Of a DNA stretch of 64,000 nucleotides, positions 1 through 64,000 are shown in pieces. The stretch covers positions 27,516-91,515 of the forward strand of contig JAJDCD010000005.1 of NCBI GenBank assembly GCA_029261035.1. Reading direction: 5' to 3'. Numbering within the stretch: position 1 is the stretch's first letter; every line of letters begins with the position of its first letter. The notes under the pieces are model-generated. The model ran no database searches. It was not told the DNA's origin and saw nothing but the letters and a program-made list of their open reading frames with translations. This DNA comes from Candidatus Omnitrophota bacterium (GTDB lineage Bacteria; Omnitrophota; Omnitrophia; Omnitrophales; JACROU01). The position numbers and the translations under genes were made by a program.

Positions 1-686
1 ATCTTAAAGTTGAAGAGTCTGTGGGCGATGAGATTTCTTTGGATATAGAGACGGGAAGTGTCTCTGGGAAAGTTTTATTTACAGGGACTGTACCTGAAAG
101 AATAAAGCTTCCTTATAAGGGGAATCCGGAATGTGTTGCTGTGGCTCACGGAGAAATTCTGTCTGAAACGTTATTAGTGAATGACGGAGGCCTTCAAAAT
201 GCATTTATATATATTAAAGAAGGATTGGATGAGGATTTTGAGTTTAAAGCACCATCGACTCCTGTAGATGTAAACAATGTAGGATGTATTTATGTGCCGC
301 ATGTGGTTGGAGCCCAGGTGAATCAGCCTATTCAATTAACAAATAGCGACCCTACATTTCATAATATTCATGCCTTTGCTAAGGAGCAGTCCGGGTGGAA
401 TTTAGGGCTTCCTTTTCAGGGGATGAAGCAAACGAAGAAATTTGCTAAACCTGAGGTCATGGTGAAGTTGAAGTGTGATTTGCATCCGTGGATGATTGGG
501 TATATTGGAATTGTGGAGCATCCTTTTTTTACTGTTAGTGGAGAGGATGGGAGTTTTTCTATTCCGAATATTCCTGCGGGGGATTATGTTTTTGGGGTTT
601 GGCATGAGAAGTTGGGGGAGAAAGAAATAGAGGTTTCTGTAGGAGCGAATCAGACGGCTGAATTAAATGTGAGTTATTCTGGATAG
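1..686 (+). CDS. Cupredoxin-family (amicyanin/plastocyanin-like) blue copper protein, 5'-partial. The reading frame is open to the window start.
   Basis: The frame is open from nt 3. Motifs present are ...TFHNIHAF... and KCDLHPWM (Cys-x2-His-x2-Met, the amicyanin-type ligand spacing, plus an upstream H-N-I/V His as in plastocyanin FPHNIVF). It is a paralog of the CDS at 61808-62524 (IYIKEGL[DE]E[DE]F, VGCIY[VE]PHV, CD[LV]HPWM, GDYV, WHEK). Confidence 0.65.
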   Translation, partial: LKVEESVGDEISLDIETGSVSGKVLFTGTVPERIKLPYKGNPECVAVAHGEILSETLLVNDGGLQNAFIYIKEGLDEDFEFKAPSTPVDVNNVGCIYVPHVVGAQVNQPIQLTNSDPTFHNIHAFAKEQSGWNLGLPFQGMKQTKKFAKPEVMVKLKCDLHPWMIGYIGIVEHPFFTVSGEDGSFSIPNIPAGDYVFGVWHEKLGEKEIEVSVGANQTAELNVSYSG

Positions 687-697
687 GGTGATTAGTC

Positions 698-774
698 GAC
701 AAAAGAACGTTTCCTCCGCTCAGACATGCTCGGCCTTTGGCCTGCGCAACTCGCTTCGGAAATGTTCTTTTGTC
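698..774. repeat. Large imperfect inverted repeat. The arms are gacaaaagaacgtttcc / ggaaatgttcttttgtc around a ~43-nt loop containing CGCTCAGACA, GCTCGGC and AACTCGC blocks.
   Basis: The arms were read directly from the sequence. The loop blocks recur in a second stem-loop at 60266-60339. Confidence 0.5.
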
Positions 775-811
775 TTTTAAGTTATTTCTTTGAGGGGTGT
801 GTAAAAGAGGT

Positions 812-844
812 AAAGCATTAGGTACATTGAGTACCTAGTGCTTT
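812..844. other. Stable 14-bp hairpin (aaagcattaggtac-attga-gtacctagtgcttt) with no U-tract.
   Basis: This is a perfect inverted repeat with one G.T pair. It lies in convergent intergenic DNA. Confidence 0.4.
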
Positions 845-903
845 AATTCGTAATGTGATCGTCACATGTATGCCAATCCGTTGGTGATAAAACAATAGAA
901 ATG

Positions 904-946
904 AAAAAAGGGTGACGGTCACTTTGTTTGACTGTCACCCTTTTTT
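904..946. terminator. Bidirectional rho-independent terminator.
   Basis: The element is A6-gggtgacggtc-loop-gactgtcaccc-T6. The 11-bp stem is flanked by an A-run and a T-run. It lies between the convergent cupredoxin (+) gene and the membrane-protein (-) gene. Confidence 0.75.
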
Positions 947-992
947 ATTGGTGCTAATTAAATTGTTTTCTGAAAAGAAAGAACAAAGACAC

Positions 993-1020
993 TGGATCCC
1001 GGATCAAGTCCGGGATGACA
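993..1020 (+). repeat. REP-like palindromic element, copy 1 (ctggatcccgga-tcaag-tccgggatgaca).
   Basis: The consensus CTGGATCCCCGA-N5-9-TCGGGGATGACA is shared with four other intergenic copies in the window. Confidence 0.7.
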
Positions 1021-1083
1021 ATGTTTTTTTAAAGGCAAGGGATGCTTTTCCTATCTGCTCCGCGCTAAACGCTATCCGCTAAT

Positions 1084-1707
1084 CTATACTGCGGTTTTAA
1101 CTTTTCCGCCGTAGCCGATTAGGCATTTGGCGATGACGACACCGACGACAAACATGATGGCTACCATAATCCAACTGAAAGATGGGAAGTGGCTTGCTGC
1201 TCCCATGCAGAAAAGCATTGGAATAGAAAAAATGGTATTTACTTTAGAAGCAAAAGCTGCTTTCTTTGCTAAGCCAGCCATTTCTTCTGGAGCTTCTCCG
1301 GCTTTGATCCAGTTAATAATTTTCTTTTGAGCTGGCCAGATAATGAACCAAACATTAAACCACATGATGGTTCCTAAGAGTCCACCTAAGCTGATCCAAT
1401 AGCCCCAAGTAGAATTGAAAAGTCCACCAACACCATTAAGGCCAGCATCTGTAGCGATAAAAATTTTCCATATAACATATCCGAGACCGGATAACCAAGT
1501 GACCATAGCGCCCCAACGAAACCACCATAAGGCTCTTGGCATTAGCTCTGGTACGACCTTTTTCTTTGCGTCTGCATCTAGAGTTTTAGCGAAATGAACA
1601 TTGATGAAATTAAAAAAGTAAAGAAGTCCAATCCATGTGATTCCAGCAATGTAATGAATCCAACGGAATATAAATAATGTAATCGTGTTTGAATCTAATG
1701 TTTCCAT
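1084..1707 (-). CDS. Hypothetical integral membrane protein (Trp-rich, ~5 TM segments).
   Basis: This is the only long minus-strand ORF (207 aa) with hydrophobic TM-like segments. A divergent promoter region is shared with otsA. No confident family assignment is made. Confidence 0.55.
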   Translation of the reverse strand: METLDSNTITLFIFRWIHYIAGITWIGLLYFFNFINVHFAKTLDADAKKKVVPELMPRALWWFRWGAMVTWLSGLGYVIWKIFIATDAGLNGVGGLFNSTWGYWISLGGLLGTIMWFNVWFIIWPAQKKIINWIKAGEAPEEMAGLAKKAAFASKVNTIFSIPMLFCMGAASHFPSFSWIMVAIMFVVGVVIAKCLIGYGGKVKTAV

Positions 1708-1864
1708 AATTCCTCCTTGTTAAGTATCGAAAACTGACAGTATAATAGCAGAATTTCGCTGAGGACGGAAGTTAGAAAGCGAATGACAGATTTTCCCTTC
1801 TCCAACTTCTAAATGAGTGTCCACAGGGGACAGTCAACTAAAGGGATAGTCCCCTTGAGGGTTG

Positions 1865-1873
1865 TGCTAAAAT
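1865..1873 (+). promoter_or_regulatory. Extended -10 promoter candidate (TGcTAAAAT) for otsA.
   Basis: A TGnTAAAAT match lies ~28 nt upstream of the ATG. A GGGAGG SD is at 1886-1891. Confidence 0.4.
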
Positions 1874-1901
1874 AGAGGGCTTAATTGGGAGGCTTTATAT
1901 T

Positions 1902-3383
1902 ATGTGGGACAAAACACAGCTAAAAGAGACTATTCAAACGCAGATGGGTGACTATAAGCTCATTATTGCTTCAAATCGCCAGCCTTACAGTCATATTAAA
2001 AAAGGAAGTGAGATCATATGTCAGCGTCAGCCAGGAGGTTTAGTTACTGCTTTGACCCCTGTTATGGAGACTGTTAATGGGACTTGGATTGGAACAGGAA
2101 CCAGCCCTTACGATAAAGAAGTTGTAGACTCTGATAATAAAATTCAGCTTCCTCCGGATAACCCCTCCTTTTCTCTTAAGCGCATTTTTTTATCTAAGCA
2201 AGAGATGGATGGTTTTTATTACGGCTATTCCAATGAAGGTATGTGGCCGTTGTCGCATATCGCTTATGAGCGTCCTACATTTACCGCAGAGGATTGGGAA
2301 TATTATCAAAAAGTAAATAAGAGGTATGCCGAAGCTATTTTGGAAGAAGTGGGAAAAGAGAAAGCTTTTGTTTGGATACAAGATTTCCACTTGATGTTGG
2401 TGGCTAAGTATTTAAGAGAATCAGATAATCCTAACATCATCACATCTTTGTTTTGGCATATCCCATGGCCTAATCCGGAAGTGTTTGGTATTTGCCCTCA
2501 AAAAAATGAATTATTGGAAGGGTTGCTCGCGCATGATTTATTGGGGTTTCAGGTTAAATCGCATTGTGATAATTTTTTTCAGTCTGTAGAGTCTTCGTTA
2601 GAAAGTCGTATTGATAGAGAACAAAATGTGGTAACGCATACGAAGCGTGAAACTATTGTGAAGCCGTTTCCGATTTCAATTGATTTCGAACAAATATCTA
2701 AAGAAGCAGAAAGTAAAGATATTGAAGAAAGAATGGAGCAGTTAAGAGAAGAGTATAATTTAAAAGGGAAAAAAGTTATCTTCGGAATCGATCGTATTGA
2801 TTACACCAAAGGTATTCCAGATAAATTAAGAGCGATTGATCGGTTTATTGAAAAACGTCCAGAATATAGAGAGAAGTTTGTATTTATACAATTAGGTCAG
2901 GTCAGTCGTATCCAAGTGCCCCGATATAAGGCGTTAAACGATGAGATAAACTCGTTGGTTGTGGATATTAATTGGAAACACTCTCAAGGGTCTTGGGCCC
3001 CTATTGTTTTTACGAGTGAATATGTTCAATATCAAGATATTCTAGCTTTGTATCGCCTTGCAGATATTTGTATTGTGAGTTCCCTGCATGATGGAATGAA
3101 CCTTGTAGCCAAGGAGTATGTGGCAACACGGTCTGATTTAGATGGCGTATTGCTTTTATCCCAATTTACGGGAGCCGCTAGAGAGCTTAGTGATGCGATC
3201 ATTATTAACCCTTATGATCCAGAATCTTTTGCAGGTGCTATTGCTCAGGGGTTGGCGATGCTTCCGGAAGAGAAAGAAAAAAGAATGAAAAAAATGAGAG
3301 ATATTGTTGAGAATAACAATATTTATCGATGGGCAGGCCGAGTTTTGTCAAAGTTATTAAACCTTGAATTTGATGAAGAGTAA
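1902..3383 (+). CDS. otsA: Trehalose-6-phosphate synthase (GT20 family).
   Basis: The WIQDFHLMLV motif matches the OtsA signature (cf. xHDYHLxL). Other matches are GGLVTAL and WPLFHY-like blocks. The 493-aa length is typical. Confidence 0.88.
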   Translation: MWDKTQLKETIQTQMGDYKLIIASNRQPYSHIKKGSEIICQRQPGGLVTALTPVMETVNGTWIGTGTSPYDKEVVDSDNKIQLPPDNPSFSLKRIFLSKQEMDGFYYGYSNEGMWPLSHIAYERPTFTAEDWEYYQKVNKRYAEAILEEVGKEKAFVWIQDFHLMLVAKYLRESDNPNIITSLFWHIPWPNPEVFGICPQKNELLEGLLAHDLLGFQVKSHCDNFFQSVESSLESRIDREQNVVTHTKRETIVKPFPISIDFEQISKEAESKDIEERMEQLREEYNLKGKKVIFGIDRIDYTKGIPDKLRAIDRFIEKRPEYREKFVFIQLGQVSRIQVPRYKALNDEINSLVVDINWKHSQGSWAPIVFTSEYVQYQDILALYRLADICIVSSLHDGMNLVAKEYVATRSDLDGVLLLSQFTGAARELSDAIIINPYDPESFAGAIAQGLAMLPEEKEKRMKKMRDIVENNNIYRWAGRVLSKLLNLEFDEE

Positions 3384-4179
3384 AATGAAGCATTTATTTG
3401 ATTCTTGGAGCGCTCTCAAATCAACGATCAGGAAAAAAGAAGTTATTTTATTTTTAGATTATGATGGCACTTTAACTCCTATCGTTTCCCACCCTCGACT
3501 TGCTGTTTTGAGTCCCAAAATTCGCAGTGTCATAAACAAGTTAAATAAACAATTACCTTTTGGCGTCACGATCGTAAGCGGGCGATCTTTGTCTGAAATT
3601 AAAAGAAAAGTAAATTTAAAAGAATTGTCTTACGTCGGGAATCATGGTTATGAAATGCAAACCCCATATTTGAAATATATACACCCAGAAGCTTTAAAGT
3701 TTATAGCTTCTGCCAAAAAAATTCAGAATCAATTAAAACAGGCTTTGAAAAAATATAAGGGAATTTTTGTTGAAGATAAAACAATGACTCTCAGTGTTCA
3801 TTATAGAAATGTTGCTTTGAGCGAAGTTGCTTCGTTGAAGAAAGCTTTTTTGAAGGCAATGCAACCTTATATAAAACAAAGGATGGTGCGTTTGACACAT
3901 GGAAAAAAAGTTTGGGAGATTCGTCCTCCTGTATCTTGGGGGAAGGGGAAGTCGGTTCAGTGGCTATTGACTTCTTTGGGGGTCTCAGACAATAAAAATG
4001 CTCTACCTATTTTTATAGGAGATGATAAGACAGATGAAGATGCGTTTAAAGTATTGAAGAAAAAAGGAATAGGAATTAAGATTTGTAGCGAAAAAGACCC
4101 CTCCAGTGCAGCACGATACTATTTGAAAGATACTCGTGAAGTTTTGACTTTTTTAAACCGCCTTCTTAAGAGCTTATAA
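3373..4179 (+). CDS. otsB: Trehalose-6-phosphate phosphatase (HAD superfamily).
   Basis: The HAD motif I LDYDGTLTP is present, with a GDD..D motif near the C-terminus. The gene overlaps the otsA stop by ~10 nt (translationally coupled). The ATG at 3373 is preferred over the TTG at 3364. Confidence 0.82.
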   Translation: MKSKMKHLFDSWSALKSTIRKKEVILFLDYDGTLTPIVSHPRLAVLSPKIRSVINKLNKQLPFGVTIVSGRSLSEIKRKVNLKELSYVGNHGYEMQTPYLKYIHPEALKFIASAKKIQNQLKQALKKYKGIFVEDKTMTLSVHYRNVALSEVASLKKAFLKAMQPYIKQRMVRLTHGKKVWEIRPPVSWGKGKSVQWLLTSLGVSDNKNALPIFIGDDKTDEDAFKVLKKKGIGIKICSEKDPSSAARYYLKDTREVLTFLNRLLKSL

Positions 4180-4384
4180 TAAAGAACGTTCTTCAATAGA
4201 AACTAAAGACTTAAAACATCAAAAGCTTTTAAGTATTTAACCTCTTTAAACATTTCCGTATCTCTATTAATAGCAATAAGTTAAATTCTTTTAATGCTCT
4301 TTTCCTCCTGCAATTCGCAATCCTCTGAACTTCGTGTTACTCTTTTATAAAGTCCAAAAATGGTATGGGGGCTCTCTGTATGAC

Positions 4385-4397
4385 TAGCTAGGCAGCA
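4385..4397 (+). promoter_or_regulatory. Conserved 13-mer CTAGCTAGGCAGC ~20 nt upstream of the giant-gene start codon. It is palindrome-containing (AGCTAGCT) and is a possible operator or leader motif.
   Basis: An identical 13-mer sits at 18602-18614, in the same position relative to the start of the 3765-aa paralog. Confidence 0.45.
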
Positions 4398-4415
4398 GGC
4401 TTATGGAGACGTTTA

Positions 4416-7400
4416 ATGAGATATGAAAAATACCATTCAACTCAAAAGCTCTTTTCAGTTCACTCTTTAGGTGAAAAAGTTGGAAGTAGTTTTTTAATTA
4501 TTTTCTTCTTGCTGAGCACTCTTTTTGTTTCTCCTGAATCTCTTTTAGCAGAAACAGTTACCCATCAAAAACCTTCAGTATATTCTATTTCTCAAGTAAA
4601 TCAAATTCATATTCCAAAAGAGTTTGGTATCGTTGAAGAAGTTTATCATTCATCTTCTCCAGCTAAAAACAATCCTATGATTGTTTATTTACAAGATGCT
4701 CACTGTATCTATGAGGCCCAATCAAATATTCGAAAAATAATAGACACTCTTCAAAAGAAAAATGGATTACGGCTTATTGCTTTGGAAGGCGGTGAGGGAG
4801 GATTGGACACAGACCTTTTTCGATCTTTTCCTGTTCAAGCAGTAAAAGAGAAAGTGATCGATGATTATGTTCGGAGGGGGGAATTGTCAGGAGCGGAGTA
4901 TGCAGCAATTGTAAATGAAAAGTCTTCGGATTATTGGGGCATTGAGGACATGGTTGTTTATTACGAAAATAAAAATGCTTTTCTAGAATCAATTGACGAT
5001 AAAAAACGAATCGATCTAAAATTAGATGATTTAGATCGTTGGTTAAAAAAGAAAAAAGATGAAATCTATAGTAATCCCCTTAAAGATAATTTTAAAGAGT
5101 ATGAAGCATACGAGAAAGAATATATTACATTACTCGATTACTTAAACTATTTAAAAGAGCAATGGATACAAGCGGGTAAATCGCTGACGGAATTTGCAAG
5201 TATCCAGACGTTGTTGGAAGCGATTAATCGAGAGAAGCAAATGGACTTCACTCAAGTTCAAAGTGAGGCGGTTAGGCTAGAAAAAGTTTTAGAACGACGC
5301 TATAAAAGTGAAATACGTTCTGGTTCAACGACGTCTAAAGTAAGCTTTCAAGATTTAGAAGCTCGAAGGTCCCTGTTTGGAGAAGGTAAGTCTCAAAAAG
5401 ATCAATTTTACCCTTGGATTTGGGCGCGTGTTATAGAAGAGGATTTAGTTGCAGAAGATAGCTCTAATGATAGTTACCCCCATTTTCTTTCCTATATTAA
5501 ACACTTACAGGAACTGGAAAATATAAAAGGCGAAAGTCTCTTTAATGAATTAGAGAAAATGAACCAAGGAATAAAAGATTCTTTATTTCAAAATGAAGAA
5601 CAAAGAACCTTGGATCAGCTTTTTTATAACTTAAAGATACTCCGTAATCTTTCTAAGTTAGAACTCACTCGAGAAGAGCTGGAGTATTATCATAAGAATC
5701 GTGAGAGTTTGTCAGAGAAGAGTTTTTGGGATTTTATGGGAAGAGAATTGGGTCGGTTAGAATTGGATGATTTGTTCAAATCTCATGAACGTTTTTATGA
5801 AGCGGCAATCAAAAGAGATCGTATTTTGTATCAAAACCTTATGGATTTGTTGAAAGAAAAGAAACAAGATTTTGCGATGGTGGTTACGGGAGGGTTTCAT
5901 ACGGATGGTATTAAGGAACGCCTTAAAGCCAAAGGTTTTTCTTATATGGTTGTAACACCGCGCATCACCCAATTTGACGAAGAAACTCCGTATTGGGATG
6001 TGATGCAAGGAAATGTTTCTTATGCGAAGTATAAAAAGACATTTACTTTAGCGCCAGAGTTAGCATTGCAGGTTTATAACGAAGCTATTGAAGCCGCGAT
6101 TGTGGATTCCTTTGTTAGCGCAATAGAAGCAGATTTGCCTGAAGTTTTAAATTCATGGAGAGATAATGTCTTAACACAAGATTTAGATAGAGAAGTTGCA
6201 GCACAATACACAACAACGATTGATCGTTTGATTGACAGGCTTGTTTTAGGGTTAGAACAAACTCAAATTAACCCAGAGCTTATTCAAGGTGTGTCGGAAA
6301 CTCTCCGGCTTTATTTGCAAGGTGAACGAGATGCCGTTGTCCAAAAAGTGGATCAGCTTCAAGCAAGAATTTTACAGCTCCAAACTCAAAAAGTGGTTTC
6401 AAAAGCAGCGGTCAGTGCTGAGCTGGGTTCTTCATTTCCCGAATTTGCGTTACAAGAAGGAGTTTTTCAAGCTAGTTCTTTGGGAGCAATCGTTACAATT
6501 TCTGAAGCAAATCTATCTTCTTTTAATCGACTCCTAGACTTCGTTGATGCAGAAAGCATTAGGGATTTTTTAATTAATACAATTAGTTCTGTTGATGTAG
6601 AGTCTCAATTAGAGATGCTTGAACGGCTGTTGACACGTAATTCGGGTGAAAATGTCAAAATCGGTATTCCGATGACTCTCGCTGTAGAGCAGATGGTGGC
6701 TGTATATCAATTAAAAATAGGGGATGACTTAGGGGGTAAACGAAATCGGGATTTGGTTAAAATATCAAAATTGGAAATGGCAAAGAATTTATTGAAACAA
6801 ATTAAACAAACAAAAGATAGTGGAAAACCTCTTTCTGCAGAGGGTCTTGAGTTAATGACAGGACTCTTTAATATGCTTCAACCGATGTTCGATCGAACCG
6901 GGGCAAATTTAGAGTCAATGACCAATGTTTTGATTCGTAGAGATGATAGCGGAGTAGCTCCATTTCTGTCAGATAATGAGGCTGTGTTCATTATTGATCA
7001 TATTTATCCAATCAGTTTTATCAATAAAAAGGACCCAACATATTTACTTGGGGATGCTTTAATTGCAGCGCAAAAAGCTGCGTTGATAGGACTTAAAAAC
7101 CGGTATCAGTATGAAGTGGATGTCTCTTCGAAGCGAGGTGTTGTTTTTGGGATTCAGCAAGCACTTCTAGAACAATTTCATACAGACTACTTGGCTTTAG
7201 TTCAAGAAAACTTGAACAAAACAGCAGAAACTAATTCGAAATTAAAGGTGATATTAGATCAAAACCCTTCTCTCCTTAGTGATAGAGAGCTTTTTGGAGA
7301 GGGGAAAATTCGTGCAAAATACGCTTATAAAACGGGAGCTCAGATTAATGAATTGATTCCTACGTTAGGTCTTGGAATTCAATCTCTTCAGGAGCTGGGC

Positions 7401-10400
7401 AACGATAAAGCGTCAGAAAATATAGCAAATAAAATATCTAAATTGATTGTTCCTGAGTTGGAAGATATCGTTGAAGAAGTGAAATTGAGTCAATTGAAAA
7501 GCTTAAATATCTTGAATCAGAATTTTTATAATTTGGGTCGTATTCCATCCGATGTGCGATTTAATGCTTATAATCGTCGTGGTCCCCCTCGAGTGAATGA
7601 TTTTAGTGGTTTGTGGAGTAACGCAAATCTTCCAGGTATTGATATCGTAGTAGGTGAGCTATTAGAACAGCTTAAGAAAGATAAAGTTGATGACAAAATA
7701 GAGCCACTCCTTCCAGAGATTACAGATTACCTAATTCGATTATTGGAAGAAGCACTTGCTTTTACAGAACGGAACCCCCGACATCACCTCTTATTTAATG
7801 AATTATTTTTTACATCTCAAGTTCGAGAATTGCTTCAAAGAGAATTTAATCCTAATGCGCTAGAAGAAATGCAGGTGGCATTAGGGGGTAATCGATTACC
7901 TGAAAGGTTAAATCATAAAACGTTTACGAAGGGAGATGAGCACTTTACTCTTTTTAGAGATCAATCTGGAAAAGTGAACTATTTGTTTGTGGACTTTGAT
8001 AATTTTCAAGTGCTTGATTTATTACAACGTCAGCTAAATGTGCTTCCTAATGATGATGGTACTTTTTTTGATTTGCACGCACAAGTTGATTTGGCCTTGG
8101 AAGCGTTGATCGCGAGTAAAGAAGAGATCACCTCTCAGGATTTACAAGAAATGTTAGATCGAATTTTAGATCAAGTTGAAGTGGTTCTAGATTTATCCGA
8201 CGAAGAAACTCAAAAATATCTAGAACGCCATAATATGGACCCAGAGACTTTTGAAAAGTATGGAGAAATTTATAACGACAAAGAAGGTGTTTTTGTGAGT
8301 GTACCGGTTAGAAGAGTGAGTGTGGATACTAAAACAAAATATGAGGACAAACGTCGCCTCACAGGTAAGATCGGAAATATTGGGTTTAGTTCTTCTTTAA
8401 CTTCTGAATTAAATTTATCTAGAGAAGATTCCTTAGAAACGCTTTACAATAAACTGGAATCCATCTTAGGTTCTGGAGGTGTTGCTGTCGATATGCTCAA
8501 AGGGTTGAATAGAAGAGGGGAGAATGTGGAGCTTAACTCCACAGAGTATGGGCAAATATGGGGGGATTTCTTTAAAAAAGAAGCTTTGGAGAAAGTGAAT
8601 AAAAAAAACATATTGAGAGAATTAAATTCCACAGAGTTGCAAAATATGGATGAAGAGGGAAAGGGGATTGCTGTACAGCTCATATTAAACTTAAAAGAAG
8701 AGGTTCATGAAAATCGAGTGTATGTGATTGGTGAATTGGCTGATTTAGCGCTTCAATATGGGATAGAGTTTGCAGTGGTAGAAGGTTTTGTGAAGATGAT
8801 GGATGGTTTAGAGTTAGAACAACCGGATATTATTTCAGCTCAATCGTTAGGAAATGCTCAAATTTCAGAATTATTGATTCAAGACCTGGTTCAAGGGAAT
8901 TCTCCAGAAGAAATTAGAGATTACTTAAAAACGGAAGATGTCGAAGAGCAAATTCGGGGTATTGGAAGTTTGCTTGCAGGAGCTAATATCCGATCCTTTC
9001 AACGAGAGCAGCCAGGACAGTTTCAAGAACTTTTTACGGAGCTCGATGTGGAGTCGAGGCAAAGGGTTATTAATGCAGCTGTTAAAATAGCTACGGTTAA
9101 GAAAAAGCTAGCTAATTTTCTTCAGATTCAAAATCCAAACAACTTAAATTCATTGATTCAACGTTTTAGAAATTTAAAAGTTGATGAAGATCCAGGTGTC
9201 ATTATGTTGCGTTTCTTATCCGAAGAAGGGCGTAGAGAAGAATTTAAATCTAGAATGACTCAATTGCAGTTTAGAAATGATCTGAGGGATTATGTTCGAG
9301 AAGTAGTTGCAGAATTACCCGCCAAAGTTATTCCTATTAATCGAACTCAAGCAAAGCCTCATGTGGAAAATCAGATTCCTTTTGATTTAAGAAGAGAAGA
9401 TGCTCTCCTTTTTAAGGATATGGCAGAACTGCTACGGAATCAAAATCAGACAGATACAGCGCCTATTCTCCGATTGAGAGGAAAAGTTCGTTATGCGGGA
9501 AGAAATCTTGTTGGAGCGGGAACAACGCCTACTGAAAGAGGTATTCGTGCATTGACAGAACAGTATGGGCTAGAGGCTCCTACGAGTGACATTCAAACAA
9601 CGACCGAAGAATTATTAAGAAAGATGAAGCAGCGTTATGTTCATTTACTTGGAGCTCAAGTTGCTTTGGGAATCCAAAATTCTGATGAACTTACTCAATT
9701 TTTAGAGCGTATATCTCAGCAGGAAATCCCTATACTGACAGGAATAGAAGGGTTTGATTTATTAGAGGAGTTGATTGATGATCAGAAACTTAAAGAAATT
9801 GCTCCTGGTGTCAGTCATTCCTTTTTGGTTAATCAAAGAGGAAAAAGAAGTCTGGCTGTCCTTCGTCCTAATGAAATTATGTTTTTTAAACAATTTACAT
9901 CGGTAAAGGAAAGGGTAGAAGCGCAGTTAATGGGTAAACGATTAGAGCGAGAGATTTCTCTTTCAAAACTATACCCACAAAGTGGTGTTACTGAGCGTAT
10001 TTTGGATTTAGCGCAAAAGAATAGAGAGGGAGAACGTATTTTAGGTCTGGTTAAGCATTTTAAGAGACGTTACCCATCTCAAAATGAAAGAGATCGTTGG
10101 CTCACTGCTGCTTCTGAATTAGGTGTGAACCGAGTCTATAAGCGAGAGGTTTCAAAGCGAAGTCGAGATGTGGAGCAAGCACGAAAAAGGCTCAATGAAA
10201 TAAGTTCTAAAATAGCACGAAGAAAGAATTCAATTTTTTCTCGTTTTTTTAATATTGAAGCCTTAGAAAGCCAAAGAGAGCAATTAAGAAGAACATATCA
10301 AGCAGCTTTAGAAGAAAAGTCTTCATTTAAAGAAAAGTGGAGTTTGAATCCAGAAACAGGTAAATATCAATTAGCTCCTTCATCCAATATCTCTTTTTCC

Positions 10401-12032
10401 TATGAAGAAATTTACAAACAAGGTAAAGCACCTCTTTTGAAAGAGCTCATCGATTTACTTGCTTCTCAGGGTTATCCCTTTGGCGTTCTTGAAGGTCAAG
10501 AAGGGAGTATTACTTCTGTCTTAGAGCAGTTTGAGAAATTTTCAGCGCCTCTTCGTTTTTCAATGGCTCAAGGACGAGAAGAAATGATAGCGGGATTAGA
10601 TAGAAGTCAGCAGCAAGAGTTGGATCGTCTTATTGGAGAAATTAGATCGACAGATGTGGTATTAGATCGTTTAGACGCATTGTCTCCAAATGAATTTCCT
10701 ATTAAAACATTTTCTGATCTCAATAATTTTCAAGTTGCTCAAAGAATAGAAGAGTCCGTTTATTCAGATGTATTAAGTCAGGCGGATTTTCAGTTTAATT
10801 TTAACTCTAGACGAGTAGAAGGATTTTTGGAAGGAATTGTTCCGGAGGAAATTATTTTTGATTACTATAATCCAGTTGAGGCAAATGCACTTGGAGAACA
10901 AGTGGATGTGGAGTTAATGCAAAACCAGATTGCTATTGCAACGGATATTGCCTTTATTGTTGCTGGATTATCTCCGCCTAGTGGAAGAGATAAAACAGAC
11001 TATGAGCAGTCTGATTTTTCAGACTTCACTTTGTTTTTAGCAAATCTTAATGATGAAGATAGAGAAAATTTCCTTGTTAATTTAAGAGAAGGCGTGGCGA
11101 CGGCATTTAGTACTCAATTGGATTTGAATAATATAACTCAAATAGCAGAGCAGCTGACATCGGCCTCAGGGCAACGCTCAAACGAAGAGTTGTTAACTCA
11201 ATTGCGTTTGGCTACAGGTTTAGAATTATTAGATCTTTCTGATGTTGCTTTAGAGACGTTGCGTGAAACTTTGATTGCCCCTGTACAAGTACAAGTGGCC
11301 CAATCGCAGTTGGTAAATCAGTTTGATGCTCAATATGTCGATATGACGCGGCGAATAGACTCTCCTCAAGAGTTGGATTTAATTGTAAAGGGCTTAGCAG
11401 ATTATTATAATCAAGTTCTTGAAGGTATTATTTCGAGTAGTCCAAGTATTAAGGAGTCTTTGATTGTTCAGTATGATGGGAAGTCCTTTTTGGCGACTGC
11501 TAAAAATTTAAATAATTTAATTGAGACTCTTGAGTCTGTAGGAGCTAGAGGTAAAGTAATTGTCCATCATGATCCGAATCTGACTCAAGCGATTAATGAT
11601 ATTTTTTCTCAGCTGAGAGAGGCGGGGTATGGAAATTTGCTTTCTAAAATTCAAAAATCACGTTACCCTCTCAACTTAAGAGGATCAGATGTGAATCGAC
11701 ATAGTCGTTTGGCCACACGTTCTGGATTTGGGTCTGTTGCTTATTTTGGCATTGAAAATGGAAGTGTTTTACAAGAGTCTAAAGAAGAGAATAAATTGCA
11801 AGGGGATGTTGAAAAGCTAGATCGTTTTCAACCCTTTGTTTCTCTTTTAAATCGATTTGCTGTGACTTTGGCTCAGGTTCCAAAAGAAAAGCAAGCTGAG
11901 CTTGTTTCGGAGTTTTCTAGTTTGGGAATTGAGATGACTCCTGAAGGTGTTCTTACCATTAATCTTCAATCTCTTATTAATCGTATTACTTCTGAGTATC
12001 AATCTAGGGCTAAGGTTAAGGTTGCTGCGTAA
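4416..12032 (+). CDS. Giant secreted protein (2538 aa), a member of a paralogous family with a conserved N-terminal His-motif domain (~nt 4580-6040), a shared C-terminal module, and an -AA end.
   Basis: The ORF is uninterrupted and an SD GGAG lies 7 nt upstream. The N-terminus has a hydrophobic signal or anchor segment. It is ~60-70% identical to the 3765-aa ORF over the first ~560 aa and the last ~150 aa. Motifs are YLQDAHC, ALEGG, FYEAAIKRDRIL, VVTGGFHTDGI and TPRIT. The SxxSLG motif occurs 3-4 times. The protein ends ...VKVAA. Confidence 0.85.
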   Translation: MRYEKYHSTQKLFSVHSLGEKVGSSFLIIFFLLSTLFVSPESLLAETVTHQKPSVYSISQVNQIHIPKEFGIVEEVYHSSSPAKNNPMIVYLQDAHCIYEAQSNIRKIIDTLQKKNGLRLIALEGGEGGLDTDLFRSFPVQAVKEKVIDDYVRRGELSGAEYAAIVNEKSSDYWGIEDMVVYYENKNAFLESIDDKKRIDLKLDDLDRWLKKKKDEIYSNPLKDNFKEYEAYEKEYITLLDYLNYLKEQWIQAGKSLTEFASIQTLLEAINREKQMDFTQVQSEAVRLEKVLERRYKSEIRSGSTTSKVSFQDLEARRSLFGEGKSQKDQFYPWIWARVIEEDLVAEDSSNDSYPHFLSYIKHLQELENIKGESLFNELEKMNQGIKDSLFQNEEQRTLDQLFYNLKILRNLSKLELTREELEYYHKNRESLSEKSFWDFMGRELGRLELDDLFKSHERFYEAAIKRDRILYQNLMDLLKEKKQDFAMVVTGGFHTDGIKERLKAKGFSYMVVTPRITQFDEETPYWDVMQGNVSYAKYKKTFTLAPELALQVYNEAIEAAIVDSFVSAIEADLPEVLNSWRDNVLTQDLDREVAAQYTTTIDRLIDRLVLGLEQTQINPELIQGVSETLRLYLQGERDAVVQKVDQLQARILQLQTQKVVSKAAVSAELGSSFPEFALQEGVFQASSLGAIVTISEANLSSFNRLLDFVDAESIRDFLINTISSVDVESQLEMLERLLTRNSGENVKIGIPMTLAVEQMVAVYQLKIGDDLGGKRNRDLVKISKLEMAKNLLKQIKQTKDSGKPLSAEGLELMTGLFNMLQPMFDRTGANLESMTNVLIRRDDSGVAPFLSDNEAVFIIDHIYPISFINKKDPTYLLGDALIAAQKAALIGLKNRYQYEVDVSSKRGVVFGIQQALLEQFHTDYLALVQENLNKTAETNSKLKVILDQNPSLLSDRELFGEGKIRAKYAYKTGAQINELIPTLGLGIQSLQELGNDKASENIANKISKLIVPELEDIVEEVKLSQLKSLNILNQNFYNLGRIPSDVRFNAYNRRGPPRVNDFSGLWSNANLPGIDIVVGELLEQLKKDKVDDKIEPLLPEITDYLIRLLEEALAFTERNPRHHLLFNELFFTSQVRELLQREFNPNALEEMQVALGGNRLPERLNHKTFTKGDEHFTLFRDQSGKVNYLFVDFDNFQVLDLLQRQLNVLPNDDGTFFDLHAQVDLALEALIASKEEITSQDLQEMLDRILDQVEVVLDLSDEETQKYLERHNMDPETFEKYGEIYNDKEGVFVSVPVRRVSVDTKTKYEDKRRLTGKIGNIGFSSSLTSELNLSREDSLETLYNKLESILGSGGVAVDMLKGLNRRGENVELNSTEYGQIWGDFFKKEALEKVNKKNILRELNSTELQNMDEEGKGIAVQLILNLKEEVHENRVYVIGELADLALQYGIEFAVVEGFVKMMDGLELEQPDIISAQSLGNAQISELLIQDLVQGNSPEEIRDYLKTEDVEEQIRGIGSLLAGANIRSFQREQPGQFQELFTELDVESRQRVINAAVKIATVKKKLANFLQIQNPNNLNSLIQRFRNLKVDEDPGVIMLRFLSEEGRREEFKSRMTQLQFRNDLRDYVREVVAELPAKVIPINRTQAKPHVENQIPFDLRREDALLFKDMAELLRNQNQTDTAPILRLRGKVRYAGRNLVGAGTTPTERGIRALTEQYGLEAPTSDIQTTTEELLRKMKQRYVHLLGAQVALGIQNSDELTQFLERISQQEIPILTGIEGFDLLEELIDDQKLKEIAPGVSHSFLVNQRGKRSLAVLRPNEIMFFKQFTSVKERVEAQLMGKRLEREISLSKLYPQSGVTERILDLAQKNREGERILGLVKHFKRRYPSQNERDRWLTAASELGVNRVYKREVSKRSRDVEQARKRLNEISSKIARRKNSIFSRFFNIEALESQREQLRRTYQAALEEKSSFKEKWSLNPETGKYQLAPSSNISFSYEEIYKQGKAPLLKELIDLLASQGYPFGVLEGQEGSITSVLEQFEKFSAPLRFSMAQGREEMIAGLDRSQQQELDRLIGEIRSTDVVLDRLDALSPNEFPIKTFSDLNNFQVAQRIEESVYSDVLSQADFQFNFNSRRVEGFLEGIVPEEIIFDYYNPVEANALGEQVDVELMQNQIAIATDIAFIVAGLSPPSGRDKTDYEQSDFSDFTLFLANLNDEDRENFLVNLREGVATAFSTQLDLNNITQIAEQLTSASGQRSNEELLTQLRLATGLELLDLSDVALETLRETLIAPVQVQVAQSQLVNQFDAQYVDMTRRIDSPQELDLIVKGLADYYNQVLEGIISSSPSIKESLIVQYDGKSFLATAKNLNNLIETLESVGARGKVIVHHDPNLTQAINDIFSQLREAGYGNLLSKIQKSRYPLNLRGSDVNRHSRLATRSGFGSVAYFGIENGSVLQESKEENKLQGDVEKLDRFQPFVSLLNRFAVTLAQVPKEKQAELVSEFSSLGIEMTPEGVLTINLQSLINRITSEYQSRAKVKVAA

Positions 12033-12099
12033 GTAAGCAGAGATGTGGTGTGTCGGGAACATTCCAGTTTCTTAAAGTTATAAATGTTGGGGGGTGTGC

Positions 12100-12245
12100 T
12101 GGGGGTGAAACAAGATCGGTATCGAGCCTATCTTGTTTCTTGGGTTTATTGTGTTTCGTTATTGTGTAAATAACGAAACGCTTATTTGTTATTGGATATA
12201 TATAGATGCAGGGATAAAGGCTTTGTATGGGGGTGAAATTTGGGG
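12100..12245 (+). repeat. ~130-nt two-hairpin intergenic element, copy A. Hairpin 1 is 12107-12139 and hairpin 2 is 12153-12179, followed by a GGGATAAAGGC block.
   Basis: It is conserved with copy B at 60375-60515. Hairpin 1 shows compensatory changes between copies (gat/atc versus ata/tat). Hairpin 2 is gtttcgttat-tgtgtaa-ataacgaaac. Confidence 0.7.
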
Positions 12246-12430
12246 AGAGGATTTATTTTTTTTGCTTTAGAATAGCGTAACCCTTTTATTTTAAATAAGG
12301 TATGAGTTTTTAGAGGGGTGTTTTTATGGGGGATTGTATGGTGGAAACATTTGCTTTTTGGGGGGTTATAGGTTAACTTTGTACCTCGTGTTTAAAGGAC
12401 CCAAATCCATAAGAACGAGGTAATTTTTTA

Positions 12431-15400
12431 TTGAAAATCAATATCTTCCAAAAACTCATCCTTAGTAGTCTGGTGCTTCAGCTTGTGTTGAGTCCTTCAC
12501 TCTCATTTTCCCAAAATAGTGTTGAGGTGAGTTCTTTCGTAGATCAGCAAACACAAACAATTCAAAAATATTCTAAAGATCAAGTTCGTCAAAAAACCGT
12601 TATGAACTTATCCTCTGAAGATGCTAAAAATGAAATTACTCAAGAAGCGGCACGGTTATTAAACCAAAAAAGAGTCCCTTTATCTCGAATAACAACCTTA
12701 CTATCAAGAGCTCGTCCAATGAGTGCAGCAAGCTTAGGTGAAAAGGTCCCTCAATATCTTACACGCAGTTTTTTAGTTTCTCCTTCTAAAGAAGCTCTAG
12801 AGAACTCTTCTTATAAAGATCAATTGGTAGTGCGCCTTGGAGATGACGATAAAATTAGTTTTGGAGATAACCTTCCAACGGATATCACAGATCAACGTCG
12901 AAAATTAATGGTAGATGTTAGAAGTATAAAAAATAAACTAGTAACGTATTTTCCTCAACTTAAAGATATTGCTTGGGAGTTCGTATTCTATCCAGATGAG
13001 CCTGTAGTTTTGGTCGAGGGTGATAGTGAGACTACTCTTCGCATCGATTTTGAATTATTGAACTATATTAATTTGTTGGTTGTTGCAATAACGGATTTGA
13101 CTCTGAGTTATGAATTAAGAGGGTACGACAATTCTGCTTTAGTAAAAATATTTAGTGTGTCTCGAGCTGTGAATATATTGATGAATATAGATAAGAAAGA
13201 AATTGATTGGTTGGTTGCGCGAGTTGATGGCAGTCGTAAAAGTGTGTATGGGGAGATTTTGAAGAGTTTCGCGGGTAAAGGAACGAATAGTTGGGTTAAA
13301 GATAATAGCCAGAAGTCGGAACTAATAAGGCGGTTAGTTGAGTTAATCCCTGTTAATAAAGAAGAGTTAAGGGAAGTGCTAACTCAATTAAGGAATGACC
13401 AGTTAGTTGCTATGGCAAAAATGGTATTTACCTTATCTATCGTATTCGAGTCTTGGTCTGAAGAGAGAGATTTGAATTTAACCCGGTTGTTAAAAATAAA
13501 ACCTGTAGGATTGTATAACAAAATTGAGCAAGTGAATGATTATCATGCGGCTTTGAAAATGATAGAACAGTTTGAATCAAAAGTAGAAAATGGGACTTTG
13601 ATGTATGAGGATTTAAAATCTTCGAGTGAAGAGCGTAAAACATTGATGGAAACCGTTTTTATTTTAATGGTGCGAGAACGTAAATTTGATTTATTGATAG
13701 CTGTATTTAATGTATATGTGAATTCAAACATGAACCCCAACTTGCTGTTAACACCCTTATTTAATACTTTGTATGCTTCGCAACGCCACTACGGTGCATG
13801 GATTTCGTCGCGTCAGTTAGCCGAGGCTTTGGCATATGTCGTCCAAAATACGGAGAATGATATTGTAAGTGAATCGATTAAAAAATTTCCTAGTGTTCCT
13901 TGGTTGAAAATGTCAAAAGAAAATAGAATAAGTGTTGGCAAGTGGCTTGAGCACTATTTGAATGGAAGTGAAGACAAGGGTGGCGAGATTTTTCTGAGTA
14001 AGTTTATGCCAGCAGTTTCCCAGGTGGAATTTGATGATGATTTGGTTTTTGCATCGAATCGAGGTGCTTCAGATAAATATGGGAGATTAAGTCTTGAAGA
14101 ATATAGCATGTTGTCAGATTCTGTTCAAAGAAAGAAAAAGTATGTGGCTTTAGCAGAAGTAGAAAAAGAGATCGGTGGAAATCGTGAAAAAATTTTTAAC
14201 CGTACGGGAAAGACTTTTTTAAGGAACCCACCGTTTCCAATTCAATTAGTTGATGATGGTCATCTTAGAACGTTAAAAATTGATTTTGAAATTTTTAATA
14301 ATAGAACAGCTGTTTATAAAGCGAGTTTGGGTGAAATTAGAGATGAGTTTTATTTGCAGAATGCCCCTCAAAGTTTTGCGCTTAAAAAACTTTTTGCTCT
14401 CGTTAATTTTCTTGATGTTTTGGTTGGTGCTTCTGTCGAAGAAAAGAAATTTGTGACACAAAGAGCGATTCAGTCTCAGAGGTACTCGTTAGCGGCTTTT
14501 CTCAGTCATTTTGAGCAAGAAGGGTATGAAAGAGAACCGTGGGGTAATAAAAAGTGGAGAAAGAACATTTTTGAGATTTTAAAAGAGTCATTTCCTGAAT
14601 TGAACGAAAGTATTGAGAGTTTGGAATTGTTGGATTCAGATGTCTTGAGACAACAACTATCTGATCTCGAGAATGAAAGAAAAACGGAGAAGTTGTGGGA
14701 ACATTTAGCAGAGTTACTTTTTGAGGATATATTGCATTCGGGACAGTTTTTTAGGGTGTTTGATGAGATTGTGAGTGGATTGGTTTATTTGAAACAAAGC
14801 AGTCAATCAGATCGTTTGGAGCAGTTTTTGACTTTGCTTTTGCAGACTCATAATGGGAGAGATAAACTCTTTGAAGCAGTGCATAAGACTTTAAAAGAGG
14901 ATGAAAGTCGACCGTCATTAGATGAAAAAGATGTTGCGGAGATCCTTTTAGTTTTAGAGAAGTTACTTAAGAGCAGTTTGGAGAGAGGGGTGAGGTTTAG
15001 AGCTCATCCAGAAACGAAAGTTAAATATGGTCTTACAAAAGAGATCTTCCAAAAAATAAAAAGACATTATGAAGAGGGAAGAACGGTTGTGGAAGCCAGT
15101 AGTTTAGGGAAATCCTATTTTGATCCAGCGACACTGAATGATCGTCATCAAATGTTGGTGATTGATTTAAACTCCTTTTCTCTTACTCCTTATTTTTCGA
15201 AACAATTGATTCGATTTTTAGAAGAGTCTAAAAATAAGCAGATACAATTATTAGTTTCTCGTTTTCCACAAATTGCAGAATTGAAAAAAGAGTTTAAAGC
15301 GCTAGGTATTCAAGATAGAGAGCTAAAGCAAATACAGTTTATTGTTAATCCATTAATTTCTTCAGGGCATATGAGCGAACTGTCTGAATCCCTTGAAAAA

Positions 15401-15775
15401 TGGAAAATGAATTTGAGTTCTGCAAATTCTGGATCAGCTACGGATATTGCTTTTGTTTCAGATTTTGATTTATTAGAGCGTTTACAAGAAAATAGGATTC
15501 ATTCTGTAGCTCTGGACCGTGTTTTTCAGGAACAAAGAAAAGAACTGTTAGATATTTCAAATATTCATGGGGCAGAGAGGCATGCTGCGATAGGGACCTT
15601 ATTTAACCTTTCTTGGCAGCTGTTGAGCCAAGAAACCGTAGATGGCTTGTCTTATCGATTAGAGAGAGACGGAAACACGGGTATCTATGTAGCTCGACTT
15701 GAGTTTTTAAGGGAAGCTATTCAAGATTGGCTTTCTGATTTTCAATCAAAACAACTTATTGAACAAGCTGCGTAG
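12431..15775 (+). CDS. Large secreted protein (1114 aa), related to the giant family only through SxxSLG motifs and the -AA terminus. It lacks the N-terminal family domain.
   Basis: It has a TTG start (in the ORF track) and a signal-peptide-like N-terminus (LILSSLVLQLVLSPSLSFSQ). There is an internal duplication (TTLRIDFELLNY ~13030 versus RTLKIDFEIFNN ~14265). Motifs are SAASLG, YKASLG and EASSLG. It ends ...IEQAA. Confidence 0.75.
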   Translation: MKINIFQKLILSSLVLQLVLSPSLSFSQNSVEVSSFVDQQTQTIQKYSKDQVRQKTVMNLSSEDAKNEITQEAARLLNQKRVPLSRITTLLSRARPMSAASLGEKVPQYLTRSFLVSPSKEALENSSYKDQLVVRLGDDDKISFGDNLPTDITDQRRKLMVDVRSIKNKLVTYFPQLKDIAWEFVFYPDEPVVLVEGDSETTLRIDFELLNYINLLVVAITDLTLSYELRGYDNSALVKIFSVSRAVNILMNIDKKEIDWLVARVDGSRKSVYGEILKSFAGKGTNSWVKDNSQKSELIRRLVELIPVNKEELREVLTQLRNDQLVAMAKMVFTLSIVFESWSEERDLNLTRLLKIKPVGLYNKIEQVNDYHAALKMIEQFESKVENGTLMYEDLKSSSEERKTLMETVFILMVRERKFDLLIAVFNVYVNSNMNPNLLLTPLFNTLYASQRHYGAWISSRQLAEALAYVVQNTENDIVSESIKKFPSVPWLKMSKENRISVGKWLEHYLNGSEDKGGEIFLSKFMPAVSQVEFDDDLVFASNRGASDKYGRLSLEEYSMLSDSVQRKKKYVALAEVEKEIGGNREKIFNRTGKTFLRNPPFPIQLVDDGHLRTLKIDFEIFNNRTAVYKASLGEIRDEFYLQNAPQSFALKKLFALVNFLDVLVGASVEEKKFVTQRAIQSQRYSLAAFLSHFEQEGYEREPWGNKKWRKNIFEILKESFPELNESIESLELLDSDVLRQQLSDLENERKTEKLWEHLAELLFEDILHSGQFFRVFDEIVSGLVYLKQSSQSDRLEQFLTLLLQTHNGRDKLFEAVHKTLKEDESRPSLDEKDVAEILLVLEKLLKSSLERGVRFRAHPETKVKYGLTKEIFQKIKRHYEEGRTVVEASSLGKSYFDPATLNDRHQMLVIDLNSFSLTPYFSKQLIRFLEESKNKQIQLLVSRFPQIAELKKEFKALGIQDRELKQIQFIVNPLISSGHMSELSESLEKWKMNLSSANSGSATDIAFVSDFDLLERLQENRIHSVALDRVFQEQRKELLDISNIHGAERHAAIGTLFNLSWQLLSQETVDGLSYRLERDGNTGIYVARLEFLREAIQDWLSDFQSKQLIEQAA

Positions 15776-16007
15776 TCGACTTTTTCGATTGTGCGTTATG
15801 GTTGTATTTGTCATTGTGAGACTGGGGAAATTGGGTCGTGGCAATCTTAGGAAAATTGTTATTAAATGATTCCTTTGTCTGAGATGGCCTCGGCTATTCC
15901 GCTATAGCCTCTCAATGACGGGTCTTTTAGCTATGAGCTAATGGCTGACAGCTGTAATCTTTTATGTCATAATAAGTACCTAAACTTATATTTTTGGAGG
16001 ATCTATT

Positions 16008-17588
16008 ATGTTTAATAAAGCATTCCTTACTTTTTCTATCGTAGTTGTTTCTTTCTTTTTAAATTCAAGTGGTGTACAAGCTCAAGCAGTAAGTGAGATT
16101 GAAATTATTTTTGATGCATCTCGGAGTATGAATGATGCTCAAGCTGGAACCAGTAAATTGATGGCGGCTAAACAGGCTTTAAGTACTGTGGCGAGTCAAA
16201 TTCAGGCCGGAAGCAATGTGGGACTTCGTGTTTTTGGTAAAACTCCAGTAAGAGGAAATGTGAAAGACTCCTGTGTGGATTCAAAATTAGTTATTCCGAT
16301 TCAGCCATTCCAGAGTATAGCGATGATTAGCCAAGTAAATGCACTTCAAGCACATGGCCAAACGGCAATCGGATACTCGCTGAAATTAGCAGCGAATGAT
16401 TTTACTGCTGGAGCTAAAAAATCCATTATCTTAATCAGTGACGGGGAAGAAAGTTGTGGAATGAATCCCATTGATGTTATTGCGGATTTAAAGGCGCAAG
16501 GAATTGATATTGTGATTCATACCGTAGGGTTTGATGTGAACCCAAAAGCGCGGGCTCAATTGCAGCAAATTTCTGAATTTACAGGTGGAACTTATGCGGA
16601 TGCGAGAAATGCAGGGGAGTTGAAGGCATCCCTGACTCAAGTGGTTCAAAATGCAGATCTTTTATTGAAGCCACAGCGTGGAGAGGGTGAAAATATTTTG
16701 TCAGCATCGAGTGGAACTCGTATTGTGTTTTCGAGTACAGAGGAATTCGCAAAGTTAATTGACGGTAAAGAAGATCAAACAGGGCCCTTGTACAATGCTC
16801 AGGAAGTTGTGTTCTCATTTAAAGATAATAATCCTATTCTTCTAGAGAAGTTTGCAATTCCAGTTTTTAAACAAGGTAGTTACAATGTTGGAACTGTTGA
16901 ACTTTTCGGATCTTATTCTGATCCTGATTCAGGATATTTTCCGGTCGCTTTAATTCAAGTTAAAAACCGTGTATTTTATGAAAATGTATATCAAGAATTT
17001 ACAATAGATCCGCCCAAAGCTCTAAAATATTTAAAAGCTGTTATGGGTTATGGATCTTCAGGTAGCCAAGCTTACTCTTCTGAATGGAAGGCGTATGGGG
17101 AGTTTTTAGAAGAAGATGAATTTAAGAAATATATGAAAGCAGAAGAGAAGAAAGAGAAGAATATTTTAGCTGCTAATAATGGCGGGCAATTGATAGCGGC
17201 AAGTAATGTGAACTTTAAATACCTTATTGACGGCACAGATCGTTCTCATGGACAGTCTGTCTCGATTCAACCAATACAGGAGGGTATTTTCGGATTTAAA
17301 GATGGGAAAACTGCTCTTATTAATAAAATGGCTATACCTATATTGGAATCTTCTGATAAGAATGTAAAGACAGTTGAGATCCTGGTATCTACATCTAGCC
17401 CAACAAGTGGTTATGAAAGTGTCGGTACATTTGAAACGATGAATCTTGTTTTTGCTGGGAACCCATATCAGGAATTTGTATTTGAAAAACCAGTTAAAGC
17501 AAAATATTTAAAAATTGTTGTTAAGGCAACTCATGGATTGTACTACTGCAATTTTCACGAATTACAAGCCTTTGGAACAGTTGAGTAA
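16008..17588 (+). CDS. Secreted von Willebrand factor type A (vWA) domain protein with two tandem C-terminal ~110-aa repeats.
   Basis: A signal peptide is present. The MIDAS motif D-x-S-x-S (DASRS) is present, with ...ILISDGEE downstream. The C-terminal repeats are FAIPVFKQGSYNVGTVELFGSYSDPDSGY... and MAIPILESSDKNVKTVEILVSTSSPTSGY... An RBS GGAGG is present. Confidence 0.75.
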   Translation: MFNKAFLTFSIVVVSFFLNSSGVQAQAVSEIEIIFDASRSMNDAQAGTSKLMAAKQALSTVASQIQAGSNVGLRVFGKTPVRGNVKDSCVDSKLVIPIQPFQSIAMISQVNALQAHGQTAIGYSLKLAANDFTAGAKKSIILISDGEESCGMNPIDVIADLKAQGIDIVIHTVGFDVNPKARAQLQQISEFTGGTYADARNAGELKASLTQVVQNADLLLKPQRGEGENILSASSGTRIVFSSTEEFAKLIDGKEDQTGPLYNAQEVVFSFKDNNPILLEKFAIPVFKQGSYNVGTVELFGSYSDPDSGYFPVALIQVKNRVFYENVYQEFTIDPPKALKYLKAVMGYGSSGSQAYSSEWKAYGEFLEEDEFKKYMKAEEKKEKNILAANNGGQLIAASNVNFKYLIDGTDRSHGQSVSIQPIQEGIFGFKDGKTALINKMAIPILESSDKNVKTVEILVSTSSPTSGYESVGTFETMNLVFAGNPYQEFVFEKPVKAKYLKIVVKATHGLYYCNFHELQAFGTVE

Positions 17589-17624
17589 ATAGCTTTAAGC
17601 TGATAGCTTGGACAGGGAAGTTTA

Positions 17625-18392
17625 ATGTTAAAAATATTATCTTGGAATGTGAATGGGATCCGTGCGGGGGAAAGAAAAGGGTTTTTGGATTGGCTTCAGA
17701 AAGAGCAGCCTGATATTCTGGGTGTTCAGGAAACGAAGGCGCATCCAGAACAGTTGAGTCAGGCGTTGTTGAACCCTCCTGGCTATGAAGTTCATTGGCA
17801 TTGGGCTACAACTCGAAAGGGTTATAGTGGTGTTGCGACGTTTACGAAAGTAAAACCTCTTTCTGTGAAGCGTGGTTTTAACATTGAGCGCTTTGATGCT
17901 GAAGGAAGAGTCATTGAGCTCGAGTTTAAAGATTTTAATTTTTTAAACATTTATTTCCCAAATGGAAAAGCTAGAGAAGAACGTCTTCGATATAAGATGG
18001 ATTTTTATAAAGAGACTTTGAAGTATGCTCAAAAACTCCGAAAAAAAGGAAAGAAACTTATAATTTCTGGAGACTACAATACCGCACATAAAGAAATAGA
18101 TTTACACCGTCCCAAAGAAAATTCCAAAGTTTCAGGTTTTCTTCCTGAAGAACGAGAGTGGATGGATCAATATATTGAAAAGGGTTTTCTGGATTCTTTT
18201 CGTCTTTATAATCAAGAGCCTGAACAGTATTCTTGGTGGGATATGCAAACCCGAGCGAGAGACCGGAATGTTGGCTGGAGAATTGATTATAATTTTGTAA
18301 CAGAAGATTTAAAACCTCGATTAAAAGATGCTTTCATTATGCAAGATGTCATGGGAAGTGACCACTGCCCAGTAGGAATCAAATTAGCGTAA
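17625..18392 (+). CDS. xth: Exodeoxyribonuclease III (EEP superfamily AP endonuclease).
   Basis: The N-terminal motif LSWNVNGIRA...GVQETK matches, and the 255-aa length is typical. Confidence 0.88.
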   Translation: MLKILSWNVNGIRAGERKGFLDWLQKEQPDILGVQETKAHPEQLSQALLNPPGYEVHWHWATTRKGYSGVATFTKVKPLSVKRGFNIERFDAEGRVIELEFKDFNFLNIYFPNGKAREERLRYKMDFYKETLKYAQKLRKKGKKLIISGDYNTAHKEIDLHRPKENSKVSGFLPEEREWMDQYIEKGFLDSFRLYNQEPEQYSWWDMQTRARDRNVGWRIDYNFVTEDLKPRLKDAFIMQDVMGSDHCPVGIKLA

Positions 18393-18397
18393 AGCGC

Positions 18398-18438
18398 AAA
18401 AAGGGACTGTCCCCAAAGGGGACTGTCCCTTTTTTTTA
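18398..18438 (+). terminator. Rho-independent terminator after xth.
   Basis: The hairpin is gggactgtcccc-aaa-ggggactgtccc, followed by T8. Confidence 0.8.
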
Positions 18439-18601
18439 TTTCTATTACCCACTATCAAAACCCAAGTTTATAAACGAATTTAATTAACGTAACCAATTTA
18501 TATATATAGGCTTACAAATAGACCAAACCTCTATTCGCTGTAACATAGAGTATATGCTACACTTTTATTAATGTAAGTTCAGTCGTGTAGGGCTCATATA
18601 G

Positions 18602-18614
18602 CTAGCTAGGCAGC
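18602..18614 (+). promoter_or_regulatory. Conserved 13-mer CTAGCTAGGCAGC upstream of the 3765-aa giant gene.
   Basis: It is identical to 4385-4397. An SD AGGAGA lies 5 nt before the ATG. Confidence 0.45.
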
Positions 18615-18634
18615 GGATATATGAGGAGAAGCTT

Positions 18635-21600
18635 ATGAATAGTTATTCTGGTCAACCTAATTCGTGTCAGGTTGAAAGGAATGTTTTGTTAAAAAAGGTT
18701 GGAAGCCTTTTGGTATTCTTTTTCTTCCTAATAAACTCTGTTTTTTATCCCATTTCAGAAGTTTGGTCTAATCCAACTTTTAATTCCATTGTGATCCCAT
18801 CTGTTAATAAAATAGAAATTCCAAAAGAGTTTGGAATTGTTGAAGAAGTTTACCAATCGCCTACAGCCACAGAAAATAATCCTCTTATTATTTATCTTCA
18901 AGATGCTCACTGTATTTATGAAGCACAATTCAATATTAAAAATTTAATTCAATCCTTTCAAGAAGAGCATAATCTTAATTTGGTGGCGCTGGAAGGGGGC
19001 TCAGGTGCTTTAGAGACAGATTTGTTTCGTTCTTTTCCAGTTCAGGAAATTAAAGAAAAAGTTATTGATGGTTTTGTCCGAAAGGGTGAGCTGTCAGGAG
19101 CAGAGTATGCGGCTATTGTTAACCCCAAAGAGTCTACTTATTGGGGCATCGAAGATATGGATATCTATTATGAAAATAAGGAAGCATTTTTAAAGTCTAT
19201 TGAAGTTAAGGAACGCGTTGATATGAAGTTGTTGGATATTCGTAGATGGCTCAAAAAGAAAAAAGATGAAATCTACTCAAAAAGATTAAAAGAAAATTTT
19301 GATAAATCAGAGGATTATGAGACGGAAAGAATTAATTTATTGGAATACATCAAGTATTTGATTGCTTCGGCAAAATCATTGAATTTGGATTTATCTTCTT
19401 ACGTTGCTATGGCTGAGTTGCTTCAAGGGATGGAAAGAGAAAAAACAATTGATTTCACTCAGGCTCAGAGCGACGCGTTCAATATGGAACGGGATGTGGA
19501 ACGTTTCTATAAGAACAGTTCCGGTGCTGAAGCTCAAGAGGCGCTTAAAGATTTTCAGTCTAAAATTACAGACTTTAAAGAAAGAAAAGTTGAAAAAGAT
19601 CAATTTTATCCTTGGTTGTGGTCTTACGCTAAGAGAATGGGTGTTGTTTCTGAAGGGGAGGGAAAAAGCCAATATCGAAATCTATCTCATTATATCAATC
19701 ATTTAAATCAATTAGAACAAATTCAGGGAGAGGAACTATTTAAAGAACTAGAGCAAATCGATCGAGAAATTAAAAGTCAGTTATTTGAAAATGAAGAGCA
19801 AAAAATACTAGATCAACACTTCTATCACTTAAAAATATTAGAAAATTTGTCAAAGCTTGAGTTGACGCGTGAAGAGCTTGCATATTATCAGTCGAATAAA
19901 GAGCTATTTGAAGAACAGCAATTTTGGGAGTTTATGGATCGTAATATGGGCCGTTTAGAATTGGATGACTTATTTCAACCTCATATGAAATTTTATGATG
20001 CGGCTCTCAAAAGAGATCAGGTGCTTTATGATAATTTAATGAGTCTTATGGATAAACAAAATAAAAAATTTGCTATGGTTGTTACAGGAGGGTTTCATAC
20101 CGGTGGAATTAAAGAAAAATTTAAAAAAGAAGGGTTTTCATACCTTGTTTTAACTCCTCGAATCACACACTTTGATGATGAGACACCTTATTGGGATGTG
20201 ATGAAAGGAAAGGTTTCTTATGCTAAGTACAAGCAGACGACAACTCTTTCCCCAGAGCTTGCGCTGAATGTTTATAAAGAAGCAGCAGCTCAAGAAATAT
20301 CAAATCAATTAGCTCAAGCGATTACTGATGACTTGCCTTCTGTTTTAAATCAATGGAAACAAAATATTTTGCAACGTCAAGCGCAAGGTGAAAATCAGGT
20401 GCAGATTGTGGATGGATTGATTAACCAGTTTGTTTTGGGGTTGAAAGAGGTTGGTTTAGAGGGAAGTGCTGCGGAACAACTTCAAAAGGCGCTTAATGCT
20501 TATTTTCAAGGACAATTGGAAGTGGCGGTGAAAAGCATTGAAGCTTTAGAGAACCTGTTGAGCAGCCCCGATATAGAAGGTGTTTCTCCTATAGATGTGC
20601 AGAATGTGCTCCAGCAAAATCAGCAAACCAGAGCGGAGGTGCAAAACCTAGAATCCGCAAATGCATTTTCATTAGGAGATGTTAAGGCAGCTTATACAGA
20701 AATCGAAACAGAAATGCAGCTTCTTGGTTTGGATTTTCAAGATTTCAATCTGTTTACGGCTCTTTTGCCACGGGGCGAAGGTACACGGGAAGAGTTTGCA
20801 ATCAAAGTAACTCGTTATTTAGAATCGGTTGAGAACCCTGAAGTTTCTCTAACAGAATCGGAAAGAAGCGAGAATTTAAAATTAGATAATTTTTTCAAGG
20901 GGTCATTTAAAAGGGGTATTTTTTCAGATGAAATTCCTGCATCGAAAATCAGTGCTGCTAGAGTTGTTTTGGACAAAATTAAAACATTGCTTCCTTCAGC
21001 GCAGGATGTTTTCGAAAAAGAAGAAGCAGAGTTTCAAGAGAAAAAAGGGCAAGTTTTAACATATTTGCAGTCTGTGAGGTATTCGCCTGGGATCGCTTTA
21101 GAGGAGCTGTTGAATTTCCGCTCAATTACCAATGAGACAGGCCAGCCTGTTTTTCCAGGTGGCCTGTGGGATTATGAAGACCTGGACCGAATGGACGAGG
21201 ATGCGGACGTCGTAGCAGCTATAGAAGCAGCCTCTAGTCTGTATAGGGAAGAAGAAGGGCGTGTCGCTTTAGAACAAGAACTTTTAGCTGAGCGAAAAAG
21301 GCAAGAGAAGGAAACAGCGATACGTAGTTTTTATGCAGATATTTTAAATGCAAATCAAAGTGACTTTGATGCTTTGATAACGGAATTACAAGGCAGTGAG
21401 AAAGCGCTTGAAAAGCGTTTAAGTCCTTTAGGAATTGCAGTGGCTATCACGTCCAGTACGGGAGAGACGGAATTTAAGGAGTTGAGTCTTTGGGATTTTG
21501 ATACTTTGGATATTTTGGAACGGCCGGACATACAAGCTCTTAAACTAAGTTCGGAACAGAAAATAAGAACGGAAATAGAGCGAAGGAAAAGAGTGGAGGA

Positions 21601-24600
21601 AGCAGCAAAAGATGCACAGAGAATCAATGACTTTAATCGACGTGCTGCTTTAGCAGCTGACTATTTCAAAAATTTAACATTGGATCCGCAAAAAGAACTG
21701 CAAGAAATTTTGGATGGAATTTATCAGCTTAAAGATAAAAATGGAGCGTCTGTTGTTAGTCTTTGGTCTCTAGACTCTGTCGAAGATCATTCCGATGTTC
21801 AATCGGCAAAAGCATCTGCGATTGACAGATTAACTCAAGCTAAACAAGAGTGGGATCGGATCAATCAGCAATATGCAGAAAGTAGCCAATTTGTAGATCG
21901 AGCAACGAAAGTAAGTCAGTTGACACAATATTATGATGGGTTATTAGGTCAGTATCAGCTGGGTATGGATATTGAACAAATGGCATCTCCCTTCCAAGCA
22001 ACCTACGTTACAGTCAATGAAGCTGGTGAGCAAGTTCAGAGCAGAGTTTTGAATGGGTGGACGGATTCGGATTGGAGTATTTCTGAGTTAGATGAAGTAA
22101 AGGCTTTGGCTGAAAAAGTAAAAGCACAGCTTGAAACTAGAAAAACAGAATTAGAAATTTTAAATCAGCAGTATGCTGAGAACCAGGAGTTTATATCCTA
22201 TGCCAACCGTATTCAAAAGCAGATTCGATTTTATAACAATTTAAGTTATGAACCCGGTATGGATGTATTTGAAGCTGCTGATATTTATCGTAACTCTGAA
22301 CTGAGACCACTTTTTAGTATTTGGGAAGATGACTCATCACAAAAAGACGTGCTTGTACTTAAAGCTAGAAATAATGCTTTAGATCGTTTGGCTAGGCAAG
22401 AAGCAGCATCTGAGGAATCGTTGCTTCCGCAAGGTTTTTATGCTGTGCATTCAGCCACAGCAGCGCAAAAAATAGCTTCTATTTTAGATGCAGCTGTATC
22501 GAACAATCCGAGGCTAGCCACGCGAATACAAATCAATAAAGATAATGGTGCGGTTAAGGATATTAAACTCGATAATTCCTTCTTAGATGTGGAACAAGAT
22601 GGAAACCCTCTCACCAGAATTTCTTCTTCGTTAGAGGATTGGTCCGGTATTACTCCTGGAGAAAATTTCAAAGGGTTAAGTTTGGACGACTCTAAAGTTC
22701 TGTTGGAGATAGATAATCTGTTATTTTCGATTGATGGCGAAGGAAATTATGAGGAAGTGAGCGCTCAATCATTGGGAGTGAGGGAGATTTATGAAGAGTT
22801 AGAGGAAGATTTGGAGCTTTTAAAAATAACACCGCGGCAATTTCAAAGCTTAGCTCACGATCTTAAAGCAGCATCCAAGAATAGGAGGAATTATATAGCG
22901 ACGGTACAAAAGGTTGTGGATACGCTCCTTTCTGGAAATGAGCATGTTTATTCTGCAGATGAACAGTCTGTCAAAGATGTGATTGATCGTTATTTTAGAG
23001 CAGGGCTTAAGAAAAAAGGAATTTTTTCTAGAGCTATTCCTTCACAAAATATTAAAGCGGCTGAAGATGTGTTGAGCCGTATAGCAAGCTTTGTTTCTAG
23101 AGGAAAGCGGCTTCAGACCTCTTTAGCTAAAAAAATCAGTGAAAAATATAATGTAGGGCAGGTAGATGCTGAACGTCGAGCCAGTGAATTGGTGAATACT
23201 CTTTTTGATCGAGGAGAAAGCGCTCAGGATCTGATGCAAGTCGCGAACGAATTAATAAAAAATATAAGAATTAATCAGCCAGGAGTAAAAAACAAGGGGC
23301 GTCTTGATTGGTTAGAGTTTTTTGAGTTGCTTGAGGTTTCTCCGGATATTACGGCCCAACAACTTTTGACGCTTATTCAAAATTTTGCCGAAAAGAACAT
23401 TCCAGCAGGCCCTTTTCTTGATTTTGCCCAGGCTTCTGAAAGTTCTAGTCAAGACTCAGAACGGTCCATAGTAGATCAAGATATAGGCCGAATCGTTGCT
23501 CCATTTAAGGACTATGGCATTAAAAATCTGCGTCATTTTGTTAATGCATTTAGTGTTGAGGGGGAAGAAGGAGCATCTTATTTTAGTTTATTTAGTAGAA
23601 ATAATGGTCCTCAAGAGCTGGACTTTATTAAACGTTTAGGAAGGATTTTTCCATCGGCCATTAACACTCAGGACGTAGTAGATCGCTTTACAGATGCAGG
23701 GTTAATTCAAGAAGATATCGGTGTGTATTTATCAGATGCTCTTGCGCAGGGAGAGCAGCTAGGTCGATTAACTCAGCTTAGCCGTATCCTTATCGAATTT
23801 AGCATTGACGAGGAGAATGAAGATGCCGTTAGAGCATTCCTTTTATCCATTCAGTCAAAATTACCTGATTCTTTTTCCGGTATCCGAGAGGTTGTGAATA
23901 AAATTGTTGTTCAAACGAGTATTAACCCGATTGAAGTGCAGCCCTTTTATGAATTTAATCAAGGAATTGCTTTCTCTGATGAGCACAAAAAACTAGTGCT
24001 GGCTTCCGTTTTATTACGTCAAGCTCAGGTTTCTGAAGCTGACGTGTTCAATTTACTCAATACAAACAAATCACTTTCTGAATTAGGCATTGAAGTGAGT
24101 AATCAGGTTGCTAAAGAGTTTTATGTTACAGCTTTTGATGATCGAGGTTTTTCACAGATTAGGAAGCGTTTAGGAGATCTTGTAAATAAAATTAATGCTT
24201 CAAACCCTCAAAAGCGTTTTGCGTACCGCCAATCTGGATCCGATTTGCTTAAGACACGAAAGGACCAACTTTTGATGGCTATTCGCCGAGCAAAAATTAA
24301 GGAAGAACAGCGTGTCGAGGCAGAAGAGAGGAGAAAGGTATTCGAAAGACAGGCAGCGGAACAACGGGTTCTCGAGTCACCGGTCCGTATTAAGCAATCT
24401 CTTATAAAGGGTGAGCCAATCATTATCGACTCGAATAATCCTATTACGTTTGAATTGGCAGGACAATCAGATTTTTCACTCTCGTTGTTGCCTTTATCGA
24501 CAGGGGAAATTGGAATTTATCTTGTAAATCAGGCCGGTCAGTCTTTTCCTTTAAATATAGGAACGAATAATGTGCTTAGAGAAGGAGAAGACATCTCTAT

Positions 24601-27600
24601 TGGAAGAAGCGAGTTAGAATCTTTTAATTTGCCAGGAATAGTGAGGGTTTCAGGGAGTCATCTGAAACTACGGGTGGATGCGAAAGCAGATGGGTCTGGG
24701 AAACACATTTCCATTACCGACACTTCCAAAAATGGGACAGTAATTCAAGTAGATGGAACTCTTGGGTCGTTGGGAGACAACTTGTCTTCGGCAATAGCAG
24801 ATCGTGTGAGAAAGGCAAATATAGATGCGGTAGTTTTGGACTTGATAGCCGATAAGCCGACAGGGTTCCCTGTGGGCGTGAATATGCAGGAGTATAGTCG
24901 TATAGAAGGCATTTTGTCTGAATTGGGAGGCAGTCAGCTGAGAAGAAATGAAGCCGCTTTAAAAAGGGTTCTGCGGGCTGCGGTTCAAAAGATGTCTTTA
25001 CCTACATTAGAAGAATCGCTGGAACAGGGAAGGAACCTTAGAGTTGATGGTCAGTTTGATCAGGCGATTGATTACTATTTAAATTTACCGGTACAGCAGC
25101 AACAAAATGTGAATGTACAGCTTGGATTATTTCATTCTTATTTGGGAGCGAAGCAGTTAGAAAATGCGGCCTCTGTTTTAGAGGATCTTAATATCAGCAG
25201 GACGTTAAGTGATTATGAAAAAGAAGCGCGCCGAGGACAATTAGAAAGATTTAATACAGAAGGTATTCCTTATATGCTTTTAGATGCCGCAATTGGAGCA
25301 GAATATGTGGATGTCAAAAAAGCCTATCGAAAGCTCATGATTAAATATCATCCGGATCGATACGGCAATGAATCTCAAGAAATTCAGGATGCGGTTAAAA
25401 ACATTTCTGCTGCATTAAACGGAGCGCATACCTCCATAGAAATAACAGCTAAATCTTTAGGGCAATTAGGAACATTAGATAAGATTCAGGTGAGAAGTGA
25501 TGAAAGTTTAAATACGTTGATCCCATTTATTCAAAGGACGCGAGATAACAGCTTAAAAAGAAGATTAGATTCAATTCTATCGAAACCTCCGAATCAAAGA
25601 GATGTTCGAGAAGTCAACCAGCTGATTCAGCAGATTGCTAGAGGTCTTAAAGTACATCCATCTCGACTGTTTAAGAGTCCGGTACAGCCACAGCGCTCGA
25701 GAGGGGCGGCTGTTTTGAGCCGTACCCGAAGAGCTCCTGAAAGAGCCCCTCGTTTGGTACCTAGTGGAAGAAGAGAACAGGTTCCTGTAAAGCGTCAACG
25801 AAGAAGACGAGTCGCGCCTCCTCAAACTCCACAAGTCAGAATTCAAGATAAGTCCCTTTATGATCAAGAAGCACAAGCAATTCAAAGAGCACTTCAAGAG
25901 GCAGAGAGACGGGCTGCATTCTCAAGAGAGCAGCAACGTGTGAGACGAGAAGCGCGGATTGCTGCAATTGAAGAACAACTTAAAAAGCCTTTGGTGGAAC
26001 GTTTGGAAACAGTTTCATTAGAGGAGGTCGAGTCTATTTTGCAAGGATCTATTGCATCTGGAATACAAGGGCGCCGTAATTATTTTAAGGATTCGGTTAC
26101 GGGAGATTATTACTTACTTAAAGAGATGACTTTTGCAACATTTGGAGATGTTCTTCATTCTGAGGTTTCTGATTTAGTTGGTTTTGATAGTGTGCGTGCA
26201 GAATATGTGGAGAATTTTAATGGCAAGACTGGTTTGCTAACAAAGATTGTTAGAGATTCTCAAACTTTGGGTGATTTTACGCGATTTTCTAATCATGGAA
26301 ATATAGACTCTAGAGGTGTTGTTCAAGATTTAAAAAAAGCAAGCGTTGTTGATTTACTTTTACTAGATGAGGATCGTTTTGCGAATAACTTCTTAGTGAC
26401 GGTGTCTGTTGATGGTAAGGCCCGACTTCATTCCATAGATCACCCTCCTTCTGAAATTGATTCTTACACAAAATATTTAGAGACGCTTGGACTAACAGAG
26501 CAAAATGTAGGTCGGGGTAGAAGTTTTGCTTCTGATCTTGAAGCTGTAGGTCGTTTAGTAGATCTTCAGAAGATCGTGGATGATATTACCAAACAGAGTC
26601 AGTTTGGTAATAATGCTAAAAAAGAAATAGCTCGAAGATTTCAAATTATTTCTCAGAATTTGTTTAATAGTGGAAACCCAGAAGATCAGAAAATGGCTTC
26701 GAAAATTGGAGGGAAGTTAAGAGATTATTTAATTCTCCAAGCATATGTGAAAAATCAGTTGAGTCAGGCAGTCCAAGTGAAAGGAGCTAATGGAGTGACC
26801 CTTCGAGGATCTCGATATTTTGGACTGAATGACCAAGACATTGATTTTAACAGAGATTTATTACCCGTCATTACAGAGTTAAAAGAAAAGTTAACGGATG
26901 AGAAAATAGACTCTATTTTAGAATCTGCTAATATTCCGCAAGAAAAGAGAAATGCAGTAAGAGAAACAATGCGTCTACGTCGAGATTTGATTGAAGAGGT
27001 TTTGAGAGAATATTATTCTCGTCCAAGAGAGATTGATGCCTCTATCGGTTATTTAACACCAGATGATGTTACGAATGAGCTGCTTATTACAGACCGTGTT
27101 TTTCAACGAGCAGTTGAAAAAGAGGTGTTGCCCGTATTAGAAGAGATCCGGGATACCGCTTTATCTGAAGGGAAGGTTGAAGTTTTAGTTGAAAGAGCAA
27201 AGTTAAGCAAGGCTTTAGTTCAAGTGGCTGTAAAGTTAAAACGTCTTACAGCAGATTTTACTACTCGGGTAGGAGAAACGCCTCGCCCCGATGAAAATGT
27301 AGTGAAGTCCAATCAAGGGAAAGATTTGATTGATTTAAGAATTTATCAGTTGCTCTTCTTTGTGGAGCAGTTCAACCAAATTGTGGATACTGCTGGAAAA
27401 ACGCCTATACAGAAGTTAATTCTTGGAAGGTCTACAGCAGAAATAGCTCCTTTGCTTCGTTTATCACCACAAAAAGGAGTTGTGAACAAAGACATCTATG
27501 CTGCAATTAAGTCCTTGTCTGTGTTAAGTCGTCCAGCTCCAACGAATCCCAATTTTAATAACTTAATGCAGAGACGAGAAAATAAATTAGAGTTAGATGC

Positions 27601-29932
27601 TAAAGGTTTGGTGTCTCGTCTATTGAGTTTAAAGGATTTTAAGGAACCTAGCTTTTCTGAGGAGTCGGGGGCCGTACAGGCGGCATCTTTAGGAAATGTT
27701 CTGCCTAAAAAAGAAAATATATTAGATGTGATGACACCTGAGCGTGTAGAGCAAGCGATTAACGCCTTGAATTATTCAACGGAAGTAAGGCCAACGGATT
27801 CTTTGGGAAACCCTGGAGCTTTAATTAATATTAAGGGAGCTCGCCGTTTATTTTCTATTGGGGATTTGCATGGACGTTATGACAATTTGGAAAAAGCACT
27901 TCTGTCTCGTGATGGGTTTGGGTTAACGATGCTTGACGCTCTCAATAGAGGAGATACGCATCTCGTTATATTGGGTGATGCGATTCATGCAGGTTCAGCA
28001 GATACATCGGATGAAGCTTACTTAGATTCTTTTCGTTTGATGATGGCGATTATGAATTTAAAAGCACAATTTCCAAATTCGGTTCATTATATTTTAGGAA
28101 ACCATGATGCTTCTAATATTGGGGATGTTGAAAAGAATCGTCTGCAAAATTCCACTTTTAAACAAGGAGCTGTTCAGAGTTTTAAGTTTGAAGTGCTTGT
28201 AAAAAAAGAGTTTGGATCAGAACGCTTAGAACAAGTGAAACGGTTTTTTGAGAAATCTCCTGCGGCTTCTAAAGTGTCCTATAGAGATCAAGCGGTTCTT
28301 TTGGTTCATGCAGGTTTGACAAGCGATGTCCAAACAGAAGAGGCTTTCGTTAATTTGTTTGTCAGTAGTCAGGGTAAAAGGAGTTATGATTCAAAAAAAT
28401 TGCAAGGGGTACTGACGAATCGAAAGTTTGATCCAACTCTCATTCGTAGTGGAGCTGAGAAAGTGGGAGTTGATTTAGTCGTATCAGGGCATAACCCTCC
28501 GTTTCATCGTTCTGCAAAAAGGCAAGGGTTACAACCTATTCAGGATTGGAATCGTTTTGCGGCCCATGTGGATAACAAACAAATTGTGTTGGATGCACAA
28601 GATGGTAATGCGGGGCACTTTGACCTTGATTTGGGACGTCCCATACCACAAGATGTTTCTTATTTAGAAGCGGTGGATGGCAACAGTGCTTTTGTGTCTT
28701 ACCAGCCTGTTGCTGTGGAAGGTAATTCTCTTGGAACAGCGGTTCTGGATAAAGGAGCAACAGAAGATGTTGAGCTAAGACTTAAAAATGCATTTGAATT
28801 CAGTCGAGTATTGGCTGGGGTATCGTTTGCAACCACGAATAAAGCAACGTTAAACCAGCAGTTTCGAGACTTTATCTCCTTTGCATTAAATATTGATCCA
28901 GTAAAGAGGACATCTTTTTTAAATCAGTTAAAACAAAACTTAAAAACTACTTTTGAACAATTGGTAAAACCAAATGAATTAGGCGCTTTAACTCAAAAAC
29001 TAGCAAATCGTCAAGATTTTACAGATGCTTCTCTTAGGGAATTCTTTGTGGATGAATTTGGAACAGACGGAATTTTAGAAGGGGAGCAATTAGGAAGTTT
29101 TAGAGATCAAGTGAATCAGGTTTTAGGAGTAACTCGAGGAGTTGCTGGAGAAAGAACATCGGCTCAAGTAGGAAGTGTAAATGTACAGCAAGGGCTAAGA
29201 AGTTTTGATGCGAGTATTACCGCTTTGATGCAAGAATCAGAATTTCCAGCAACATTTGATGCTGATTTGTCCTTAGCGTTAGATGCGATTGAAAGTGAAT
29301 TTTCAACAAGGTTAGGCCTTTTAGAGCAGGATTTTGGAGATCAACTAAAACAATCAACTCAGATTCAGTTTGATGGAGATGCTTTCTTGGCAACAGCACA
29401 AGATTTGACTAATATTCAAGAAACATTAAAGGGAATAGGTAACAAAGGAAAGCTTATTGTTTATCATTTACCATCCCAGACCGCAGCTATTAATGATGTG
29501 TATGCTCAACTTTCTGCTGAGGATAAAACAGCTCTTTCTAAAATTAAAAAAGTGCGTTCTCCTGTGATTCATGTTTCAGATTTAGACCGAGCAACAAAAA
29601 AAGCCGTTAGAGAAAATCAAGGCACAGCAATTTTGTTTGGTGAAGGGAAGTTAAAGGCGCTTCTCAGGGCAAAAGATTTTAATAAAATGCAAACTAATGT
29701 GGATACTCTTGATAAATATTCTCGTTTGATCTCTATACTGAACCAGTTTGTTTTAACACTATCTCGTATTCCTGAAGATGATACAACGGGAATGAGGCAA
29801 CGTCTTATTGAGGAATTTAAGGATTTAGGGTTTAAAGAAGAAAATGGAATTATCACTATTGATTTGAGTCGATTAGTTCAACGGGTTACAGCAGAATACA
29901 AAGCTGTGGCAGCTGCTAAAAAGGCAGCTTAA
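18635..29932 (+). CDS. Giant secreted multidomain protein (3765 aa). It has the N-terminal family domain, an FHA domain, a DnaJ J-domain, an Arg-rich NLS-like tract, a calcineurin-like PPP metallophosphatase domain, the C-terminal family module, and an -AA end.
   Basis: The N-domain is at 18780-20240 (YLQDAHC, ALEGGSG, VVTGGFHTGGI, TPRIT). The FHA domain is at ~24450-24770 (ISIGRSE...VSGSHLKLRV...ITDTSKNGTVIQVDG). The J-domain is at ~25275-25440 (KKAYRKLMIKYHPDRYG). The basic tract is at 25690-25835 (KRQRRRRVAPP). The phosphatase is at ~27840-28520 (GDLHG, GDAIHAG, GNHD, VHAG, GHNP). The protein ends KKAA. Confidence 0.85.
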   Translation: MNSYSGQPNSCQVERNVLLKKVGSLLVFFFFLINSVFYPISEVWSNPTFNSIVIPSVNKIEIPKEFGIVEEVYQSPTATENNPLIIYLQDAHCIYEAQFNIKNLIQSFQEEHNLNLVALEGGSGALETDLFRSFPVQEIKEKVIDGFVRKGELSGAEYAAIVNPKESTYWGIEDMDIYYENKEAFLKSIEVKERVDMKLLDIRRWLKKKKDEIYSKRLKENFDKSEDYETERINLLEYIKYLIASAKSLNLDLSSYVAMAELLQGMEREKTIDFTQAQSDAFNMERDVERFYKNSSGAEAQEALKDFQSKITDFKERKVEKDQFYPWLWSYAKRMGVVSEGEGKSQYRNLSHYINHLNQLEQIQGEELFKELEQIDREIKSQLFENEEQKILDQHFYHLKILENLSKLELTREELAYYQSNKELFEEQQFWEFMDRNMGRLELDDLFQPHMKFYDAALKRDQVLYDNLMSLMDKQNKKFAMVVTGGFHTGGIKEKFKKEGFSYLVLTPRITHFDDETPYWDVMKGKVSYAKYKQTTTLSPELALNVYKEAAAQEISNQLAQAITDDLPSVLNQWKQNILQRQAQGENQVQIVDGLINQFVLGLKEVGLEGSAAEQLQKALNAYFQGQLEVAVKSIEALENLLSSPDIEGVSPIDVQNVLQQNQQTRAEVQNLESANAFSLGDVKAAYTEIETEMQLLGLDFQDFNLFTALLPRGEGTREEFAIKVTRYLESVENPEVSLTESERSENLKLDNFFKGSFKRGIFSDEIPASKISAARVVLDKIKTLLPSAQDVFEKEEAEFQEKKGQVLTYLQSVRYSPGIALEELLNFRSITNETGQPVFPGGLWDYEDLDRMDEDADVVAAIEAASSLYREEEGRVALEQELLAERKRQEKETAIRSFYADILNANQSDFDALITELQGSEKALEKRLSPLGIAVAITSSTGETEFKELSLWDFDTLDILERPDIQALKLSSEQKIRTEIERRKRVEEAAKDAQRINDFNRRAALAADYFKNLTLDPQKELQEILDGIYQLKDKNGASVVSLWSLDSVEDHSDVQSAKASAIDRLTQAKQEWDRINQQYAESSQFVDRATKVSQLTQYYDGLLGQYQLGMDIEQMASPFQATYVTVNEAGEQVQSRVLNGWTDSDWSISELDEVKALAEKVKAQLETRKTELEILNQQYAENQEFISYANRIQKQIRFYNNLSYEPGMDVFEAADIYRNSELRPLFSIWEDDSSQKDVLVLKARNNALDRLARQEAASEESLLPQGFYAVHSATAAQKIASILDAAVSNNPRLATRIQINKDNGAVKDIKLDNSFLDVEQDGNPLTRISSSLEDWSGITPGENFKGLSLDDSKVLLEIDNLLFSIDGEGNYEEVSAQSLGVREIYEELEEDLELLKITPRQFQSLAHDLKAASKNRRNYIATVQKVVDTLLSGNEHVYSADEQSVKDVIDRYFRAGLKKKGIFSRAIPSQNIKAAEDVLSRIASFVSRGKRLQTSLAKKISEKYNVGQVDAERRASELVNTLFDRGESAQDLMQVANELIKNIRINQPGVKNKGRLDWLEFFELLEVSPDITAQQLLTLIQNFAEKNIPAGPFLDFAQASESSSQDSERSIVDQDIGRIVAPFKDYGIKNLRHFVNAFSVEGEEGASYFSLFSRNNGPQELDFIKRLGRIFPSAINTQDVVDRFTDAGLIQEDIGVYLSDALAQGEQLGRLTQLSRILIEFSIDEENEDAVRAFLLSIQSKLPDSFSGIREVVNKIVVQTSINPIEVQPFYEFNQGIAFSDEHKKLVLASVLLRQAQVSEADVFNLLNTNKSLSELGIEVSNQVAKEFYVTAFDDRGFSQIRKRLGDLVNKINASNPQKRFAYRQSGSDLLKTRKDQLLMAIRRAKIKEEQRVEAEERRKVFERQAAEQRVLESPVRIKQSLIKGEPIIIDSNNPITFELAGQSDFSLSLLPLSTGEIGIYLVNQAGQSFPLNIGTNNVLREGEDISIGRSELESFNLPGIVRVSGSHLKLRVDAKADGSGKHISITDTSKNGTVIQVDGTLGSLGDNLSSAIADRVRKANIDAVVLDLIADKPTGFPVGVNMQEYSRIEGILSELGGSQLRRNEAALKRVLRAAVQKMSLPTLEESLEQGRNLRVDGQFDQAIDYYLNLPVQQQQNVNVQLGLFHSYLGAKQLENAASVLEDLNISRTLSDYEKEARRGQLERFNTEGIPYMLLDAAIGAEYVDVKKAYRKLMIKYHPDRYGNESQEIQDAVKNISAALNGAHTSIEITAKSLGQLGTLDKIQVRSDESLNTLIPFIQRTRDNSLKRRLDSILSKPPNQRDVREVNQLIQQIARGLKVHPSRLFKSPVQPQRSRGAAVLSRTRRAPERAPRLVPSGRREQVPVKRQRRRRVAPPQTPQVRIQDKSLYDQEAQAIQRALQEAERRAAFSREQQRVRREARIAAIEEQLKKPLVERLETVSLEEVESILQGSIASGIQGRRNYFKDSVTGDYYLLKEMTFATFGDVLHSEVSDLVGFDSVRAEYVENFNGKTGLLTKIVRDSQTLGDFTRFSNHGNIDSRGVVQDLKKASVVDLLLLDEDRFANNFLVTVSVDGKARLHSIDHPPSEIDSYTKYLETLGLTEQNVGRGRSFASDLEAVGRLVDLQKIVDDITKQSQFGNNAKKEIARRFQIISQNLFNSGNPEDQKMASKIGGKLRDYLILQAYVKNQLSQAVQVKGANGVTLRGSRYFGLNDQDIDFNRDLLPVITELKEKLTDEKIDSILESANIPQEKRNAVRETMRLRRDLIEEVLREYYSRPREIDASIGYLTPDDVTNELLITDRVFQRAVEKEVLPVLEEIRDTALSEGKVEVLVERAKLSKALVQVAVKLKRLTADFTTRVGETPRPDENVVKSNQGKDLIDLRIYQLLFFVEQFNQIVDTAGKTPIQKLILGRSTAEIAPLLRLSPQKGVVNKDIYAAIKSLSVLSRPAPTNPNFNNLMQRRENKLELDAKGLVSRLLSLKDFKEPSFSEESGAVQAASLGNVLPKKENILDVMTPERVEQAINALNYSTEVRPTDSLGNPGALINIKGARRLFSIGDLHGRYDNLEKALLSRDGFGLTMLDALNRGDTHLVILGDAIHAGSADTSDEAYLDSFRLMMAIMNLKAQFPNSVHYILGNHDASNIGDVEKNRLQNSTFKQGAVQSFKFEVLVKKEFGSERLEQVKRFFEKSPAASKVSYRDQAVLLVHAGLTSDVQTEEAFVNLFVSSQGKRSYDSKKLQGVLTNRKFDPTLIRSGAEKVGVDLVVSGHNPPFHRSAKRQGLQPIQDWNRFAAHVDNKQIVLDAQDGNAGHFDLDLGRPIPQDVSYLEAVDGNSAFVSYQPVAVEGNSLGTAVLDKGATEDVELRLKNAFEFSRVLAGVSFATTNKATLNQQFRDFISFALNIDPVKRTSFLNQLKQNLKTTFEQLVKPNELGALTQKLANRQDFTDASLREFFVDEFGTDGILEGEQLGSFRDQVNQVLGVTRGVAGERTSAQVGSVNVQQGLRSFDASITALMQESEFPATFDADLSLALDAIESEFSTRLGLLEQDFGDQLKQSTQIQFDGDAFLATAQDLTNIQETLKGIGNKGKLIVYHLPSQTAAINDVYAQLSAEDKTALSKIKKVRSPVIHVSDLDRATKKAVRENQGTAILFGEGKLKALLRAKDFNKMQTNVDTLDKYSRLISILNQFVLTLSRIPEDDTTGMRQRLIEEFKDLGFKEENGIITIDLSRLVQRVTAEYKAVAAAKKAA

Positions 29933-29977
29933 TATGTGTCCTCTTTTGGGGTAGAATGGATATGCTTAAAGATAGTT

Positions 29978-30010
29978 TGTCATCCCCGAATGTATGAGTC
30001 GGGGATCCAG
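29978..30010 (-). repeat. REP-like palindromic element, copy 2 (tgtcatccccga-atgtatgag-tcggggatccag), in inverted orientation.
   Basis: It is the same family as the 993-1020 copy. Confidence 0.7.
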
Positions 30011-30152
30011 ATTTGATAAAGGGATAGTAAGGAGACTCTAAGGTCTTATGGGTTTCCGACTAAAGATTTCGGGAACGACAATTATCTTTTTATTCTTTAA
30101 ATAAATTCGTGAATATGGGCATAGATGGTTTAATAAAAGGGGCGATAAAGCA

Positions 30153-33100
30153 ATGAAACGGATTAGAATTGCTTTCATATATTTTACTTTGCTGACGTTT
30201 TGCAGTACTTCTATGCCTCAACATTCTTTTGCTGAAGCTGCAAAAGAAAATGTTTCTATCAAATCATTCCTGGATATCTCACCTGATTTAGCTCTTGTGG
30301 ATGAGGTTTATTATCCTAAAAACTCTAAAAACAAAGACAAATTCCTTATTTTCATTCAAGATCATCATGCGTCCGTACAGATGCAACGTCAAATAGCTCA
30401 GTTGATTCAGTGGTATGTTAAAGAAAAGCAAATTCCTTTGGTGGGTTATGAGGGAAATCGAGGTTTAATTCAGACGGATAAAGTTTTTTGGGTGCCCAGC
30501 CCAGAACTTAATTTAGAAGTGTCAGAGTACTTTCTCAAACAGCTTCAAATATCAGGCCCAGAATATGCGCATATCAATAAACAAAAAGAATTTGATTTAG
30601 TGGGTGTTGAAGATATGGGTTTGTATCGAAAAAATTTAAAATTGTTTCAAGATGCTTTCCGAATACGTTCTGAAGCAGAAGGTATTCTTAAGGTGCTAGA
30701 AAAAGAGATTGAAAGAAGTATTCGCTCTAGAGCTTCAGACTCCTTGATTAAGATTTTTGCAATGATGAAACAATATCGAGATAACCCAAGAGAAATGTAT
30801 GCGTACTTAGAGTTTCTCAGCAAGAGAGACCCTGAACAAGTCGCGATGTTAAAACAAATTCAATTGCTTCAAGAATTAGATCAATCCCAAAAAAAATGGG
30901 ATCCGTTAAAGCTTGTAAATGAGATGGGTGGATTTTTGCTTCAAAATAATATCAATGTAGATTCCGAACAATTGAAAATAGAAATTTCTCAACCTTCAGC
31001 AAATACAAAAAAAGCAATTCGTAATATGTCAGATGGAGAGAGGTCTGCTTTTCCTCTAATAAACTCTTGGTCGAATTATATCGAAAAAAGAGATCAGTTG
31101 GATGTTTCGGAGCTTTATAAAGAGCTGAGTATTTTAGAAAAAAACGTTGTTAAGCGTCTAGCACAAGCAGAAGGTTTGTACCCATTGTTTGAAGCTTGGT
31201 TTCATGTAGAGGCTTTGAAGAGTATTTTGTATTTGTCTGCAACGAGACAGCAAGTAGAGGAGTTCTGGACTCAACCGCTGTCTTATAAACAAAAATATTT
31301 TACTGACACATTAGCACCTTATTCAAAAGGGATTGAAACACAGTTAAAGAATAAAAATTTAGATTCCTTGATGCGATTTCCAAACCAATTTTATAGAACC
31401 GCTTTGGATCGAGATCTTGTTATGGCTCGTCAAATTATGAAGTACCTAGAAGATCAGAACCGAATGCTTTTTGTGTCTGGAGGTTTTCATAGACGAGGGG
31501 TGACTCAAGTGCTTCGAAGAAACAAAATTCCCTATGCGGTATTAACACCTCAAGTAGACACGGATCAAAAGATTCAAGACAAAATTTATATGCAACGTGT
31601 TTTAAATGCTCCATGGATTGAGACGGGTCAGTTTGGCCGAGTTCAAAGTTTTAGACAGCCGACTTTGTTTAATCAGCTGCCTTCCAAAGCGCGTGTTCTG
31701 GTGGACCAAGTGGCCATGCGTATAGCTCGTCAAGTAAAGCGGTTGGAAGTGACTGTTCCTCAAATTCAAGCGATGCTTCAGGACGACATGGATCGTTTTT
31801 TAAATAGAGGTTTTCAACCTGTGTCTGCGCAAAGCCTAGGGGATACGACCGTCTTGGACACGAGTTTGCTTTTTCCGCAAGACCTTATTGAAGATCAATA
31901 TGATGATAGTCCTGTATTACTTCTTTTTAAGGCTAGAATGGGAAACACTCCTGAACAGACTCCTGAATATGAATTTGCAACGGATGTGGATACTCAAATA
32001 ACAAGATCTATGGAACCTGGCGTTAGGCAGGTTCTAAACCAAATCCAGCAAATCAAAAATAAATTGGATACGATAAATAAAGAGATTTTTTATGGTGTGC
32101 AAATACATGTAATGAGAAATTCATCAAAATCAATTTCGTTGAGGGAGGAGCAGAAGCAGCTTATCTTAGAAGTTGATTATCGACTTTTTGTAAATAAAAA
32201 TATTTTATTTCCAGCAATCATAGAAATAATCATGGGTAATCATCTGAGGGAAGTTCCCAACTTACAATGGGTTAAACTGTATGCAGTATTTGAAGCTTTA
32301 AAATGGTTGGCAAATTCTCAGCCGGATTCAGATGTGCAAGCTTGGCTGCTTAGAAGTTTAGCCCATGATGATGTTCAATATTATCGGTTTGCTCAATTCA
32401 TGACAGATAACTGGCGAACTTTTGACCCAAATCAAGAGCGAGAAATTCATTTTTCGGATTTGGATCAGCAGCCGCTGCTTGTTGGGATTGCTAACGAAAT
32501 TTGGCCCAAGAGTAAGGAGCAAGAAGCTGAGATTCAACAGCTGAATCCAGAAGCCGCAAGTTTTGACTTGGAACAGTTTAAAATTTTATTTGGAGATCTT
32601 GATCAAGTAACAGAAGCTCTAGAACATATTCACAGCTATCGGGAAATTAAACAGGTTGAAGTAACTATCGATAACCATGTAGCAAATATGGACGATTTAA
32701 CAAAAGTTCAATTGTATGAGATTATAGACCGTATATTGGCTACTGAAGCTCGAGATCGGGAACATCGCCTTCATTTCGTTCGTTACTTGATGAATTTTTT
32801 AATTGTTAATCAGAGGTATGATTTAGCGACACATATTATGTTTTTAATTAAAGATACTCAGGATCCCATGGATACAGTTATTCGTGTGTATGAAGGGATG
32901 GATTTAGGTGCATTAATGGGCGTTCAGTTAGAAGTACATGATGTAGCAAGTTTTCTGTCTTATCTTCATGAAGAAGGTGTGGTCTTTGGAGCGGAACGTT
33001 ATACCGTGGAAGATATTGCTTTTTCTGCTGCCGATGCATTTCCAGAACTTGAGGGTGTTAGTAACGATCAAATTAATGAAGTTTACGAAACGTTTGAAGC

Positions 33101-34331
33101 TATTGTGTATGGGGCAAGTTTAGGTCGAAATGTTTTGGAATGGGCTATTGATTATAACCCTGATTTGATACAACAGAATTATGATTTAGACGATGAAATT
33201 GATCGAAGAGTCAGAGATTTTCAAATGGTCCTTTTGGGGCTGAGGAATGAAGGTGGGGCGCTTAAGGAATTTGAAAAAAGAGTAGATCTTGCTGCGAGGA
33301 CATTAAAGGGACTTATTAATAACGCTTTGGATGCTATCGAAATGCTGGGAGAGTCTGGTTCTGTTAGTATATCATCACGCCTTGGAGGTGGTAATTTGCG
33401 CGTGAAGGTTAAAGATACAGGAGAGGGTGTGCCTCAGGGTGAAAGAGAAAGATTGTTTGTAGAGGATATCGAATCCAGAAAGTTAGGTTATGCTGATGGA
33501 AGTATGAGAGGAGGGATGGGGGTGTTTTTAAAAGCTTCTAGAATGAATTTATTGCGTTTGGGGGGGGATATTAATATTTTTCCTCAGAGTGAAGAAAGAG
33601 GATCTCTTTTTTCATTTTCTTTGCCTCTGTTAGAGCGTTCTAAAGAACAGCGCAGTGAGGCAAAAAGTTTGGGGCTTCAAAATCAGAAAGTCAAAGAAAG
33701 GTATCAAGAAGTTGTTGTGGACATCAATCATGTCAGCGTATTGCCTTTTTTCTTAGAACGTTTAATTTTATTGTTGGAGCATTCAAAGTACAAGAGGGTT
33801 ACTTTTTTGATTCGTAGTAAGCAAGATGAGGGTGCTGTGAAGCAAGAGTTGAAACATTTAGGGATTTCAAGCCGTGCATTGAACAGAGTTCGTTTTAAAG
33901 TAAACCCCTTATTAACACCTCAGGATTTAGAAGAACTTAACCATTATTTAGAAGAGGTACAAAGTGATTTATCTTCAAAAAATAAGAAGTTTAGAAAAAA
34001 AGAAAAAGTATTAGATGTAGCAATGATTGCGAATTATCAAATACTTTTTAATTTAGATACGAAGCAATTTGTTACGCTTGCGAATGATCGAGTTGCGCGA
34101 GGTCAACAAGTTCAGTGGTTTCAGGCAACGAGCAGAGAAGAGGAGATGGGTGCTGTTTGGACTTTGTTTTCTTCAGCTTGGGAATTGCTTTCAGATAAAC
34201 AAACGAACAAAACGACCCGAAAGGATTGGAGAACGGGTATTTATTTAGTCAATTTTAGCTATTTAACAGAATCGATGGAGCGGTGGTTAAATCAGTACCG
34301 ACAAGAGCAAATTATACGCATTGCCGCATAA
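30153..34331 (+). CDS. Giant secreted protein (1392 aa) with a divergent N-terminal family domain and a C-terminal GHKL/histidine-kinase-like ATPase domain.
   Basis: A signal peptide is present. The N-domain motifs are FIQDHHA, GYEGN, FYRTALDRDLVM, VSGGFHRRGV and LTPQ (30270-31610). The HATPase_c boxes are at ~33300-33640 (N box LINNALDAIE, G1 VKDTGEGV, G2 GGMGVFL, GGDINIF). SxxSLG occurs 3 times. The protein ends RIAA. Confidence 0.8.
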   Translation: MKRIRIAFIYFTLLTFCSTSMPQHSFAEAAKENVSIKSFLDISPDLALVDEVYYPKNSKNKDKFLIFIQDHHASVQMQRQIAQLIQWYVKEKQIPLVGYEGNRGLIQTDKVFWVPSPELNLEVSEYFLKQLQISGPEYAHINKQKEFDLVGVEDMGLYRKNLKLFQDAFRIRSEAEGILKVLEKEIERSIRSRASDSLIKIFAMMKQYRDNPREMYAYLEFLSKRDPEQVAMLKQIQLLQELDQSQKKWDPLKLVNEMGGFLLQNNINVDSEQLKIEISQPSANTKKAIRNMSDGERSAFPLINSWSNYIEKRDQLDVSELYKELSILEKNVVKRLAQAEGLYPLFEAWFHVEALKSILYLSATRQQVEEFWTQPLSYKQKYFTDTLAPYSKGIETQLKNKNLDSLMRFPNQFYRTALDRDLVMARQIMKYLEDQNRMLFVSGGFHRRGVTQVLRRNKIPYAVLTPQVDTDQKIQDKIYMQRVLNAPWIETGQFGRVQSFRQPTLFNQLPSKARVLVDQVAMRIARQVKRLEVTVPQIQAMLQDDMDRFLNRGFQPVSAQSLGDTTVLDTSLLFPQDLIEDQYDDSPVLLLFKARMGNTPEQTPEYEFATDVDTQITRSMEPGVRQVLNQIQQIKNKLDTINKEIFYGVQIHVMRNSSKSISLREEQKQLILEVDYRLFVNKNILFPAIIEIIMGNHLREVPNLQWVKLYAVFEALKWLANSQPDSDVQAWLLRSLAHDDVQYYRFAQFMTDNWRTFDPNQEREIHFSDLDQQPLLVGIANEIWPKSKEQEAEIQQLNPEAASFDLEQFKILFGDLDQVTEALEHIHSYREIKQVEVTIDNHVANMDDLTKVQLYEIIDRILATEARDREHRLHFVRYLMNFLIVNQRYDLATHIMFLIKDTQDPMDTVIRVYEGMDLGALMGVQLEVHDVASFLSYLHEEGVVFGAERYTVEDIAFSAADAFPELEGVSNDQINEVYETFEAIVYGASLGRNVLEWAIDYNPDLIQQNYDLDDEIDRRVRDFQMVLLGLRNEGGALKEFEKRVDLAARTLKGLINNALDAIEMLGESGSVSISSRLGGGNLRVKVKDTGEGVPQGERERLFVEDIESRKLGYADGSMRGGMGVFLKASRMNLLRLGGDINIFPQSEERGSLFSFSLPLLERSKEQRSEAKSLGLQNQKVKERYQEVVVDINHVSVLPFFLERLILLLEHSKYKRVTFLIRSKQDEGAVKQELKHLGISSRALNRVRFKVNPLLTPQDLEELNHYLEEVQSDLSSKNKKFRKKEKVLDVAMIANYQILFNLDTKQFVTLANDRVARGQQVQWFQATSREEEMGAVWTLFSSAWELLSDKQTNKTTRKDWRTGIYLVNFSYLTESMERWLNQYRQEQIIRIAA

Positions 34332-34397
34332 TAACTTAACTTACTATAAATAAATGACTTATATCTATTTTTCAACAATTCAGAAGGTTATTTGGGT

Positions 34398-34426
34398 TTG
34401 ACATATATTTAGATTAGTGGCATTAT
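34398..34426 (+). promoter_or_regulatory. Sigma70-like promoter candidate (TTGACA-N17-CATTAT).
   Basis: This is a sequence match only, ~100 nt upstream of the 2607-aa gene start. Confidence 0.3.
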
Positions 34427-34527
34427 TTAATATATTTATAAAGTACTAATAAACACGGTATGGATTAGGTATTATGGGGTTTGGGTGTGCGGGCCAGACA
34501 CCTTAAGAGTAAAACGGGGAAGTAACT

Positions 34528-37500
34528 ATGGGGATCAATATAAAAGGCTTATACCAAAAGCTAATAGCAGTTTTGGTTGTAGTCTCCTTTCTTTTTTCTG
34601 ACATTTCATTATGGGCACAGTCTGCGTCTGCTCAGATCCAAAGTTTACCAAAATCAACAAATGCTATGAGTAAAGGGGTTCGTATCCCGGATACTTTAGG
34701 AAGTATTCAAGATGTTCATTGGTCTGAGGGAAGTGAACGTTTTGTTGTTTTGATTCAAGATGCTCATGCCATTCAAGATGCTCAATCGAATATTCAACAG
34801 CTCATTCATTATTTTCAAGAGAACTATGGAATTGATATGGTTGCGTTTGAGGGGGCGCAAGGTACATTAGATAATCGTTTAATTAAAACATTCCCAGACT
34901 CTGAAATTGTCAGTAAGGTTATGAATCAATATTTGAAAAATGCCGAAATTACCGGAGTTGAAATGGCATCTTTGTCTGATGGAGGTTTTGTCCAATATGT
35001 GGGTATCGAAGACTGGGAATTGTATGAACAAAATTTCTTTTCTTATGTTCATGCATTAAAAAATCAAAAACGCATTCAAAATGAGCTTAATGTTTGGAAG
35101 CAGGCTTTAGACTCCAAAAGAAAAACGCTGTATTCTGAAGATATGAATCGTTTTCATAATATGATTTATGGATTTTATGAGCAAAAGATTGATTTACTTG
35201 ATCTTTTGAAATATTTAAAAGAGATTCCTTCAGTTCAAAATACTTTGACCACTTATACCTACCTTAATAGTTTGATTAAACTAATGGACGAAAATGAAAT
35301 TGTTAACAATGAAGAAATTCGTTCAGAAATTTTAAGTGTTTCTAACCATTTTTATAAAAGTCATTTCTCTAAGCTAGAAAAAAAAGATCAAAAAGAATTA
35401 AATCAAAAACTCCAGGCCCTGAATACAAGTTCACTTGCTCCTGGTGTTTTTTTGAAATGGCTTTCAGACCTTAAAGACCACTATAGGATACCTGTTGAGT
35501 TTTCTTCTACATTAATCAAAACAATTAAGGTTATGGAACGTTTTGATGTGATGAGAGGGAGCGAAGTTTTTGATGAGCTTAATCAGGTTATTTTAGCAAT
35601 TGAAAAGGAATTAGCTCTTAGTAGTGATGAACAGGAAATGGCTGCTTTGTATCGAAAAACTCGTTTCTTAGATAGTTGGGTTCGTTTGGAAATAACCAAA
35701 GACGAGTGGATGAAATTTGCAGATCAAAGGGAGGGGTATCAACAGTTACTAGAGGCGCTAGGGTTAGAAGAAGCTTTTGAAACCATGTTAGATTTTTACC
35801 AATTGGCGTTACTTAGAGATGATATTCTTTTTCAAAATTTAGTTAAACAAATGAGGAAAGCGGATAAAAATAAATCGATGCTACTTCTAGGGGGTTTTCA
35901 TGCCCAAGGAATAAAACAACAACTCAAAGATTCGGGTTATTCTTATGTGAGTATCATGCCTCGAATTAATGACCTTGAAGGTAAGGATGTTTATCATAAA
36001 GTGATGCGTGGACATTTATCGTATCAAGAACATATTTCAACAACAATTCAAGACGCATTCTTAAAAGATGTGGCTATTCAACTTACAAATCATTTAAATC
36101 CTTCAGAATATCTTTCTAAGTTAAAGCAATGGAGAGATGAGGTGATTCGTTCTCTAGCGAACGAAGGAAAAGTTTCTAAGGCGAAACAGTACACACGTTA
36201 TATTGATCCTTTGTTTAAAAATTATTATGATTTATCACAGCAAGATCAGAAATCGAACTTAAATAAGGAACAAATACTTTCAGAAGTTCAAAAAGTGTTT
36301 CAGAAGACGCAAGAAGAAACAGCCCATACTTTATGGAGCCGTTTCGAGAGCCAATTAAAGTCCTTTGAATTGGGTTTGAACCAGCTTGAAAGAAAAGATA
36401 GAAATGATCCTATGCAAATACAAAATTTAATGGAAACGATTAATGCCTTAGAGCCGGCCGCTTTGGTTCAGTTAGCTCACCCGTTAAACCCAGATCCTTC
36501 TGGAAGTAGTAATGGGTTAAAAAGTTACTTTAAAGGCGATCGTTTAGATTTGAGTATTTCGGCAAAATCTTTAGGTGCTGAAGAAGTAGAGTTTGGAGAA
36601 ATTTTGGAAGGTTTTATGCAGTTGGATGAGCTTATGGGAACGGCGACTGTTGATCAATTGACGAACCCAAGATTTAGAAGAGAAGTGGAGCAGTTATTAG
36701 AAAGTGAATCTGGGTATTTTGGAAAAATTATGGATATGATGACAGATAATAATACGGCATTTCCCGTTTTAATGGAACGAGCTCAAGATATGTTGTTTGA
36801 CCCCACACGAGAAGAAGGTATTCGTATGGGTATGGTTTCAGTTCCTCTTGCTGTTGCCAATAATATTGGTAAAGAATATGGAATCCCAGGCTTTCCAGAT
36901 ATTTTAAAAGGGAAAATTAACTCCGCAATTCAAACAGTAATGTCGTCCTTTAGTGCTATGGTGCAAAGTCCTAATCGGCCTAGAAGCGCTTATTTGGGAG
37001 GGCGTATTATTTTATTGGATGTTCCTGAACGTCATGAGTTTGCTGTTTCTCTTCGACTGGTTATTGACCAAGTTATCCTAGAGCTTAAAGAAGAGTATGG
37101 AGAGGACTTAAGACAGGTTGGAAACTCGGAGGCTCAAATTCAGCAGTTTAAAACATCTTTGGATGATTTGCCTTTTTACGGCTCTCATGCACGCGTGTAT
37201 ATGCCTAACATTATGCCTAACCAAGCAAGTCGAGATCCTCAATTTTCGGTAAAAAATGTCATGAGGACTATCAGAAGAGAAGAAGGGCGACTTCTACCAG
37301 AGCTTTTGGATGAAGGTTCAGATTTGGTTGATCAAATGGCGGAGTATATTGCGAAAGATCGGTTTTTGAGTTTTCGTCGAAATAAATTAGCTCGTGCCGC
37401 TACTTTTTGGACAGAAGAAGAAGACTTTGCACGAATTGAAGGTTATGAAGAGATTGACGAAGAGGGTCCTGAGCCTGGTGCTCGTCGATTTGCGAGTGAC

Positions 37501-40500
37501 TTTTTGGAACTATTGTTGGTGGACGCAATCAATAAATTAAATGAACGATTAGAGACCTTGGAGAATGTAAATATTCCAGGGTTGAGAAAAATTATTGATC
37601 AATGGGTTTATGCACAGCCGAATCAAACTAAACCCCTTTCTCCAGAGCAGTTGCAAGCGGTTAAAAAGAAACAAGTGGGAGTGTTGGGGGATAATCAGAT
37701 ACAAAGTATTAAACGTTCTATAACAGCTAAGCATAAAAGACAAGATTGGTTGGCGGAGCTTTTTAATCATTTTCAACAAGGAAGAAGTAAAACGATACCC
37801 CCTTATAATTTTCATTCTGAAAAACTGCCCCGAGTGGTGGACTTTCTCGAACATATTTACAGTAGTGATTTATCAAATTCTTCATATGCATTAAAGTTAA
37901 AGAATGCACTATCTGCTTTTAGTAAAAAACCAAATGAAAAAAATTTAAAATTTGTACAGCGTGCTTATCGCCGTTATCGATTGATGATGGAGGAGGGACT
38001 TGTTCTTGCTTATAGGGACCATCGATTGCAAGAGGCTTACAAGCTATTTTCTGTCAGTGAAGTTGTGAAAGCTGACAAAAAGGGATTGCTAAAAAAATGG
38101 AAAAAACATGTTTTAAGTCGACATCAGGGAGACAATGGATGGAGTGATTCTCAAAGAGAGTTGCTCGATAATGAAAGTTTGAGATTTGATCGACTAATGA
38201 ATTTGGTGACGCCTGGCTTTTTTATGTTTAAGCGTCCCGTGGGTGATGAGATTGGTTTTCTAGTTTTTGATGATGCGTCCGGATTATATAAAATGGGTTT
38301 TGCAGAGTTTAATAAAGGGAATGCTTTTTTTCAGGAAAACACGCCTGATCCCACGGATTCTGTTTACCATTCCATATTGTTGGATTTGTTGAATTCTGCT
38401 TTGGGGTATTCGAGTTCTGGAGAAGCTCAAGAGTCTCCATGGAAAGGACTGGGATTTTTTGAAAATTTAAATGATACGATGTTAACTTCCATTCAACGTT
38501 TAGCCGATGAAAAAAAGAGAGAAACTCTTGCTCGTCCTTATCCGACATCGGAGAAGGTTTATGATGAGCGTGAAAGAACGATTTTACGTATGCCTACCTA
38601 TATTCGAATAGATGAGGATTCTTCACCTCGTTATCCGCATTATGCGAAAAGTCCTAGTGGGGATGTGTACTACCGAGGGCGCCTAGGAGATGAGTGGAAG
38701 AAACAAAGTCATGTTCAAATACGCCCTAACGATAGGCTGTGGAGGCGATTTACAACGCAGTTGTCAGCAGCTAGAACTATTCGTGAAAAGTTGGTTGATC
38801 CAGATTTGGATGACATACAGCTTTTGTTTGATGATTTGGATGATTTTAATGGAATGCAAAAAAAAGACATTGAGCGTATAGGAAAAGTGGTAACGGATAC
38901 TGAGATAAGAACAGCATTTCCGGAAAAGGATAAAAAAAGAACTCGTGTGATTCAAAAAAGAAGAAAGACAGATGTTGATGTAGAAGGTCAATCTCTTGGG
39001 GTTTTGGATGTGGAAGAGTTGGAATATGAATTGAATGAAAAAGTGAGGGATGCTAAATCTATCTTGAACGACTATGCTCGAATTCATTTTGATATTAAGG
39101 ATGCTGTTTCTGAAGAAGATTATCAGAAAAAATGGATTGTTTTATTTAAGCAATGGTATTACCAACAATTAGATAAAGATCCTACTCGGAAACGCACTCC
39201 TAAAATAGCGTATGTTATTGACGAGCGTCATTTTAATACCTCTATTGCATTAATTCCTGGATTTCCTATTGAAGACTCTGAAGTGGAAGAATTGCAGAGC
39301 TTTGTTTCTGGATTAGCAAATGGAAGCATTGAGGAGGTGATTGGTTTTGAATTTGTTTTTGGGCAAAGGACAGATGCTTTTAGTGCTTTTCGTGATCGCC
39401 TTCAAAATTTGAAAGAATATTTAAGGGAAAAGACGGTTGTTAACTCAGAGCCTCTTTATTGGTTTGGAACAAGCTATTTATTAGAAATGTTAAGAGGGGG
39501 GTCTCTTAAGCTAAATCCTGAACTTTTAGATGTAGAGTTTCAAGACGATTCTGGTAGCCTTGCTAAATCAGAAACCTCAATTCCTGTAATGACAGCCACA
39601 GTAACTCCTGATGGAACGCCTGTGCTATTTAAAACTTATGAGACAGATCGTTTTATTACTGATATTGGACGAGATGGGCAAGAGAGAAAAATTGTTGATG
39701 TGGGTGTTCCAGGTTTTGTGGCTGCGATTCAGCCAGATGGAAAGGTAGATGCTATTCCTACATTGAAGTTACCTCATACAATGAAAGAAGAAGGGCTTTA
39801 TGTTTCGAAAACTCGAGAGGATGCCGCAGGAGATCGTTTGAGCAGAAGAGAAGGTATGGGCTATTTAAAATTGAAACAGCCTGCTGTTTATCAAAACACC
39901 TTAGATACATGGGCAGGCCGCATAGGAAGTGGGGAAGATTATTTTTATAATAACCCTGTTACCGAGCTTAGTGACTTATCTATTTTAACTCGAGCAAATA
40001 ATGGGCCTTTGGGCGTTGTGATAGGGGTTCAGAAAAGATTTTTTGAACGTTTTAATGTGCATAGAGAAGATGATGGAAGGCTTATTCAGTTAGATGAAAA
40101 AAATAGTTTGTCTCCTGTTACGACGATAGCAAATGCGTTCATCGGTGACATTAGTTTTTTCTCAAGAAGAGATTATGATTTTTTTATGCAAATAGCTTCT
40201 TTGTTTGATATCGAAATGCCTAAAGGGGTAACCATTCGTGTTCAAGATGGCGATGTTGTTACAGAACTTTCTTCGAGTAATGGAGCATCTTTGGGGGCGA
40301 TAACATCATATCCCTTTGATGTTACGAAATGGCATGATGAGTTGTATAAAGACTTGCGTAGTGAGCTTTACTTTCTAAGTGTTTATGATTTGCCTCAGTT
40401 TAATATACAGAGAGCTTCTTCTTTGGAAGAGTATAAAAAACAGTGGTTTCAACAATTTAAAACCTGGTATTACGAAAAGTTAAGAGATAAAGATTTAATT

Positions 40501-42351
40501 GCGCCCATTGAAGAATTAGGATTTGATGTCCCTTTGTTGCTTAGACTTATTGATTCACGAAGCCCAAATTATAGTATTGTTTATGATTCTGCATTTCCAA
40601 TTACTACTAATGATTTAAAAGCTGTTGAAGAGGTTGTTCGTCAAGTTCAAGAAAATCGAGATCTGGCTTTTGCTATAGAGGACTTGCTCAATTATGATAG
40701 AAGTGAAGGTGACCTTGTTTCGATTGTAGTACAAAAGGGAAGTCTTCTTAATGAAATTAATAGAATTAGATCTACAGATGAAGTTGATGCTGTTTTTTGG
40801 CAAGGAACAAGTTACTTTTTAGAGATTTTACAATCGAGAGGTCTAGTTCAGCAGGGGATAGGTAGAAGTATGACCGATCAAGTGATTGAAGGAGTATATG
40901 TTGAAATAGCTCCGGAAAAAGCAGCTAGTTGGAGATTGCATGAAGAACAAGGTGTTGGGTATTTAAAGATTTTTGAGCCAGAGCAATTTAAAAAAGCAAA
41001 AGCTGCTGCGGATAAAGATAGAGATGAAGGTTTTGGGCGTTCTTTTTACTTGCCATCTGTCACTTCTGCTGATGACTTATCTCCCACGACGATAGAGAAT
41101 CAGGGTGCTTTGGGTGTGGTTATTGGTTTGAGAAAGTCTTTTTTTCAGAGAGGTTGGCAAGGAGATCGAGGGCAATTGTTTGATGGAGCCAAACCAGTTA
41201 CGGATATACCTATAGAAGCTATTTCAGAGGTAATTTTTTATTCGGATAAAGACTATGAAACATTTCAGAGAGTATTGAAGCAACAGCGTGTTGTGATTCC
41301 GCCATCCGTAAAACAGCGTATTTCTAGAAATGGAGTATTAGAAGATCTTACTGTTGCAACGGCTGCAAGTTTAGGGAGTGGAGTTCAATTACGTTTAATA
41401 GATTTTTCTGGTACGGATATTTCGCAATTAGAAAAAGAAGGACAGGCTCGTTTAGATCAAATTAATGGTGTGCTGGGGCAGGCATTTTTTGGGTTGCAAA
41501 GAGATTTAGAAACGTTACCATCGGGTCAAGCTGTTGTGAACCGTATTTTTGAAGAAGATTATTTAAGGGGAATTACGAGTGTTTTAGGCGATTTAAATCA
41601 GATTGTGGATGCAACTTTTCTCTTGGATCAATTGAAAGGTGCTGTAGCGCGTCTTATTGTTATTCCGAATGCATTAGCTTCTGCTGTGGATTCAACAGTG
41701 ACTCCTTTATCTGATGAAGCTAGGGTTATTCTTCAAAATCCAGAATTATTTAACGAGTTGTACCAGAGCCAAAAAGGAAATGCTCTCTTTGCAGATCCTA
41801 CCAATGTCAATTGGAGTCAATCGTATATTTTAGATGCGTCGTTTTTTCCAAGAGTGGATGACCCTCGTAGAGAACGGGCTGAGTTGTTTGTGCAACAGTT
41901 AATTGCTTCAGGCATCCGAATTGCTGTGCCATATAAGGTGGGGAGCCCGGAAGAAAAGTTTGCATTAGAACTTAGAAAATTGATTCCTGAAGTTATGCTT
42001 GTAGGATATAACGATCGTCCGTTGGGGCAGCGAAAATTTAGAAGTTTAAAGCAGCCGATGGTCATTCTTCCAATGGGTATATCTGTGAAGTTGAATCGTA
42101 GAAGTGATTGGAAAGATAAGGGGGTTGTTGCAGATCCTCAAGCAACCTATCCTTCAATGATGAATTTGGCTGATTTTGTTTCCTTGATTAAAATTGTTTT
42201 GCACTCGGACGCGCTAAAATCGCAGTTAAAGATTGATGATGAAACCCCATTTCCACAGGTCACGATGGAATTTTTAAACTCTCTTGTTAATTTAATAAAT
42301 GACCTCGCTAAAACGAAAAAAGCCCAACAGCTGATAGCAAGAGCTGCGTAA
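34528..42351 (+). CDS. Giant secreted protein (2607 aa) with the N-terminal family domain and a ~400-aa internal tandem duplication.
   Basis: A signal peptide is present. The N-domain motifs are LIQDAHA, AFEGAQG, FYQLALLRDDIL, LLLGGFHAQGI and MPRIN (34680-36030). The tandem repeats are at ~39115-40300 and ~40429-41380 (DYQKKWIVLFKQWYYQQL / EYKKQWFQQFKTWYYEKL; WFGTSYLLEML / WQGTSYFLEIL). Each repeat ends in ASLG. The protein ends ARAA. Confidence 0.85.
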   Translation: MGINIKGLYQKLIAVLVVVSFLFSDISLWAQSASAQIQSLPKSTNAMSKGVRIPDTLGSIQDVHWSEGSERFVVLIQDAHAIQDAQSNIQQLIHYFQENYGIDMVAFEGAQGTLDNRLIKTFPDSEIVSKVMNQYLKNAEITGVEMASLSDGGFVQYVGIEDWELYEQNFFSYVHALKNQKRIQNELNVWKQALDSKRKTLYSEDMNRFHNMIYGFYEQKIDLLDLLKYLKEIPSVQNTLTTYTYLNSLIKLMDENEIVNNEEIRSEILSVSNHFYKSHFSKLEKKDQKELNQKLQALNTSSLAPGVFLKWLSDLKDHYRIPVEFSSTLIKTIKVMERFDVMRGSEVFDELNQVILAIEKELALSSDEQEMAALYRKTRFLDSWVRLEITKDEWMKFADQREGYQQLLEALGLEEAFETMLDFYQLALLRDDILFQNLVKQMRKADKNKSMLLLGGFHAQGIKQQLKDSGYSYVSIMPRINDLEGKDVYHKVMRGHLSYQEHISTTIQDAFLKDVAIQLTNHLNPSEYLSKLKQWRDEVIRSLANEGKVSKAKQYTRYIDPLFKNYYDLSQQDQKSNLNKEQILSEVQKVFQKTQEETAHTLWSRFESQLKSFELGLNQLERKDRNDPMQIQNLMETINALEPAALVQLAHPLNPDPSGSSNGLKSYFKGDRLDLSISAKSLGAEEVEFGEILEGFMQLDELMGTATVDQLTNPRFRREVEQLLESESGYFGKIMDMMTDNNTAFPVLMERAQDMLFDPTREEGIRMGMVSVPLAVANNIGKEYGIPGFPDILKGKINSAIQTVMSSFSAMVQSPNRPRSAYLGGRIILLDVPERHEFAVSLRLVIDQVILELKEEYGEDLRQVGNSEAQIQQFKTSLDDLPFYGSHARVYMPNIMPNQASRDPQFSVKNVMRTIRREEGRLLPELLDEGSDLVDQMAEYIAKDRFLSFRRNKLARAATFWTEEEDFARIEGYEEIDEEGPEPGARRFASDFLELLLVDAINKLNERLETLENVNIPGLRKIIDQWVYAQPNQTKPLSPEQLQAVKKKQVGVLGDNQIQSIKRSITAKHKRQDWLAELFNHFQQGRSKTIPPYNFHSEKLPRVVDFLEHIYSSDLSNSSYALKLKNALSAFSKKPNEKNLKFVQRAYRRYRLMMEEGLVLAYRDHRLQEAYKLFSVSEVVKADKKGLLKKWKKHVLSRHQGDNGWSDSQRELLDNESLRFDRLMNLVTPGFFMFKRPVGDEIGFLVFDDASGLYKMGFAEFNKGNAFFQENTPDPTDSVYHSILLDLLNSALGYSSSGEAQESPWKGLGFFENLNDTMLTSIQRLADEKKRETLARPYPTSEKVYDERERTILRMPTYIRIDEDSSPRYPHYAKSPSGDVYYRGRLGDEWKKQSHVQIRPNDRLWRRFTTQLSAARTIREKLVDPDLDDIQLLFDDLDDFNGMQKKDIERIGKVVTDTEIRTAFPEKDKKRTRVIQKRRKTDVDVEGQSLGVLDVEELEYELNEKVRDAKSILNDYARIHFDIKDAVSEEDYQKKWIVLFKQWYYQQLDKDPTRKRTPKIAYVIDERHFNTSIALIPGFPIEDSEVEELQSFVSGLANGSIEEVIGFEFVFGQRTDAFSAFRDRLQNLKEYLREKTVVNSEPLYWFGTSYLLEMLRGGSLKLNPELLDVEFQDDSGSLAKSETSIPVMTATVTPDGTPVLFKTYETDRFITDIGRDGQERKIVDVGVPGFVAAIQPDGKVDAIPTLKLPHTMKEEGLYVSKTREDAAGDRLSRREGMGYLKLKQPAVYQNTLDTWAGRIGSGEDYFYNNPVTELSDLSILTRANNGPLGVVIGVQKRFFERFNVHREDDGRLIQLDEKNSLSPVTTIANAFIGDISFFSRRDYDFFMQIASLFDIEMPKGVTIRVQDGDVVTELSSSNGASLGAITSYPFDVTKWHDELYKDLRSELYFLSVYDLPQFNIQRASSLEEYKKQWFQQFKTWYYEKLRDKDLIAPIEELGFDVPLLLRLIDSRSPNYSIVYDSAFPITTNDLKAVEEVVRQVQENRDLAFAIEDLLNYDRSEGDLVSIVVQKGSLLNEINRIRSTDEVDAVFWQGTSYFLEILQSRGLVQQGIGRSMTDQVIEGVYVEIAPEKAASWRLHEEQGVGYLKIFEPEQFKKAKAAADKDRDEGFGRSFYLPSVTSADDLSPTTIENQGALGVVIGLRKSFFQRGWQGDRGQLFDGAKPVTDIPIEAISEVIFYSDKDYETFQRVLKQQRVVIPPSVKQRISRNGVLEDLTVATAASLGSGVQLRLIDFSGTDISQLEKEGQARLDQINGVLGQAFFGLQRDLETLPSGQAVVNRIFEEDYLRGITSVLGDLNQIVDATFLLDQLKGAVARLIVIPNALASAVDSTVTPLSDEARVILQNPELFNELYQSQKGNALFADPTNVNWSQSYILDASFFPRVDDPRRERAELFVQQLIASGIRIAVPYKVGSPEEKFALELRKLIPEVMLVGYNDRPLGQRKFRSLKQPMVILPMGISVKLNRRSDWKDKGVVADPQATYPSMMNLADFVSLIKIVLHSDALKSQLKIDDETPFPQVTMEFLNSLVNLINDLAKTKKAQQLIARAA

Positions 42352-42352
42352 T

Positions 42353-42381
42353 TGTCATCCCGGCCTTGAGCCGGGATCCAG
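42353..42381 (-). repeat. REP-like palindromic element, copy 3 (tgtcatcccggc-cttga-gccgggatccag). It begins 2 nt after the stop of the 2607-aa gene.
   Basis: It is the same family. It forms an inverted pair (BIME-like) with copy 4 across a 45-nt spacer. Confidence 0.7.
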
Positions 42382-42426
42382 TGTCTTTGTGGTTTTTATT
42401 TTTAAAATGAACTCCTATGATTTTAC

Positions 42427-42454
42427 TGGATCCCCGATCGAGTCGGGGATGACA
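42427..42454 (+). repeat. REP-like palindromic element, copy 4 (ctggatccccga-tcgag-tcggggatgaca).
   Basis: It is the same family. It sits in inverted orientation relative to copy 3. Confidence 0.7.
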
Positions 42455-42506
42455 GAGGTTTTCTGTTTCCGTTTTTCTATCCGCTCTACGCTCCGTGCTA
42501 CTAACA

Positions 42507-42515
42507 TGGTATAAT
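42507..42515 (+). promoter_or_regulatory. Extended -10 promoter (TGgTATAAT) for aguB.
   Basis: This is a perfect TGnTATAAT. An AAGGAG SD lies 16 nt downstream. Confidence 0.5.
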
Positions 42516-42535
42516 TACATTACTTAACAAAAGGA

Positions 42536-43426
42536 GTGGTTGTGGCTGCTAAAAAAAGTAAGAAAGTAATGGTTGCGTTAGTTCAAATGCGATGTGGAGC
42601 TAAGCCAGAAGCTAATTTGGCTAAAGTGGTTTCAGCTATTGGACAAGCGGTTAAGAAAGGTGCAAAGATTATTTGTTTGCAGGAGCTTTTTAAGACCTCC
42701 TACTTTTGTCAAACAGAGGATACAAAAAACTTTAAATTAGCAGAGAAAATTCCTGGGCCTACCACAGATGTCCTTCAGCAAATAGCCAAAACACGTAAAG
42801 TTGTGATTGTGGCTTCTCTTTTTGAAAAGCGAACTCAAGGTGTGTTTCATAATACAGCTGTTGTCATTGATGCAGATGGATCGATTGCAGGGAAGTATCG
42901 TAAGATGCATATTCCTGATGACCCTCACTTTTATGAAAAATTTTATTTTACTCCCGGTGATTTAGGTTTTAAAACAGTCAAAACTAAATATGCAGACATT
43001 GGTGTATGTATTTGTTGGGACCAATGGTTTCCAGAAGCGGCACGACTAACGGCACTTTCAGGAGCTCAGATTTTATTTTATCCGACTGCGATTGGATGGC
43101 TTTCGAGTGAAAAGCCTTCGTCCTGTGTTGCTCAACATTCTGCTTGGGAAACAATTCAACGTTCTCATGCGATTGCTAATGGTGTTTTTGTTGCGGCGGT
43201 TAATCGAGTTGGCGTTGAAAAAGATATTACGTTTTGGGGTCAGTCCTTTGTTGCGGACCCTTCAGGGAAAGTAATTACGCGAGCAAGTACAAAAAAAGAA
43301 GAAATTCTTTATGTTGAATGTAATTTGTCTAAGATAGATGAACAACGTCAAAGTTGGCCCTTTTTAAGAGATCGAAGAATAGATGCTTATGATGCGCTCT
43401 TAAAACGTGTCGACGATGAAGGGTAA
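42536..43426 (+). CDS. aguB: N-carbamoylputrescine amidase (nitrilase/CN-hydrolase superfamily).
   Basis: Matches are VALVQM..., the catalytic E (CLQELF), K (YRKMHIP) and C (ICWDQWFPE), and the 296-aa length. The true start may be the GTG at 42542 or the ATG at 42569; the GTG at 42536 abuts the SD. Confidence 0.85.
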   Translation: MVVAAKKSKKVMVALVQMRCGAKPEANLAKVVSAIGQAVKKGAKIICLQELFKTSYFCQTEDTKNFKLAEKIPGPTTDVLQQIAKTRKVVIVASLFEKRTQGVFHNTAVVIDADGSIAGKYRKMHIPDDPHFYEKFYFTPGDLGFKTVKTKYADIGVCICWDQWFPEAARLTALSGAQILFYPTAIGWLSSEKPSSCVAQHSAWETIQRSHAIANGVFVAAVNRVGVEKDITFWGQSFVADPSGKVITRASTKKEEILYVECNLSKIDEQRQSWPFLRDRRIDAYDALLKRVDDEG

Positions 43427-43539
43427 GGACCCTTTTTATTTTTCAAAAGATTACAGAATAATTAGATAAAGTGTCATTCCCGAAACTTTTAGTGTGGAAT
43501 CCATAATACTTACGTATTACGTACTTTAGGCAAAAAGAA

Positions 43540-43572
43540 CTGGATCCCCGACAGAAACATTCGGGGATGACA
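43540..43572 (+). repeat. REP-like palindromic element, copy 5 (ctggatccccga-cagaaacat-tcggggatgaca).
   Basis: It is the same family. Confidence 0.7.
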
Positions 43573-43626
43573 GTGAGAGTAGAAAGAGTTCTTTTCTTCT
43601 GGTTTTAAAAAAATTAGATAATTTCC

Positions 43627-44691
43627 ATGACCTATAAATCTGACAACACAAATTTTTCAAATAAAACCCCAAAATCCCTTGGCTTCACCATGCCTGCAGA
43701 ATGGGGTCCTCATGAGGCTACGTGGTTGTCTTGGCCCACGAATTCTATAACGTGGCCAGATTGTTTAAAAGCGGTTGAAGATATTTATATGCAAATGATT
43801 CAAGCTTTAACTCCGTATGAAAAAGTTCACTTATTGGTAGATGATGAAGGTGTAAAAGAGCAAATCTTAAATAGAATGCTTAAAAATAATATTCCAGAAG
43901 AGCAGGTTCGTTTTTTTGTGATTCCAACTGTAGATTCTTGGATTAGAGATTATGGACCTATTTTTGTTAGGAACAAAAAAGGAGAGTTGGCCTATACCCA
44001 TTGGCAATTTAATGCATGGGGTGGAAAGTATGAAGATTTAGCTCAAGATAATCTTGTAACAGAGCAACTACAAATTCCTTATCCAGAATTTAAAATTAAT
44101 CGTGAGTTAGAAGGGGGTTCTGTTGATGTTAATGGGTGTGGTTCTGTTTTAACTACGGAGCAATGTTTGTTAAACCCTAATCGTAATTCGGATTTAAACA
44201 AAGGGCAAATTGAATCTTTGCTTAATGAAAATTTAGGGACGAAACATGTTATTTGGTTGGGGGAAGGGATTGTTGGTGATGATACAGATGGACATATTGA
44301 CGATATCGCCCGTTTTGTAAACCCGTCTACGATTGTTTGTGCAGTGGAATCAGACCCAAAGGACGAGAACTATGCCTTACTGAAGGATAACCTAAAGAGG
44401 CTAAATCATTCTAAAGATCAAGACGGTAAACCCTTGAAAATTATTGAGTTACCGATGCCTGGAAAAATAGAATCTTCCGAAGGACGTTTGCCTGCCAGTT
44501 ATGCTAATTTTTATATAGCCAATGGGGTTGTTTTAGTGCCCCTCTACGGCCATAAAAATGATAAAATAGCTCTTAACATTCTGGAGGATGTTTTTGCGGA
44601 TAGAACCGTTGTTGGTATTCCATGCGCGCCTCTCGTTTTAGGTTTAGGGGCGATTCATTGTGTGACTCAACAACAACCTAAACTTACCTAG
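43627..44691 (+). CDS. aguA: Agmatine deiminase (Porphyromonas-type peptidylarginine deiminase family).
   Basis: Matches are MPAEWGPHEATWLSWP, WIRDYGPIFV and the C-terminal catalytic GAIHCVTQQ. It is adjacent to aguB, together forming the agmatine to putrescine pathway. Confidence 0.88.
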   Translation: MTYKSDNTNFSNKTPKSLGFTMPAEWGPHEATWLSWPTNSITWPDCLKAVEDIYMQMIQALTPYEKVHLLVDDEGVKEQILNRMLKNNIPEEQVRFFVIPTVDSWIRDYGPIFVRNKKGELAYTHWQFNAWGGKYEDLAQDNLVTEQLQIPYPEFKINRELEGGSVDVNGCGSVLTTEQCLLNPNRNSDLNKGQIESLLNENLGTKHVIWLGEGIVGDDTDGHIDDIARFVNPSTIVCAVESDPKDENYALLKDNLKRLNHSKDQDGKPLKIIELPMPGKIESSEGRLPASYANFYIANGVVLVPLYGHKNDKIALNILEDVFADRTVVGIPCAPLVLGLGAIHCVTQQQPKLT

Positions 44692-44737
44692 TTCATCCGC
44701 TTATTTTTTTACTTCTTTTGAAAGGAAAGATTGATAT

Positions 44738-45925
44738 ATGAAACGTTTAATTTTAACTTTTCTAATTTTTAGTTTATTAACTCCTGCGTATGCATCGGGT
44801 AATCCGTCTGATTTTTATTTTAAAGGAAAACAGGACTTATTTTGGGAGACTGAAAACTTAGTTGTCACAAAAATCATTCGATGTTCTGTGATGAGCCATT
44901 TCCGAGGTGAGGAGTCTCACAAGGCAAAGTTAAAAATTTATTTAAATGGTTATCGTATTAAAACGATTCCTTTATCTTTCACCGAGTCAGGACGTACCCT
45001 TCATGATTTTGAGTTTGTAGTTAAAAAAGAAGGAAGGCAGCTTTTAGAGTTTTTGATTGTTTTGCCTGAAGGAATGAAGGATGCTAGTGCTAAGAATAAT
45101 CGATTCACGGTTCCTTTTTTTGCTCCAGGAAAAGCGCCTCAAATCCCTGGTAGAAAAGTGATTAAGAATGTAAAAGTTAAAAAGATTCAAAGAATCGTAA
45201 AAGAGGGAAAGCCTGTTATCATCTCATTGGGTGAAGATAAGGTGCTTAAAGCTCAACAGGAAGTAGTTGTTCAGGCGCCACCTGTTGAAGTAACCCCATT
45301 AGAAAAACCTGTTGTAGAGAATATTGTTAAGTCTCCTGCTAAGAGAACTCAAGTTGAACGCGAGGTAAAAATTACTCCAATTCCTAAAAAGGTTTTTGAG
45401 AAAACAGTTGAGATGAAAAGAAACGAAAATACAAATTCCGTAATTTCTACGATAGAAAATAACTCGATGTTTAATAAACAAAAAGAAGTCTATTATGCGC
45501 CTATTACGAAATTGACAGAAGAACCCATAGTGATTGAAAATGAAGATCTTTTTTTAAGCGCTTCGGATATTAAAGCTTCGACGAAATTAGACAAGCCCGC
45601 TATAGATGTATTTTTTGAAGGACCACAGGCTATTAGTCTAAAAGCGAATCAAGTTATAGAAAATGAGTTATTCGATTGGGTTTTGGAAATTAAAAGTAAG
45701 GGCTATGGAGAAGGGGAAGTAGAAGTTGTTGTTGCTGATGGTGACAGACTTATTTTGACACAACCTGTTTGGATTAAAGCAGGAAAGACAACTCGGGTAC
45801 CTATTAGCACATCATTTTCCCGTCCGGGGAATCATCGTTTGACCGCCATGGTCAATACCAATAAGAACGTGATTGATACAGATATGAACAATAATATAGT
45901 TGAGAGGGTAGTACAAGTACGATAA
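44738..45925 (+). CDS. Hypothetical secreted protein (395 aa).
   Basis: A signal peptide is present (LTPAYASG). No confident family assignment is made. Confidence 0.6.
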   Translation: MKRLILTFLIFSLLTPAYASGNPSDFYFKGKQDLFWETENLVVTKIIRCSVMSHFRGEESHKAKLKIYLNGYRIKTIPLSFTESGRTLHDFEFVVKKEGRQLLEFLIVLPEGMKDASAKNNRFTVPFFAPGKAPQIPGRKVIKNVKVKKIQRIVKEGKPVIISLGEDKVLKAQQEVVVQAPPVEVTPLEKPVVENIVKSPAKRTQVEREVKITPIPKKVFEKTVEMKRNENTNSVISTIENNSMFNKQKEVYYAPITKLTEEPIVIENEDLFLSASDIKASTKLDKPAIDVFFEGPQAISLKANQVIENELFDWVLEIKSKGYGEGEVEVVVADGDRLILTQPVWIKAGKTTRVPISTSFSRPGNHRLTAMVNTNKNVIDTDMNNNIVERVVQVR

Positions 45926-46019
45926 CCAGCCTATACTTTCCATAACTTATCTTATTCTTGATCTTTTCTTTATATTCACTATAATTAAATTTATTATTTA
46001 AATTAATTAAAGGTGGATT

Positions 46020-46703
46020 ATGTCTTCTTCTGTAAAGTTTTGGCCTCAATCGGAACAACCTCGAGAACGTTTGAAAGAGAAGGGGGTTGTTTCTTTGTCG
46101 AATGCAGAGCTAATAGCATTGGTTTTGCGGAGTGGGGATAAAGAGAGTGACGTGCTTTCTTTTTCTCGGCATCTTTTAGATCGTTTTGGGTCTTTGCGGA
46201 ATTTACTTAACTTGGATTGGAGTGATCTGGAGCAGGTAAAAGGGCTTGGACCGGCTAAGATAGCAAGTCTTCAGGCTGCCAGTGAGTTAGGGCGCCGAGT
46301 TATGAAGGAAGATCTTGTTGGGAAGCATTACTTTAAGGATATAGATGATGTATTGAGTTATATTAAAGCCTCCTTAGGAGGTCTTAAAAGAGAGGTTTTT
46401 AAAGTCATCTATCTGGATTCCAAGCATTCCATTTTATCGGAGATGGATTTGTTTCAGGGAAGCATAGACCGAAGTGTGGTATATCCAAGAGAGATAATAA
46501 AATCAGCACTTGATTGCCATGCTAGCGCGATTATTCTGGTGCATAATCATCCCTCAGGCCATGTTCAGCCGAGTTTAGAAGATAAAAGAATTACGAAAAA
46601 ATTAAGTATTCTCTGTTCGGAGATATCGATAAAAGTGTTAGATCATGTTATTATTGGGTATAATAAATACTTCAGTTTTAGAGAATATGGGATGATTCAA
46701 TAG
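46020..46703 (+). CDS. radC: RadC-family JAB/MPN domain protein.
   Basis: Matches are the HhH motif (VKGLGPAKIASLQAA) and the JAMM motif HNHPSGHVQPSLEDKRITKKL. Confidence 0.88.
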   Translation: MSSSVKFWPQSEQPRERLKEKGVVSLSNAELIALVLRSGDKESDVLSFSRHLLDRFGSLRNLLNLDWSDLEQVKGLGPAKIASLQAASELGRRVMKEDLVGKHYFKDIDDVLSYIKASLGGLKREVFKVIYLDSKHSILSEMDLFQGSIDRSVVYPREIIKSALDCHASAIILVHNHPSGHVQPSLEDKRITKKLSILCSEISIKVLDHVIIGYNKYFSFREYGMIQ

Positions 46704-46714
46704 GAGAGCTGGTT

Positions 46715-47659
46715 TTGAAGAAAATTATTCTTATTATTTTATTTAGTCTTATTATTGTTCCTTCTGTGCTCGCTCAGTATTTTGACGTTTCAGATACAGT
46801 GACTCAAAAGCAGTATTTTGATCGAATTCTGCGTCAATCGGTTGAGCGTCTTCAAGTTGCAAGTGTGAAGCGTTCGATTCAGCTTAAAAAAGTAAATCAA
46901 TCCATAGCCAATACGGTAAGTGCAGCCCAATATTTTTTTAATGATGAAAACTTAGAATTAGCAAAAGAAGATATTGAAAAAGCGCAGTCTCAATATGATG
47001 ACAATGTTGTTGCGCACCTTTTAGCTAGTGAAATTTATCAAAGGCTCGGAGATGAAGAATTAGCGAATGAGGCTAGATTAAGCTTCTTGAAGAGAAGTTC
47101 AAAAATGCCTTGGATTGCGAGAGATGTTTTTAATTCTGAATCCAGAAAATTTGTTTATGATTATGTTGCTAGCTATTTAAGAGAATACGGTTATGAAGTA
47201 CCAAAAGCTAGAGGGATAAATCAGGTTCCGTTGATTCAACAACTTTCTTTGAGAGAGGGCTCTATTTTAACGGAAATGATCTCTCTAGGGCTGCCTATGA
47301 TTGTGTGTATTGGACTGGTGTTTTTTATGTGGCGCTCAATGACGGGTTCGGATATATGGTTTGGGTTTTGGAATAAGATTTTAATACAAAGTTATATTGT
47401 ATTTGTTTTTACTTATATTATTTGGATTGCTCATTTGTTTTTACAAGTACCTATATTTTTTAAGCCTGTAGAATACGAGATTTTGATTGTCCTTTTAGGT
47501 GGGATTTCAATTATTGTTGTAGAGAAATTAGTAAGAAAAACGATCGAACGGAAAAGAATTCTTTCAGACCCTGCTCTCAGAGCTTGTCCTCATTGTCGGG
47601 AAATTATTCCTAAATTAGACCTCATTTGTTCCTCTTGCGGTAAAAAAATCGAAGACTAA
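46715..47659 (+). CDS. Hypothetical membrane protein with a signal peptide, TM helices and a C-terminal zinc-ribbon (CPHC...CSSC).
   Basis: This is a 314-aa ORF. It carries C-x2-C...C-x2-C at the C-terminus. Confidence 0.55.
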   Translation: MKKIILIILFSLIIVPSVLAQYFDVSDTVTQKQYFDRILRQSVERLQVASVKRSIQLKKVNQSIANTVSAAQYFFNDENLELAKEDIEKAQSQYDDNVVAHLLASEIYQRLGDEELANEARLSFLKRSSKMPWIARDVFNSESRKFVYDYVASYLREYGYEVPKARGINQVPLIQQLSLREGSILTEMISLGLPMIVCIGLVFFMWRSMTGSDIWFGFWNKILIQSYIVFVFTYIIWIAHLFLQVPIFFKPVEYEILIVLLGGISIIVVEKLVRKTIERKRILSDPALRACPHCREIIPKLDLICSSCGKKIED

Positions 47660-47790
47660 AAAACTTATAAACGACTGAACTTAAAAGACATAGGAATCAT
47701 TTGTTTTTTCTGTCGTCTGTACTCTGTCGTCTGTTCTCTCCAATCGGTTATACTTTAAATAGGCAATAAGTTTGGTCGAATTCAAGGGGG

Positions 47791-48483
47791 GTGGATAATA
47801 TGATGTGTAGACGCGTCTTAGCAATCGTGTTAATCGTGTTCGTGTCATTTGCTTTCATGCCAGTTGAAGGGTACGCAGGAAGTGCTGTTCAAAGCATGGG
47901 GGATAAAGCTTCTAGAGGCTTAGTGAACACATTGACAGGATTTATGGAAATTCCAGCGCAAGCTGTGAAAGGTGCTAATAGAGGAGTATCTATGATCGAC
48001 AATAAACCAACTTCTCATACAGCAGGGATGTTGTTAGGGGTGATGCGGGGTGTAAGCCATGGAGCAGGACGAACGGCATCAGGTGTGAGTGATTTGGCTG
48101 GTTTCTGGGCAGCAGACTATTCCAACAATGATGGATATGGACAAATGTTGGATGCTGAGTATTCTTGGGAGGATGGAACCTATCATTCTCTTACAGAGCC
48201 TAATCTAATGGATGGAATTAAACCAATTCCAATGAAAGGTATCAGAGGAATTGAAAATGTTGTTCTTTCACCATTAGCAATACCTGGTCACACAATGTTA
48301 AGTGCAAAGGAAGATGGTAATGTTGTAAAAGGTCTCTTTATGGGGTCTTGGTATGGGGTTAGTCATTTATATGATGGCGCAATGGATGCCGCCACGTTCT
48401 TACTTCCAAATCCGGAAAATACGGTTGGAATGAAGTTCAAAAATGATAAACCATACTATGCTATGGAAGAAGCTCTAAAATAA
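47791..48483 (+). CDS. Hypothetical secreted protein (230 aa), Gly-rich.
   Basis: A signal peptide is present. It is followed by a strong terminator. Confidence 0.55.
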   Translation: MDNMMCRRVLAIVLIVFVSFAFMPVEGYAGSAVQSMGDKASRGLVNTLTGFMEIPAQAVKGANRGVSMIDNKPTSHTAGMLLGVMRGVSHGAGRTASGVSDLAGFWAADYSNNDGYGQMLDAEYSWEDGTYHSLTEPNLMDGIKPIPMKGIRGIENVVLSPLAIPGHTMLSAKEDGNVVKGLFMGSWYGVSHLYDGAMDAATFLLPNPENTVGMKFKNDKPYYAMEEALK

Positions 48484-48562
48484 GGGGACGCAATTTTCCT
48501 CTAAAGGCAAATCTTTACTTTTCTAAATGACCCAAAGCAAAGATTTGCACTTTTAAGATGAA

Positions 48563-48608
48563 GGGGACAGGCAGCTTTTTATTGAAAAAGTTGCCTGTCC
48601 CCTTTTTC
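48563..48608 (+). terminator. Rho-independent terminator.
   Basis: The stem is ggggacaggcagc...gttgcctgtcccc (13 bp), followed by TTTTT. Confidence 0.8.
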
Positions 48609-48614
48609 TGTCTG

Positions 48615-48623
48615 TGGTAGAAT
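48615..48623 (+). promoter_or_regulatory. Extended -10 promoter (TGgTAGAAT) for the hemD-hemE fusion gene.
   Basis: A TGnTAGAAT lies ~35 nt upstream of the TTG start. An AAAGGA SD is present. Confidence 0.4.
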
Positions 48624-48657
48624 AGGGCCTATTCATTAACAAATAAAGGAATTTAGT

Positions 48658-64000: not shown

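Follow-up and report, generated by a model that had tools for sequence, protein, structure and literature searches.

Intergenic hairpin repeats resembling the Neisseria Transformation Sequence in a probable Omnitrophota relative

Hairpin repeats and the Ssn nucleases

The closest described counterpart of the repeats reported here is the Neisseria Transformation Sequence (NTS), CGTCATTCCCGCGMAVGCGGGAATCYRG, a sequence that includes dRS3 (Chenal et al., Nat Commun 2025, PMC11893778). Its partner SsnA is a single-domain GIY-YIG nuclease of ~95 aa that binds and nicks the NTS hairpin as single-stranded DNA (ssDNA) only. The nick falls a few nt 5′ of the hairpin and on the TGTCAT strand alone, and nicking lowers the integration of motif-bearing incoming DNA; cleavage depends critically on the GTC triplet, and binding on the C that follows the palindrome (PMC11893778). 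Ssn-related motifs (SRM) occur in Wolbachia, Rhizorhabdus and other bacteria, are spread over many phyla and are described by the pattern HGTCWYN(0-2)YYVSBRHN(0-5)WNVSBRGN(0-2)RNCYNB; an SsnA homolog is encoded in 81% of genomes with >200 SRMs and is missing from ~19%, and a biological role has been demonstrated only in naturally competent Neisseria (PMC11893778). The main text of that paper mentions neither Patescibacteria, Omnitrophota and Nitrospirota nor doublets of the motif.

Here we analysed a 64-kb stretch of DNA (hereafter the window) from an uncultured, probably Omnitrophota-related bacterium. We think it likely, with a probability of about three in four, that its repeats are NTS/SRM-type hairpins, members of the family of Neisseria dRS3/NTS that would act as recognition sites of an Ssn-family nuclease when single-stranded, and that they are mostly arranged as doublets resembling gene-less derivatives of an IS-like hairpin-ssn-hairpin arrangement present in other genomes. 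Both the repeat family and its enzyme have been in the literature since 2025, and in its essentials the system is therefore a known one. The present case adds the system in lineages outside the main text of PMC11893778, the probable Omnitrophota relative included, one 24-nt variant that is exact across phyla, and a strong preference for tail-to-tail doublets with unlike stems.

Copies of the repeat in the window

Read on the TGTCAT strand, the window motif has the layout TGTCAT-stem-loop-stem-ATCCAG or, expressed as flank plus stem, TGTCATCCCCGA-loop-TCGGGGATCCAG. One copy is a singleton, at 992-1020 on the minus strand (TGTCAT-CCCGGA-CTTGA-TCCGGG-ATCCAG, then TGTCTTTGT), which lies between two convergent genes. 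The others form three tail-to-tail doublets. The left member of doublet A, at 29978-30010 on the plus strand (TGTCAT-CCCCGA-ATGTATGAG-TCGGGG-ATCCAG, 9-nt loop), begins 46 nt past the stop of a 3765-aa ORF and is followed, after a 37-nt spacer, by a decayed minus-strand member at 30048-30080 (TGTCGT-TCCCGA-AATCTTTAG-TCGGAA-ACCCAT). Doublet B opens a single base after the TAA of a 2607-aa ORF with a plus-strand copy at 42353-42381, whose stem is compensated (TGTCAT-CCCGGC-CTTGA-GCCGGG-ATCCAG, then TGTCTTTGT), and closes beyond a 44-nt spacer with a minus-strand copy at 42426-42454 (TGTCAT-CCCCGA-CTCGA-TCGGGG-ATCCAG, 5-nt loop). In doublet C it is the left member that has decayed (43472-43504, plus strand; TGTCAT-TCCCGA-AACTTTTAG-TGTGGA-ATCCAT, 2 stem mismatches), and a 35-nt spacer leads to the clean minus-strand copy at 43540-43572 (TGTCAT-CCCCGA-ATGTTTCTG-TCGGGG-ATCCAG, 9-nt loop).

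The five palindromic copies listed in the first-pass annotation are all present, three at exactly the coordinates given and two with starts that were off by one (992 and 42426 are correct). That annotation counted one inverted pair, which does exist at 42353/42426, but the decayed copies at 30048-30080 and 43472-43504, absent from its list, bring the number to three, and only one of the four sites is a singleton. It also described the stems as preserved: the hairpin is indeed kept in all five copies, but the stems are not all identical, and two copies vary by paired, compensatory changes (CCCGGA/TCCGGG at 992-1020 and CCCGGC/GCCGGG at 42353-42381). The loops, described there as differing, are constrained and fall into two classes that recur across phyla, a 5-nt class that reads TCRRG when taken on the CTGG strand and a 9-nt class (YAAARRCAT).

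All five clean copies have a perfect, GC-rich 8-bp stem, the 5′ flank TGTCAT, which is retained in the decayed copy at 43472 and reads TGTCGT in that at 30048, and the 3′ flank ATC-CAG. As in the NTS, GTCAT precedes the stem and ATCCAG (= ATCYRG) follows it, the GC-rich stem is of 7-8 bp, the two strands are asymmetric and the repeat is extragenic and multicopy; in the wider terms of the SRM/NTS family, the window copies combine an HGTCWY flank, a 7-8-bp GC-rich ssDNA hairpin and a C followed by YRG. They differ from the NTS in the stem itself (CCCCGA/TCGGGG against TCCCGCG/CGCGGGA), in the first base (T against C), in loop length (5 or 9 nt against 3-4 nt) and in their uncultured host, with no ssn in the window and no known link to competence. 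Two of the five (992-1020 and 42426-42454) match the general SRM definition (HGTCWY...RNCYNB) exactly in its published form, against 0.04 expected from 100 shuffles, and the other three lie outside it solely on account of their loop length (9 nt) or of a GGCC stem. The doublets also recall NIMEs and Correia-type mosaics, in which intergenic spacers of ~35-150 bp are bounded by dRS3/NTS-type hairpins; unlike these, the window spacers are unique sequences and not members of a repeated RS family.

Folding energies of the clean copies, computed for ssDNA, range from -8 to -10.3 kcal/mol (z -3.6 to -4.3), with the copy at 992-1020 at -10.3 kcal/mol (z -3.8). The decayed copy at 43472-43504 has no stable fold, and that at 30048-30080 folds no better than shuffled sequence and therefore looks degenerate. 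Such a proportion of degenerate copies that no longer fold (2/7) is consistent with the repeats being relics, that is, NTS/SRM-type by descent in a genome that now lacks Ssn, decaying and functionless, perhaps partly kept as structural spacers. The absence of ssn from the window and the precedent of the SRM-rich genomes without an ssnA homolog (PMC11893778) point the same way, as do the doublet spacers, which have no similarity to one another and thus give no sign of recent copying. However, the perfect stems and invariant flanks of the five clean copies, maintained in two of them through compensatory changes, argue for continuing selection on the hairpin. Moreover, the copy at 43540-43572 is identical from GTC to CCAG (32 nt) to one beside ssn in another Omnitrophota MAG (locus L007). 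We consider it unlikely that the window holds only relics, and favour hairpins that Ssn would still recognise.

The hairpin pattern ATCCCCGA-N3-12-TCGGGGAT occurs three times in the window against 0.00 expected from 100 dinucleotide shuffles. Four intergenic gaps contain all seven copies, five clean and two decayed, although a hand estimate from the ORF table puts the window at ~7% intergenic and ~93% coding; on that estimate, four independent sites would all be intergenic by chance with p ~3e-5. The motif is far commoner than chance and intergenic at four of four sites, the two points on which the original reading had staked itself. Two independent Logan assemblies agree at 100% identity over the segment 42159-46691, which has three copies inside it, and the repeats are therefore not an assembly artefact.

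Three sites sit 1 to 46 nt 3′ of stop codons, a placement that would suit a main role at the RNA level, be it as terminators, as 3′-end stabilisers of the giant upstream genes or as small RNAs. In E. coli, REP hairpins stabilise mRNA, and the doublet at 42353-42454 weakly resembles WsnRNA46, a transcribed Wolbachia sRNA with the same consensus flanks. An intrinsic (Rho-independent) terminator, however, needs a T/U run directly after the stem; because the copies have none, the terminator scan called none of them. Separate canonical terminators lie at 43418-43435 (from the scan) and at about 907-945 (by eye, and not in the scan list). Moreover, the copies stand in both orientations relative to genes that are uniformly on the plus strand, termination would account neither for the strict conservation of asymmetric flanks over many phyla nor for the neighbouring nuclease gene, and SsnA does not act on RNA (PMC11893778). 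A main role in RNA is in our view very unlikely, and an RNA role could be a side effect of hairpins whose recognition by Ssn would take place in ssDNA. A tRNA scan of the window found none, and Rfam at gathering thresholds found no family anywhere in it; sub-threshold matches were to miRNA-like hairpin models and WsnRNA46.

The motif and its neighbouring genes in other genomes

The exact window motif is present at at least 120 genome loci in more than 15 phyla. Lineages with related loci include Patescibacteria/CPR, Nitrospirales, Desulfuromonadales, Caldisericota and others, and one 24-nt flank-plus-stem variant is conserved exactly across those phyla. Among the loci listed, 238 of 261 family members have the T-GTC flank. 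In 140 distinct copies the stem covaries at positions 3, 5, 6 and 8, with non-Watson-Crick combinations at <3% at any of them.

Six of the loci with the identical motif, each from another genome, have an ORF of 95-125 aa at ~50 nt or less from it (L007, L044, L069, L074, L077 and L083), and at four of these (L044, L069, L074 and L077) motif copies stand on both sides. This likeness to the NTS/SsnA system, in which inverted copies surround the ~95-aa GIY-YIG gene, belongs to the related loci and not to the window. The adjacent genes are single-domain and cd10448-type; for the ORFs of L077 and L044 the sole strong Pfam match was GIY-YIG (PF01541, E 1e-16 to 1e-17), and the motif-linked proteins are 55-68% identical to each other across phyla. 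Searched against N. gonorrhoeae, the L083 protein matched one gene (54% identity, E 8e-27), to which the L007 protein is 56% identical (E 7e-37). As this gene has residues Y6/Y17/E64, numbered like the catalytic residues mutated in PMC11893778, and is flanked by NTS copies, we presume it to be the SsnA ortholog; the L007 protein has Y6/Y17/E64 as well. Within the 64-kb window, HMM and tblastn searches found neither an ssn gene nor a pseudogene, and therefore we only infer that an Ssn encoded by this probably Omnitrophota-related genome acts on the window copies, and likewise its effect on the cell. The PDB includes distant GIY-YIG proteins (UPF0213) but no solved structure of an Ssn, NCBIfam has no Ssn-specific model, and no Ssn homolog was found in phage records.

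We propose that the 8-bp GC-rich stem, bordered by fixed stretches of single strand (5′-(T)GTC and C-CAG-3′), would form a hairpin only in ssDNA, such as arises in replication, in uptake for transformation, in conjugation or in repair, and that this hairpin would be the recognition site of a ~95-aa single-domain GIY-YIG endonuclease of the Ssn family. Should Ssn-hairpin modules indeed act on ssDNA, by restriction or processing, in genomes so diverse and in many cases tiny, they would amount to a widespread, little-studied layer of control on DNA exchange, and their natural variants are a possible source of ssDNA-specific nucleases for biotechnology. The fitting annotation for such hairpins would be SRM/NTS-like, and not REP, terminator or sRNA.

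The first-pass annotation saw in the repeats a REP/BIME-like family, by implication of the REP/REPIN kind that a RAYT, a Y1 HUH transposase, mobilises. As a description of form this holds: the palindromes are extragenic, their flanks are asymmetric and they come in inverted pairs, as in BIMEs, REPINs and NIMEs, and the REP/REPIN/BIME systems of E. coli and Pseudomonas share with them the link to a repeat-flanked single-copy gene and the recognition of an ssDNA hairpin. The partner enzyme is where the comparison fails. The flanks (T)GTCAT...ATCCAG are those of NTS/SRM, and the GTAG-type 5′ tetranucleotide that is a hallmark of REPs is absent from the window copies. Unbiased clustering of ORFs in the 846 kb around 136 exact copies, among the 120 loci listed, recovered the small GIY-YIG family (ssn) as the only specific recurrent one and no recurrent transposase-like family. 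The ORFs bounded by motif copies are ordinary genes (FAD oxidase, RNase T, nucleoside deoxyribosyltransferase, nucleotidyltransferase) or ssn. Moreover, the two halves of a REPIN pair with each other, whereas across loci 84 of the doublets, in tail-to-tail orientation, join different stem types and only 2 join like ones, and therefore their halves do not pair perfectly. A RAYT-mobilised REP system is highly improbable, and under the NTS/SRM interpretation the partner would be no Y1 HUH transposase but a GIY-YIG nuclease.

A Piv/IS110-family enzyme inserts filamentous prophages into Neisseria dRS3, but the least probable explanation of all is that the repeats are attachment or target sites for such a site-specific recombinase, given that no recombinase, IS or prophage was found in the window or recurs among the 120 loci listed, that none of 2.9 M viral contigs contains the exact motif, and that use by a recombinase, as secondary exploitation, would leave the existence of the repeats unexplained. 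CRISPR, integron attC and dif-type sites were rejected, the copies being dispersed, wrongly spaced and without R''/R' GTT cores or XerCD half-sites.

Doublets as a possible unit of spread

We tentatively suggest that the conserved unit is not the single hairpin but the tail-to-tail doublet, in which a ATTCCCGC-type copy stands beside a ATCCCCGA-type copy across a spacer of ~5-45 nt, and that this doublet, WsnRNA46 included, might be a non-autonomous, mobilisable form of the IS-like ssn cassette, a GIY-YIG counterpart of REPINs; we hold this to be possible but rather doubtful. The doublet is near base-for-base the same from Patescibacteria and Omnitrophota to Proteobacteria, and this cross-phylum identity would, if the suggestion is true, imply frequent horizontal spread of ssn-hairpin modules. 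Doublets of two stem types, those of the window among them, would set one Ssn-cleavable site on each DNA strand, and the unlike stems would prevent the halves from folding together as a single long hairpin. Since the outward orientation of the pair at 42353-42454 is the same as that of the copies flanking ssn in L044 and L069, this pair looks like a gene-less ssn cassette.

A tiny MITE had been offered as the alternative for that pair. Its resemblance to the cassette speaks for this, as does one Desulfuromonadaceae genome in which a doublet lies within a ~165-nt unit with terminal inverted repeats of its own; the outer ends of the window pairs are inverted as well (TGTCAT/ATGACA). On the other side, no target-site duplication flanks the window pairs. 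With no such duplication, with spacers unrelated to each other and with the larger, inverted-repeat-bounded unit in the Desulfuromonadaceae only, the window pairs do not qualify as a MITE.

WsnRNA46 (Rfam RF02625) looks like the same kind of doublet. Its consensus, UGUCAUCC...GGAUCCAG - spacer - CUGGAU...GGAUGACA, has the same flanks and the same tail-to-tail arrangement, but it is annotated as a Wolbachia sRNA and not as a DNA element. The 42353-42454 doublet was rejected as a member of that Rfam family, since it scores 26.4 bits and the gathering score is 65.3. Tandem arrays of hairpins were seen at three of the loci in other genomes (L015, L077 and L007).

Hairpin copies in the window and the NTS/SRM family

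Searching the window with ATCCCCGA-N3-12-TCGGGGAT returned three matches, against 0.00 expected from 100 dinucleotide shuffles. With both 12-mers (flank plus stem) all five copies of the palindrome described in the first-pass annotation were recovered, and pattern search and reading together confirm 5/5, two of the original start coordinates being wrong by 1 nt. The clean copies lie at 992-1020 (+ strand text CTGGATCCCGGA-tcaag-TCCGGGATGACA, read from the sequence), 29978-30010 (reversed in + strand text relative to the first, with a 9-nt loop), 42353-42381 (also reversed, stem CCCGGC/GCCGGG), 42426-42454 (5-nt loop) and 43540-43572 (9-nt loop). Two more copies, at 30048-30080 and 43472-43504, are decayed. 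The window content is three tail-to-tail doublets, that is, pairs of neighbouring inverted hairpins (29978-30080, 42353-42454 and 43472-43572), and one singleton. The hairpin is preserved by compensatory changes in two copies. Folded as single-stranded DNA, the five clean copies reach -8 to -10.3 kcal/mol (z -3.6 to -4.3), and the decayed copies fold no better than shuffles. These GC-rich hairpins are conspicuous because the window is only 37.7% G+C. All four sites fall in gaps between genes, as had been claimed for the copies, and such gaps make up about 7% of the window by a hand estimate from the ORF table. The region 42159-46691 is identical across two independent Logan assemblies.

The repeats belong to the NTS/SRM family and are a further example of a kind published in 2025. 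Chenal et al. 2025 define the Neisseria Transformation Sequence (NTS) as CGTCATTCCCGCGMAVGCGGGAATCYRG, in which dRS3 is contained, and generalise it to the Ssn-related motif (SRM) (PMC11893778). SsnA is a small single-domain GIY-YIG protein (cd10448); it binds the hairpin and makes a cut near it, on single-stranded DNA only and on the forward strand only. Cutting depends most on GTC, the three bases directly 5′ of the palindrome, binding depends most on the C directly 3′ of it, and SsnA reduces transformation by NTS-bearing DNA (PMC11893778). Read on the NTS strand, the window copies have the form TGTCAT-stem-loop-stem-ATCCAG, with flanks and critical bases (GTC, C) identical to those of the Neisseria NTS. 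The published degenerate SRM pattern matches two of the five copies against 0.04 expected, and the other three miss it solely through a 9-nt loop or a GGCC stem.

ssn genes beside the motif and genes of the host

ORFs (4,163) from the window and from genome loci of other organisms that carry the exact motif (L-numbers) were screened with a GIY-YIG pattern first and an HMM second, giving small GIY-YIG ORFs in 8 loci. GIY-YIG was the sole strong Pfam match for the proteins of L077 and L044 (E 1e-16 to 1e-17) and likewise for the more divergent proteins of L056 and L001. In 6 loci the gene lies about 50 nt or less from a motif as in the window, the ssn-motif loci being from Omnitrophota (L007, L069), Parcubacteria (L044), Uhrbacteria (L074), Thiotrichaceae (L077) and Gammaproteobacteria (L083); in L044, L069, L074 and L077 the motif flanks ssn on either side. 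Over 32 nt the ssn-adjacent copy of L007 shows no difference from window positions 43540-43571. In an unbiased all-against-all clustering of these ORFs, the small GIY-YIG family ranked fourth, behind three clusters that look generic by their representatives (ABC ATPase, response regulator, sensor kinase), and the clustering yielded no transposase family. Other ORFs bounded by motif copies are ordinary genes.

Across phyla, six ssn-type proteins share 55-68% pairwise identity. A tblastn search of a plasmid collection gave a match in N. gonorrhoeae, on two chromosomes catalogued there as plasmids. We take this gene to be the SsnA ortholog because canonical NTS copies flank it and its numbering of Y6, Y17 and E64 is that of the published catalytic mutants (PMC11893778); the Omnitrophota protein of L007 is 56% identical to this presumed ortholog (E 7e-37). 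The two 2.17-Mb chromosomes, NZ_CP119142.1 (L123) and NZ_CP119140.1, are listed as plasmids in PLSDB, and the ssnA-like gene of L123 has an apparent non-ATG start (ATT) and is unannotated in the PLSDB table.

Neither an ssn gene nor a remnant of one lies within the 64-kb window, and the main live alternative is that the copies are relics without an enzyme. Since 81% of SRM-rich genomes carry an ssnA homolog (PMC11893778) and two ssn-motif loci (L007, L069) are from Omnitrophota, we infer that this genome probably has an Ssn of its own acting on the window copies.

Genes of the window include those for OtsA/OtsB, agmatine deiminase, RadC, a HemD-HemE fusion and a ClC channel, together with six very large + strand ORFs of 1,114-3,765 aa (4416-12032, 12431-15775, 18635-29932, 30153-34331, 34528-42351 and 51202-58125). 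Nearly no Pfam domains were found in the six, matches being limited to HATPase_c, DnaJ and Metallophos. Of the four hairpin sites, three are directly 3′ of, or between, these ORFs. The 649-aa fusion of uroporphyrinogen-III synthase and decarboxylase (48658-50607) has its closest named homologs among Omnitrophica/Omnitrophota MAG proteins (52-60% identity). The same fusion is widely distributed among Omnitrophota and further uncultured lineages.

Spread, stem covariation and doublets

Scanning one genome per species with CTGGATCCCCGA-N4-12-TCGGGGATGACA gave at least 120 loci. Among the matches listed, more than 15 phyla or candidate phyla are represented, with hosts including Patescibacteria/CPR lineages, Omnitrophota, Nitrospirales, Desulfuromonadales/Geobacter, Legionellaceae, Thiotrichaceae, Iodobacter, Caldisericota, Planctomycetales, Elusimicrobiales, Chloroflexota, Rhodothermales, Calditrichaeota and Zixibacteria. 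Two loop classes (5 nt, TCRRG; 9 nt, YAAARRCAT) occur among the 136 exact copies listed, and many of these copies are accompanied by a neighbour reading TGTCATTCCCGCGAAAGCGGGAATCCAG. In contrast to the genome collection, the 2.9 million contigs of the viral_contigs collection contained no exact match, and no Ssn homolog was found among 50,697 phage records. These absences may be due to avoidance, or only to which hosts were sampled.

Amongst 140 distinct stem/loop variants, Watson-Crick pair types alternate at stem positions 3, 5, 6 and 8 (position 3: CG 89, TA 47), with non-Watson-Crick combinations below 3% at each. T-GTC 5′ of the stem and C 3′ of it are near-invariant in these variants, of which only the T (238/261) is an independent observation, because GTC and C-YRG were built into the search pattern. 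TG/CA pairing of the flanks is possible, leaving TC and C as an internal loop. Directly 3′ of CCAG there is a weak NGTCTTT extension, and (N)GTCTTT recurs across phyla, including many Nitrospirales loci; this extension echoes TGTC in the 5′ flank. The 3′ extension CCAG-TGTCTTTGT is identical in window copies 992-1020 and 42353-42381.

Neighbouring copies are arranged tail-to-tail in 89 cases against 17, 10 and 11 for the remaining three orientations (median spacer 19 nt), and tail-to-tail pairs have different stem types in 84 cases against 2 alike. A whole doublet can fold as two local hairpins with outer TGTCAT/ATGACA and inner GGATCCAG/CTGGATCC helices or, alternatively, as a single imperfect long hairpin. 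The window pairs resemble an ssn cassette without the gene, since their orientation equals that of the copies around ssn in L044 and L069. The main text of Chenal et al. 2025 (PMC11893778) mentions neither doublets nor Omnitrophota, Patescibacteria or Nitrospir*. Modest additions made here include one variant exactly conserved over many phyla, CPR and Omnitrophota included, its absence from 2.9 million viral contigs, and the heterotypic tail-to-tail doublets.

Other readings and larger repeated units

A rival reading, in which the hairpins are transcribed as sRNA, points to WsnRNA46 (Rfam RF02625), a transcribed Wolbachia sRNA whose model consensus, UGUCAUCC..GGAUCCAG-spacer-CUGGAU..GGAUGACA, shares the doublet flanks of the window elements; the window doublet 42353-42454 matches the model weakly, at 26.4 bits against a gathering score of 65.3. 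Because of these shared flanks, WsnRNA46 itself looks like an SRM doublet that is transcribed, a likely re-reading of that family from sequence comparison. Use as a recombinase target, as by Piv/IS110 on dRS3, is possible only as a secondary role, and no Piv/IS110-type recombinase gene lies nearby. A function as transcription terminators is not supported: the stems have no T-run behind them and occur in both orientations. Moreover, separate canonical terminators at 907-945 (a GC stem plus T-run seen by eye only and absent from the scan list) and 43418-43435 (called by a terminator scan) lie just upstream of the singleton and of the doublet 43472-43572, so that termination of those genes does not fall to the SRM copies. 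An incidental RNA effect of the hairpins is conceivable. The REP-like description in the first-pass annotation was correct as to form, and REP/RAYT itself was rejected, as the copies lack GTAG and no Y1 transposase family (RAYT, REP-associated tyrosine transposase) turned up among the ORFs of the window and the motif loci. These repeats are of the NTS/SRM family, which has the GIY-YIG protein Ssn as its partner.

In Desulfuromonadaceae MAGs (L014, L042, L119, L026, L066) the doublet sits within a repeated unit of about 165 nt that is sharply bordered and has outer terminal inverted repeats GTAACTATTCAGCA...TGCTGAATAGTTAC, a larger MITE-like unit of which L066 has the left part alone. A hairpin and its spacer are repeated in tandem, at periods of about 124, 146 and 108-119 nt, in L015 (2588-2988), L077 (5495-5818), L007 (6687-6945) and L108, and these arrays recall the NIME arrays of Neisseria.

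Follow-up and report, generated by a model that had tools for sequence, protein, structure and literature searches.

A pair of alanines at the C-terminus of a bacterial protein recalls the SsrA tag, in which the final two alanines and the free carboxylate are the chief determinants recognized by ClpX. The protease Tsp, in turn, favours small non-polar C-terminal residues. Exosortase and sortase signals consist of a short motif followed by a C-terminal transmembrane helix and a basic cluster. The phylum Omnitrophota, made up of nanobacteria that have not been cultured and may be predators, is noted for giant genes. Their giant proteins of at least 10 kaa are treated in West-Roberts et al. 2023 (10.1101/2023.11.21.568195) and in a 2026 complete-genome preprint (10.64898/2026.06.07.730766).

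The stretch of 64,000 nucleotides analysed here (the window) encodes six giant proteins, each ending in Ala-Ala. The published giants belong to the same phylum, are alike in phosphoglucomutase, starch synthase, HATPase, GNAT and HEAT content, and frequently carry signal peptides or transmembrane segments, as do the giants here; the proteins described here span 1-7 kaa, whereas those of both sources reach at least 10 kaa. The passages searched in the two sources mention neither a shared N-terminal domain of the kind described below nor any conserved C-terminal tail. The Ala-Ala end is the local form of a strictly C-terminal tail that marks a very large, unannotated family of Omnitrophota giants, and it is probably not an SsrA-like tag. 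The reading preferred here places it in an end domain peculiar to this family, which may act as a handle for sorting or assembly after Sec export.

Six giant proteins and their Ala-Ala ends

The six giant genes are clustered paralogues, all on one strand (Table 1). Translation of the ORFs bears out the initial annotation both in giving all six an -AA terminus and in confining this end to the giants, as none of the 18 other window ORFs of at least 150 aa has it. When the mechanical ORF list is extended down to 60 aa (69 ORFs), just one further AA end appears, on a 65-aa antisense ORF within the 1114-aa gene. The residue preceding AA is V, Q, K, I, R and R in the order of Table 1, hydrophobic in only two of the six. 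The terminal Ala-Ala codons vary (GCTGCG three times, and GCAGCT, GCCGCA and GCGGCT once each), and -AA is therefore preserved in the protein rather than carried along by repeated DNA. Background rates were taken from 251 ORFs of the window and 80 related loci, all outside the family and without the tail: -AA ends two of these (0.8%) and [SA][LVA] ends 13 (5.2%). Six -AA ends in six proteins would thus have a chance of ~3e-12 assuming independence, a figure that overstates the case because the six giants are paralogues. The real evidence against chance is that the end is conserved while the remaining tail sequence has diverged. The view that the shared end exceeds chance and is under selection was upheld.

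Table 1. Coordinates of the features of the window discussed in the text
Feature	Protein	Position	Strand	Remarks
Giant ORF	2538 aa	4416-12032	+	C-terminal VKVAA
Giant ORF	1114 aa	12431-15775	+	C-terminal IEQAA
Giant ORF	3765 aa	18635-29932	+	C-terminal AKKAA
Giant ORF	1392 aa	30153-34331	+	C-terminal IRIAA
Giant ORF	2607 aa	34528-42351	+	C-terminal IARAA
Giant ORF	2307 aa	51202-58125	+	C-terminal LKRAA
Signal-peptide-like hydrophobic segment	2538 aa	4473..4553	+	From hydrophobicity
Equivalent signal-peptide-like segments	Other five giants	12431-12511, 18680-18769, 30153-30236, 34528-34635, 51202-51285	+	
Family N-terminal domain	2538 aa	4578..6050	+	From sequence comparison; IQDAH...TGGFH motifs
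Family N-terminal domain	3765 aa	18797..20224	+	
Family N-terminal domain	1392 aa	30267..31559	+	
Family N-terminal domain	2607 aa	34669..36159	+	
Family N-terminal domain	2307 aa	51325..52701	+	
Type A C-terminal module	2538 aa	10857..12029	+	aa 2148-2538; 31% identity to the 3765-aa protein
Type A C-terminal module	3765 aa	28691..29929	+	aa 3353-3765; matches the 2538-aa module
Type B C-terminal module	1114 aa	15092..15772	+	aa 888-1114; 31% identity to the 1392-aa protein
Type B C-terminal module	1392 aa	33657..34328	+	aa 1169-1392; matches the 1114-aa module
Terminal tail (last 26 aa)	2538 aa	11952..12029	+	LTINLQSLINRITSEYQSRAKVKVAA; TAA stop next
Terminal tail	1114 aa	15695..15772	+	RLEFLREAIQDWLSDFQSKQLIEQAA; TAG stop next
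Terminal tail	3765 aa	29852..29929	+	ITIDLSRLVQRVTAEYKAVAAAKKAA; TAA next; fits the family tail matrix better than the other five
Terminal tail	1392 aa	34251..34328	+	NFSYLTESMERWLNQYRQEQIIRIAA; TAA stop next
Terminal tail	2607 aa	42271..42348	+	FLNSLVNLINDLAKTKKAQQLIARAA; TAA stop next
Terminal tail	2307 aa	58045..58122	+	LVFRLELLTQQLMDGQQVLLALKRAA; TAG next; poorest of the six against the family tail matrix

The last 22 residues of the six giants align without gaps in a helix register common to all. Leucine at -21 and hydrophobic residues at -14 and -4 are found in all six and Tyr or Phe at -10 in four, followed by alanine at -1 and 0. At most positions the window tails have diverged; what they retain is the register together with AA. 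Different C-termini had been ascribed to the 2607- and 2307-aa proteins, but both fit this register. The C-terminal module ascribed to the 2538- and 3765-aa proteins (type A) is real; its length, put at ~150 aa, is actually ~390-410 aa, at 31-34% identity. Three of its proposed motifs, FLATA[KQ][ND]L[NT]N[LI][IQ]ETL, GK[VL]IV[HY]H and L[IV][NQ]R[IV]T[SA]EY[QK], are present in both proteins, whereas LFGEGK, also claimed to be common, occurs in the 3765-aa protein only. The interval first annotated, 11470-12032, falls inside the type A module of the 2538-aa protein; its start precedes the codon for the F of FLATA, at 11472, by two bases, an immaterial offset. A type B module of ~225 aa is common to the 1114- and 1392-aa proteins at 31-33% identity.

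In every giant one hydrophobic segment, with basic residues ahead of it, lies at the N-terminus, and no transmembrane-like segment follows; past residue 120, no hydrophobic segment was found in any of the six. Signal peptides were called from hydrophobicity and by eye alone, and by this measure a signal-peptide-like N-terminus is present on all six giants, on 86 of 95 tail-bearing representatives and on complete tail-bearing proteins lacking the N-terminal domain. These N-termini lead to the prediction that the C-termini of the giants lie outside the cytoplasm and hence beyond the reach of ClpXP. The variable middles of the proteins carry phosphoglucomutase, enolase, transaldolase, kinase, DnaJ and HATPase domains, and such ordinarily cytoplasmic enzymes fit poorly with export.

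A strictly C-terminal motif in an Omnitrophota family

A ~480-aa N-terminal domain is common to all the giants except the 1114-aa protein. The domain shows the pattern IQDAH...AQ.NI...LEG ... TGGFH, with invariant H, Q, E-G, R and GGFH. By HMM search (E <= 1e-3), the family comprises 10,377 clusters (50% identity), virtually all of them from Omnitrophota. Sequence searches of Pfam, NCBIfam and PDB returned no match for either the N-terminal domain or the tail. The His/Glu/GxxH motif pattern of the domain is suggestive of the Tiki/TraB/ChaN/erythromycin-esterase superfamily, and the top Foldseek match by probability was the erythromycin esterase EreC (6xcs_A), a weak match (E = 0.04, probability 0.72).

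Complete long relatives number 30 in the 80 Omnitrophota loci, and every one of them terminates in [S/A][L/V/A]-COOH, the last residue being L in 15, V in 12 and A in three, and the penultimate residue S in 21 and A in nine. An exhaustive HMM search yielded 141 new representatives, 87 of which end in [SA][LVA] (SL 43, AA 24, SV 9, AL 8); SL outnumbers AA at the C-termini of relatives. As a constant trait of the family, the AA end does not stand, since other genomes encode relatives that lack it and have SL, SV or AL instead. In the subfamily with '...RR..LW' tails, the ends WAA, WSV, WSL and WSA interchange. Neighbouring giants in which no N-terminal domain was detected bear the same tail, mostly with an -AA end, and the tail occurs on giants that differ in architecture, whether they have the ~480-aa domain or not; their genes are clustered.

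The tail motif is strictly C-terminal: a tail score of at least 15 was reached by 131 of 279 terminal windows, against three of 597,299 internal windows. Its form is hydrophobic, hydrophobic, x, [S/A], [L/V/A] and then the free carboxyl end, and ~20-45 residues upstream of the end are co-conserved. The motif forms the last turn of an amphipathic helix that has hydrophobic residues at 0, -3/-4, -7, -10/-11 and -14; a short strand and a Pro-containing loop come before this helix. The -AA end of the window is this lineage's version of the family-wide motif.

A tail HMM built from 112 relatives misses all window tails, and after this failure a position matrix anchored at the C-terminus and the analysis of helix register were used instead. 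Even with their last two residues left out, the six window tails reach the top 0.05-9% when ranked against internal windows by the family tail matrix. They do not have the Pro-containing loop that the canonical tail shows. By the end rule and the helix register, the six giants count as divergent members of the family.

A ~230-aa C-terminal domain is common to 40 representatives and always stops at the C-terminus. The AlphaFold model of this end domain in the best-sampled subfamily (pLDDT 88.8, pTM 0.86) is alpha/beta and flavodoxin/Rossmann-like, with the tail strand (222-227) and the terminal helix (233-249) modelled at pLDDT 90-95. In this subfamily, the end of the chain is thus predicted with high confidence to be the last turn of a helix within the folded end domain. 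In a whole-protein model from another subfamily, the tail is of low confidence and undocked. The end-domain subfamilies could not be linked to one another by HMM at E < 1e-3. By hhalign profile comparison, module A weakly matches the canonical end domain (probability 11%), with FLATAKNLNNLIETL..GKVIVHH of the 2538-aa protein aligned to its start, and module B gave no hhalign match to that domain. A word-indexed search with the type A module found no homologues; the same kind of search with the canonical end-domain alignment also came back empty despite existing members, so that its negatives carry little weight. A scan of metagenome contigs with this module found nothing.

Possible roles of the shared end

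We tentatively favour, with a confidence slightly short of even, a family-wide C-terminal end domain with a fixed free end that serves as a common post-export handle. The last residue would occupy a core-facing helix position, with the free end in a constrained site formed by an intramolecular or partner contact; this would be why the chain always stops at the motif. Signal-peptide-like N-termini on tail-bearing proteins are the reason for placing the handle after export, where the end domain may be read in the sorting, attachment or assembly of the giants. Ala-Ala would be functionally equivalent to Ser-Leu and Ser-Val and would not signal degradation. In its logic, such a handle would resemble the C-terminal domain of type IX secretion, with an unrelated fold. 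The earlier suggestion of a C-terminal sorting or secretion signal may hold if it is taken to mean the end domain as a whole. In a more specific version, an undescribed, Omnitrophota-specific post-Sec pathway would recognize the domain, along with its invariant free [S/A][L/V/A], and sort, anchor or assemble giant multi-enzyme proteins; this is considered improbable as it stands. It includes a 'completeness check', whereby a terminal element on chains of 1-7 kaa would admit only fully translated giants, and it would make the domain a novel kind of C-terminal sorting domain. Searches for a receptor or machinery for the tail found none, and in the 80 loci no recurrent neighbour besides an RND operon points to one.

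Against any handle, it can be argued that a packed helix end needs no reader to be conserved. The end may then be purely structural, belonging to an alpha/beta domain with a job of its own (ligand binding, catalysis or oligomerisation) whose C-terminus is unread and sorts nothing, a serious alternative that we nevertheless regard as unlikely. It draws on the confident placement of the tail inside a folded domain in the predicted structure, on the spacing of hydrophobic positions (0, -3/-4, -7, -10/-11, -14), which is that of a packed amphipathic helix, and on the failure to detect nearby machinery. Packing alone, however, would make it unusual that more than 130 divergent members carry not a single residue beyond the motif, and the domain is always last, on differing architectures with signal-peptide-like N-termini. 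Much further from the evidence is the proposal that Ala-Ala is an SsrA-like degron for cytoplasmic ClpXP/ClpAP or periplasmic Tsp/Prc, bringing about regulated or rapid turnover of the giants, and we give it very little credence. AA does terminate all six giants, and predicted export leaves recognition of the Tsp type possible. However, relatives exchange AA freely for SL, SV, AL and AV; the -2 residue is V, Q, K, I, R or R rather than the Leu of LAA; and the ~20-45 co-conserved upstream residues exceed what a degron requires. In the canonical subfamily, moreover, the end is modelled confidently as the last turn of a domain helix and not as an unstructured tag, and the signal-peptide-like N-termini would argue against access by ClpXP. 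Neither the window nor the 60 of 80 related loci that were scanned yielded a tmRNA. The degron, as first proposed, is thus unsupported.

The size of these proteins, together with their conserved amphipathic helix at the C-terminus and its hydrophobic end, also brings to mind the giant RTX adhesins, whose uncleaved type I secretion signal is handled by an ABC transporter, a membrane-fusion protein and TolC. In seven of 80 loci, HlyD-family and TolC-like genes lie immediately upstream of family members. These genes, however, go with an RND efflux operon and not with an ABC exporter: the adjacent ~1055-aa gene encodes an AcrB-type pump (ACR_tran, E = 1e-277), and the lead was dropped. The window itself has no genes for an ABC exporter, membrane-fusion protein or TolC, RTX repeat domains went undetected, and all six giants have signal-peptide-like N-termini, which type I substrates do not. 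A type I signal is accordingly held to be highly improbable. Least credible of all is the idea that recent duplication or gene conversion happened to copy the 3' end and left AA without meaning. The genes are indeed clustered paralogues on one strand, but the tails have diverged except at the register positions and AA, and hundreds of distant relatives share the terminal rule. A shared 3' repeat at the DNA level was ruled out by the differing Ala codons and unrelated flanking DNA. PEP-CTERM, LPXTG and GlyGly-CTERM sorting signals were also rejected, there being no late hydrophobic segment and the tails being charged amphipathic helices.

Significance and comparison with known systems

The tail provides a sequence handle with which one class of giants can be catalogued and complete calls separated from truncated ones in fragmented metagenomes. 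The ~230-aa end domain with its four-residue end rule is a defined element for the testing of sorting, assembly and turnover, and a family of more than 10,000 sequence clusters without a curated model bears on how Omnitrophota giants are handled. A caution also follows: an Ala-Ala end should not be taken for an SsrA-like degron before relatives have been checked.

What distinguishes this end from described C-terminal signals? The SsrA tag and other ClpX 'C-motif 1' degrons, as well as Tsp (Prc) substrates, are alike in having a free C-terminus with two small non-polar residues. The giants differ from SsrA and C-motif 1 in their family consensus of [S/A][L/V/A], in the co-conservation of ~20-45 upstream residues and in their predicted export. 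RTX adhesins and HasA/PrtG-type substrates resemble the giants in an uncleaved, conserved C-terminal region with a hydrophobic extreme end, and RTX adhesins are likewise giant. We know of no cleavage of the Omnitrophota end domain. As for the T9SS CTD of Bacteroidota cargo, NCBIfam and Pfam CTD models gave no match to the giants, and T9SS-like machinery was not found. The CTD is a beta-sandwich of ~80-100 aa, whereas the Omnitrophota end domain is predicted to be an alpha/beta domain of ~230 aa that ends in a helix. Membership is thus excluded, and the likeness is one of logic: the CTD, too, is folded and always last, is borne by many cargos of unrelated architecture, occurs in many copies per genome within one phylum, and is partnered by an N-terminal Sec signal peptide.

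Six paralogous giants and their shared end

The window (GC ~37%) carries genes nearly all on the + strand, among them those of six giant proteins named by their length in amino acids (g2538, g1114, g3765, g1392, g2607 and g2307). As the initial annotation stated, all six ORFs end in Ala-Ala and the end is confined to them: the 18 other window ORFs of 150 aa or longer all end differently, and lowering the cutoff to 60 aa (69 mechanical ORFs in all) adds just one case, a 65-aa antisense ORF inside g1114. The Ala-Ala codons vary from gene to gene and the DNA downstream of the giants is unrelated, indicating that the shared end is maintained at the protein level. All giants except g1114 contain a ~480-aa N-terminal domain (N-domain) with invariant H, Q, E-G, R and GGFH. 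The C-terminal module proposed for g2538 and g3765 (module A) is real, spanning ~400 aa at 31-34% identity, and a separate module of ~225 aa is common to g1114 and g1392 (module B). The six giants are paralogues, not six independent events. The C-termini of g2607 and g2307, previously described as different, are not unrelated to the others: the last 22 residues align without gaps in all six. With the last residue as position 0, L at -21 and hydrophobic residues at -14 and -4 occur in all six, Y/F at -10 in four and A at -1 and 0, a register with the spacing expected of an amphipathic helix.

Other elements of the window were also observed. A short palindromic intergenic element, TCATCCC(C/G)G...loop...C(G/C)GGGATC, is present in five copies (none expected, 100 shuffles), three of them just downstream of giant genes, and resembles either a REP/MITE-type repeat or a family of terminator hairpins. 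Small paralogous proteins with carboxypeptidase-regulatory-like beta-sandwich ends lie near both window ends, with a related copy in locus L001. A gene for a secreted-looking protein lies between two giants, and an exonuclease III-like gene comes after it.

Coordinates of features in the window and in related loci
Feature	Position	Strand	Remarks
g2538	window 4416-12032	+	end VKVAA
g1114	window 12431-15775	+	end IEQAA
g3765	window 18635-29932	+	end AKKAA
g1392	window 30153-34331	+	end IRIAA
g2607	window 34528-42351	+	end IARAA
g2307	window 51202-58125	+	end LKRAA
N-domain	window 4578-6050, 18797-20224, 30267-31559, 34669-36159, 51325-52701		IQDAH...AQ.NI...LEG ... TGGFH
Palindromic element	window 995-1018	-	
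Palindromic element	window 29980-30007	+	
Palindromic element	window 42355-42378	+	
Palindromic element	window 42429-42452	-	
Palindromic element	window 43543-43570	-	
Small paralogue	window 21-686		end ...EIEVSVGANQTAELNVSYSG
Small paralogue	window 61808-62524		end ...EEEVSVDADGSAEVNFTFSA
Secreted-looking protein	window 16008-17588		VWA domain, discoidin/Sad1-UNC-like C-terminal domain
Exonuclease III-like gene	window 17625-18392		
N-domain ORF, then tail ORF	L002 9833-11428, then 11370-20489		
N-domain ORF, then tail ORF	L062 2210-3769, then 3757-12237		
RND operon (example)	L038 2442-8459		

The end rule across the family

Matches to the N-domain were found in Candidatus Omnitrophota proteins only. 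In a scan in which each GTDB species was represented by a single genome, 382 relatives were detected, essentially all of them from Omnitrophota-type MAGs; the closest among the species representatives shares just 53% identity, and hence the organism of the window is absent from those scanned. Searching 1.84 billion cluster representatives exhaustively with a profile returned 10,377 matches at E <= 1e-3 (7,486 at E <= 1e-30), and the family comprises 10,377 clusters at 50% identity; g2538 and g3765 each have an identical cluster representative. Pfam and NCBIfam hold no model for the N-domain or for the conserved C-terminal end of the giants (tail), PDB sequence searches gave no match, and the passages searched in two papers on Omnitrophota giant genes (10.1101/2023.11.21.568195; 10.64898/2026.06.07.730766) make no mention of a C-terminal motif.

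In 80 related Omnitrophota loci, each end was located by following the reading frame as far as its genuine stop codon. The end [S/A][L/V/A] is present on every one of the 30 complete long members (900 aa or more), with L (15), V (12) or A (3) last and S (21) or A (9) penultimate; position -3 is L/M in 20 and position -4 V/A/L/I in 29. The 12 short members (~520-820 aa, mostly the N-domain alone) do not follow the rule as a family motif. It is followed by 87 of 141 new representatives (SL 43, AA 24, SV 9, AL 8), the remainder being, we assume, mostly contig-end truncations. Within the single '...RR..LW' subfamily the ends WAA, WSV, WSL and WSA all occur, showing that AA and S[LV] are interchangeable, and one locus can hold different ends side by side. 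Giants adjoining family members, with no N-domain detected, have the same tail, mostly ending in -AA (IRTAA, VLMAA, ILIAA, ALQAA); a third tail variant ends in [K/R/N]A. Among 251 ORFs neither of the family nor tail-bearing, taken from the window and the 80 loci as an approximation of the proteome-wide frequency, AA ends 2 and [SA][LVA] 13. AA is one spelling of a family-wide end rule.

A matrix anchored at the C-terminus and covering the final 34 residues (threshold >=15) recognized 131 of 279 protein ends versus 3 of 597,299 internal windows; the former count includes the training tails, the informative part being that there are no internal copies and no extension past the motif. The motif is strictly terminal. 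Its consensus runs from a helix through G-phi-phi-R-phi-LPR-phi-x-P-phi-D/N to a ~17-residue helix ending in [SA][LVA]. The window tails are divergent, lacking the Pro loop, and none was detected by the tail HMM. Scored with the anchored matrix, each still ranks among the best 0.0-1.4% of internal windows (0.05-9% minus the last two residues), and the correlation between their hydrophobic register and that of the canonical tail is r = 0.36 without those residues, a value equalled by ~5% of random sextets. They are read as belonging to this tail class in diverged form, mostly from N-domain family membership, the shared end rule and the register.

The end domain and its protein context

In the best-sampled subfamily, 40 representatives have in common a ~230-aa C-terminal domain (canonical end domain) that always extends to the last residue. 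AlphaFold, run on 26 of them, returned a confident model (pLDDT 88.8, pTM 0.86) that predicts an alpha/beta three-layer fold including the tail strand (222-227) and terminal helix (233-249), both at pLDDT 90-95. In profile comparison module A matched this domain weakly (probability 11%), with FLATAKNLNNLIETL..GKVIVHH aligned to its start, and module B gave no match. Modelled as a whole, a 1021-aa protein from a different subfamily shows a confident N-domain and a low-confidence, undocked tail; the best Foldseek match of this model by probability was erythromycin esterase (E = 0.04). This weak match and the N-domain motif pattern hint at the Tiki/TraB/ChaN/EreA superfamily, a plausible but unproven assignment.

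All six giants have a single N-terminal signal-peptide-like segment, called from hydrophobicity only, and no TM-like segment further on. Such N-termini are also seen on complete proteins bearing the tail, whether or not they contain the N-domain, often with a conserved '...SNIAFA' end, and 78 of 95 representatives lack a further TM-like segment. The leader end '...F.F(S/Y)N(I/V)(A/S)FA' was observed within the first ~40 aa of 38 of the 95 and on tail-bearing proteins of L014, L010, L007, L015, L027, L030 and other loci, including proteins without the N-domain; its conservation suggests a specialised rather than generic signal peptide.

The variable middle contains phosphoglucomutase in 10 of 22 members, and elsewhere enolase, transaldolase, glucose-6-phosphate isomerase, nucleotidyl transferases, PRK, APH, starch synthase or HEAT + GNAT. 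Middles of the window giants contain HATPase_c (g1392), DnaJ and metallophosphatase domains, g3765 bearing DnaJ and a calcineurin-like phosphoesterase (aa 2213-2260 and 3075-3287). The relative P0015 (886 aa) has a Ser/Thr protein kinase domain ahead of the N-domain. By such predicted domains, family members bear eukaryote-like or regulatory modules. Some genomes encode the N-domain as a separate ~520-570-aa ORF without a tail (L002, L062, L013, L023, L026, L053, L063, L072, L080), followed immediately in at least two cases by a ~2800-3000-aa tail-bearing ORF; these could reflect a split gene, a frameshift or readthrough, or a giant made as two proteins.

Just one noteworthy neighbour recurs, in 7 of the 80 loci (L013, L028, L033, L038, L042, L052, L058): an operon encoding a TolC-like outer-membrane protein and a HlyD-family membrane-fusion protein together with one or two AcrB-type RND pumps; none lies within the window. 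It is mostly directly upstream of the N-domain giant on the same strand, and in L013 downstream on the opposite strand. As a sign of type I secretion it was rejected, the pump being of AcrB-type RND.

Possible roles of the end

The Ala-Ala end had been proposed to be an SsrA-like degron, a reading that found no support and appears highly improbable: in relatives the end varies as [S/A][L/V/A], Leu is absent at -2, 20-45 upstream residues are co-conserved, the end in the canonical subfamily is modelled with high confidence as part of a helix inside a folded domain, and the proteins look exported. Membership in type I secretion, sortase/exosortase and T9SS systems was also rejected, a defining feature failing in each. 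What remains, from sequence and models, is a putative family-specific end domain whose chain would have to terminate precisely behind a small hydrophobic residue that faces the core. That the end is purely structural, a packed helix end with no reader, is a somewhat less probable alternative to the reading favoured here. We tentatively favour the possibility that the end domain would act as a sorting or assembly handle for signal-peptide-bearing giants, because this would explain the never-extended motif, the position of the domain, always last on heterogeneous proteins, and the pairing with signal peptides. The typically cytoplasmic enzymes of the middles appear to be in tension with the signal-peptide-like N-termini, and this tension resembles that in a 2026 preprint on longer giants (10.64898/2026.06.07.730766).

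Follow-up and report, generated by a model that had tools for sequence, protein, structure and literature searches.

Genomic setting of the repeat

The Omnitrophota form a phylum of ultra-small, uncultured bacteria that possess giant genes. The window analysed here is a 64-kb stretch of DNA from one member of this phylum, with a G+C content of 35–40% and a GC skew of +0.15 to +0.27 throughout. All supported genes are located on the + strand, the sole exception being a PuuD-like gene at 1084–1707. Five + strand ORFs have a length of at least 1392 aa (1392–3765 aa; 4416–12032, 18635–29932, 30153–34331, 34528–42351 and 51202–58125). In a Pfam scan of two of these five, no domain was recognized in the 2538-aa ORF and one HATPase_c match in the 1392-aa ORF. 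Four of the five share short stretches of similarity near the N-terminus, most evidently the first and the second ORF (repeats D1, D2 and D4). No tRNA or tmRNA was found in the window by ARAGORN.

Within these 64 kb, a repeated intergenic element occurs in two clear copies and one probable further copy, which adjoin unrelated genes. Copy A is located between the 2538-aa ORF on its 5′ side and an 1114-aa ORFan (12431–15775) on its 3′ side, for which no homologue was found among 5.8 billion proteins. Copy B is flanked by a ClC channel gene on the 5′ side and by a DsbA-like/MauE gene pair on the 3′ side. The downstream neighbours of both clear copies encode exported or periplasmic proteins (a secreted protein of 1114 aa next to A, the DsbA-MauE operon next to B). 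The putative copy C resides in the intergenic region 3′ of the + strand gene at 21–686, with a convergent gene downstream. Copies A, B and C have the same orientation and lie 10–160 nt past the stop codon of a + strand gene.

Anatomy of copies A and B

Copies A and B have an ungapped core of 82 nt in common, with 90% identity (direct repeat D3). The order of the module is hairpin H1, an 11-nt linker (UUGGGUUUAWU), hairpin H2, a U-tract and, 25–30 nt beyond, a 15-nt box (TGCWGGGATAAAGGC). The individual parts are:

12104–12190, + strand: copy A core (H1, linker, H2, start of the U-tract); match to covariance model R1 with 112.2 bits, repeat D3
12107–12139, + strand: copy A H1 with one C/U mismatch and loop AUCGA; −14.4 kcal/mol, z −5.5, inverted repeat I2
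12140–12150, + strand: copy A linker TTGGGTTTATT; 10/11 identity to copy B
12151–12193, + strand: copy A H2 plus U-rich tract TTATTTGTTATT, intrinsic-terminator-like; scan match, −14.9 kcal/mol
12207–12221, + strand: copy A box TGCAGGGATAAAGGC; exact pattern with two occurrences in the window, 14/15 identity to copy B
60379–60465, + strand: copy B core (H1, linker, H2, U-tract); R1 match with 113.4 bits, repeat D3
60382–60414, + strand: copy B H1 with loop AUCGA; −16.4 kcal/mol, z −7.0
60426–60464, + strand: copy B H2 plus T8, intrinsic-terminator-like; terminator-like scan match
60486–60500, + strand: copy B box TGCTGGGATAAAGGC; pattern match

The original prediction, made from the sequence of the window, had described a structured element in these two intergenic regions. 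Both copies are present there (12104–12190 and 60379–60465), and each module pattern was found exactly twice in the window, compared to 0 occurrences expected from shuffles. The two-hairpin layout with a conserved H1 loop was reproduced by folding, with the loop identical at 5/5 positions. H1 consists of 14 stem positions and the loop AUCGA in both copies, its sequence being GAAACAAGATCGGTATCGAGCCTATCTTGTTTC in A and GAAACAATAGGGGCATCGAGCCCATATTGTTTC in B. H2 (GTGTTTCGTTATTGTGTAAATAACGAAACGC) is identical in A (12151–12181) and B (60426–60456), with a 13-bp A/U-rich stem, the loop GUGUA and a U-tract thereafter. As had been noted, this U-run is strong in B (T8) and weaker in A (TTATTTGTTATT). 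The fold energies were −14.4 (A) and −16.4 kcal/mol (B) for H1 and −14.9 kcal/mol for H2, corresponding to z-scores of −5.5 to −7.

H2 was recognized in both copies by a scan for terminator-like sites, which yielded no other such site in either intergenic region. It resembles intrinsic (Rho-independent) terminators in its 13-bp stem, 5-nt loop and directly following U-tract (T8 in B), in its location past a stop codon and in lying on the gene strand. It differs from them in being A/U-rich, with only 4 of 13 pairs being G-C, while other terminators of the window are G+C-rich (e.g. 18398–18435 and 48557–48605), and in forming part of a larger repeated unit that also comprises the conserved hairpin H1, the linker and the box further downstream. 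The original prediction had set the element apart from a plain shared terminator; for H2 we cannot follow this, as it is best read as exactly such a terminator.

The suggestion that the element is a leader module fared no better. In such a scenario, the module would act as a cis-regulatory leader or attenuator of the genes downstream (those for the 1114-aa protein and the DsbA-MauE operon), with H2 as the regulated hairpin and H1 as the factor-binding one. We consider this highly improbable, even though both clear copies precede genes for exported or periplasmic proteins and the box separates the terminator from the gene that follows. The two hairpins do not overlap, no antiterminator or other alternative to the terminator was found, and H2 was part of the minimum-energy fold even with the 3′ arm of H1 blocked; in the nascent transcript the 5′ arm of H2 stays essentially free. 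Moreover, a conserved upstream promoter was not found, the next start codon follows the U-tract at very unequal distances (~104 nt past its end in B, with the ATG at 60568, versus ~240 nt in A, with the start at 12431), and copy C has no downstream + strand gene but faces a convergent one, leaving nothing to regulate.

Several other assignments were considered and rejected. Conserved coding can be dismissed for the + strand small ORFs over copies A and B, which diverge in frame after indels, and for a 126-aa − strand ORF, which is present at B only. The box does not qualify as a promoter upon inspection, as its spacing to −35-like and −10-like hexamers varies between the copies and GATAAA is without a final T; inspection for long-range pairing between box and linker gave just 5 bp (UUUAU with AUAAA). 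The differences between A and B are not adenine-specific, contrary to a diversity-generating retroelement. A candidate for a further, degenerate unit at 12343–12432, in the same intergenic region as copy A, reached 8 bits only.

The intergenic region of copy A contains short direct repeats. An 11-nt exact repeat, TGGGGGTGAAA, at 12100–12110 and 12228–12238 flanks the module with a spacing of 128 nt, and a second one, TTGTATGGKGG..AAA, is located at 12223–12242 and 12334–12353. Repeats of this kind were not found around copies B or C.

Conservation is uneven along the module

The identity between copies A and B was very high in defined blocks, with 31/31 positions in H2, 10/11 in the linker, 5/5 in the H1 loop, 14/14 in the outer stem of H1 and 14/15 in the box. 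Outside these blocks it dropped to 51% over the 57 nt upstream, to 45% with indels between H2 and the box, and to 41–42% past the box. A flank identity of 41–51% would be about the presumed baseline for unrelated sequences of like composition. A 51-nt stretch with a single change adjoins stretches of ~45% identity with indels. Six of the eight differences within the core are confined to the inner stem of H1, which has 14 positions (p ~2e-4, for a partition picked after looking).

The H1 hairpin is kept despite these inner-stem changes. They comprise one fully compensatory change from G-C to U-A and one from U.G to C-G, and the mismatch is shifted by one position. The compensatory stem changes of the original prediction are real for G-C to U-A, which is, however, the sole fully compensatory pair between the two copies. 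Because there are only two sequences and one double change, covariation between A and B cannot be proved, and as an argument for an sRNA it is too slight. Covariation had been put forward for selection on an RNA structure rather than a mere shared terminator. The non-uniform conservation of the blocks and the location of six of the eight differences in the H1 inner stem argue for a constraint beyond that on a bare terminator; this additional constraint is seen at H1, at the linker and at the box. The complete identity of H2 including its stem exceeds what a terminator would need and could reflect a recent duplication.

This pattern also bears on the possibility that the module is a functionless relic, i.e. 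one short segment copied a single time, e.g. through repair or an illegitimate recombination event, and now in decay, with the uneven conservation due to chance or to the mutational bias of quasi-palindromes. That only two clear copies exist and that no homologue was found elsewhere in the databases searched would be in line with such an origin. Nevertheless, a 51-nt stretch with one change beside stretches of ~45% identity with indels, a box conserved at 14/15 positions 25–30 nt away and the clustering of 6/8 core differences in 14 positions are hard to reconcile with uniform decay, and we regard a relic as improbable.

A putative third copy and the upstream hairpin H0

A covariance model (R1) was built from copies A and B and run unfiltered over the window. 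Besides A and B it yielded one further match, at 809–874 (24.8 bits, E ~1e-3), here called copy C. The search for additional copies by covariance model, initially proposed for the whole genome, gave one probable third copy within the window and no third clear one. The features of copy C and the hairpins located upstream in B and C (H0) are:

811–845, + strand: H1-like hairpin of copy C with loop AUUGA on a stem of 15 bp free of mismatches; R1 match, fold −20.4 kcal/mol
60258–60347, + strand: copy B H0 with the inner motif GCTCAGACA...AACTCGC inside an outer stem of 17 bp; inverted repeat I1, fold, 9-mer
698–774, + strand: copy C H0, a different 17-bp outer stem with the same inner motif GCTCAGACA...AACTCGC; inverted repeat I2, fold, motif

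We regard copy C as a probable diverged family member. Among 437 ATYGA sites on both strands, long stems were found only at 826, 12121 and 60396 (18, 13 and 13 pairs, respectively; the next had 9), and no ATYGA loop on a long stem was found in the loci used for comparison, which amount to 30 kb (22 kb of the relative plus 8 kb of an unrelated genome). Furthermore, the 60 nt upstream of H1 are alike in register between A and C (p ~0.0025). Yet, copy C showed no significant similarity when the complete intergenic regions were aligned locally by sequence alone, and ordinary terminators in the relatives scored 21.9–22.4 bits with R1, near the 24.8 bits of copy C. In an H1 alignment including C, 7 of 14 pairs were changed on both sides and 95% of the cells were paired, which was reached by 2 of 500 shuffles; this three-copy covariation count is partly circular since copy C was chosen by structure, having been found via a structure-aware model.

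In B and C, H0 is located directly after the stop codon and 34–37 nt upstream of the H1-type hairpin. Its outer stems are unrelated between the two copies, whereas the inner bulge/internal-loop motif is the same and folds alike around a variable hairpin. The H0 9-mer has only two occurrences in the window, one in copy B H0 and one at 718. The words GCTCGGC and GCTCAGAC are permuted between B and C, for which reason the two hairpins were misaligned by MAFFT. The two H0 hairpins also have the word TGCTCGGC in common, again in permuted order. The module content appears to differ among the copies, with H1, H2 and box in A, H0, H1, H2 and box in B, and H0 and H1 without H2 or box in C, the homology of C being only partly supported.

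Strand assignment

The G.U wobbles in H1 of A, H1 of C and the second pair of H2 all occur on the + strand, an A/C mismatch on the − strand, and 3/4 of the hairpins are more stable as + strand RNA. Together, the + strand wobbles and the + strand U-tract favour an RNA element that has the same sense as the flanking genes. The G+T richness of the + strand alone could, however, bias the wobble pattern, and the shared orientation of the three copies is weak evidence, since nearly all genes are located on the + strand.

Relatives and database searches

The nearest relative available for comparison is a 2.17-Mb JGI metagenome contig, with the ClC and PuuD proteins 75% and 82% identical, respectively, and the gene order kept at the sites of copies B and C; in a second relative (L003), ClC is 77% identical. 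The comparison covers the B and C sites, while the A site is without an orthologue since its downstream gene is an ORFan. At the B site (ClC-DsbA) the element is absent from both relatives compared, the intergenic region measuring 82 nt in the nearest relative (locus L002) and 219 nt, unrelated in sequence, in L003, versus 337 nt here. Likewise, it is absent from the C site (CarboxypepD_reg-PuuD) of the nearest relative (locus L004), with 175 nt versus 397 nt here, and the C intergenic region cannot be aligned to the orthologous one except for the gene ends.

Longer intergenic regions than in L002 and L003 are seen here more generally. Relative to their syntenic block of HemDE, RF-1-domain, ClC, DsbA, MauE, EF-P and PEPCK genes, the window also contains two extra genes, one of 2307 aa (51202–58125) between the RF-1-domain gene and ClC, and one with a CarboxypepD_reg domain (61808–62524) between MauE and EF-P. 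The 649-aa ORF at 48658–50607 is a fusion of HemD (uroporphyrinogen-III synthase) and HemE (uroporphyrinogen decarboxylase), and the same fusion is present in relative L002.

The presence beside unrelated genes and the absence from orthologous sites in a relative would also be expected from an element acting at the level of DNA, e.g. a MITE, a hairpin-ended derivative of the IS200/IS605 type or a recombinase site, in which RNA structure and terminator are incidental. Another intergenic hairpin repeat family in the same genome and the 11-nt direct repeat TGGGGGTGAAA around copy A point in the same direction, and hairpin-templated mutation can yield seemingly compensatory changes without selection at the RNA level. 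However, terminal inverted repeats were not found, the inverted-repeat search showing internal hairpins only, and the flanking direct repeat is missing at B and C, different from the target-site duplications of MITEs. Moreover, the wobble pairs all favour a + strand RNA, U-tract and orientation fit transcription, and no transposase or recombinase was noticed among 22 ORFs of the window compared to Pfam, a set from which four other giant ORFs were left out. We therefore rate a DNA-level element as rather unlikely.

The database searches returned no homologue. No Rfam family reached its gathering score anywhere in the window. Permissive Rfam searches of the three intergenic regions gave sub-threshold matches only, the lowest E value (0.0095) being for MicX in a terminator region near C, at 22 bits versus a cut-off of 75 bits; over the element itself the best E value was 0.21. 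Among 596 Gb of genome contigs, the H2 pattern matched one chance palindrome only, in Aneurinibacillus. The linker-plus-H2 and H1 patterns had 0 matches in JGI metagenome contigs, as had the H1-linker pattern in viral contigs, and blastn gave no match to plasmids and one chance match of 38 nt to phages. In the literature searched, nothing was found on non-coding RNAs of Omnitrophota or on families of intergenic repeats in this phylum. As far as the compared data reach, the element appears to be specific to one lineage.

The original prediction had also proposed the module as a candidate sRNA. Regulatory RNAs derived from 3′ UTRs (CpxQ, SroC) and multicopy paralogous sRNAs (Qrr, PrrF) are well established. 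Accordingly, A and B could represent paralogous genes for trans-acting sRNAs of ~80 nt, derived from 3′ UTRs or transcribed from their own promoter. Such an sRNA would have H1 as 5′ hairpin, UUGGGUUUAWU as G/U-rich single-stranded seed and a terminator with a U-tail, while the H1 inner stem would be irrelevant or tune stability. The layout of a 5′ hairpin, an unpaired linker and a terminator with U-tail is canonical sRNA anatomy, conservation is highest in loop, linker and terminator, and two near-identical copies adjoin unrelated genes; in all this the module resembles the RNAs named above. It is unlike them in having a conserved box past the terminator, in lacking a conserved promoter or processing signal and in coming from a phylum for which no RNA chaperone context is known. 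No promoter-like site was found on the + strand upstream of H1 in A, and the sole one in B is located inside H1. With only 51% identity over the 57 nt upstream, no terminator directly after H1 in copy C and no match to an Rfam family, we consider the sRNA reading unlikely, yet worth keeping in view. What stands of that proposal is the sRNA-like layout; an independent sRNA gene finds no counterpart in a conserved promoter, but a 3′-UTR-derived version is possible.

Proposed role of the module

The feature is real, non-coding and without a match in the databases searched, and it is best filed with interspersed intergenic hairpin and terminator repeats. The repeat observed here, with its hairpins, terminator-like anatomy and mosaic conservation, absent from two sites in the relatives and from the databases searched, may well be a lineage-specific mosaic interspersed repeat that provides the + strand genes upstream of it with a 3′-UTR hairpin and an intrinsic terminator. 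This is the reading we prefer, tentatively and with a little less than even confidence. It would consist of the modules H0, G/U-rich spacer, H1, linker, H2 terminator hairpin and box, of which different copies carry different subsets. Transcription of the upstream + strand gene would extend into the repeat, with H2 and the U-tract acting as intrinsic terminator. H1, which is stable, has 14 bp and keeps the AUYGA loop, would then be placed in the 3′ UTR just before H2 and might serve as an exonuclease barrier or as a protein-recognition hairpin, setting the stability or processing of the mRNA 3′ end. We infer this termination and 3′-UTR role from the anatomy of the module. Its spread may have involved duplication, recombination or transposition. 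The box beyond the presumed terminator is unaccounted for by the 3′-UTR and terminator reading.

Mosaic repeats are known from intergenic regions of other bacteria, e.g. REP/BIME and ERIC in enterobacteria, BOX and RUP in Streptococcus pneumoniae and the Correia elements in Neisseria. They consist of short non-coding hairpin modules that are co-transcribed with their neighbours, are modular, are restricted to particular lineages and in many cases terminate transcription or stabilise mRNAs. The element described here resembles them as a set of short hairpin modules in intergenic regions beside unrelated genes, with copies that appear to differ in module content. It shares no sequence similarity with them and has 2–3 copies in the 64-kb window. 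Correia, RUP and ERIC elements possess terminal inverted repeats, in contrast to the module reported here.

In a wider version, H0, G/U-rich spacer, H1, linker and H2 would together constitute a multi-hairpin RNA family of ~200–250 nt confined to one Omnitrophota lineage. Its members could be mobile 3′-UTR elements with a dedicated protein or paralogous regulatory RNAs in which the H1 inner stem provides specificity. Behind this stand the H0 motif GCUCAGACA...AACUCGC, which occurs between fully different stems, and the conserved AUYGA loop of H1, whose stem varies in sequence but is paired in every copy. We consider such a family quite unlikely.

As a repeated terminator and 3′-UTR cassette, the element is a small addition that aids the annotation of transcript ends and shows intergenic expansion in this lineage, and with two clear copies it is a finding of local interest as it stands. 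If there were many copies genome-wide, they would provide a natural covariation data set and a handle on a protein recognising the AUYGA-loop hairpin.

Other repeats and features of the window

A separate family of REP-like hairpins, TGTCATCCCCGA..TCGGGGATCCAG, is located at ~1005–1035, 29975–30085, 42352–42455 and 43470–43575, mostly as intergenic inverted pairs ~90 nt apart. It is present in the relative as well (L004, 10835–10870) and is therefore older than the H1-H2 module.

Downstream of copy A, the segment 12308–12431 contains a Shine-Dalgarno-like GAGGGG followed by a 16-codon ORF (12326–12376, MGDCMVETFAFWGVIG). A hairpin at 12382–12422, followed by T6, is located immediately 5′ of the 1114-aa gene, and the GAGG in its 3′ arm is a possible RBS of that gene. 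The segment may constitute a leader peptide or attenuator of the 1114-aa gene; its fold was no better than those of shuffles.

Low-complexity pseudo-repeats such as CTATCCGCTCTACGCTCCGTGCTAC, GCTATTAGCTTTTGGCTCTTAGC and GCGAATTGCGACATGCGAATTGCGC occur at gene ends both here and in the relative:

~1045–1083, 42470–42515, 47690–47730 and 15930–15960: low-complexity pseudo-repeats in the window
12020–12050 of L002: low-complexity pseudo-repeat
10770–10800 and 10895–10930 of L004: low-complexity pseudo-repeats

Follow-up and report, generated by a model that had tools for sequence, protein, structure and literature searches.

A 3765-residue Omnitrophota protein with predicted FHA, J-domain and PPP-like phosphatase modules, from an apparent family of probably exported, near-cysteine-free giants

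The product of one uninterrupted 3765-codon reading frame (g3765), encoded in a 64,000-nucleotide stretch of an Omnitrophota genome (the window), is by sequence comparison a paralogue of a previously undescribed, lineage-specific protein family of Omnitrophota/Auribacterota-type bacteria. As predicted, the chassis of this family consists of a signal peptide, a hydrolase-like head of the TIKI/Ere/ChaN type, a non-conserved spacer, a variable enzyme cargo and a -[AS]A end. The predicted cargo of g3765 comprises an FHA segment, a J-domain, an Arg/Pro-rich linker, an orphan region of ~600 aa between this linker and the phosphatase, and a divergent PPP phosphatase with its full set of metal ligands. 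We favour, at a probability of roughly 55%, the reading that a predatory or parasitic bacterium exports g3765 as an effector-type protein, whose FHA-phosphatase-J cargo acts in a partner cell. A protein identical to g3765 is present in the public collection (NCBI contig). A sequence-only reading of the same DNA had placed an FHA-like segment, a J-domain, a basic tract and a phosphatase within this single ORF, and all four were found there, with accurate coordinates in each case; it had described the architecture outside any family context and missed the TIKI-like N-module that defines the family. The features of g3765 are as follows:

18635..29932, plus strand: g3765 ORF, 3765 aa, complete, uninterrupted reading frame
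18635..18769, plus strand: N-terminal signal-peptide-like segment, from a hydropathy scan and the typical signal peptides of relatives
18755..20314, plus strand: family-defining N-module, residues ~41-560, predicted TIKI/ChaN/erythromycin-esterase/TraB-type fold
20555..24334, plus strand: spacer of ~1260 aa, residues ~641-1900, without recognisable domain or relatives
24575..24751, plus strand: predicted FHA core, residues 1981-2039, with G-R, S-x-x-H and N-G signature and profile match
25271..25414, plus strand: J-domain, residues 2213-2260, from Pfam DnaJ, with HPD at 2239-2241 and basic helix II
25652..25864, plus strand: Arg/Pro-rich linker, residues 2340-2410, probably disordered, from composition; contains KRQRRRRV
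26060..26449, plus strand: part of the orphan region with putative PI3/4-kinase-like motifs (GIQGRRNYFKD…LLKE, DEDRFANNFLV, HSIDH), read from the sequence
27773..28669, plus strand: divergent PPP-like metallophosphatase, residues ~3047-3345 (Pfam core 3075-3287), from Pfam, subfamily profile and motifs
28691..29929, plus strand: C-terminal domain of ~410 aa, common to the paralogue at 4416-12032 and to P0017, a related protein

At the N-terminus of g3765, a basic n-region precedes a hydrophobic core that begins within residues 16-26 (...KKVGSLLVFFFFLINSVFYPI) and is followed by SEVWS; in the hydropathy scan, this is the sole TM-like segment of the protein. The h-region is long (~19 residues) and anchor-like, and the signal peptides of relatives carry SPase-type sites (xWA-A or SFS-Q type). 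Together with a cysteine content of only 2 in 3765 residues, the signal-type N-terminus and the sites of the relatives indicate that g3765 is very probably exported through Sec, in line with the earlier description of a secreted protein.

Five large ORFs of the window are built on this chassis, as are at least 30 others from assemblies of Omnitrophota/Auribacterota; they have four features in common: a Sec signal peptide, an N-module of ~500 aa with a D/E-x-H…E…H pattern, a near-absence of cysteine and a -[AS]A C-terminus. Sixteen loci were found in MAGs of Omnitrophota/Auribacterota or related groups, in many cases more than one to a genome, and have only the N-module conserved among them (22-54% identity in the lineage relatives). 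The cargo domains of the relatives include GATase, methyltransferase, ClpB-like AAA+, RNase T, HAD and PolyA_pol. Within the window, the family and one related protein are laid out as follows:

4416..12032, plus strand: paralogue of 2538 aa, N-module 52% identical over 632 aa, same C-terminal domain, different middle
12431..15775, plus strand: related exported protein of 1114 aa without the N-module; its C-terminal ~230 aa and -AA tail are common with the 1392-aa paralogue
30153..34331, plus strand: paralogue of 1392 aa, N-module plus HATPase_c cargo
34528..42351, plus strand: paralogue of 2607 aa, N-module, no recognisable cargo domain
51202..58125, plus strand: paralogue of 2307 aa, N-module, no recognisable cargo domain

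Cysteine depletion sets these proteins apart from their neighbours: the six large proteins of the window hold 5 cysteines in 13,723 residues, against 58 in 6,032 residues for the other 19 ORFs. Likewise, the -[AS]A tail is present in 22 family proteins but in only 6 of 129 non-giant homologues, and g3765 itself ends in the family tail …YKAVAAAKKAA-COOH. The window also contains a DsbA-like gene, and no tRNA genes were found in it. No secretion-system genes were seen in the window, so passage of these proteins beyond the periplasm is unsupported.

The N-module is predicted to form an alpha/beta core, interrupted by a helical insert of ~300 aa, with the parallel sheet shared by the TIKI/TraB/ChaN/erythromycin-esterase superfamily. 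Its invariant or near-invariant residues are D90, H92, E120, R460 and H488; among these, D90-x-H92, E120 and H488, which hold this status among 28 members, correspond on sequence to the 2His/2Glu motif of the superfamily, with the first Glu replaced by Asp. E120 lies 28 residues past the His, the same spacing as in Bcr135 (H85/E113) and RRSP (H3902/E3930). The N-module of g3765 matched none of the Pfam clan models, while 6 of 28 relatives matched PF04187 (best E 4e-4) and 1 of 28 matched PF01963 (E 0.08), presumably below the cut-offs. Foldseek against the PDB returned nothing significant for the N-module (best Ere matches at E 0.4-1), the helical insert dominating the comparison. A word-index search with N-module profiles, a method nearly blind for this family, recovered only 3 and then 2 proteins.

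The FHA segment of g3765 shows the signature G-R … S-x-x-H … N-G in the correct order and spacing, with IGR at 1989-1991, SGSH at 2006-2009 and TSKNGT at 2030-2035 (NG at 2033-2034; nt 24593-24742), and all five signature residues are intact. Pfam FHA (PF00498) gave no match, either with the whole of g3765 at E<=1 or with residues 1880-2080 at E<=10, and phmmer of the segment against the PDB returned the CHFR FHA alone (E 0.08), aligned on the signature motifs. The segment was also compared with a profile (A6) built from nine FHA segments of other phosphatase-bearing proteins, g3765 being left out. Against the PDB, this profile matched solved FHA domains down to E 2.7e-13, the best being the bacterial FhaA, EmbR and GarA, with the KAPP FHA (1mzk) also among the matches; one of its source proteins, P0017, passes Pfam FHA at E 1.8e-13. 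When A6 was aligned to the g3765 segment by hhalign, 51 core columns were aligned with a probability of 95% (E 3.5e-8). The assignment of an FHA-like segment thus holds for the signature residues and the profile match but not for the Pfam model, and its recovery is transitive only; on this evidence, g3765 is predicted to carry an FHA phosphothreonine-reader.

The J-domain was recovered directly. Pfam DnaJ (PF00226) matched residues 2213-2260 at E 2e-7 with 31.5 bits (35.4 bits for a sub-fragment; cut-off 27.8), and the closest PDB match was the J-domain of Ydj1 (E 1.5e-5). In the alignment to Ydj1, KKAYRKLMIKYHPDR retains HPD at 2239-2241 and a basic helix II, in support of the J-domain that had been proposed. 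Neither the J-domain nor residues ~2270-3000 had a relative among 1.84 billion representatives or in a metagenome scan, where the FHA-J-orphan region gave generic J-domain matches only and no orthologues. The J-domain is apparently a one-off addition, and both it and the region that follows it are apparently unique to g3765. More generally, no orthologue of the middle ~2700 residues was found among the same representatives or in the metagenome scan, so purifying selection on the J-domain cannot be demonstrated. A word-index homologue search with residues 1880-3370, again by the method nearly blind for this family, returned nothing. The GC content of the FHA-J segment is mildly raised (0.44 vs ~0.38), partly through Arg codons, and gives no evidence of a foreign origin.

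For the phosphatase, Pfam Metallophos matched residues 3075-3287 at E 4.7e-10 (40.7 bits, cut-off 21.5), and the motifs GDLHG (3076-3080), GDAIHAG (3114-3120), GNHD (3155-3158), VHAG and GHNP are all in place, which bears out the assignment to the metallophosphatases. All six metal ligands (D3077, H3079, D3115, N3156, H3225 in VHAG and H3286 in GHN) are intact, and the general-acid His H3157 is retained. The further assignment to the PPP type stands in part. A profile of the subfamily (A7) matched BSU1 (E 5e-14), PP1 (~1e-8), PP5, calcineurin and a Shewanella phosphatase in the PDB; among the matches shown, all are PPP enzymes except FAP15 (7n6g), which is not classifiable by name. However, the GDxVDRG motif with its phosphate-binding Arg is absent, motif II reading GDAIHAG in g3765 and GDAIHP throughout the subfamily, and the single-sequence similarity of g3765 to solved PPP enzymes is marginal (E 0.03). 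The subfamily has a conserved RPxD..G.PG lead-in and a GNHDxAH signature of its own. From the subfamily as a whole, g3765 deviates at P->A3119, H->N3161 and W->T3261, three positions that are otherwise near-invariant. Altogether, the g3765 phosphatase is assigned by profile to a divergent bacterial subfamily, whose solved relatives are only PPP enzymes.

The nearest relatives of this phosphatase include stand-alone proteins of ~360-590 aa, one of which, with a source name, is a Candidatus Brocadiia metallophosphoesterase; the others are mosaics of large size, several of which share the N-module. At least eight N-module proteins besides g3765 carry this phosphatase (in one case in five copies), and FHA motifs were found in at least eight phosphatase-bearing matches. 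P0017 carries an FHA and the same phosphatase on the same N- and C-terminal chassis as g3765. The mosaic, initially regarded as one of a kind, is therefore shared with P0017 for its FHA and phosphatase, and with at least eight others for the phosphatase, while the J-domain and residues ~2270-3000 remain without relatives. We take the FHA-phosphatase pair to be a putative conserved functional unit.

The remaining parts of g3765 are less readily assigned. The Arg/Pro-rich tract with KRQRRRR is real as a compositional feature and lies where it had been noted: the 71-residue linker contains 16 Arg, 3 Lys and 10 Pro, with KRQRRRRV at residues 2386-2393 (nt 25790-25813). The monopartite-NLS pattern K-[KR]-x-[KR] is present in KRQRRRR (2386-2392), a pattern of low specificity in an Arg/Pro-rich setting. 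The kinase-like motifs of the orphan region are unique among all sequences compared; Pfam on the undivided fragment, phmmer against the PDB and the representative search gave no match or homologue, and an AF2 single-sequence model was unusable (pLDDT 36). An atypical kinase at residues 2476-2605 is thus unsupported by Pfam, PDB phmmer and the representative search, and we do not claim it. The spacer gave only sub-threshold noise against Pfam, no match to the paralogues and related loci, and no internal repeats by self-BLAST. The C-terminal domain is 31% identical over 422 aa (BLAST) to that of the paralogue at 4416-12032 and co-linear with P0017; Pfam and PDB profile searches for its identity gave noise only.

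Under the favoured effector reading, g3765 would be exported through Sec and from there reach a partner cell (host or prey), either for display on it or by transfer into it. There, the FHA module would dock it on phosphothreonine proteins, the phosphatase would strip Ser/Thr (possibly Tyr) phosphates from the docked proteins, and the J-domain would recruit the Hsp70/DnaK of the compartment reached. J-domains need ATP-loaded Hsp70, a requirement that points to the cytoplasm of another cell, not the periplasm of the producer, as the site where the cargo acts. The N-module may process g3765 itself or its target, although this step is pure inference. Predation or parasitism has been proposed for the lineage, which has large mosaic ORFs (PMC10066038; bioRxiv 10.1101/2023.11.21.568195), and its one studied member attaches to other cells in a methanogenic culture and preys on them (PMC10066038). 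A bolder version, which we hold to be doubtful, is that signal peptide, TIKI-like head and the tail in -[AS]A together form a hitherto unrecognised chassis that delivers interchangeable enzymes of cytoplasmic type into the prey or host cytoplasm, the head being a processing hydrolase and the tail a sorting signal; g3765 would then be the first inter-cellular bacterial effector in which a phosphatase is joined to a reader of phosphothreonine, to a recruiter of Hsp70 and, perhaps, to an atypical kinase (2476-2605). The cargo seen on the chassis so far includes FHA-guided PPP phosphatases, a J-domain, a ClpB-like AAA+, a nucleotidyltransferase and RNase T.

The same modules could serve the producer cell. 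FHA, J, PPP, AAA+, HATPase_c, GATase and methyltransferase modules classically belong to the cytoplasm, and many of them depend on ATP; FHA, phosphatase and Hanks-kinase modules are frequent in bacterial self-signalling. With its anchor-like h-region of ~19 residues, and with secretion machinery not seen nearby, g3765 might be a signalling scaffold, anchored in the membrane or associated with the envelope, for reading and erasing Ser/Thr phosphorylation within the producer itself and for recruiting the producer's DnaK, the N-terminal segment acting as the anchor. We consider this unlikely, because the basic residues before the hydrophobic segment place the bulk of the protein outside, as do the short cleavable-type signal peptides of paralogues and relatives, with A-x-A-like sites. 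In addition, the extreme cysteine depletion is specific to the giants and typical of exported, not cytoplasmic, proteins, and several divergent copies per genome with shuffled cargo fit a conflict-type role better than housekeeping signalling. Still less do we expect a fast-evolving surface coat or adhesin-type protein, in which the enzyme-like modules would be accreted passengers, decaying or purely binding. The orthologue-free middle of 2700 residues, the phosphatase that departs from its subfamily consensus at three near-invariant positions, the FHA too divergent for Pfam and the published description of large Omnitrophota ORFs as poorly conserved and possibly adhesive (PMC10066038) all lean that way. 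Nevertheless, the six metal ligands and general-acid His, the HPD and basic helix II, and the five FHA signature residues are all intact, many family members retain the phosphatase, some of them with more than one copy, and Pfam found no adhesin-type domains in g3765.

The proposal that g3765 targets eukaryotes, as an effector that enters the host nucleus through KRQRRRR, hijacks Hsp70 and dephosphorylates host phosphoproteins, is in our view very unlikely. It draws on the apparent export of g3765, on the NLS-like basic run, on the yeast Ydj1 as the best solved J-domain match, on the eukaryotic PPPs (BSU1 and PP1) as the solved proteins nearest to the subfamily profile, and on HopI1 as a precedent for a J-domain effector. 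The PDB, however, is dominated by eukaryotic PPPs and J-domains, so that top matches say little about the target; the nearest phosphatase relatives include stand-alone proteins (the named one bacterial), the others being large mosaics, several of them with the N-module; the FHA profile best matches bacterial FHA domains, and the N-module relatives come from Omnitrophota/Auribacterota MAGs. No eukaryote-like domains (ankyrin, F-box, U-box and similar) were found in any of the giants, and the documented partner cells of the lineage are those of a methanogenic culture, the stem 'eukaryot' occurring once in the main Omnitrophota survey (PMC10066038). As for nuclear import, no evidence supports it, the low-specificity basic run being part of the 71-aa Arg/Pro-rich linker. 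Eukaryote targeting by g3765 is thus unsupported.

Omnitrophota and their relatives are widespread, uncultured and probably predatory or parasitic nanobacteria with very large genes. One such gene now stands for a defined family with testable parts: a conserved hydrolase-like head with named residues, a conserved C-terminal tail, strong export signatures and a recurring FHA-phosphatase cargo. If the cargo acts in partner cells, these bacteria would interfere with the Ser/Thr phospho-signalling and chaperone systems of host or prey, and the family would supply concrete domains for expression and assay; if the proteins act on the producer, the family would stand out for the unusual attachment of ATP-dependent modules of cytoplasmic type to proteins that are exported.

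The large ORFs already described in Omnitrophota (West-Roberts et al. 2023, bioRxiv 10.1101/2023.11.21.568195; Seymour et al. 2023, PMC10066038) come from the same or a neighbouring lineage and resemble g3765 in their signal-peptide N-termini, long domain-less stretches, presence in several copies per genome and scattered enzyme domains, including Ser/Thr phosphatases, HATPase_c, AAA and HAD. At 11.3 kb, however, g3765 falls under the >20 kb threshold set for 'giant ORFs' by Seymour et al. (PMC10066038) and thus outside that class. Many TM helices or adhesion domains mark the giant ORFs, whereas g3765 has a single hydrophobic segment and lacks an adhesion domain. The N-termini described in the giant-ORF papers are C39 or S8 peptidases, and the papers searched make no mention of a TIKI-like head, a J-domain or an FHA.

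Among phosphatases, the PPP enzymes PP1, BSU1, PP5 and calcineurin and the Shewanella cold-active phosphatase have GDxHG, GNH[DE] and the later His ligands in common with g3765, but possess the GDxVDRG Arg that the g3765 subfamily, with GDAIH[PA], lacks. The plant KAPP likewise fuses a phosphothreonine reader (FHA) to a protein phosphatase, but KAPP is a small cytoplasmic plant protein and its phosphatase a PP2C, that of g3765 being PPP-like. Among effectors, HopI1, a type III effector of Pseudomonas syringae, is the established example in which a C-terminal J-domain engages host Hsp70, and HopBA1 is a type III effector with an EreA/ChaN-like fold. Both are type III substrates of small size from a plant pathogen, with neither FHA nor phosphatase, and a type III system is not in evidence for g3765. 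In scale and design, g3765 resembles the MARTX toxins, which are very large exported mosaics with several enzyme modules meant for another cell. Membership in this class is rejected, since RTX repeats, the cysteine protease (CPD) and other MARTX-type domains are absent by Pfam. The export routes differ as well, MARTX toxins using type I secretion and g3765 bearing a Sec-type signal at its N-terminus. The RRSP effector domain of MARTX has a TIKI fold with the 2His/2Glu motif E-x-H…(28 residues)…E…H (PMC6254334); in the g3765 family, the TIKI-like module is the conserved head and not an exchangeable effector.

The 3765-aa protein under study (g3765) is encoded by a frame of 3765 codons without interruption (18635..29932, + strand), and the public protein collection contains an identical protein, encoded on a 159,676-bp NCBI contig. 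BLAST among the 64-kb window's large ORFs revealed that five of them have their N-terminal ~500-630 residues in common (the N-module), a family context missing from the sequence-only reading, which had described g3765 by itself as a mosaic of FHA-like segment, J-domain, basic tract resembling a nuclear localization signal, and PPP-type phosphatase. These ORFs, and the C-terminal -[AS]A tails discussed below, lie as follows.

4416-12032, N-module ORF with -[AS]A tail
12431-15775, 1114-aa protein with -[AS]A tail
18635-29932 (+), N-module ORF with -[AS]A tail, g3765
30153-34331, N-module ORF with -[AS]A tail
34528-42351, N-module ORF with -[AS]A tail
51202-58125, N-module ORF with -[AS]A tail

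N-terminal identity is 52% over 632 aa between g3765 and the 2538-aa protein, which also have their last ~410 residues in common, and 21-27% in the other pairs; a separate C-terminal block is common to the 1114-aa and 1392-aa proteins. We define the N-module ORFs as a paralogous family whose middles are shuffled. The 1114-aa protein (exported, Cys-free and without the N-module) has ~230 C-terminal residues and an -AA tail as in the 1392-aa paralogue, which suggests possible membership in the same system. Elsewhere, a one-genome-per-species scan yielded 16 N-module loci, often several per genome, in Candidatus Omnitrophota, Candidatus Auribacter/Auribacterota, UBP3 and other MAGs, with conservation confined to the N-module. 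The relatives' ORFs (13 of 23 complete) range from 547 aa, in one that runs off its contig end, to >3900 aa, and the cargo in their variable middles includes GATase, methyltransferase, ClpB-like AAA+, RNase T, HAD and PolyA_pol domains; one window paralogue carries HATPase_c. At one of these loci (L001, ENA contig k141_2170788), a short member of 894 aa has a called gene on either side, one of 16,533 residues and one of 9,251 residues that likewise starts with the N-module. At another (L002, a GCA_975849895.1 contig), the order seen at window 21-1707 is conserved, from a CarboxypepD_reg-like gene through a Urate_ox_N-like membrane protein to a family giant; that assembly is without the trehalose genes that the window has at 1902-4179.

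Across a 28-member alignment of the N-module, H92, Q98, E120, G171 and G486 are invariant and D90, E157, E173, R460 and H488 nearly so. The 2His/2Glu catalytic pattern of the Tiki/ChaN-type superfamily consists of E-x-H, a Glu 28 residues later and a distal His (E3900/H3902/E3930/H4030 in RRSP, H85/E113 in Bcr135; PMC6254334); its counterpart here is D90-x-H92, E120 exactly 28 residues later, and H488. Pfam PF04187 (ChaN, Tiki superfamily) weakly matched 6 of the 28 members (best E 4e-4) and TraB_PrgY_gumN matched one, with no Pfam match on g3765's own N-module. An AlphaFold2 model built from an 8-sequence alignment reached pLDDT 78.6 and pTM 0.71; it gave no significant Foldseek match, being dominated by a helical insert of ~300 residues. 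We assign the N-module to the Tiki/ChaN-type superfamily with a probability of about 80%, and take it to be potentially active as a hydrolase.

Several signatures point to export. In g3765 and the other giants there is one hydrophobic segment per protein, at the N-terminus; paralogues and relatives have classic cleavable-type signal peptides, and all relatives' ORFs start in a signal-peptide-like manner. Cysteine is avoided, with 5 in 13,723 residues for the six large window proteins versus 58 in 6,032 (~1%) for 19 other ORFs. DsbA-like and MauE/DoxX genes at 60558-61657 make an oxidising periplasm plausible, and in such a compartment Cys avoidance makes sense for exported proteins. A -[AS]A C-terminus behind an amphipathic stretch (as in …LKAQRALDISA and …YKAVAAAKKAA) was found in 22 family proteins versus 6 of 129 non-giant phosphatase homologues, and at the loci outside the window it is present in L005-L008, L010-L012, L017 and L019; this enrichment suggests that the C-terminus may carry a signal for sorting or recognition. 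The giants' neighbours serve housekeeping functions (trehalose, polyamine, haem, EF-P, ClC channel), and no secretion system is visible among the genes around them within the window. Between giants, a protein that has a signal peptide along with VWA and discoidin/Sad1-UNC-like domains (16008-17588) may be an adhesion partner. At 48658-50607, uroporphyrinogen-III synthase (HemD) and uroporphyrinogen decarboxylase (HemE) are fused in a single ORF.

All four elements of the cargo lie in g3765 where the sequence-only reading had placed them, and two of its domain claims were borne out directly, J-domain and metallophosphatase both being found by Pfam above cut-offs and again on sub-fragments.

Residues 2213-2260 of g3765, DnaJ (Pfam E 2e-7, 31.5 bits, cut-off 27.8)
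Residues 2386-2393 of g3765, KRQRRRRV basic tract, part of a stretch whose 71 residues include 16 Arg, 3 Lys and 10 Pro
Residues 3075-3287 of g3765, Metallophos (Pfam E 4.7e-10, 40.7 bits, cut-off 21.5)

A HMMER search with g3765 residues 2170-3369 against 1.84 billion representatives gave 282 matches at E<=1e-3, and among the best 150 of these the top-scoring stretch was the phosphatase region in every one except g3765 itself. The closest phosphatase relatives are of two kinds: some are stand-alone, with ~360-590 aa (identity up to 42%; the sole source-named one is a 'metallophosphoesterase family protein' of Candidatus Brocadiia), and many are very large proteins. Their alignment defines the subfamily signature RPxD..G.PG – GDLHGRY – GDAIHP – GNHDxAH – VHAG – LWxR – GHT. 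All six metal ligands are kept in g3765, as is the general-acid His (D3077, H3079, D3115, N3156, H3157, H3225, H3286); at three sites that hardly vary within its subfamily, g3765 has a different residue (A3119, N3161, T3261). The label 'PPP-type' is fair at superfamily level, since the subfamily profile matches PPP enzymes in the PDB (BSU1 5e-14, Shewanella phosphatase 2e-9, PP1 ~1e-8, also PP5 and calcineurin), but the canonical GDxVDRG Arg is absent from the subfamily.

The FHA claim had been staked on profile searches and fell on that count, Pfam FHA giving no match in g3765 even at E<=10 and with the isolated fragment included, yet three further lines of evidence favour the domain. In phmmer against the PDB, the CHFR FHA ranked second (E 0.08), with an alignment passing exactly through IGR, S-x-x-H and T-S-x-x-G-T, and a motif search found FHA-like segments in eight carriers of the same phosphatase subfamily. 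A family profile of nine FHA-like segments from phosphatase-bearing proteins, g3765 left out, matched solved FHA domains (FhaA, EmbR, GarA, KAPP and Rad53, E down to 2.7e-13) and also the g3765 segment (hhalign probability 95%, E 3.5e-8, 51 core columns). We accept a predicted, divergent FHA core at residues 1981-2039. The N-module is also present in at least eight large proteins retrieved through the phosphatase search: P0005 (7186 aa, ENA contig of 303 kb) combines it with five tandemly spaced copies of the g3765-type phosphatase, and P0017 (2396 aa), whose FHA passes Pfam FHA at E 1.8e-13, is co-linear with g3765 through head, FHA, phosphatase and C-terminal domain. This recurrence and co-linearity argue that the conserved unit is the chassis (signal peptide, N-module and tail) with FHA and phosphatase.

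The mosaic is thus less exceptional than it had seemed, since FHA and phosphatase recur, although the J-domain was found in no other family sequence compared. This J-domain aligns with solved ones (Ydj1 best, E 1.5e-5), has its HPD at residues 2239-2241 and a basic helix II. Residues ~2270-3000 have no relatives among the 1.84 billion representatives or in the metagenome scan. Within them, window 26060-26449 (residues 2476-2605) holds the motifs GIQGRRNYFKD…YYLLKE, VVDLLLLDEDRFANNFLV and HSIDH, which recall a PI3/4-kinase core in that they look like the glycine-rich loop, the catalytic loop and the DFG-equivalent found in PI4-kinase-like enzymes of type II; we treat this as a lead only, as no profile or homologue supported it and an AF2 single-sequence model (pLDDT 36) was unusable. 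The basic tract is a genuine compositional feature and seems to belong to a disordered linker rich in Arg and Pro. A 106-aa antisense ORF overlying it (25577-25897, - strand) is most likely a codon-composition by-product and no gene.

The domain inventory, chassis, export signatures, FHA and phosphatase recurrence and intact catalytic and signature residues are supported. As to mechanism, g3765 would exit the cytoplasm via Sec, its FHA would dock on pThr proteins, the phosphatase would dephosphorylate the docked proteins and the J-domain would recruit Hsp70; as such cargo needs ATP and Hsp70, its site of action would be inside another cell. This would fit the predatory or parasitic lifestyle proposed for the lineage (PMC10066038) and its large ORFs, known to be mosaic (bioRxiv 10.1101/2023.11.21.568195). 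That the other cell is a eukaryotic host, as had been proposed, we consider very improbable: the top PDB matches of g3765 domains are indeed eukaryotic, but the PDB is itself largely so, the true closest relatives are bacterial, the basic tract is non-specific and no eukaryote-type domain was found in any giant.

More notable than the domain mosaic is the family chassis, with its TIKI-like head, Cys avoidance and -[AS]A tail. The two Omnitrophota giant-gene papers searched mention no Tiki-like head, J-domain or FHA, and g3765, with its 11.3 kb and single hydrophobic segment, falls outside the 'giant ORF' class; MARTX membership was rejected, RTX and CPD domains being absent. HopI1 (a J-domain effector) and HopBA1 (a ChaN-fold effector) are partial analogues; of what is already known, Omnitrophota's mosaic giant ORFs and the MARTX-type multi-effector toxins come closest.

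Follow-up and report, generated by a model that had tools for sequence, protein, structure and literature searches.

Layout of the locus and of the G4 protein

The DNA analysed here (64,000 nucleotides, hereafter the window) comes from a Candidatus Omnitrophota bacterium (assembly GCA_029261035.1, contig JAJDCD010000005.1, positions 27,516 to 91,515) and encodes six paralogous giant proteins, G1 to G6. A histidine-kinase-type CA domain is found in G4. The public collection holds an identical protein (P0001; source NCBI). The features of the G4 gene are as follows, in window positions and amino acids of the protein:

30153..34331, + strand: ORF G4, carrier of the CA domain, 1392 aa
30153..30236, + strand: N-terminal signal-like segment MKRIRIAFIYFTLLTFCSTSMPQHSFAEA, with basic n-region, hydrophobic core and AEA site as read from the sequence
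30270..31562, + strand: N-terminal domain, common to G1, G3, G5, G6, P0002-P0004 and P0006
31827..31841, + strand: junction peptide 1, AQSLG, aa 559-563
31842..33110, + strand: family-specific middle module, aa 564-986, partly common to G2, P0006 and P0007
33111..33125, + strand: junction peptide 2, GASLG, aa 987-991, upstream border of the cassette
33126..33659, + strand: histidine-kinase-type CA cassette, aa 992-1169, starting NVLEW
33294..33629, + strand: Pfam HATPase_c core, aa 1048-1159
33309..33341, + strand: N box, aa 1053-1063, with Asn1057; motif LINNALDAIE at aa 1054-1063
33414..33428, + strand: G1 box, DTGEG (Asp1088, Gly1090, Gly1092), within VKDTGEGVP, aa 1086-1094
33513..33530, + strand: G2 box, GMGVFL, aa 1121-1126, within GGMGVFL, aa 1120-1126
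33600..33626, + strand: G3-like box, GSLFSFSLP, aa 1150-1158
33660..33674, + strand: junction peptide 3, AKSLG, aa 1170-1174, downstream border of the cassette
33675..34328, + strand: C-terminal module, aa 1175-1392, ending ...RIAA-COOH, common to G2, P0006 and P0007

A preliminary description of this DNA had placed a GHKL/histidine-kinase-type ATPase domain at 33300-33640 (aa 1050-1163 of G4), at the C-terminus of a 1392-aa protein. The size of the protein was correct. The placement at the C-terminus was not: a C-terminal module of 218 aa (aa 1175-1392) follows the CA domain. A promoter and terminator scan around the G4 gene gave results no better than those from shuffled sequences.

The embedded ATPase is a complete CA domain of the HisKA-type kinase class

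The HATPase_c profile (PF02518) matched the whole G4 protein with an E-value of 1.9e-11 and 44.8 bits, well above its curated cut-off of 26.4 bits, and the alignment covered profile positions 7-109 of 111. When the cassette was scanned by itself, the match rose to 49.6 bits (E 6.2e-13). HATPase_c was the only Pfam family above its own cut-off in these scans. The top PDB sequence matches were histidine-kinase CA domains (9m08_C at 5.6e-06, followed by YycG, ZraS and KdpD). In an AlphaFold2 model, the CA core reached a pLDDT of ~90, and a Foldseek search of the PDB returned cytoplasmic domains of histidine kinases as top matches (E ~1e-7). The matches to kinase CA domains include that of ThkA, with an rmsd of 2.3 Å over 122 columns. 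The core model and these kinase CA matches display the alpha/beta sandwich fold of the GHKL/HATPase_c class.

As in HisKA-type kinases, the N, G1, F, G2 and G3 boxes occur in order, and a lid signature (LFxxDxxxSxxG) is common to G4 and its kinase relatives. Including the part before the N box, the CA domain is 29-30% identical to the kinases P0009 and P0056 (BLASTP). These results identify the region as a complete CA domain of the HisKA-type histidine-kinase class, with a similarity far beyond chance. The class proposed in the preliminary description is thereby borne out: the profile search pointed to no other fold than HATPase_c, and the structural neighbours were all histidine-kinase CA domains. 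Neither the cassette nor the alignment of the N-terminal domain gave any match in word-indexed protein searches; the whole G4 protein retrieved itself and three weak relatives of the N-terminal domain, and nothing else.

We also considered other branches of the superfamily. The NNALDA motif suggested a GHL ATPase (MutL/Hsp90/GyrB/MORC). HATPase_c_3, however, reached 15-17.8 bits where its cut-off is 25, Gly1053 occupies the position (four residues ahead of the N-box Asn) at which GHL ATPases have a conserved Glu, and the structural neighbours were all kinases, with no GHL structure among the top 50 fold matches. An anti-sigma factor Ser kinase of the SpoIIAB/RsbW type was rejected at 13.1-17 bits for HATPase_c_2 (cut-off 27.4), and a PDK-type kinase was rejected as well, PDK chains matching G4 at E-values of 0.4-0.9 only.

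The CA domain has no phospho-acceptor partner in G4

The nearest kinases (P0009, P0052, P0056 and P0141) carry an H-box of the form FxxxAHDLKNPF and an NLLEWSR motif at the end of helix alpha-2. Neither an H-box nor a dimerization helix had been seen upstream of the CA domain in the preliminary description. In agreement with this, a Pfam scan of the cassette plus the 425-aa upstream module detected no HisKA-type, H-kinase_dim or Hpt family even at E ≤ 10. H-box and DHp HMMs built from the 114 nearest kinase relatives and run with all filters off gave no match in aa 850-1000 of G4, so that the search for a DHp-like His upstream was negative with both family and custom profiles. As a positive control, 125 of the 146 nearest relatives with a CA match were detected by the DHp HMM at 10 bits or more. 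The other 21 were almost all short, with the CA domain starting within ~140 aa of the N-terminus, and we read them as gene fragments.

The segment directly upstream (aa 906-991) is homologous to the metagenomic relative P0006, which has no ATPase domain. This homology indicates that the segment is family sequence and not a decayed DHp domain, and it fits the earlier observation that the CA domain follows a long family-specific region.

A cryptic sensor kinase would require that the helices of aa 918-1001 form a divergent DHp domain with His929 or His939 as phospho-acceptor, both of which lie within the segment shared with P0006. Long helices were indeed predicted by AlphaFold2 at aa 918-940 and 971-1001, and Foldseek alignments to DHp+CA structures spanned 240-300 columns. 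The pLDDT of these helices, however, was 60-74, and they may stem from the kinase-rich alignment given to AlphaFold2. The residue aligned with the phospho-His column differed among three aligners: His929 with MAFFT, His939 with greedy hhalign, and Lys in the third alignment. The confidence of hhalign in this segment was zero, and the silence of the HMMs and the homology to P0006 also argue against a DHp domain. We therefore rejected a cryptic DHp upstream of the CA domain and regard a sensor kinase in disguise as extremely improbable.

Beyond G4, no receiver domain (Response_reg) was matched in any ORF scanned within the 64-kb window, and no DHp or HPt domain was found in its ORFs. We conclude that the CA domain of G4 lacks a DHp/H-box partner. 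We infer that G4 cannot function as a two-component sensor, since it offers no histidine helix in cis, a receiver is missing from its vicinity and its location is predicted to be extracytoplasmic (see below).

The CA domain is a cassette bounded by SLG junctions

Homology to kinases begins at NVLEW (aa 992-996), directly after the peptide GASLG. NVLEW is the counterpart of NLLEWSR, with which DHp helix alpha-2 ends in kinases; the piece is therefore a whole CA domain cut just inside DHp. In P0006, the same upstream module ends in GKSLG, the C-terminal module comes immediately after it, and HATPase_c is absent. The smaller proteins G2 and P0007 likewise possess the C-terminal module and lack the CA cassette, and their homology to the C-terminal module of G4 starts at junction 3 (AKSLG). 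Two copies of a junction peptide, [AG]x-SLG, thus flank the cassette. We conclude that the CA domain of G4 is a junction-bounded cassette and not a terminal domain.

In each of the window's six paralogous giants, the same peptide stands between modules, and its copies coincide with the borders of homology blocks. SLG occurred 24 times, compared with 5.75±2.3 times in shuffled sequences (maximum of 16 in 2000 shuffles). The stricter form [AG][AKSQN]SLG was found 17 times in the giants and not once in the 18 other ORFs. The codons differ among the junction copies, which shows that the peptide and not the DNA is conserved and rules out the junction as a site of DNA recombination. Base composition gave no clear signal of a recent horizontal insertion either, the cassette having a GC content of 0.404 (0.36-0.37 in the rest of the gene) and a GC3 of 0.306 (0.29-0.335).

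Among the best 150 matches listed from a search of 1.84 billion representative proteins, the cassette was a singleton: relatives of the family were found without it, and none of the kinase matches bore the family signature. Given that the cassette stands alone among these 150 matches, there is no evidence of selection for its activity.

Conserved and altered residues of the ATP-binding site

All N-, G1- and G2-box motifs quoted in the preliminary description are present in G4, in the canonical order given there. Of 20 CA columns with a conservation of 80% or more among 114 kinase relatives, 17 are identical in G4. The N-box Asn (Asn1057) and the G1 residues Asp1088, Gly1090 and Gly1092 are kept, on columns that are invariant in the relatives, as are the F-box Phe (Phe1102) and Gly1121 and Gly1123 of the G2 box. 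Two substitutions stand out. The first Asn of the N box is replaced by Gly1053 (Asn in 95% of the 114 relatives) and the third Gly of the G2 box by Phe1125 (Gly in 100%). Apart from Phe1125, G4 has the nucleotide-binding motif of GHKL proteins (N-box Asn, G1 DxGxG and G2 glycines). Since the N-, G1- and F-box residues named above and two of three G2 glycines are intact, the cassette probably still binds nucleotide. As judged from the residues, weak or lost kinase activity due to the Gly1053 and Phe1125 changes is a real possibility.

These changes also bear on whether the cassette is a decayed, inert relic that does not catalyse and is kept as a folded spacer or as a nucleotide-independent binding module. 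Replacement of two residues that are near-invariant in the 114 relatives could abolish catalysis. The segment before the N box is shorter than in kinases and modelled with low confidence, the cassette is missing from every relative found, and the window contains no substrate domain. On the other hand, the conserved columns kept in G4 include those of Asn1057, of the Asp and glycines of G1, of Phe1102 and of the G3-like box, and the ORF is intact. The GC3 of the cassette, moreover, matches that of the rest of the gene, and this like composition indicates that the cassette is not a fresh insertion still awaiting decay. On balance, we consider an inert relic rather unlikely.

The giant family and its predicted export

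The N-terminal domain that G4 shares with most of the giants has the invariant residues H72, E100, E137, E153, R420 and GGFH443-446, and was modelled by AlphaFold2 with a pLDDT of 80.9. Pfam matches stayed below cut-off (Cofac_haem_bdg, E 0.0065; TraB, E 0.08), and PDB profile searches with the domain were empty. The best Foldseek match was the EreA-like structure 3b55 (E 0.09), and EreC and ChaN ranked further down. These are weak hints of a relationship to the ChaN/TraB/EreA (Tiki) superfamily. The domain is absent from the smaller members G2 and P0007.

The other modules vary between members. The middle module (aa 564-986) of G4 matched no Pfam family at E ≤ 0.01 and is duplicated in P0006. 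The paralog G3 carries DnaJ and Metallophos modules, as well as a kinase-like stretch for which no PDB match was obtained, and P0004, a relative in the N-terminal domain, carries PPDK_N. The C-terminal module of G4, which had no PDB or Pfam match, is 31% identical to that of G2, and its final ~70 aa can be aligned with the C-termini of all giants. Family relatives come from at least two other metagenomes. These data show that G4 is a member of a lineage-specific family of modular giants, composed of a signal-like segment, an N-terminal domain and variable cargo between SLG junctions, and that the C-terminal module of the family almost always ends in -AA.

Each giant has one hydrophobic segment, at the N-terminus, and no 19-residue window elsewhere in G4 exceeds 1.6 on the Kyte-Doolittle scale. 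The signal-like segment together with the lack of any other hydrophobic segment suggests that G4 is exported and would be extracytoplasmic. Alternatively, the N-terminal segment could be an anchor and the protein could face the cytoplasm as a split kinase, its CA domain phosphorylating a separately encoded DHp or HPt domain, much like the separate P1 and P4 domains of CheA. Modules of the family that need cytosolic cofactors, HATPase_c in G4 and DnaJ and Metallophos in G3, would fit such an orientation. So would the prediction of a 2026 preprint (10.64898/2026.06.07.730766) that many of the giant proteins of Omnitrophota are anchored in the membrane and have their signalling domains in the cytoplasm. 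The basic n-regions, short hydrophobic cores and AxA-like sites, however, are in keeping with cleaved Sec signals, which would leave the C-terminus outside; each protein has only the single hydrophobic segment, and no DHp, HPt or receiver domain that could be a partner was found in the ORFs of the window. We hold a cytoplasmic split kinase to be highly unlikely.

Comparison with known systems

The differences from sensor kinases are considerable. G4 has no DHp/H-box, no transmembrane sensor architecture and no receiver partner in the window; it is predicted to be exported, and Gly1053 and Phe1125 replace a conserved N-box Asn and G2 Gly. Bergerat-fold domains without DHp in cis are also found in SpoIIAB/RsbW (HATPase_c_2) and in mitochondrial PDK/BCKDK, and, as in these proteins, the substrate of the G4 CA domain would have to be a separate protein phosphorylated in trans. 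Unlike them, the G4 sequence is clearly of the HisKA-kinase CA type, and no PDK-type N-terminal helical domain was detected.

The giants resemble MARTX and large clostridial toxins in having conserved terminal regions around swappable cassettes, with short linkers between them. The linkers of those toxins are cleaved behind a Leu that precedes a small residue, as at CPD sites such as the one between Leu and Gly in the ...SLG of TcdB. Cleavage at SLG in the giants, unlike that of the toxin linkers, is only putative. The giants carry a putative N-terminal Sec-type signal, whereas MARTX-type toxins have a C-terminal type I secretion signal, and Pfam detected no Peptidase_C80/CPD, RTX/glycine-rich repeats or glucosyltransferase in the giants. 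The Tiki-superfamily fold is present in MARTX/clostridial-type toxins as the RRSP effector (PMC6254334).

Giant proteins of Omnitrophota have been described as 'Archaeovorins', and a preprint on them (bioRxiv 10.1101/2023.11.21.568195) lists HATPase_c and PPDK_N among their most frequent embedded domains and proposes their post-translational cleavage, with C39 and S8 peptidases as the proteases. Both groups are very long, have a signal or anchor segment at the N-terminus and contain embedded domains for signalling or metabolism. Archaeovorins, however, are 10-80 times longer than the G4-type giants and mostly have many transmembrane helices. Term searches of the two preprints (10.1101/2023.11.21.568195 and 10.64898/2026.06.07.730766) revealed no SLG junction, no -AA terminus and no such N-terminal domain.

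Proposed role of the cassette

Taken together, we favour the interpretation, with somewhat better than even confidence, that the CA cassette is a captured cargo module that acts in trans, if it acts at all. The cassette would have been captured from a conventional sensor kinase by a cut at the end of DHp helix alpha-2, and the captured piece would have been inserted ahead of the C-terminal module. It might then act as a kinase or as an ATP-dependent binder on a target outside G4, in an ATP-containing compartment, for instance another cell, possibly after release at the SLG junctions. No protease, secretion system or target was found. This interpretation agrees with the earlier reading of the domain as an orphan GHKL ATPase, in that a complete CA domain stands there with no DHp, and refines it: the orphan is a cassette.

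A bolder version is conceivable, in which the giants would be an undescribed class of Sec-exported polyproteins. A Tiki/ChaN-like hydrolase at the N-terminus and the -AA module at the C-terminus would frame the cargo, and cleavage at [AG]x-SLG would deliver the CA domain as a free domain of ~20 kDa into another cell, where it could act on a foreign phospho-relay or on other proteins. We deem this chain of events, as a whole, clearly unlikely.

A CA domain without a histidine helix in a predicted-exported protein rules out the textbook two-component mechanism. Should the cassette prove active, it would exemplify the reuse of a kinase CA domain as trans-acting cargo. The architecture of the family is more novel than the CA domain itself. 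Its members are rare, apparently undescribed, large predicted-exported proteins in which cassettes are exchanged at a short conserved junction, as seen in the CA insertion of G4, the duplication of the middle module in P0006 and the different cargo of the paralogs. As a defined motif, the SLG junction provides a handle on whether giant bacterial proteins are cut into pieces.

A histidine-kinase-type ATPase domain in G4

G4, one of six paralogous giant proteins (G1-G6) encoded in the window, carries the following features.

G4 and the motifs of its HATPase_c domain
30153..34331, + strand: ORF G4, 1392 aa, carries the HATPase_c domain
aa 1054-1063: N box, LINNALDAIE
aa 1086-1094: G1 box, VKDTGEGVP
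Phe1102: F box
aa 1120-1126: G2 box, GGMGVFL
G3-like box, GSLFSFSLP

The preliminary description had proposed a GHKL/histidine-kinase-type ATPase domain at window positions 33300-33640 (G4 aa 1050-1163), with N, G1 and G2 boxes in canonical order. Our results bear this out: all quoted motifs occur in that order, and Pfam HATPase_c matched aa 1048-1159 above its curated cut-off (E 1.9e-11; 44.8 bits, cut-off 26.4). When aa 992-1169, below called the cassette, were scanned alone, the match reached E 6.2e-13. The best solved-structure matches by sequence were histidine-kinase catalytic domains (9m08_C, YycG, ZraS and KdpD), and sensor-kinase families of NCBIfam matched in part only, all within aa 1045-1190. 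An AlphaFold2 model of aa 881-1180 had a pLDDT of ~90 in the core of the catalytic ATP-binding (CA) domain, and its Foldseek PDB neighbours were kinase cytoplasmic domains (E ~1e-7). We conclude that the domain belongs to the HATPase_c superfamily.

Search for a phospho-acceptor domain

Pfam revealed no HisKA-type, H-kinase_dim or Hpt domain in the cassette and the 425-aa module upstream of it, even at E <= 10. An exhaustive HMMER search with G4 aa 562-1392 against 1.84 billion representative proteins matched the ATPase part to ordinary kinases (40-59 bits, mostly ~30-40% identity). From 114 of these kinases we built profiles of the H-box, of the helical domain with the phospho-acceptor His (DHp) and of DHp+CA. 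Alignment to the DHp+CA profile covered G4 solely from the N-box helix onward, and the H-box and DHp profiles, run with all filters off, gave zero matches in aa 850-1000. As a positive control, 125 of the 146 listed HMMER matches holding a CA domain reached 10 bits or more with the DHp profile; the other 21 were almost all short, with the CA domain starting within ~140 aa of the N-terminus, and we read them as gene fragments. The G4 region is a kinase-type CA domain without a DHp, and the earlier statement that no HisKA phospho-acceptor or H-box is recognizable upstream holds.

A kinase subgroup (P0009, P0052, P0056 and P0141) could be aligned with G4 further upstream than other kinases. NVLEW (aa 992-996) matched NLLEWSR of the subgroup, which is the end of DHp helix alpha-2, and from there on the CA domain aligned over its full length, the segment ahead of the N box included. 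Upstream of NVLEW, three alignment methods conflicted on the phospho-His column, which fell on His929 with MAFFT, on His939 with greedy hhalign (confidence zero) and on a Lys with MAFFT --add.

The cassette is bordered by junction peptides

The family relative P0006 (1493 aa; JGI metagenome contig L002, 542-5023) is, judged by sequence, a true homolog of G4, and it is the closest one. The N-terminal domains are 43% identical, the middle module of G4 occurs as two tandem copies in P0006, and the C-terminal module is also present, while HATPase_c is absent. G4 aa 906-991, which hold His929 and His939 and end in ...VYGASLG, align with ...MAGTQGKSLG of P0006, where the C-terminal module follows directly. 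Because this homologous stretch sits in a protein without HATPase_c, the helices that precede the CA domain belong to the family's own module; a decayed DHp at this place was rejected on the same ground. The CA domain thus follows a family-specific region, as first described, and the suggested check for a DHp-like hairpin with a His yielded this module and no profile match.

The cassette is cleanly inserted, with GASLG (aa 987-991) on its upstream side and AKSLG (aa 1170-1174) on its downstream side. G2 and another relative, P0007, have the C-terminal module in common with G4 and no cassette. On the few sequences compared, parsimony favours gain of the cassette by insertion in the G4 lineage, though this is not proven. 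In P0006 both tandem copies close with an SLG junction, at aa 904 and aa 1293, and their duplication shows a second way in which cassettes of the family are rearranged.

Active-site state

Twenty CA columns were at least 80% conserved in the 114 relatives, and G4 was identical in 17. It keeps the invariant N-box Asn, the G1 Asp, both G1 Gly, the F-box Phe and two G2 Gly. Gly1053 stands in place of the first N-box Asn (95% conserved) and Phe1125 in place of the third G2 Gly (100% conserved); the third difference is a conservative Ile to Val. In histidine kinases, a role in orienting the phospho-acceptor His is ascribed to the first N-box Asn, and the ATP lid hinges on the G2 glycines. From these residues and their roles, nucleotide binding by the cassette is plausible and catalysis uncertain. 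The main rival explanation is that the cassette is an inert relic.

Shared features of the giants

The other giant ORFs of the window
4416-12032: G1, 2538 aa
12431-15775: G2, 1114 aa
18635-29932: G3, 3765 aa
34528-42351: G5, 2607 aa
51202-58125: G6, 2307 aa

Further domains of the giants
30270-31562: shared N-terminal domain in G4, with equivalents in G1, G3, G5 and G6
G3 aa 2213-2260: DnaJ J-domain
G3 aa 3075-3287: Metallophos, calcineurin-like phosphoesterase

Five of the six giants have a common domain of ~470 aa after a single N-terminal hydrophobic segment. His72, Glu100, Glu137, Glu153, Arg420 and GGFH443-446 are invariant in it. Its AlphaFold2 model is good (pLDDT 80.9). Foldseek (best match 3b55, E 0.09) and Pfam (E 0.0065-0.08) gave weak, mutually consistent hints of the ChaN/TraB/EreA (Tiki) hydrolase superfamily. 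By eye, two more features can be made out in G3: an FHA-like stretch at about aa 2000-2045 and, around aa 2500, a kinase-like DRxxNN...IDH motif, whose stretch had zero PDB sequence matches.

The motif [AG][AKSQN]SLG separates modules of the giants; it occurred 17 times in the giants and never in the 18 other ORFs of the window; plain SLG was found 24 times in the giants vs 5.75 +/- 2.3 in shuffles. Its codons vary among copies, and the junction is therefore conserved at the peptide level. Homology-block borders between paralogous giants coincide with it. With small residues at -3 and -1 and a Leu-Gly pair, the junction looks like a putative protease site.

All six giants end in -AA (e.g. window 34323-34328) vs none of the 18 other ORFs, as do three of four relatives elsewhere (P0006, P0007 and giants of the metagenome contig L003), the fourth ending in -SA. 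The last ~70 aa can be aligned across all giants and relatives. The -AA end may serve as a C-terminal recognition signal, e.g. in secretion or in processing by a tail-specific protease.

Genomic context

The window is part of a bacterial chromosome, has a GC content of ~37% and, besides the giants, encodes ordinary housekeeping functions. The + strand holds every large ORF except 1084-1707, GC skew is positive in each 2-kb window over all 64 kb, and a 649-aa ORF (48658-50607) is a fusion of HemD (uroporphyrinogen-III synthase) and HemE (uroporphyrinogen decarboxylase). L003, an ENA contig, carries a syntenic locus in the order giant, P0007, VWA protein, endonuclease/exonuclease/phosphatase protein, 1958-aa G5 ortholog, CN_hydrolase and agmatine deiminase. 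Its junctions and -AA ends are the same as in the window; equivalents of G3 and G4 are absent at that position, and so is HATPase_c. The order small giant, VWA (526 aa), endonuclease/exonuclease/phosphatase-family protein (255 aa) is conserved between window 12431-18392 and L003 10001-14967, and the flanking giants differ in number and cargo.

Possible function and relation to known systems

The CA cassette is inserted between junction peptides of a modular protein with a signal-like N-terminus. It was probably captured from a sensor kinase and would be unable to autophosphorylate in cis. If G4 is exported, the CA domain could use ATP only inside another cell or compartment, and it would act in trans, possibly once released at the junctions. 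Alternatively, G4 could be a membrane-anchored, cytoplasm-facing split kinase, or the stretch just upstream of the cassette could hold a cryptic DHp; we consider both less likely than the inert relic.

G4 is not a two-component sensor kinase, because the defining DHp was tested for and not found. It resembles trans-acting GHKL kinases such as SpoIIAB and PDK without being a member, and its cassette architecture resembles MARTX-type toxins, to which it does not belong either; Pfam showed neither CPD nor RTX repeats in the six giants. A further likeness, not a membership, is to the domain-rich giant proteins of Omnitrophota, among whose frequent embedded domains a preprint names HATPase_c (bioRxiv 10.1101/2023.11.21.568195). 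Beyond the preliminary description, our analysis adds the cassette structure with its defined junctions and a homolog without the cassette. The family architecture around the CA domain is a more unusual feature than the domain itself.
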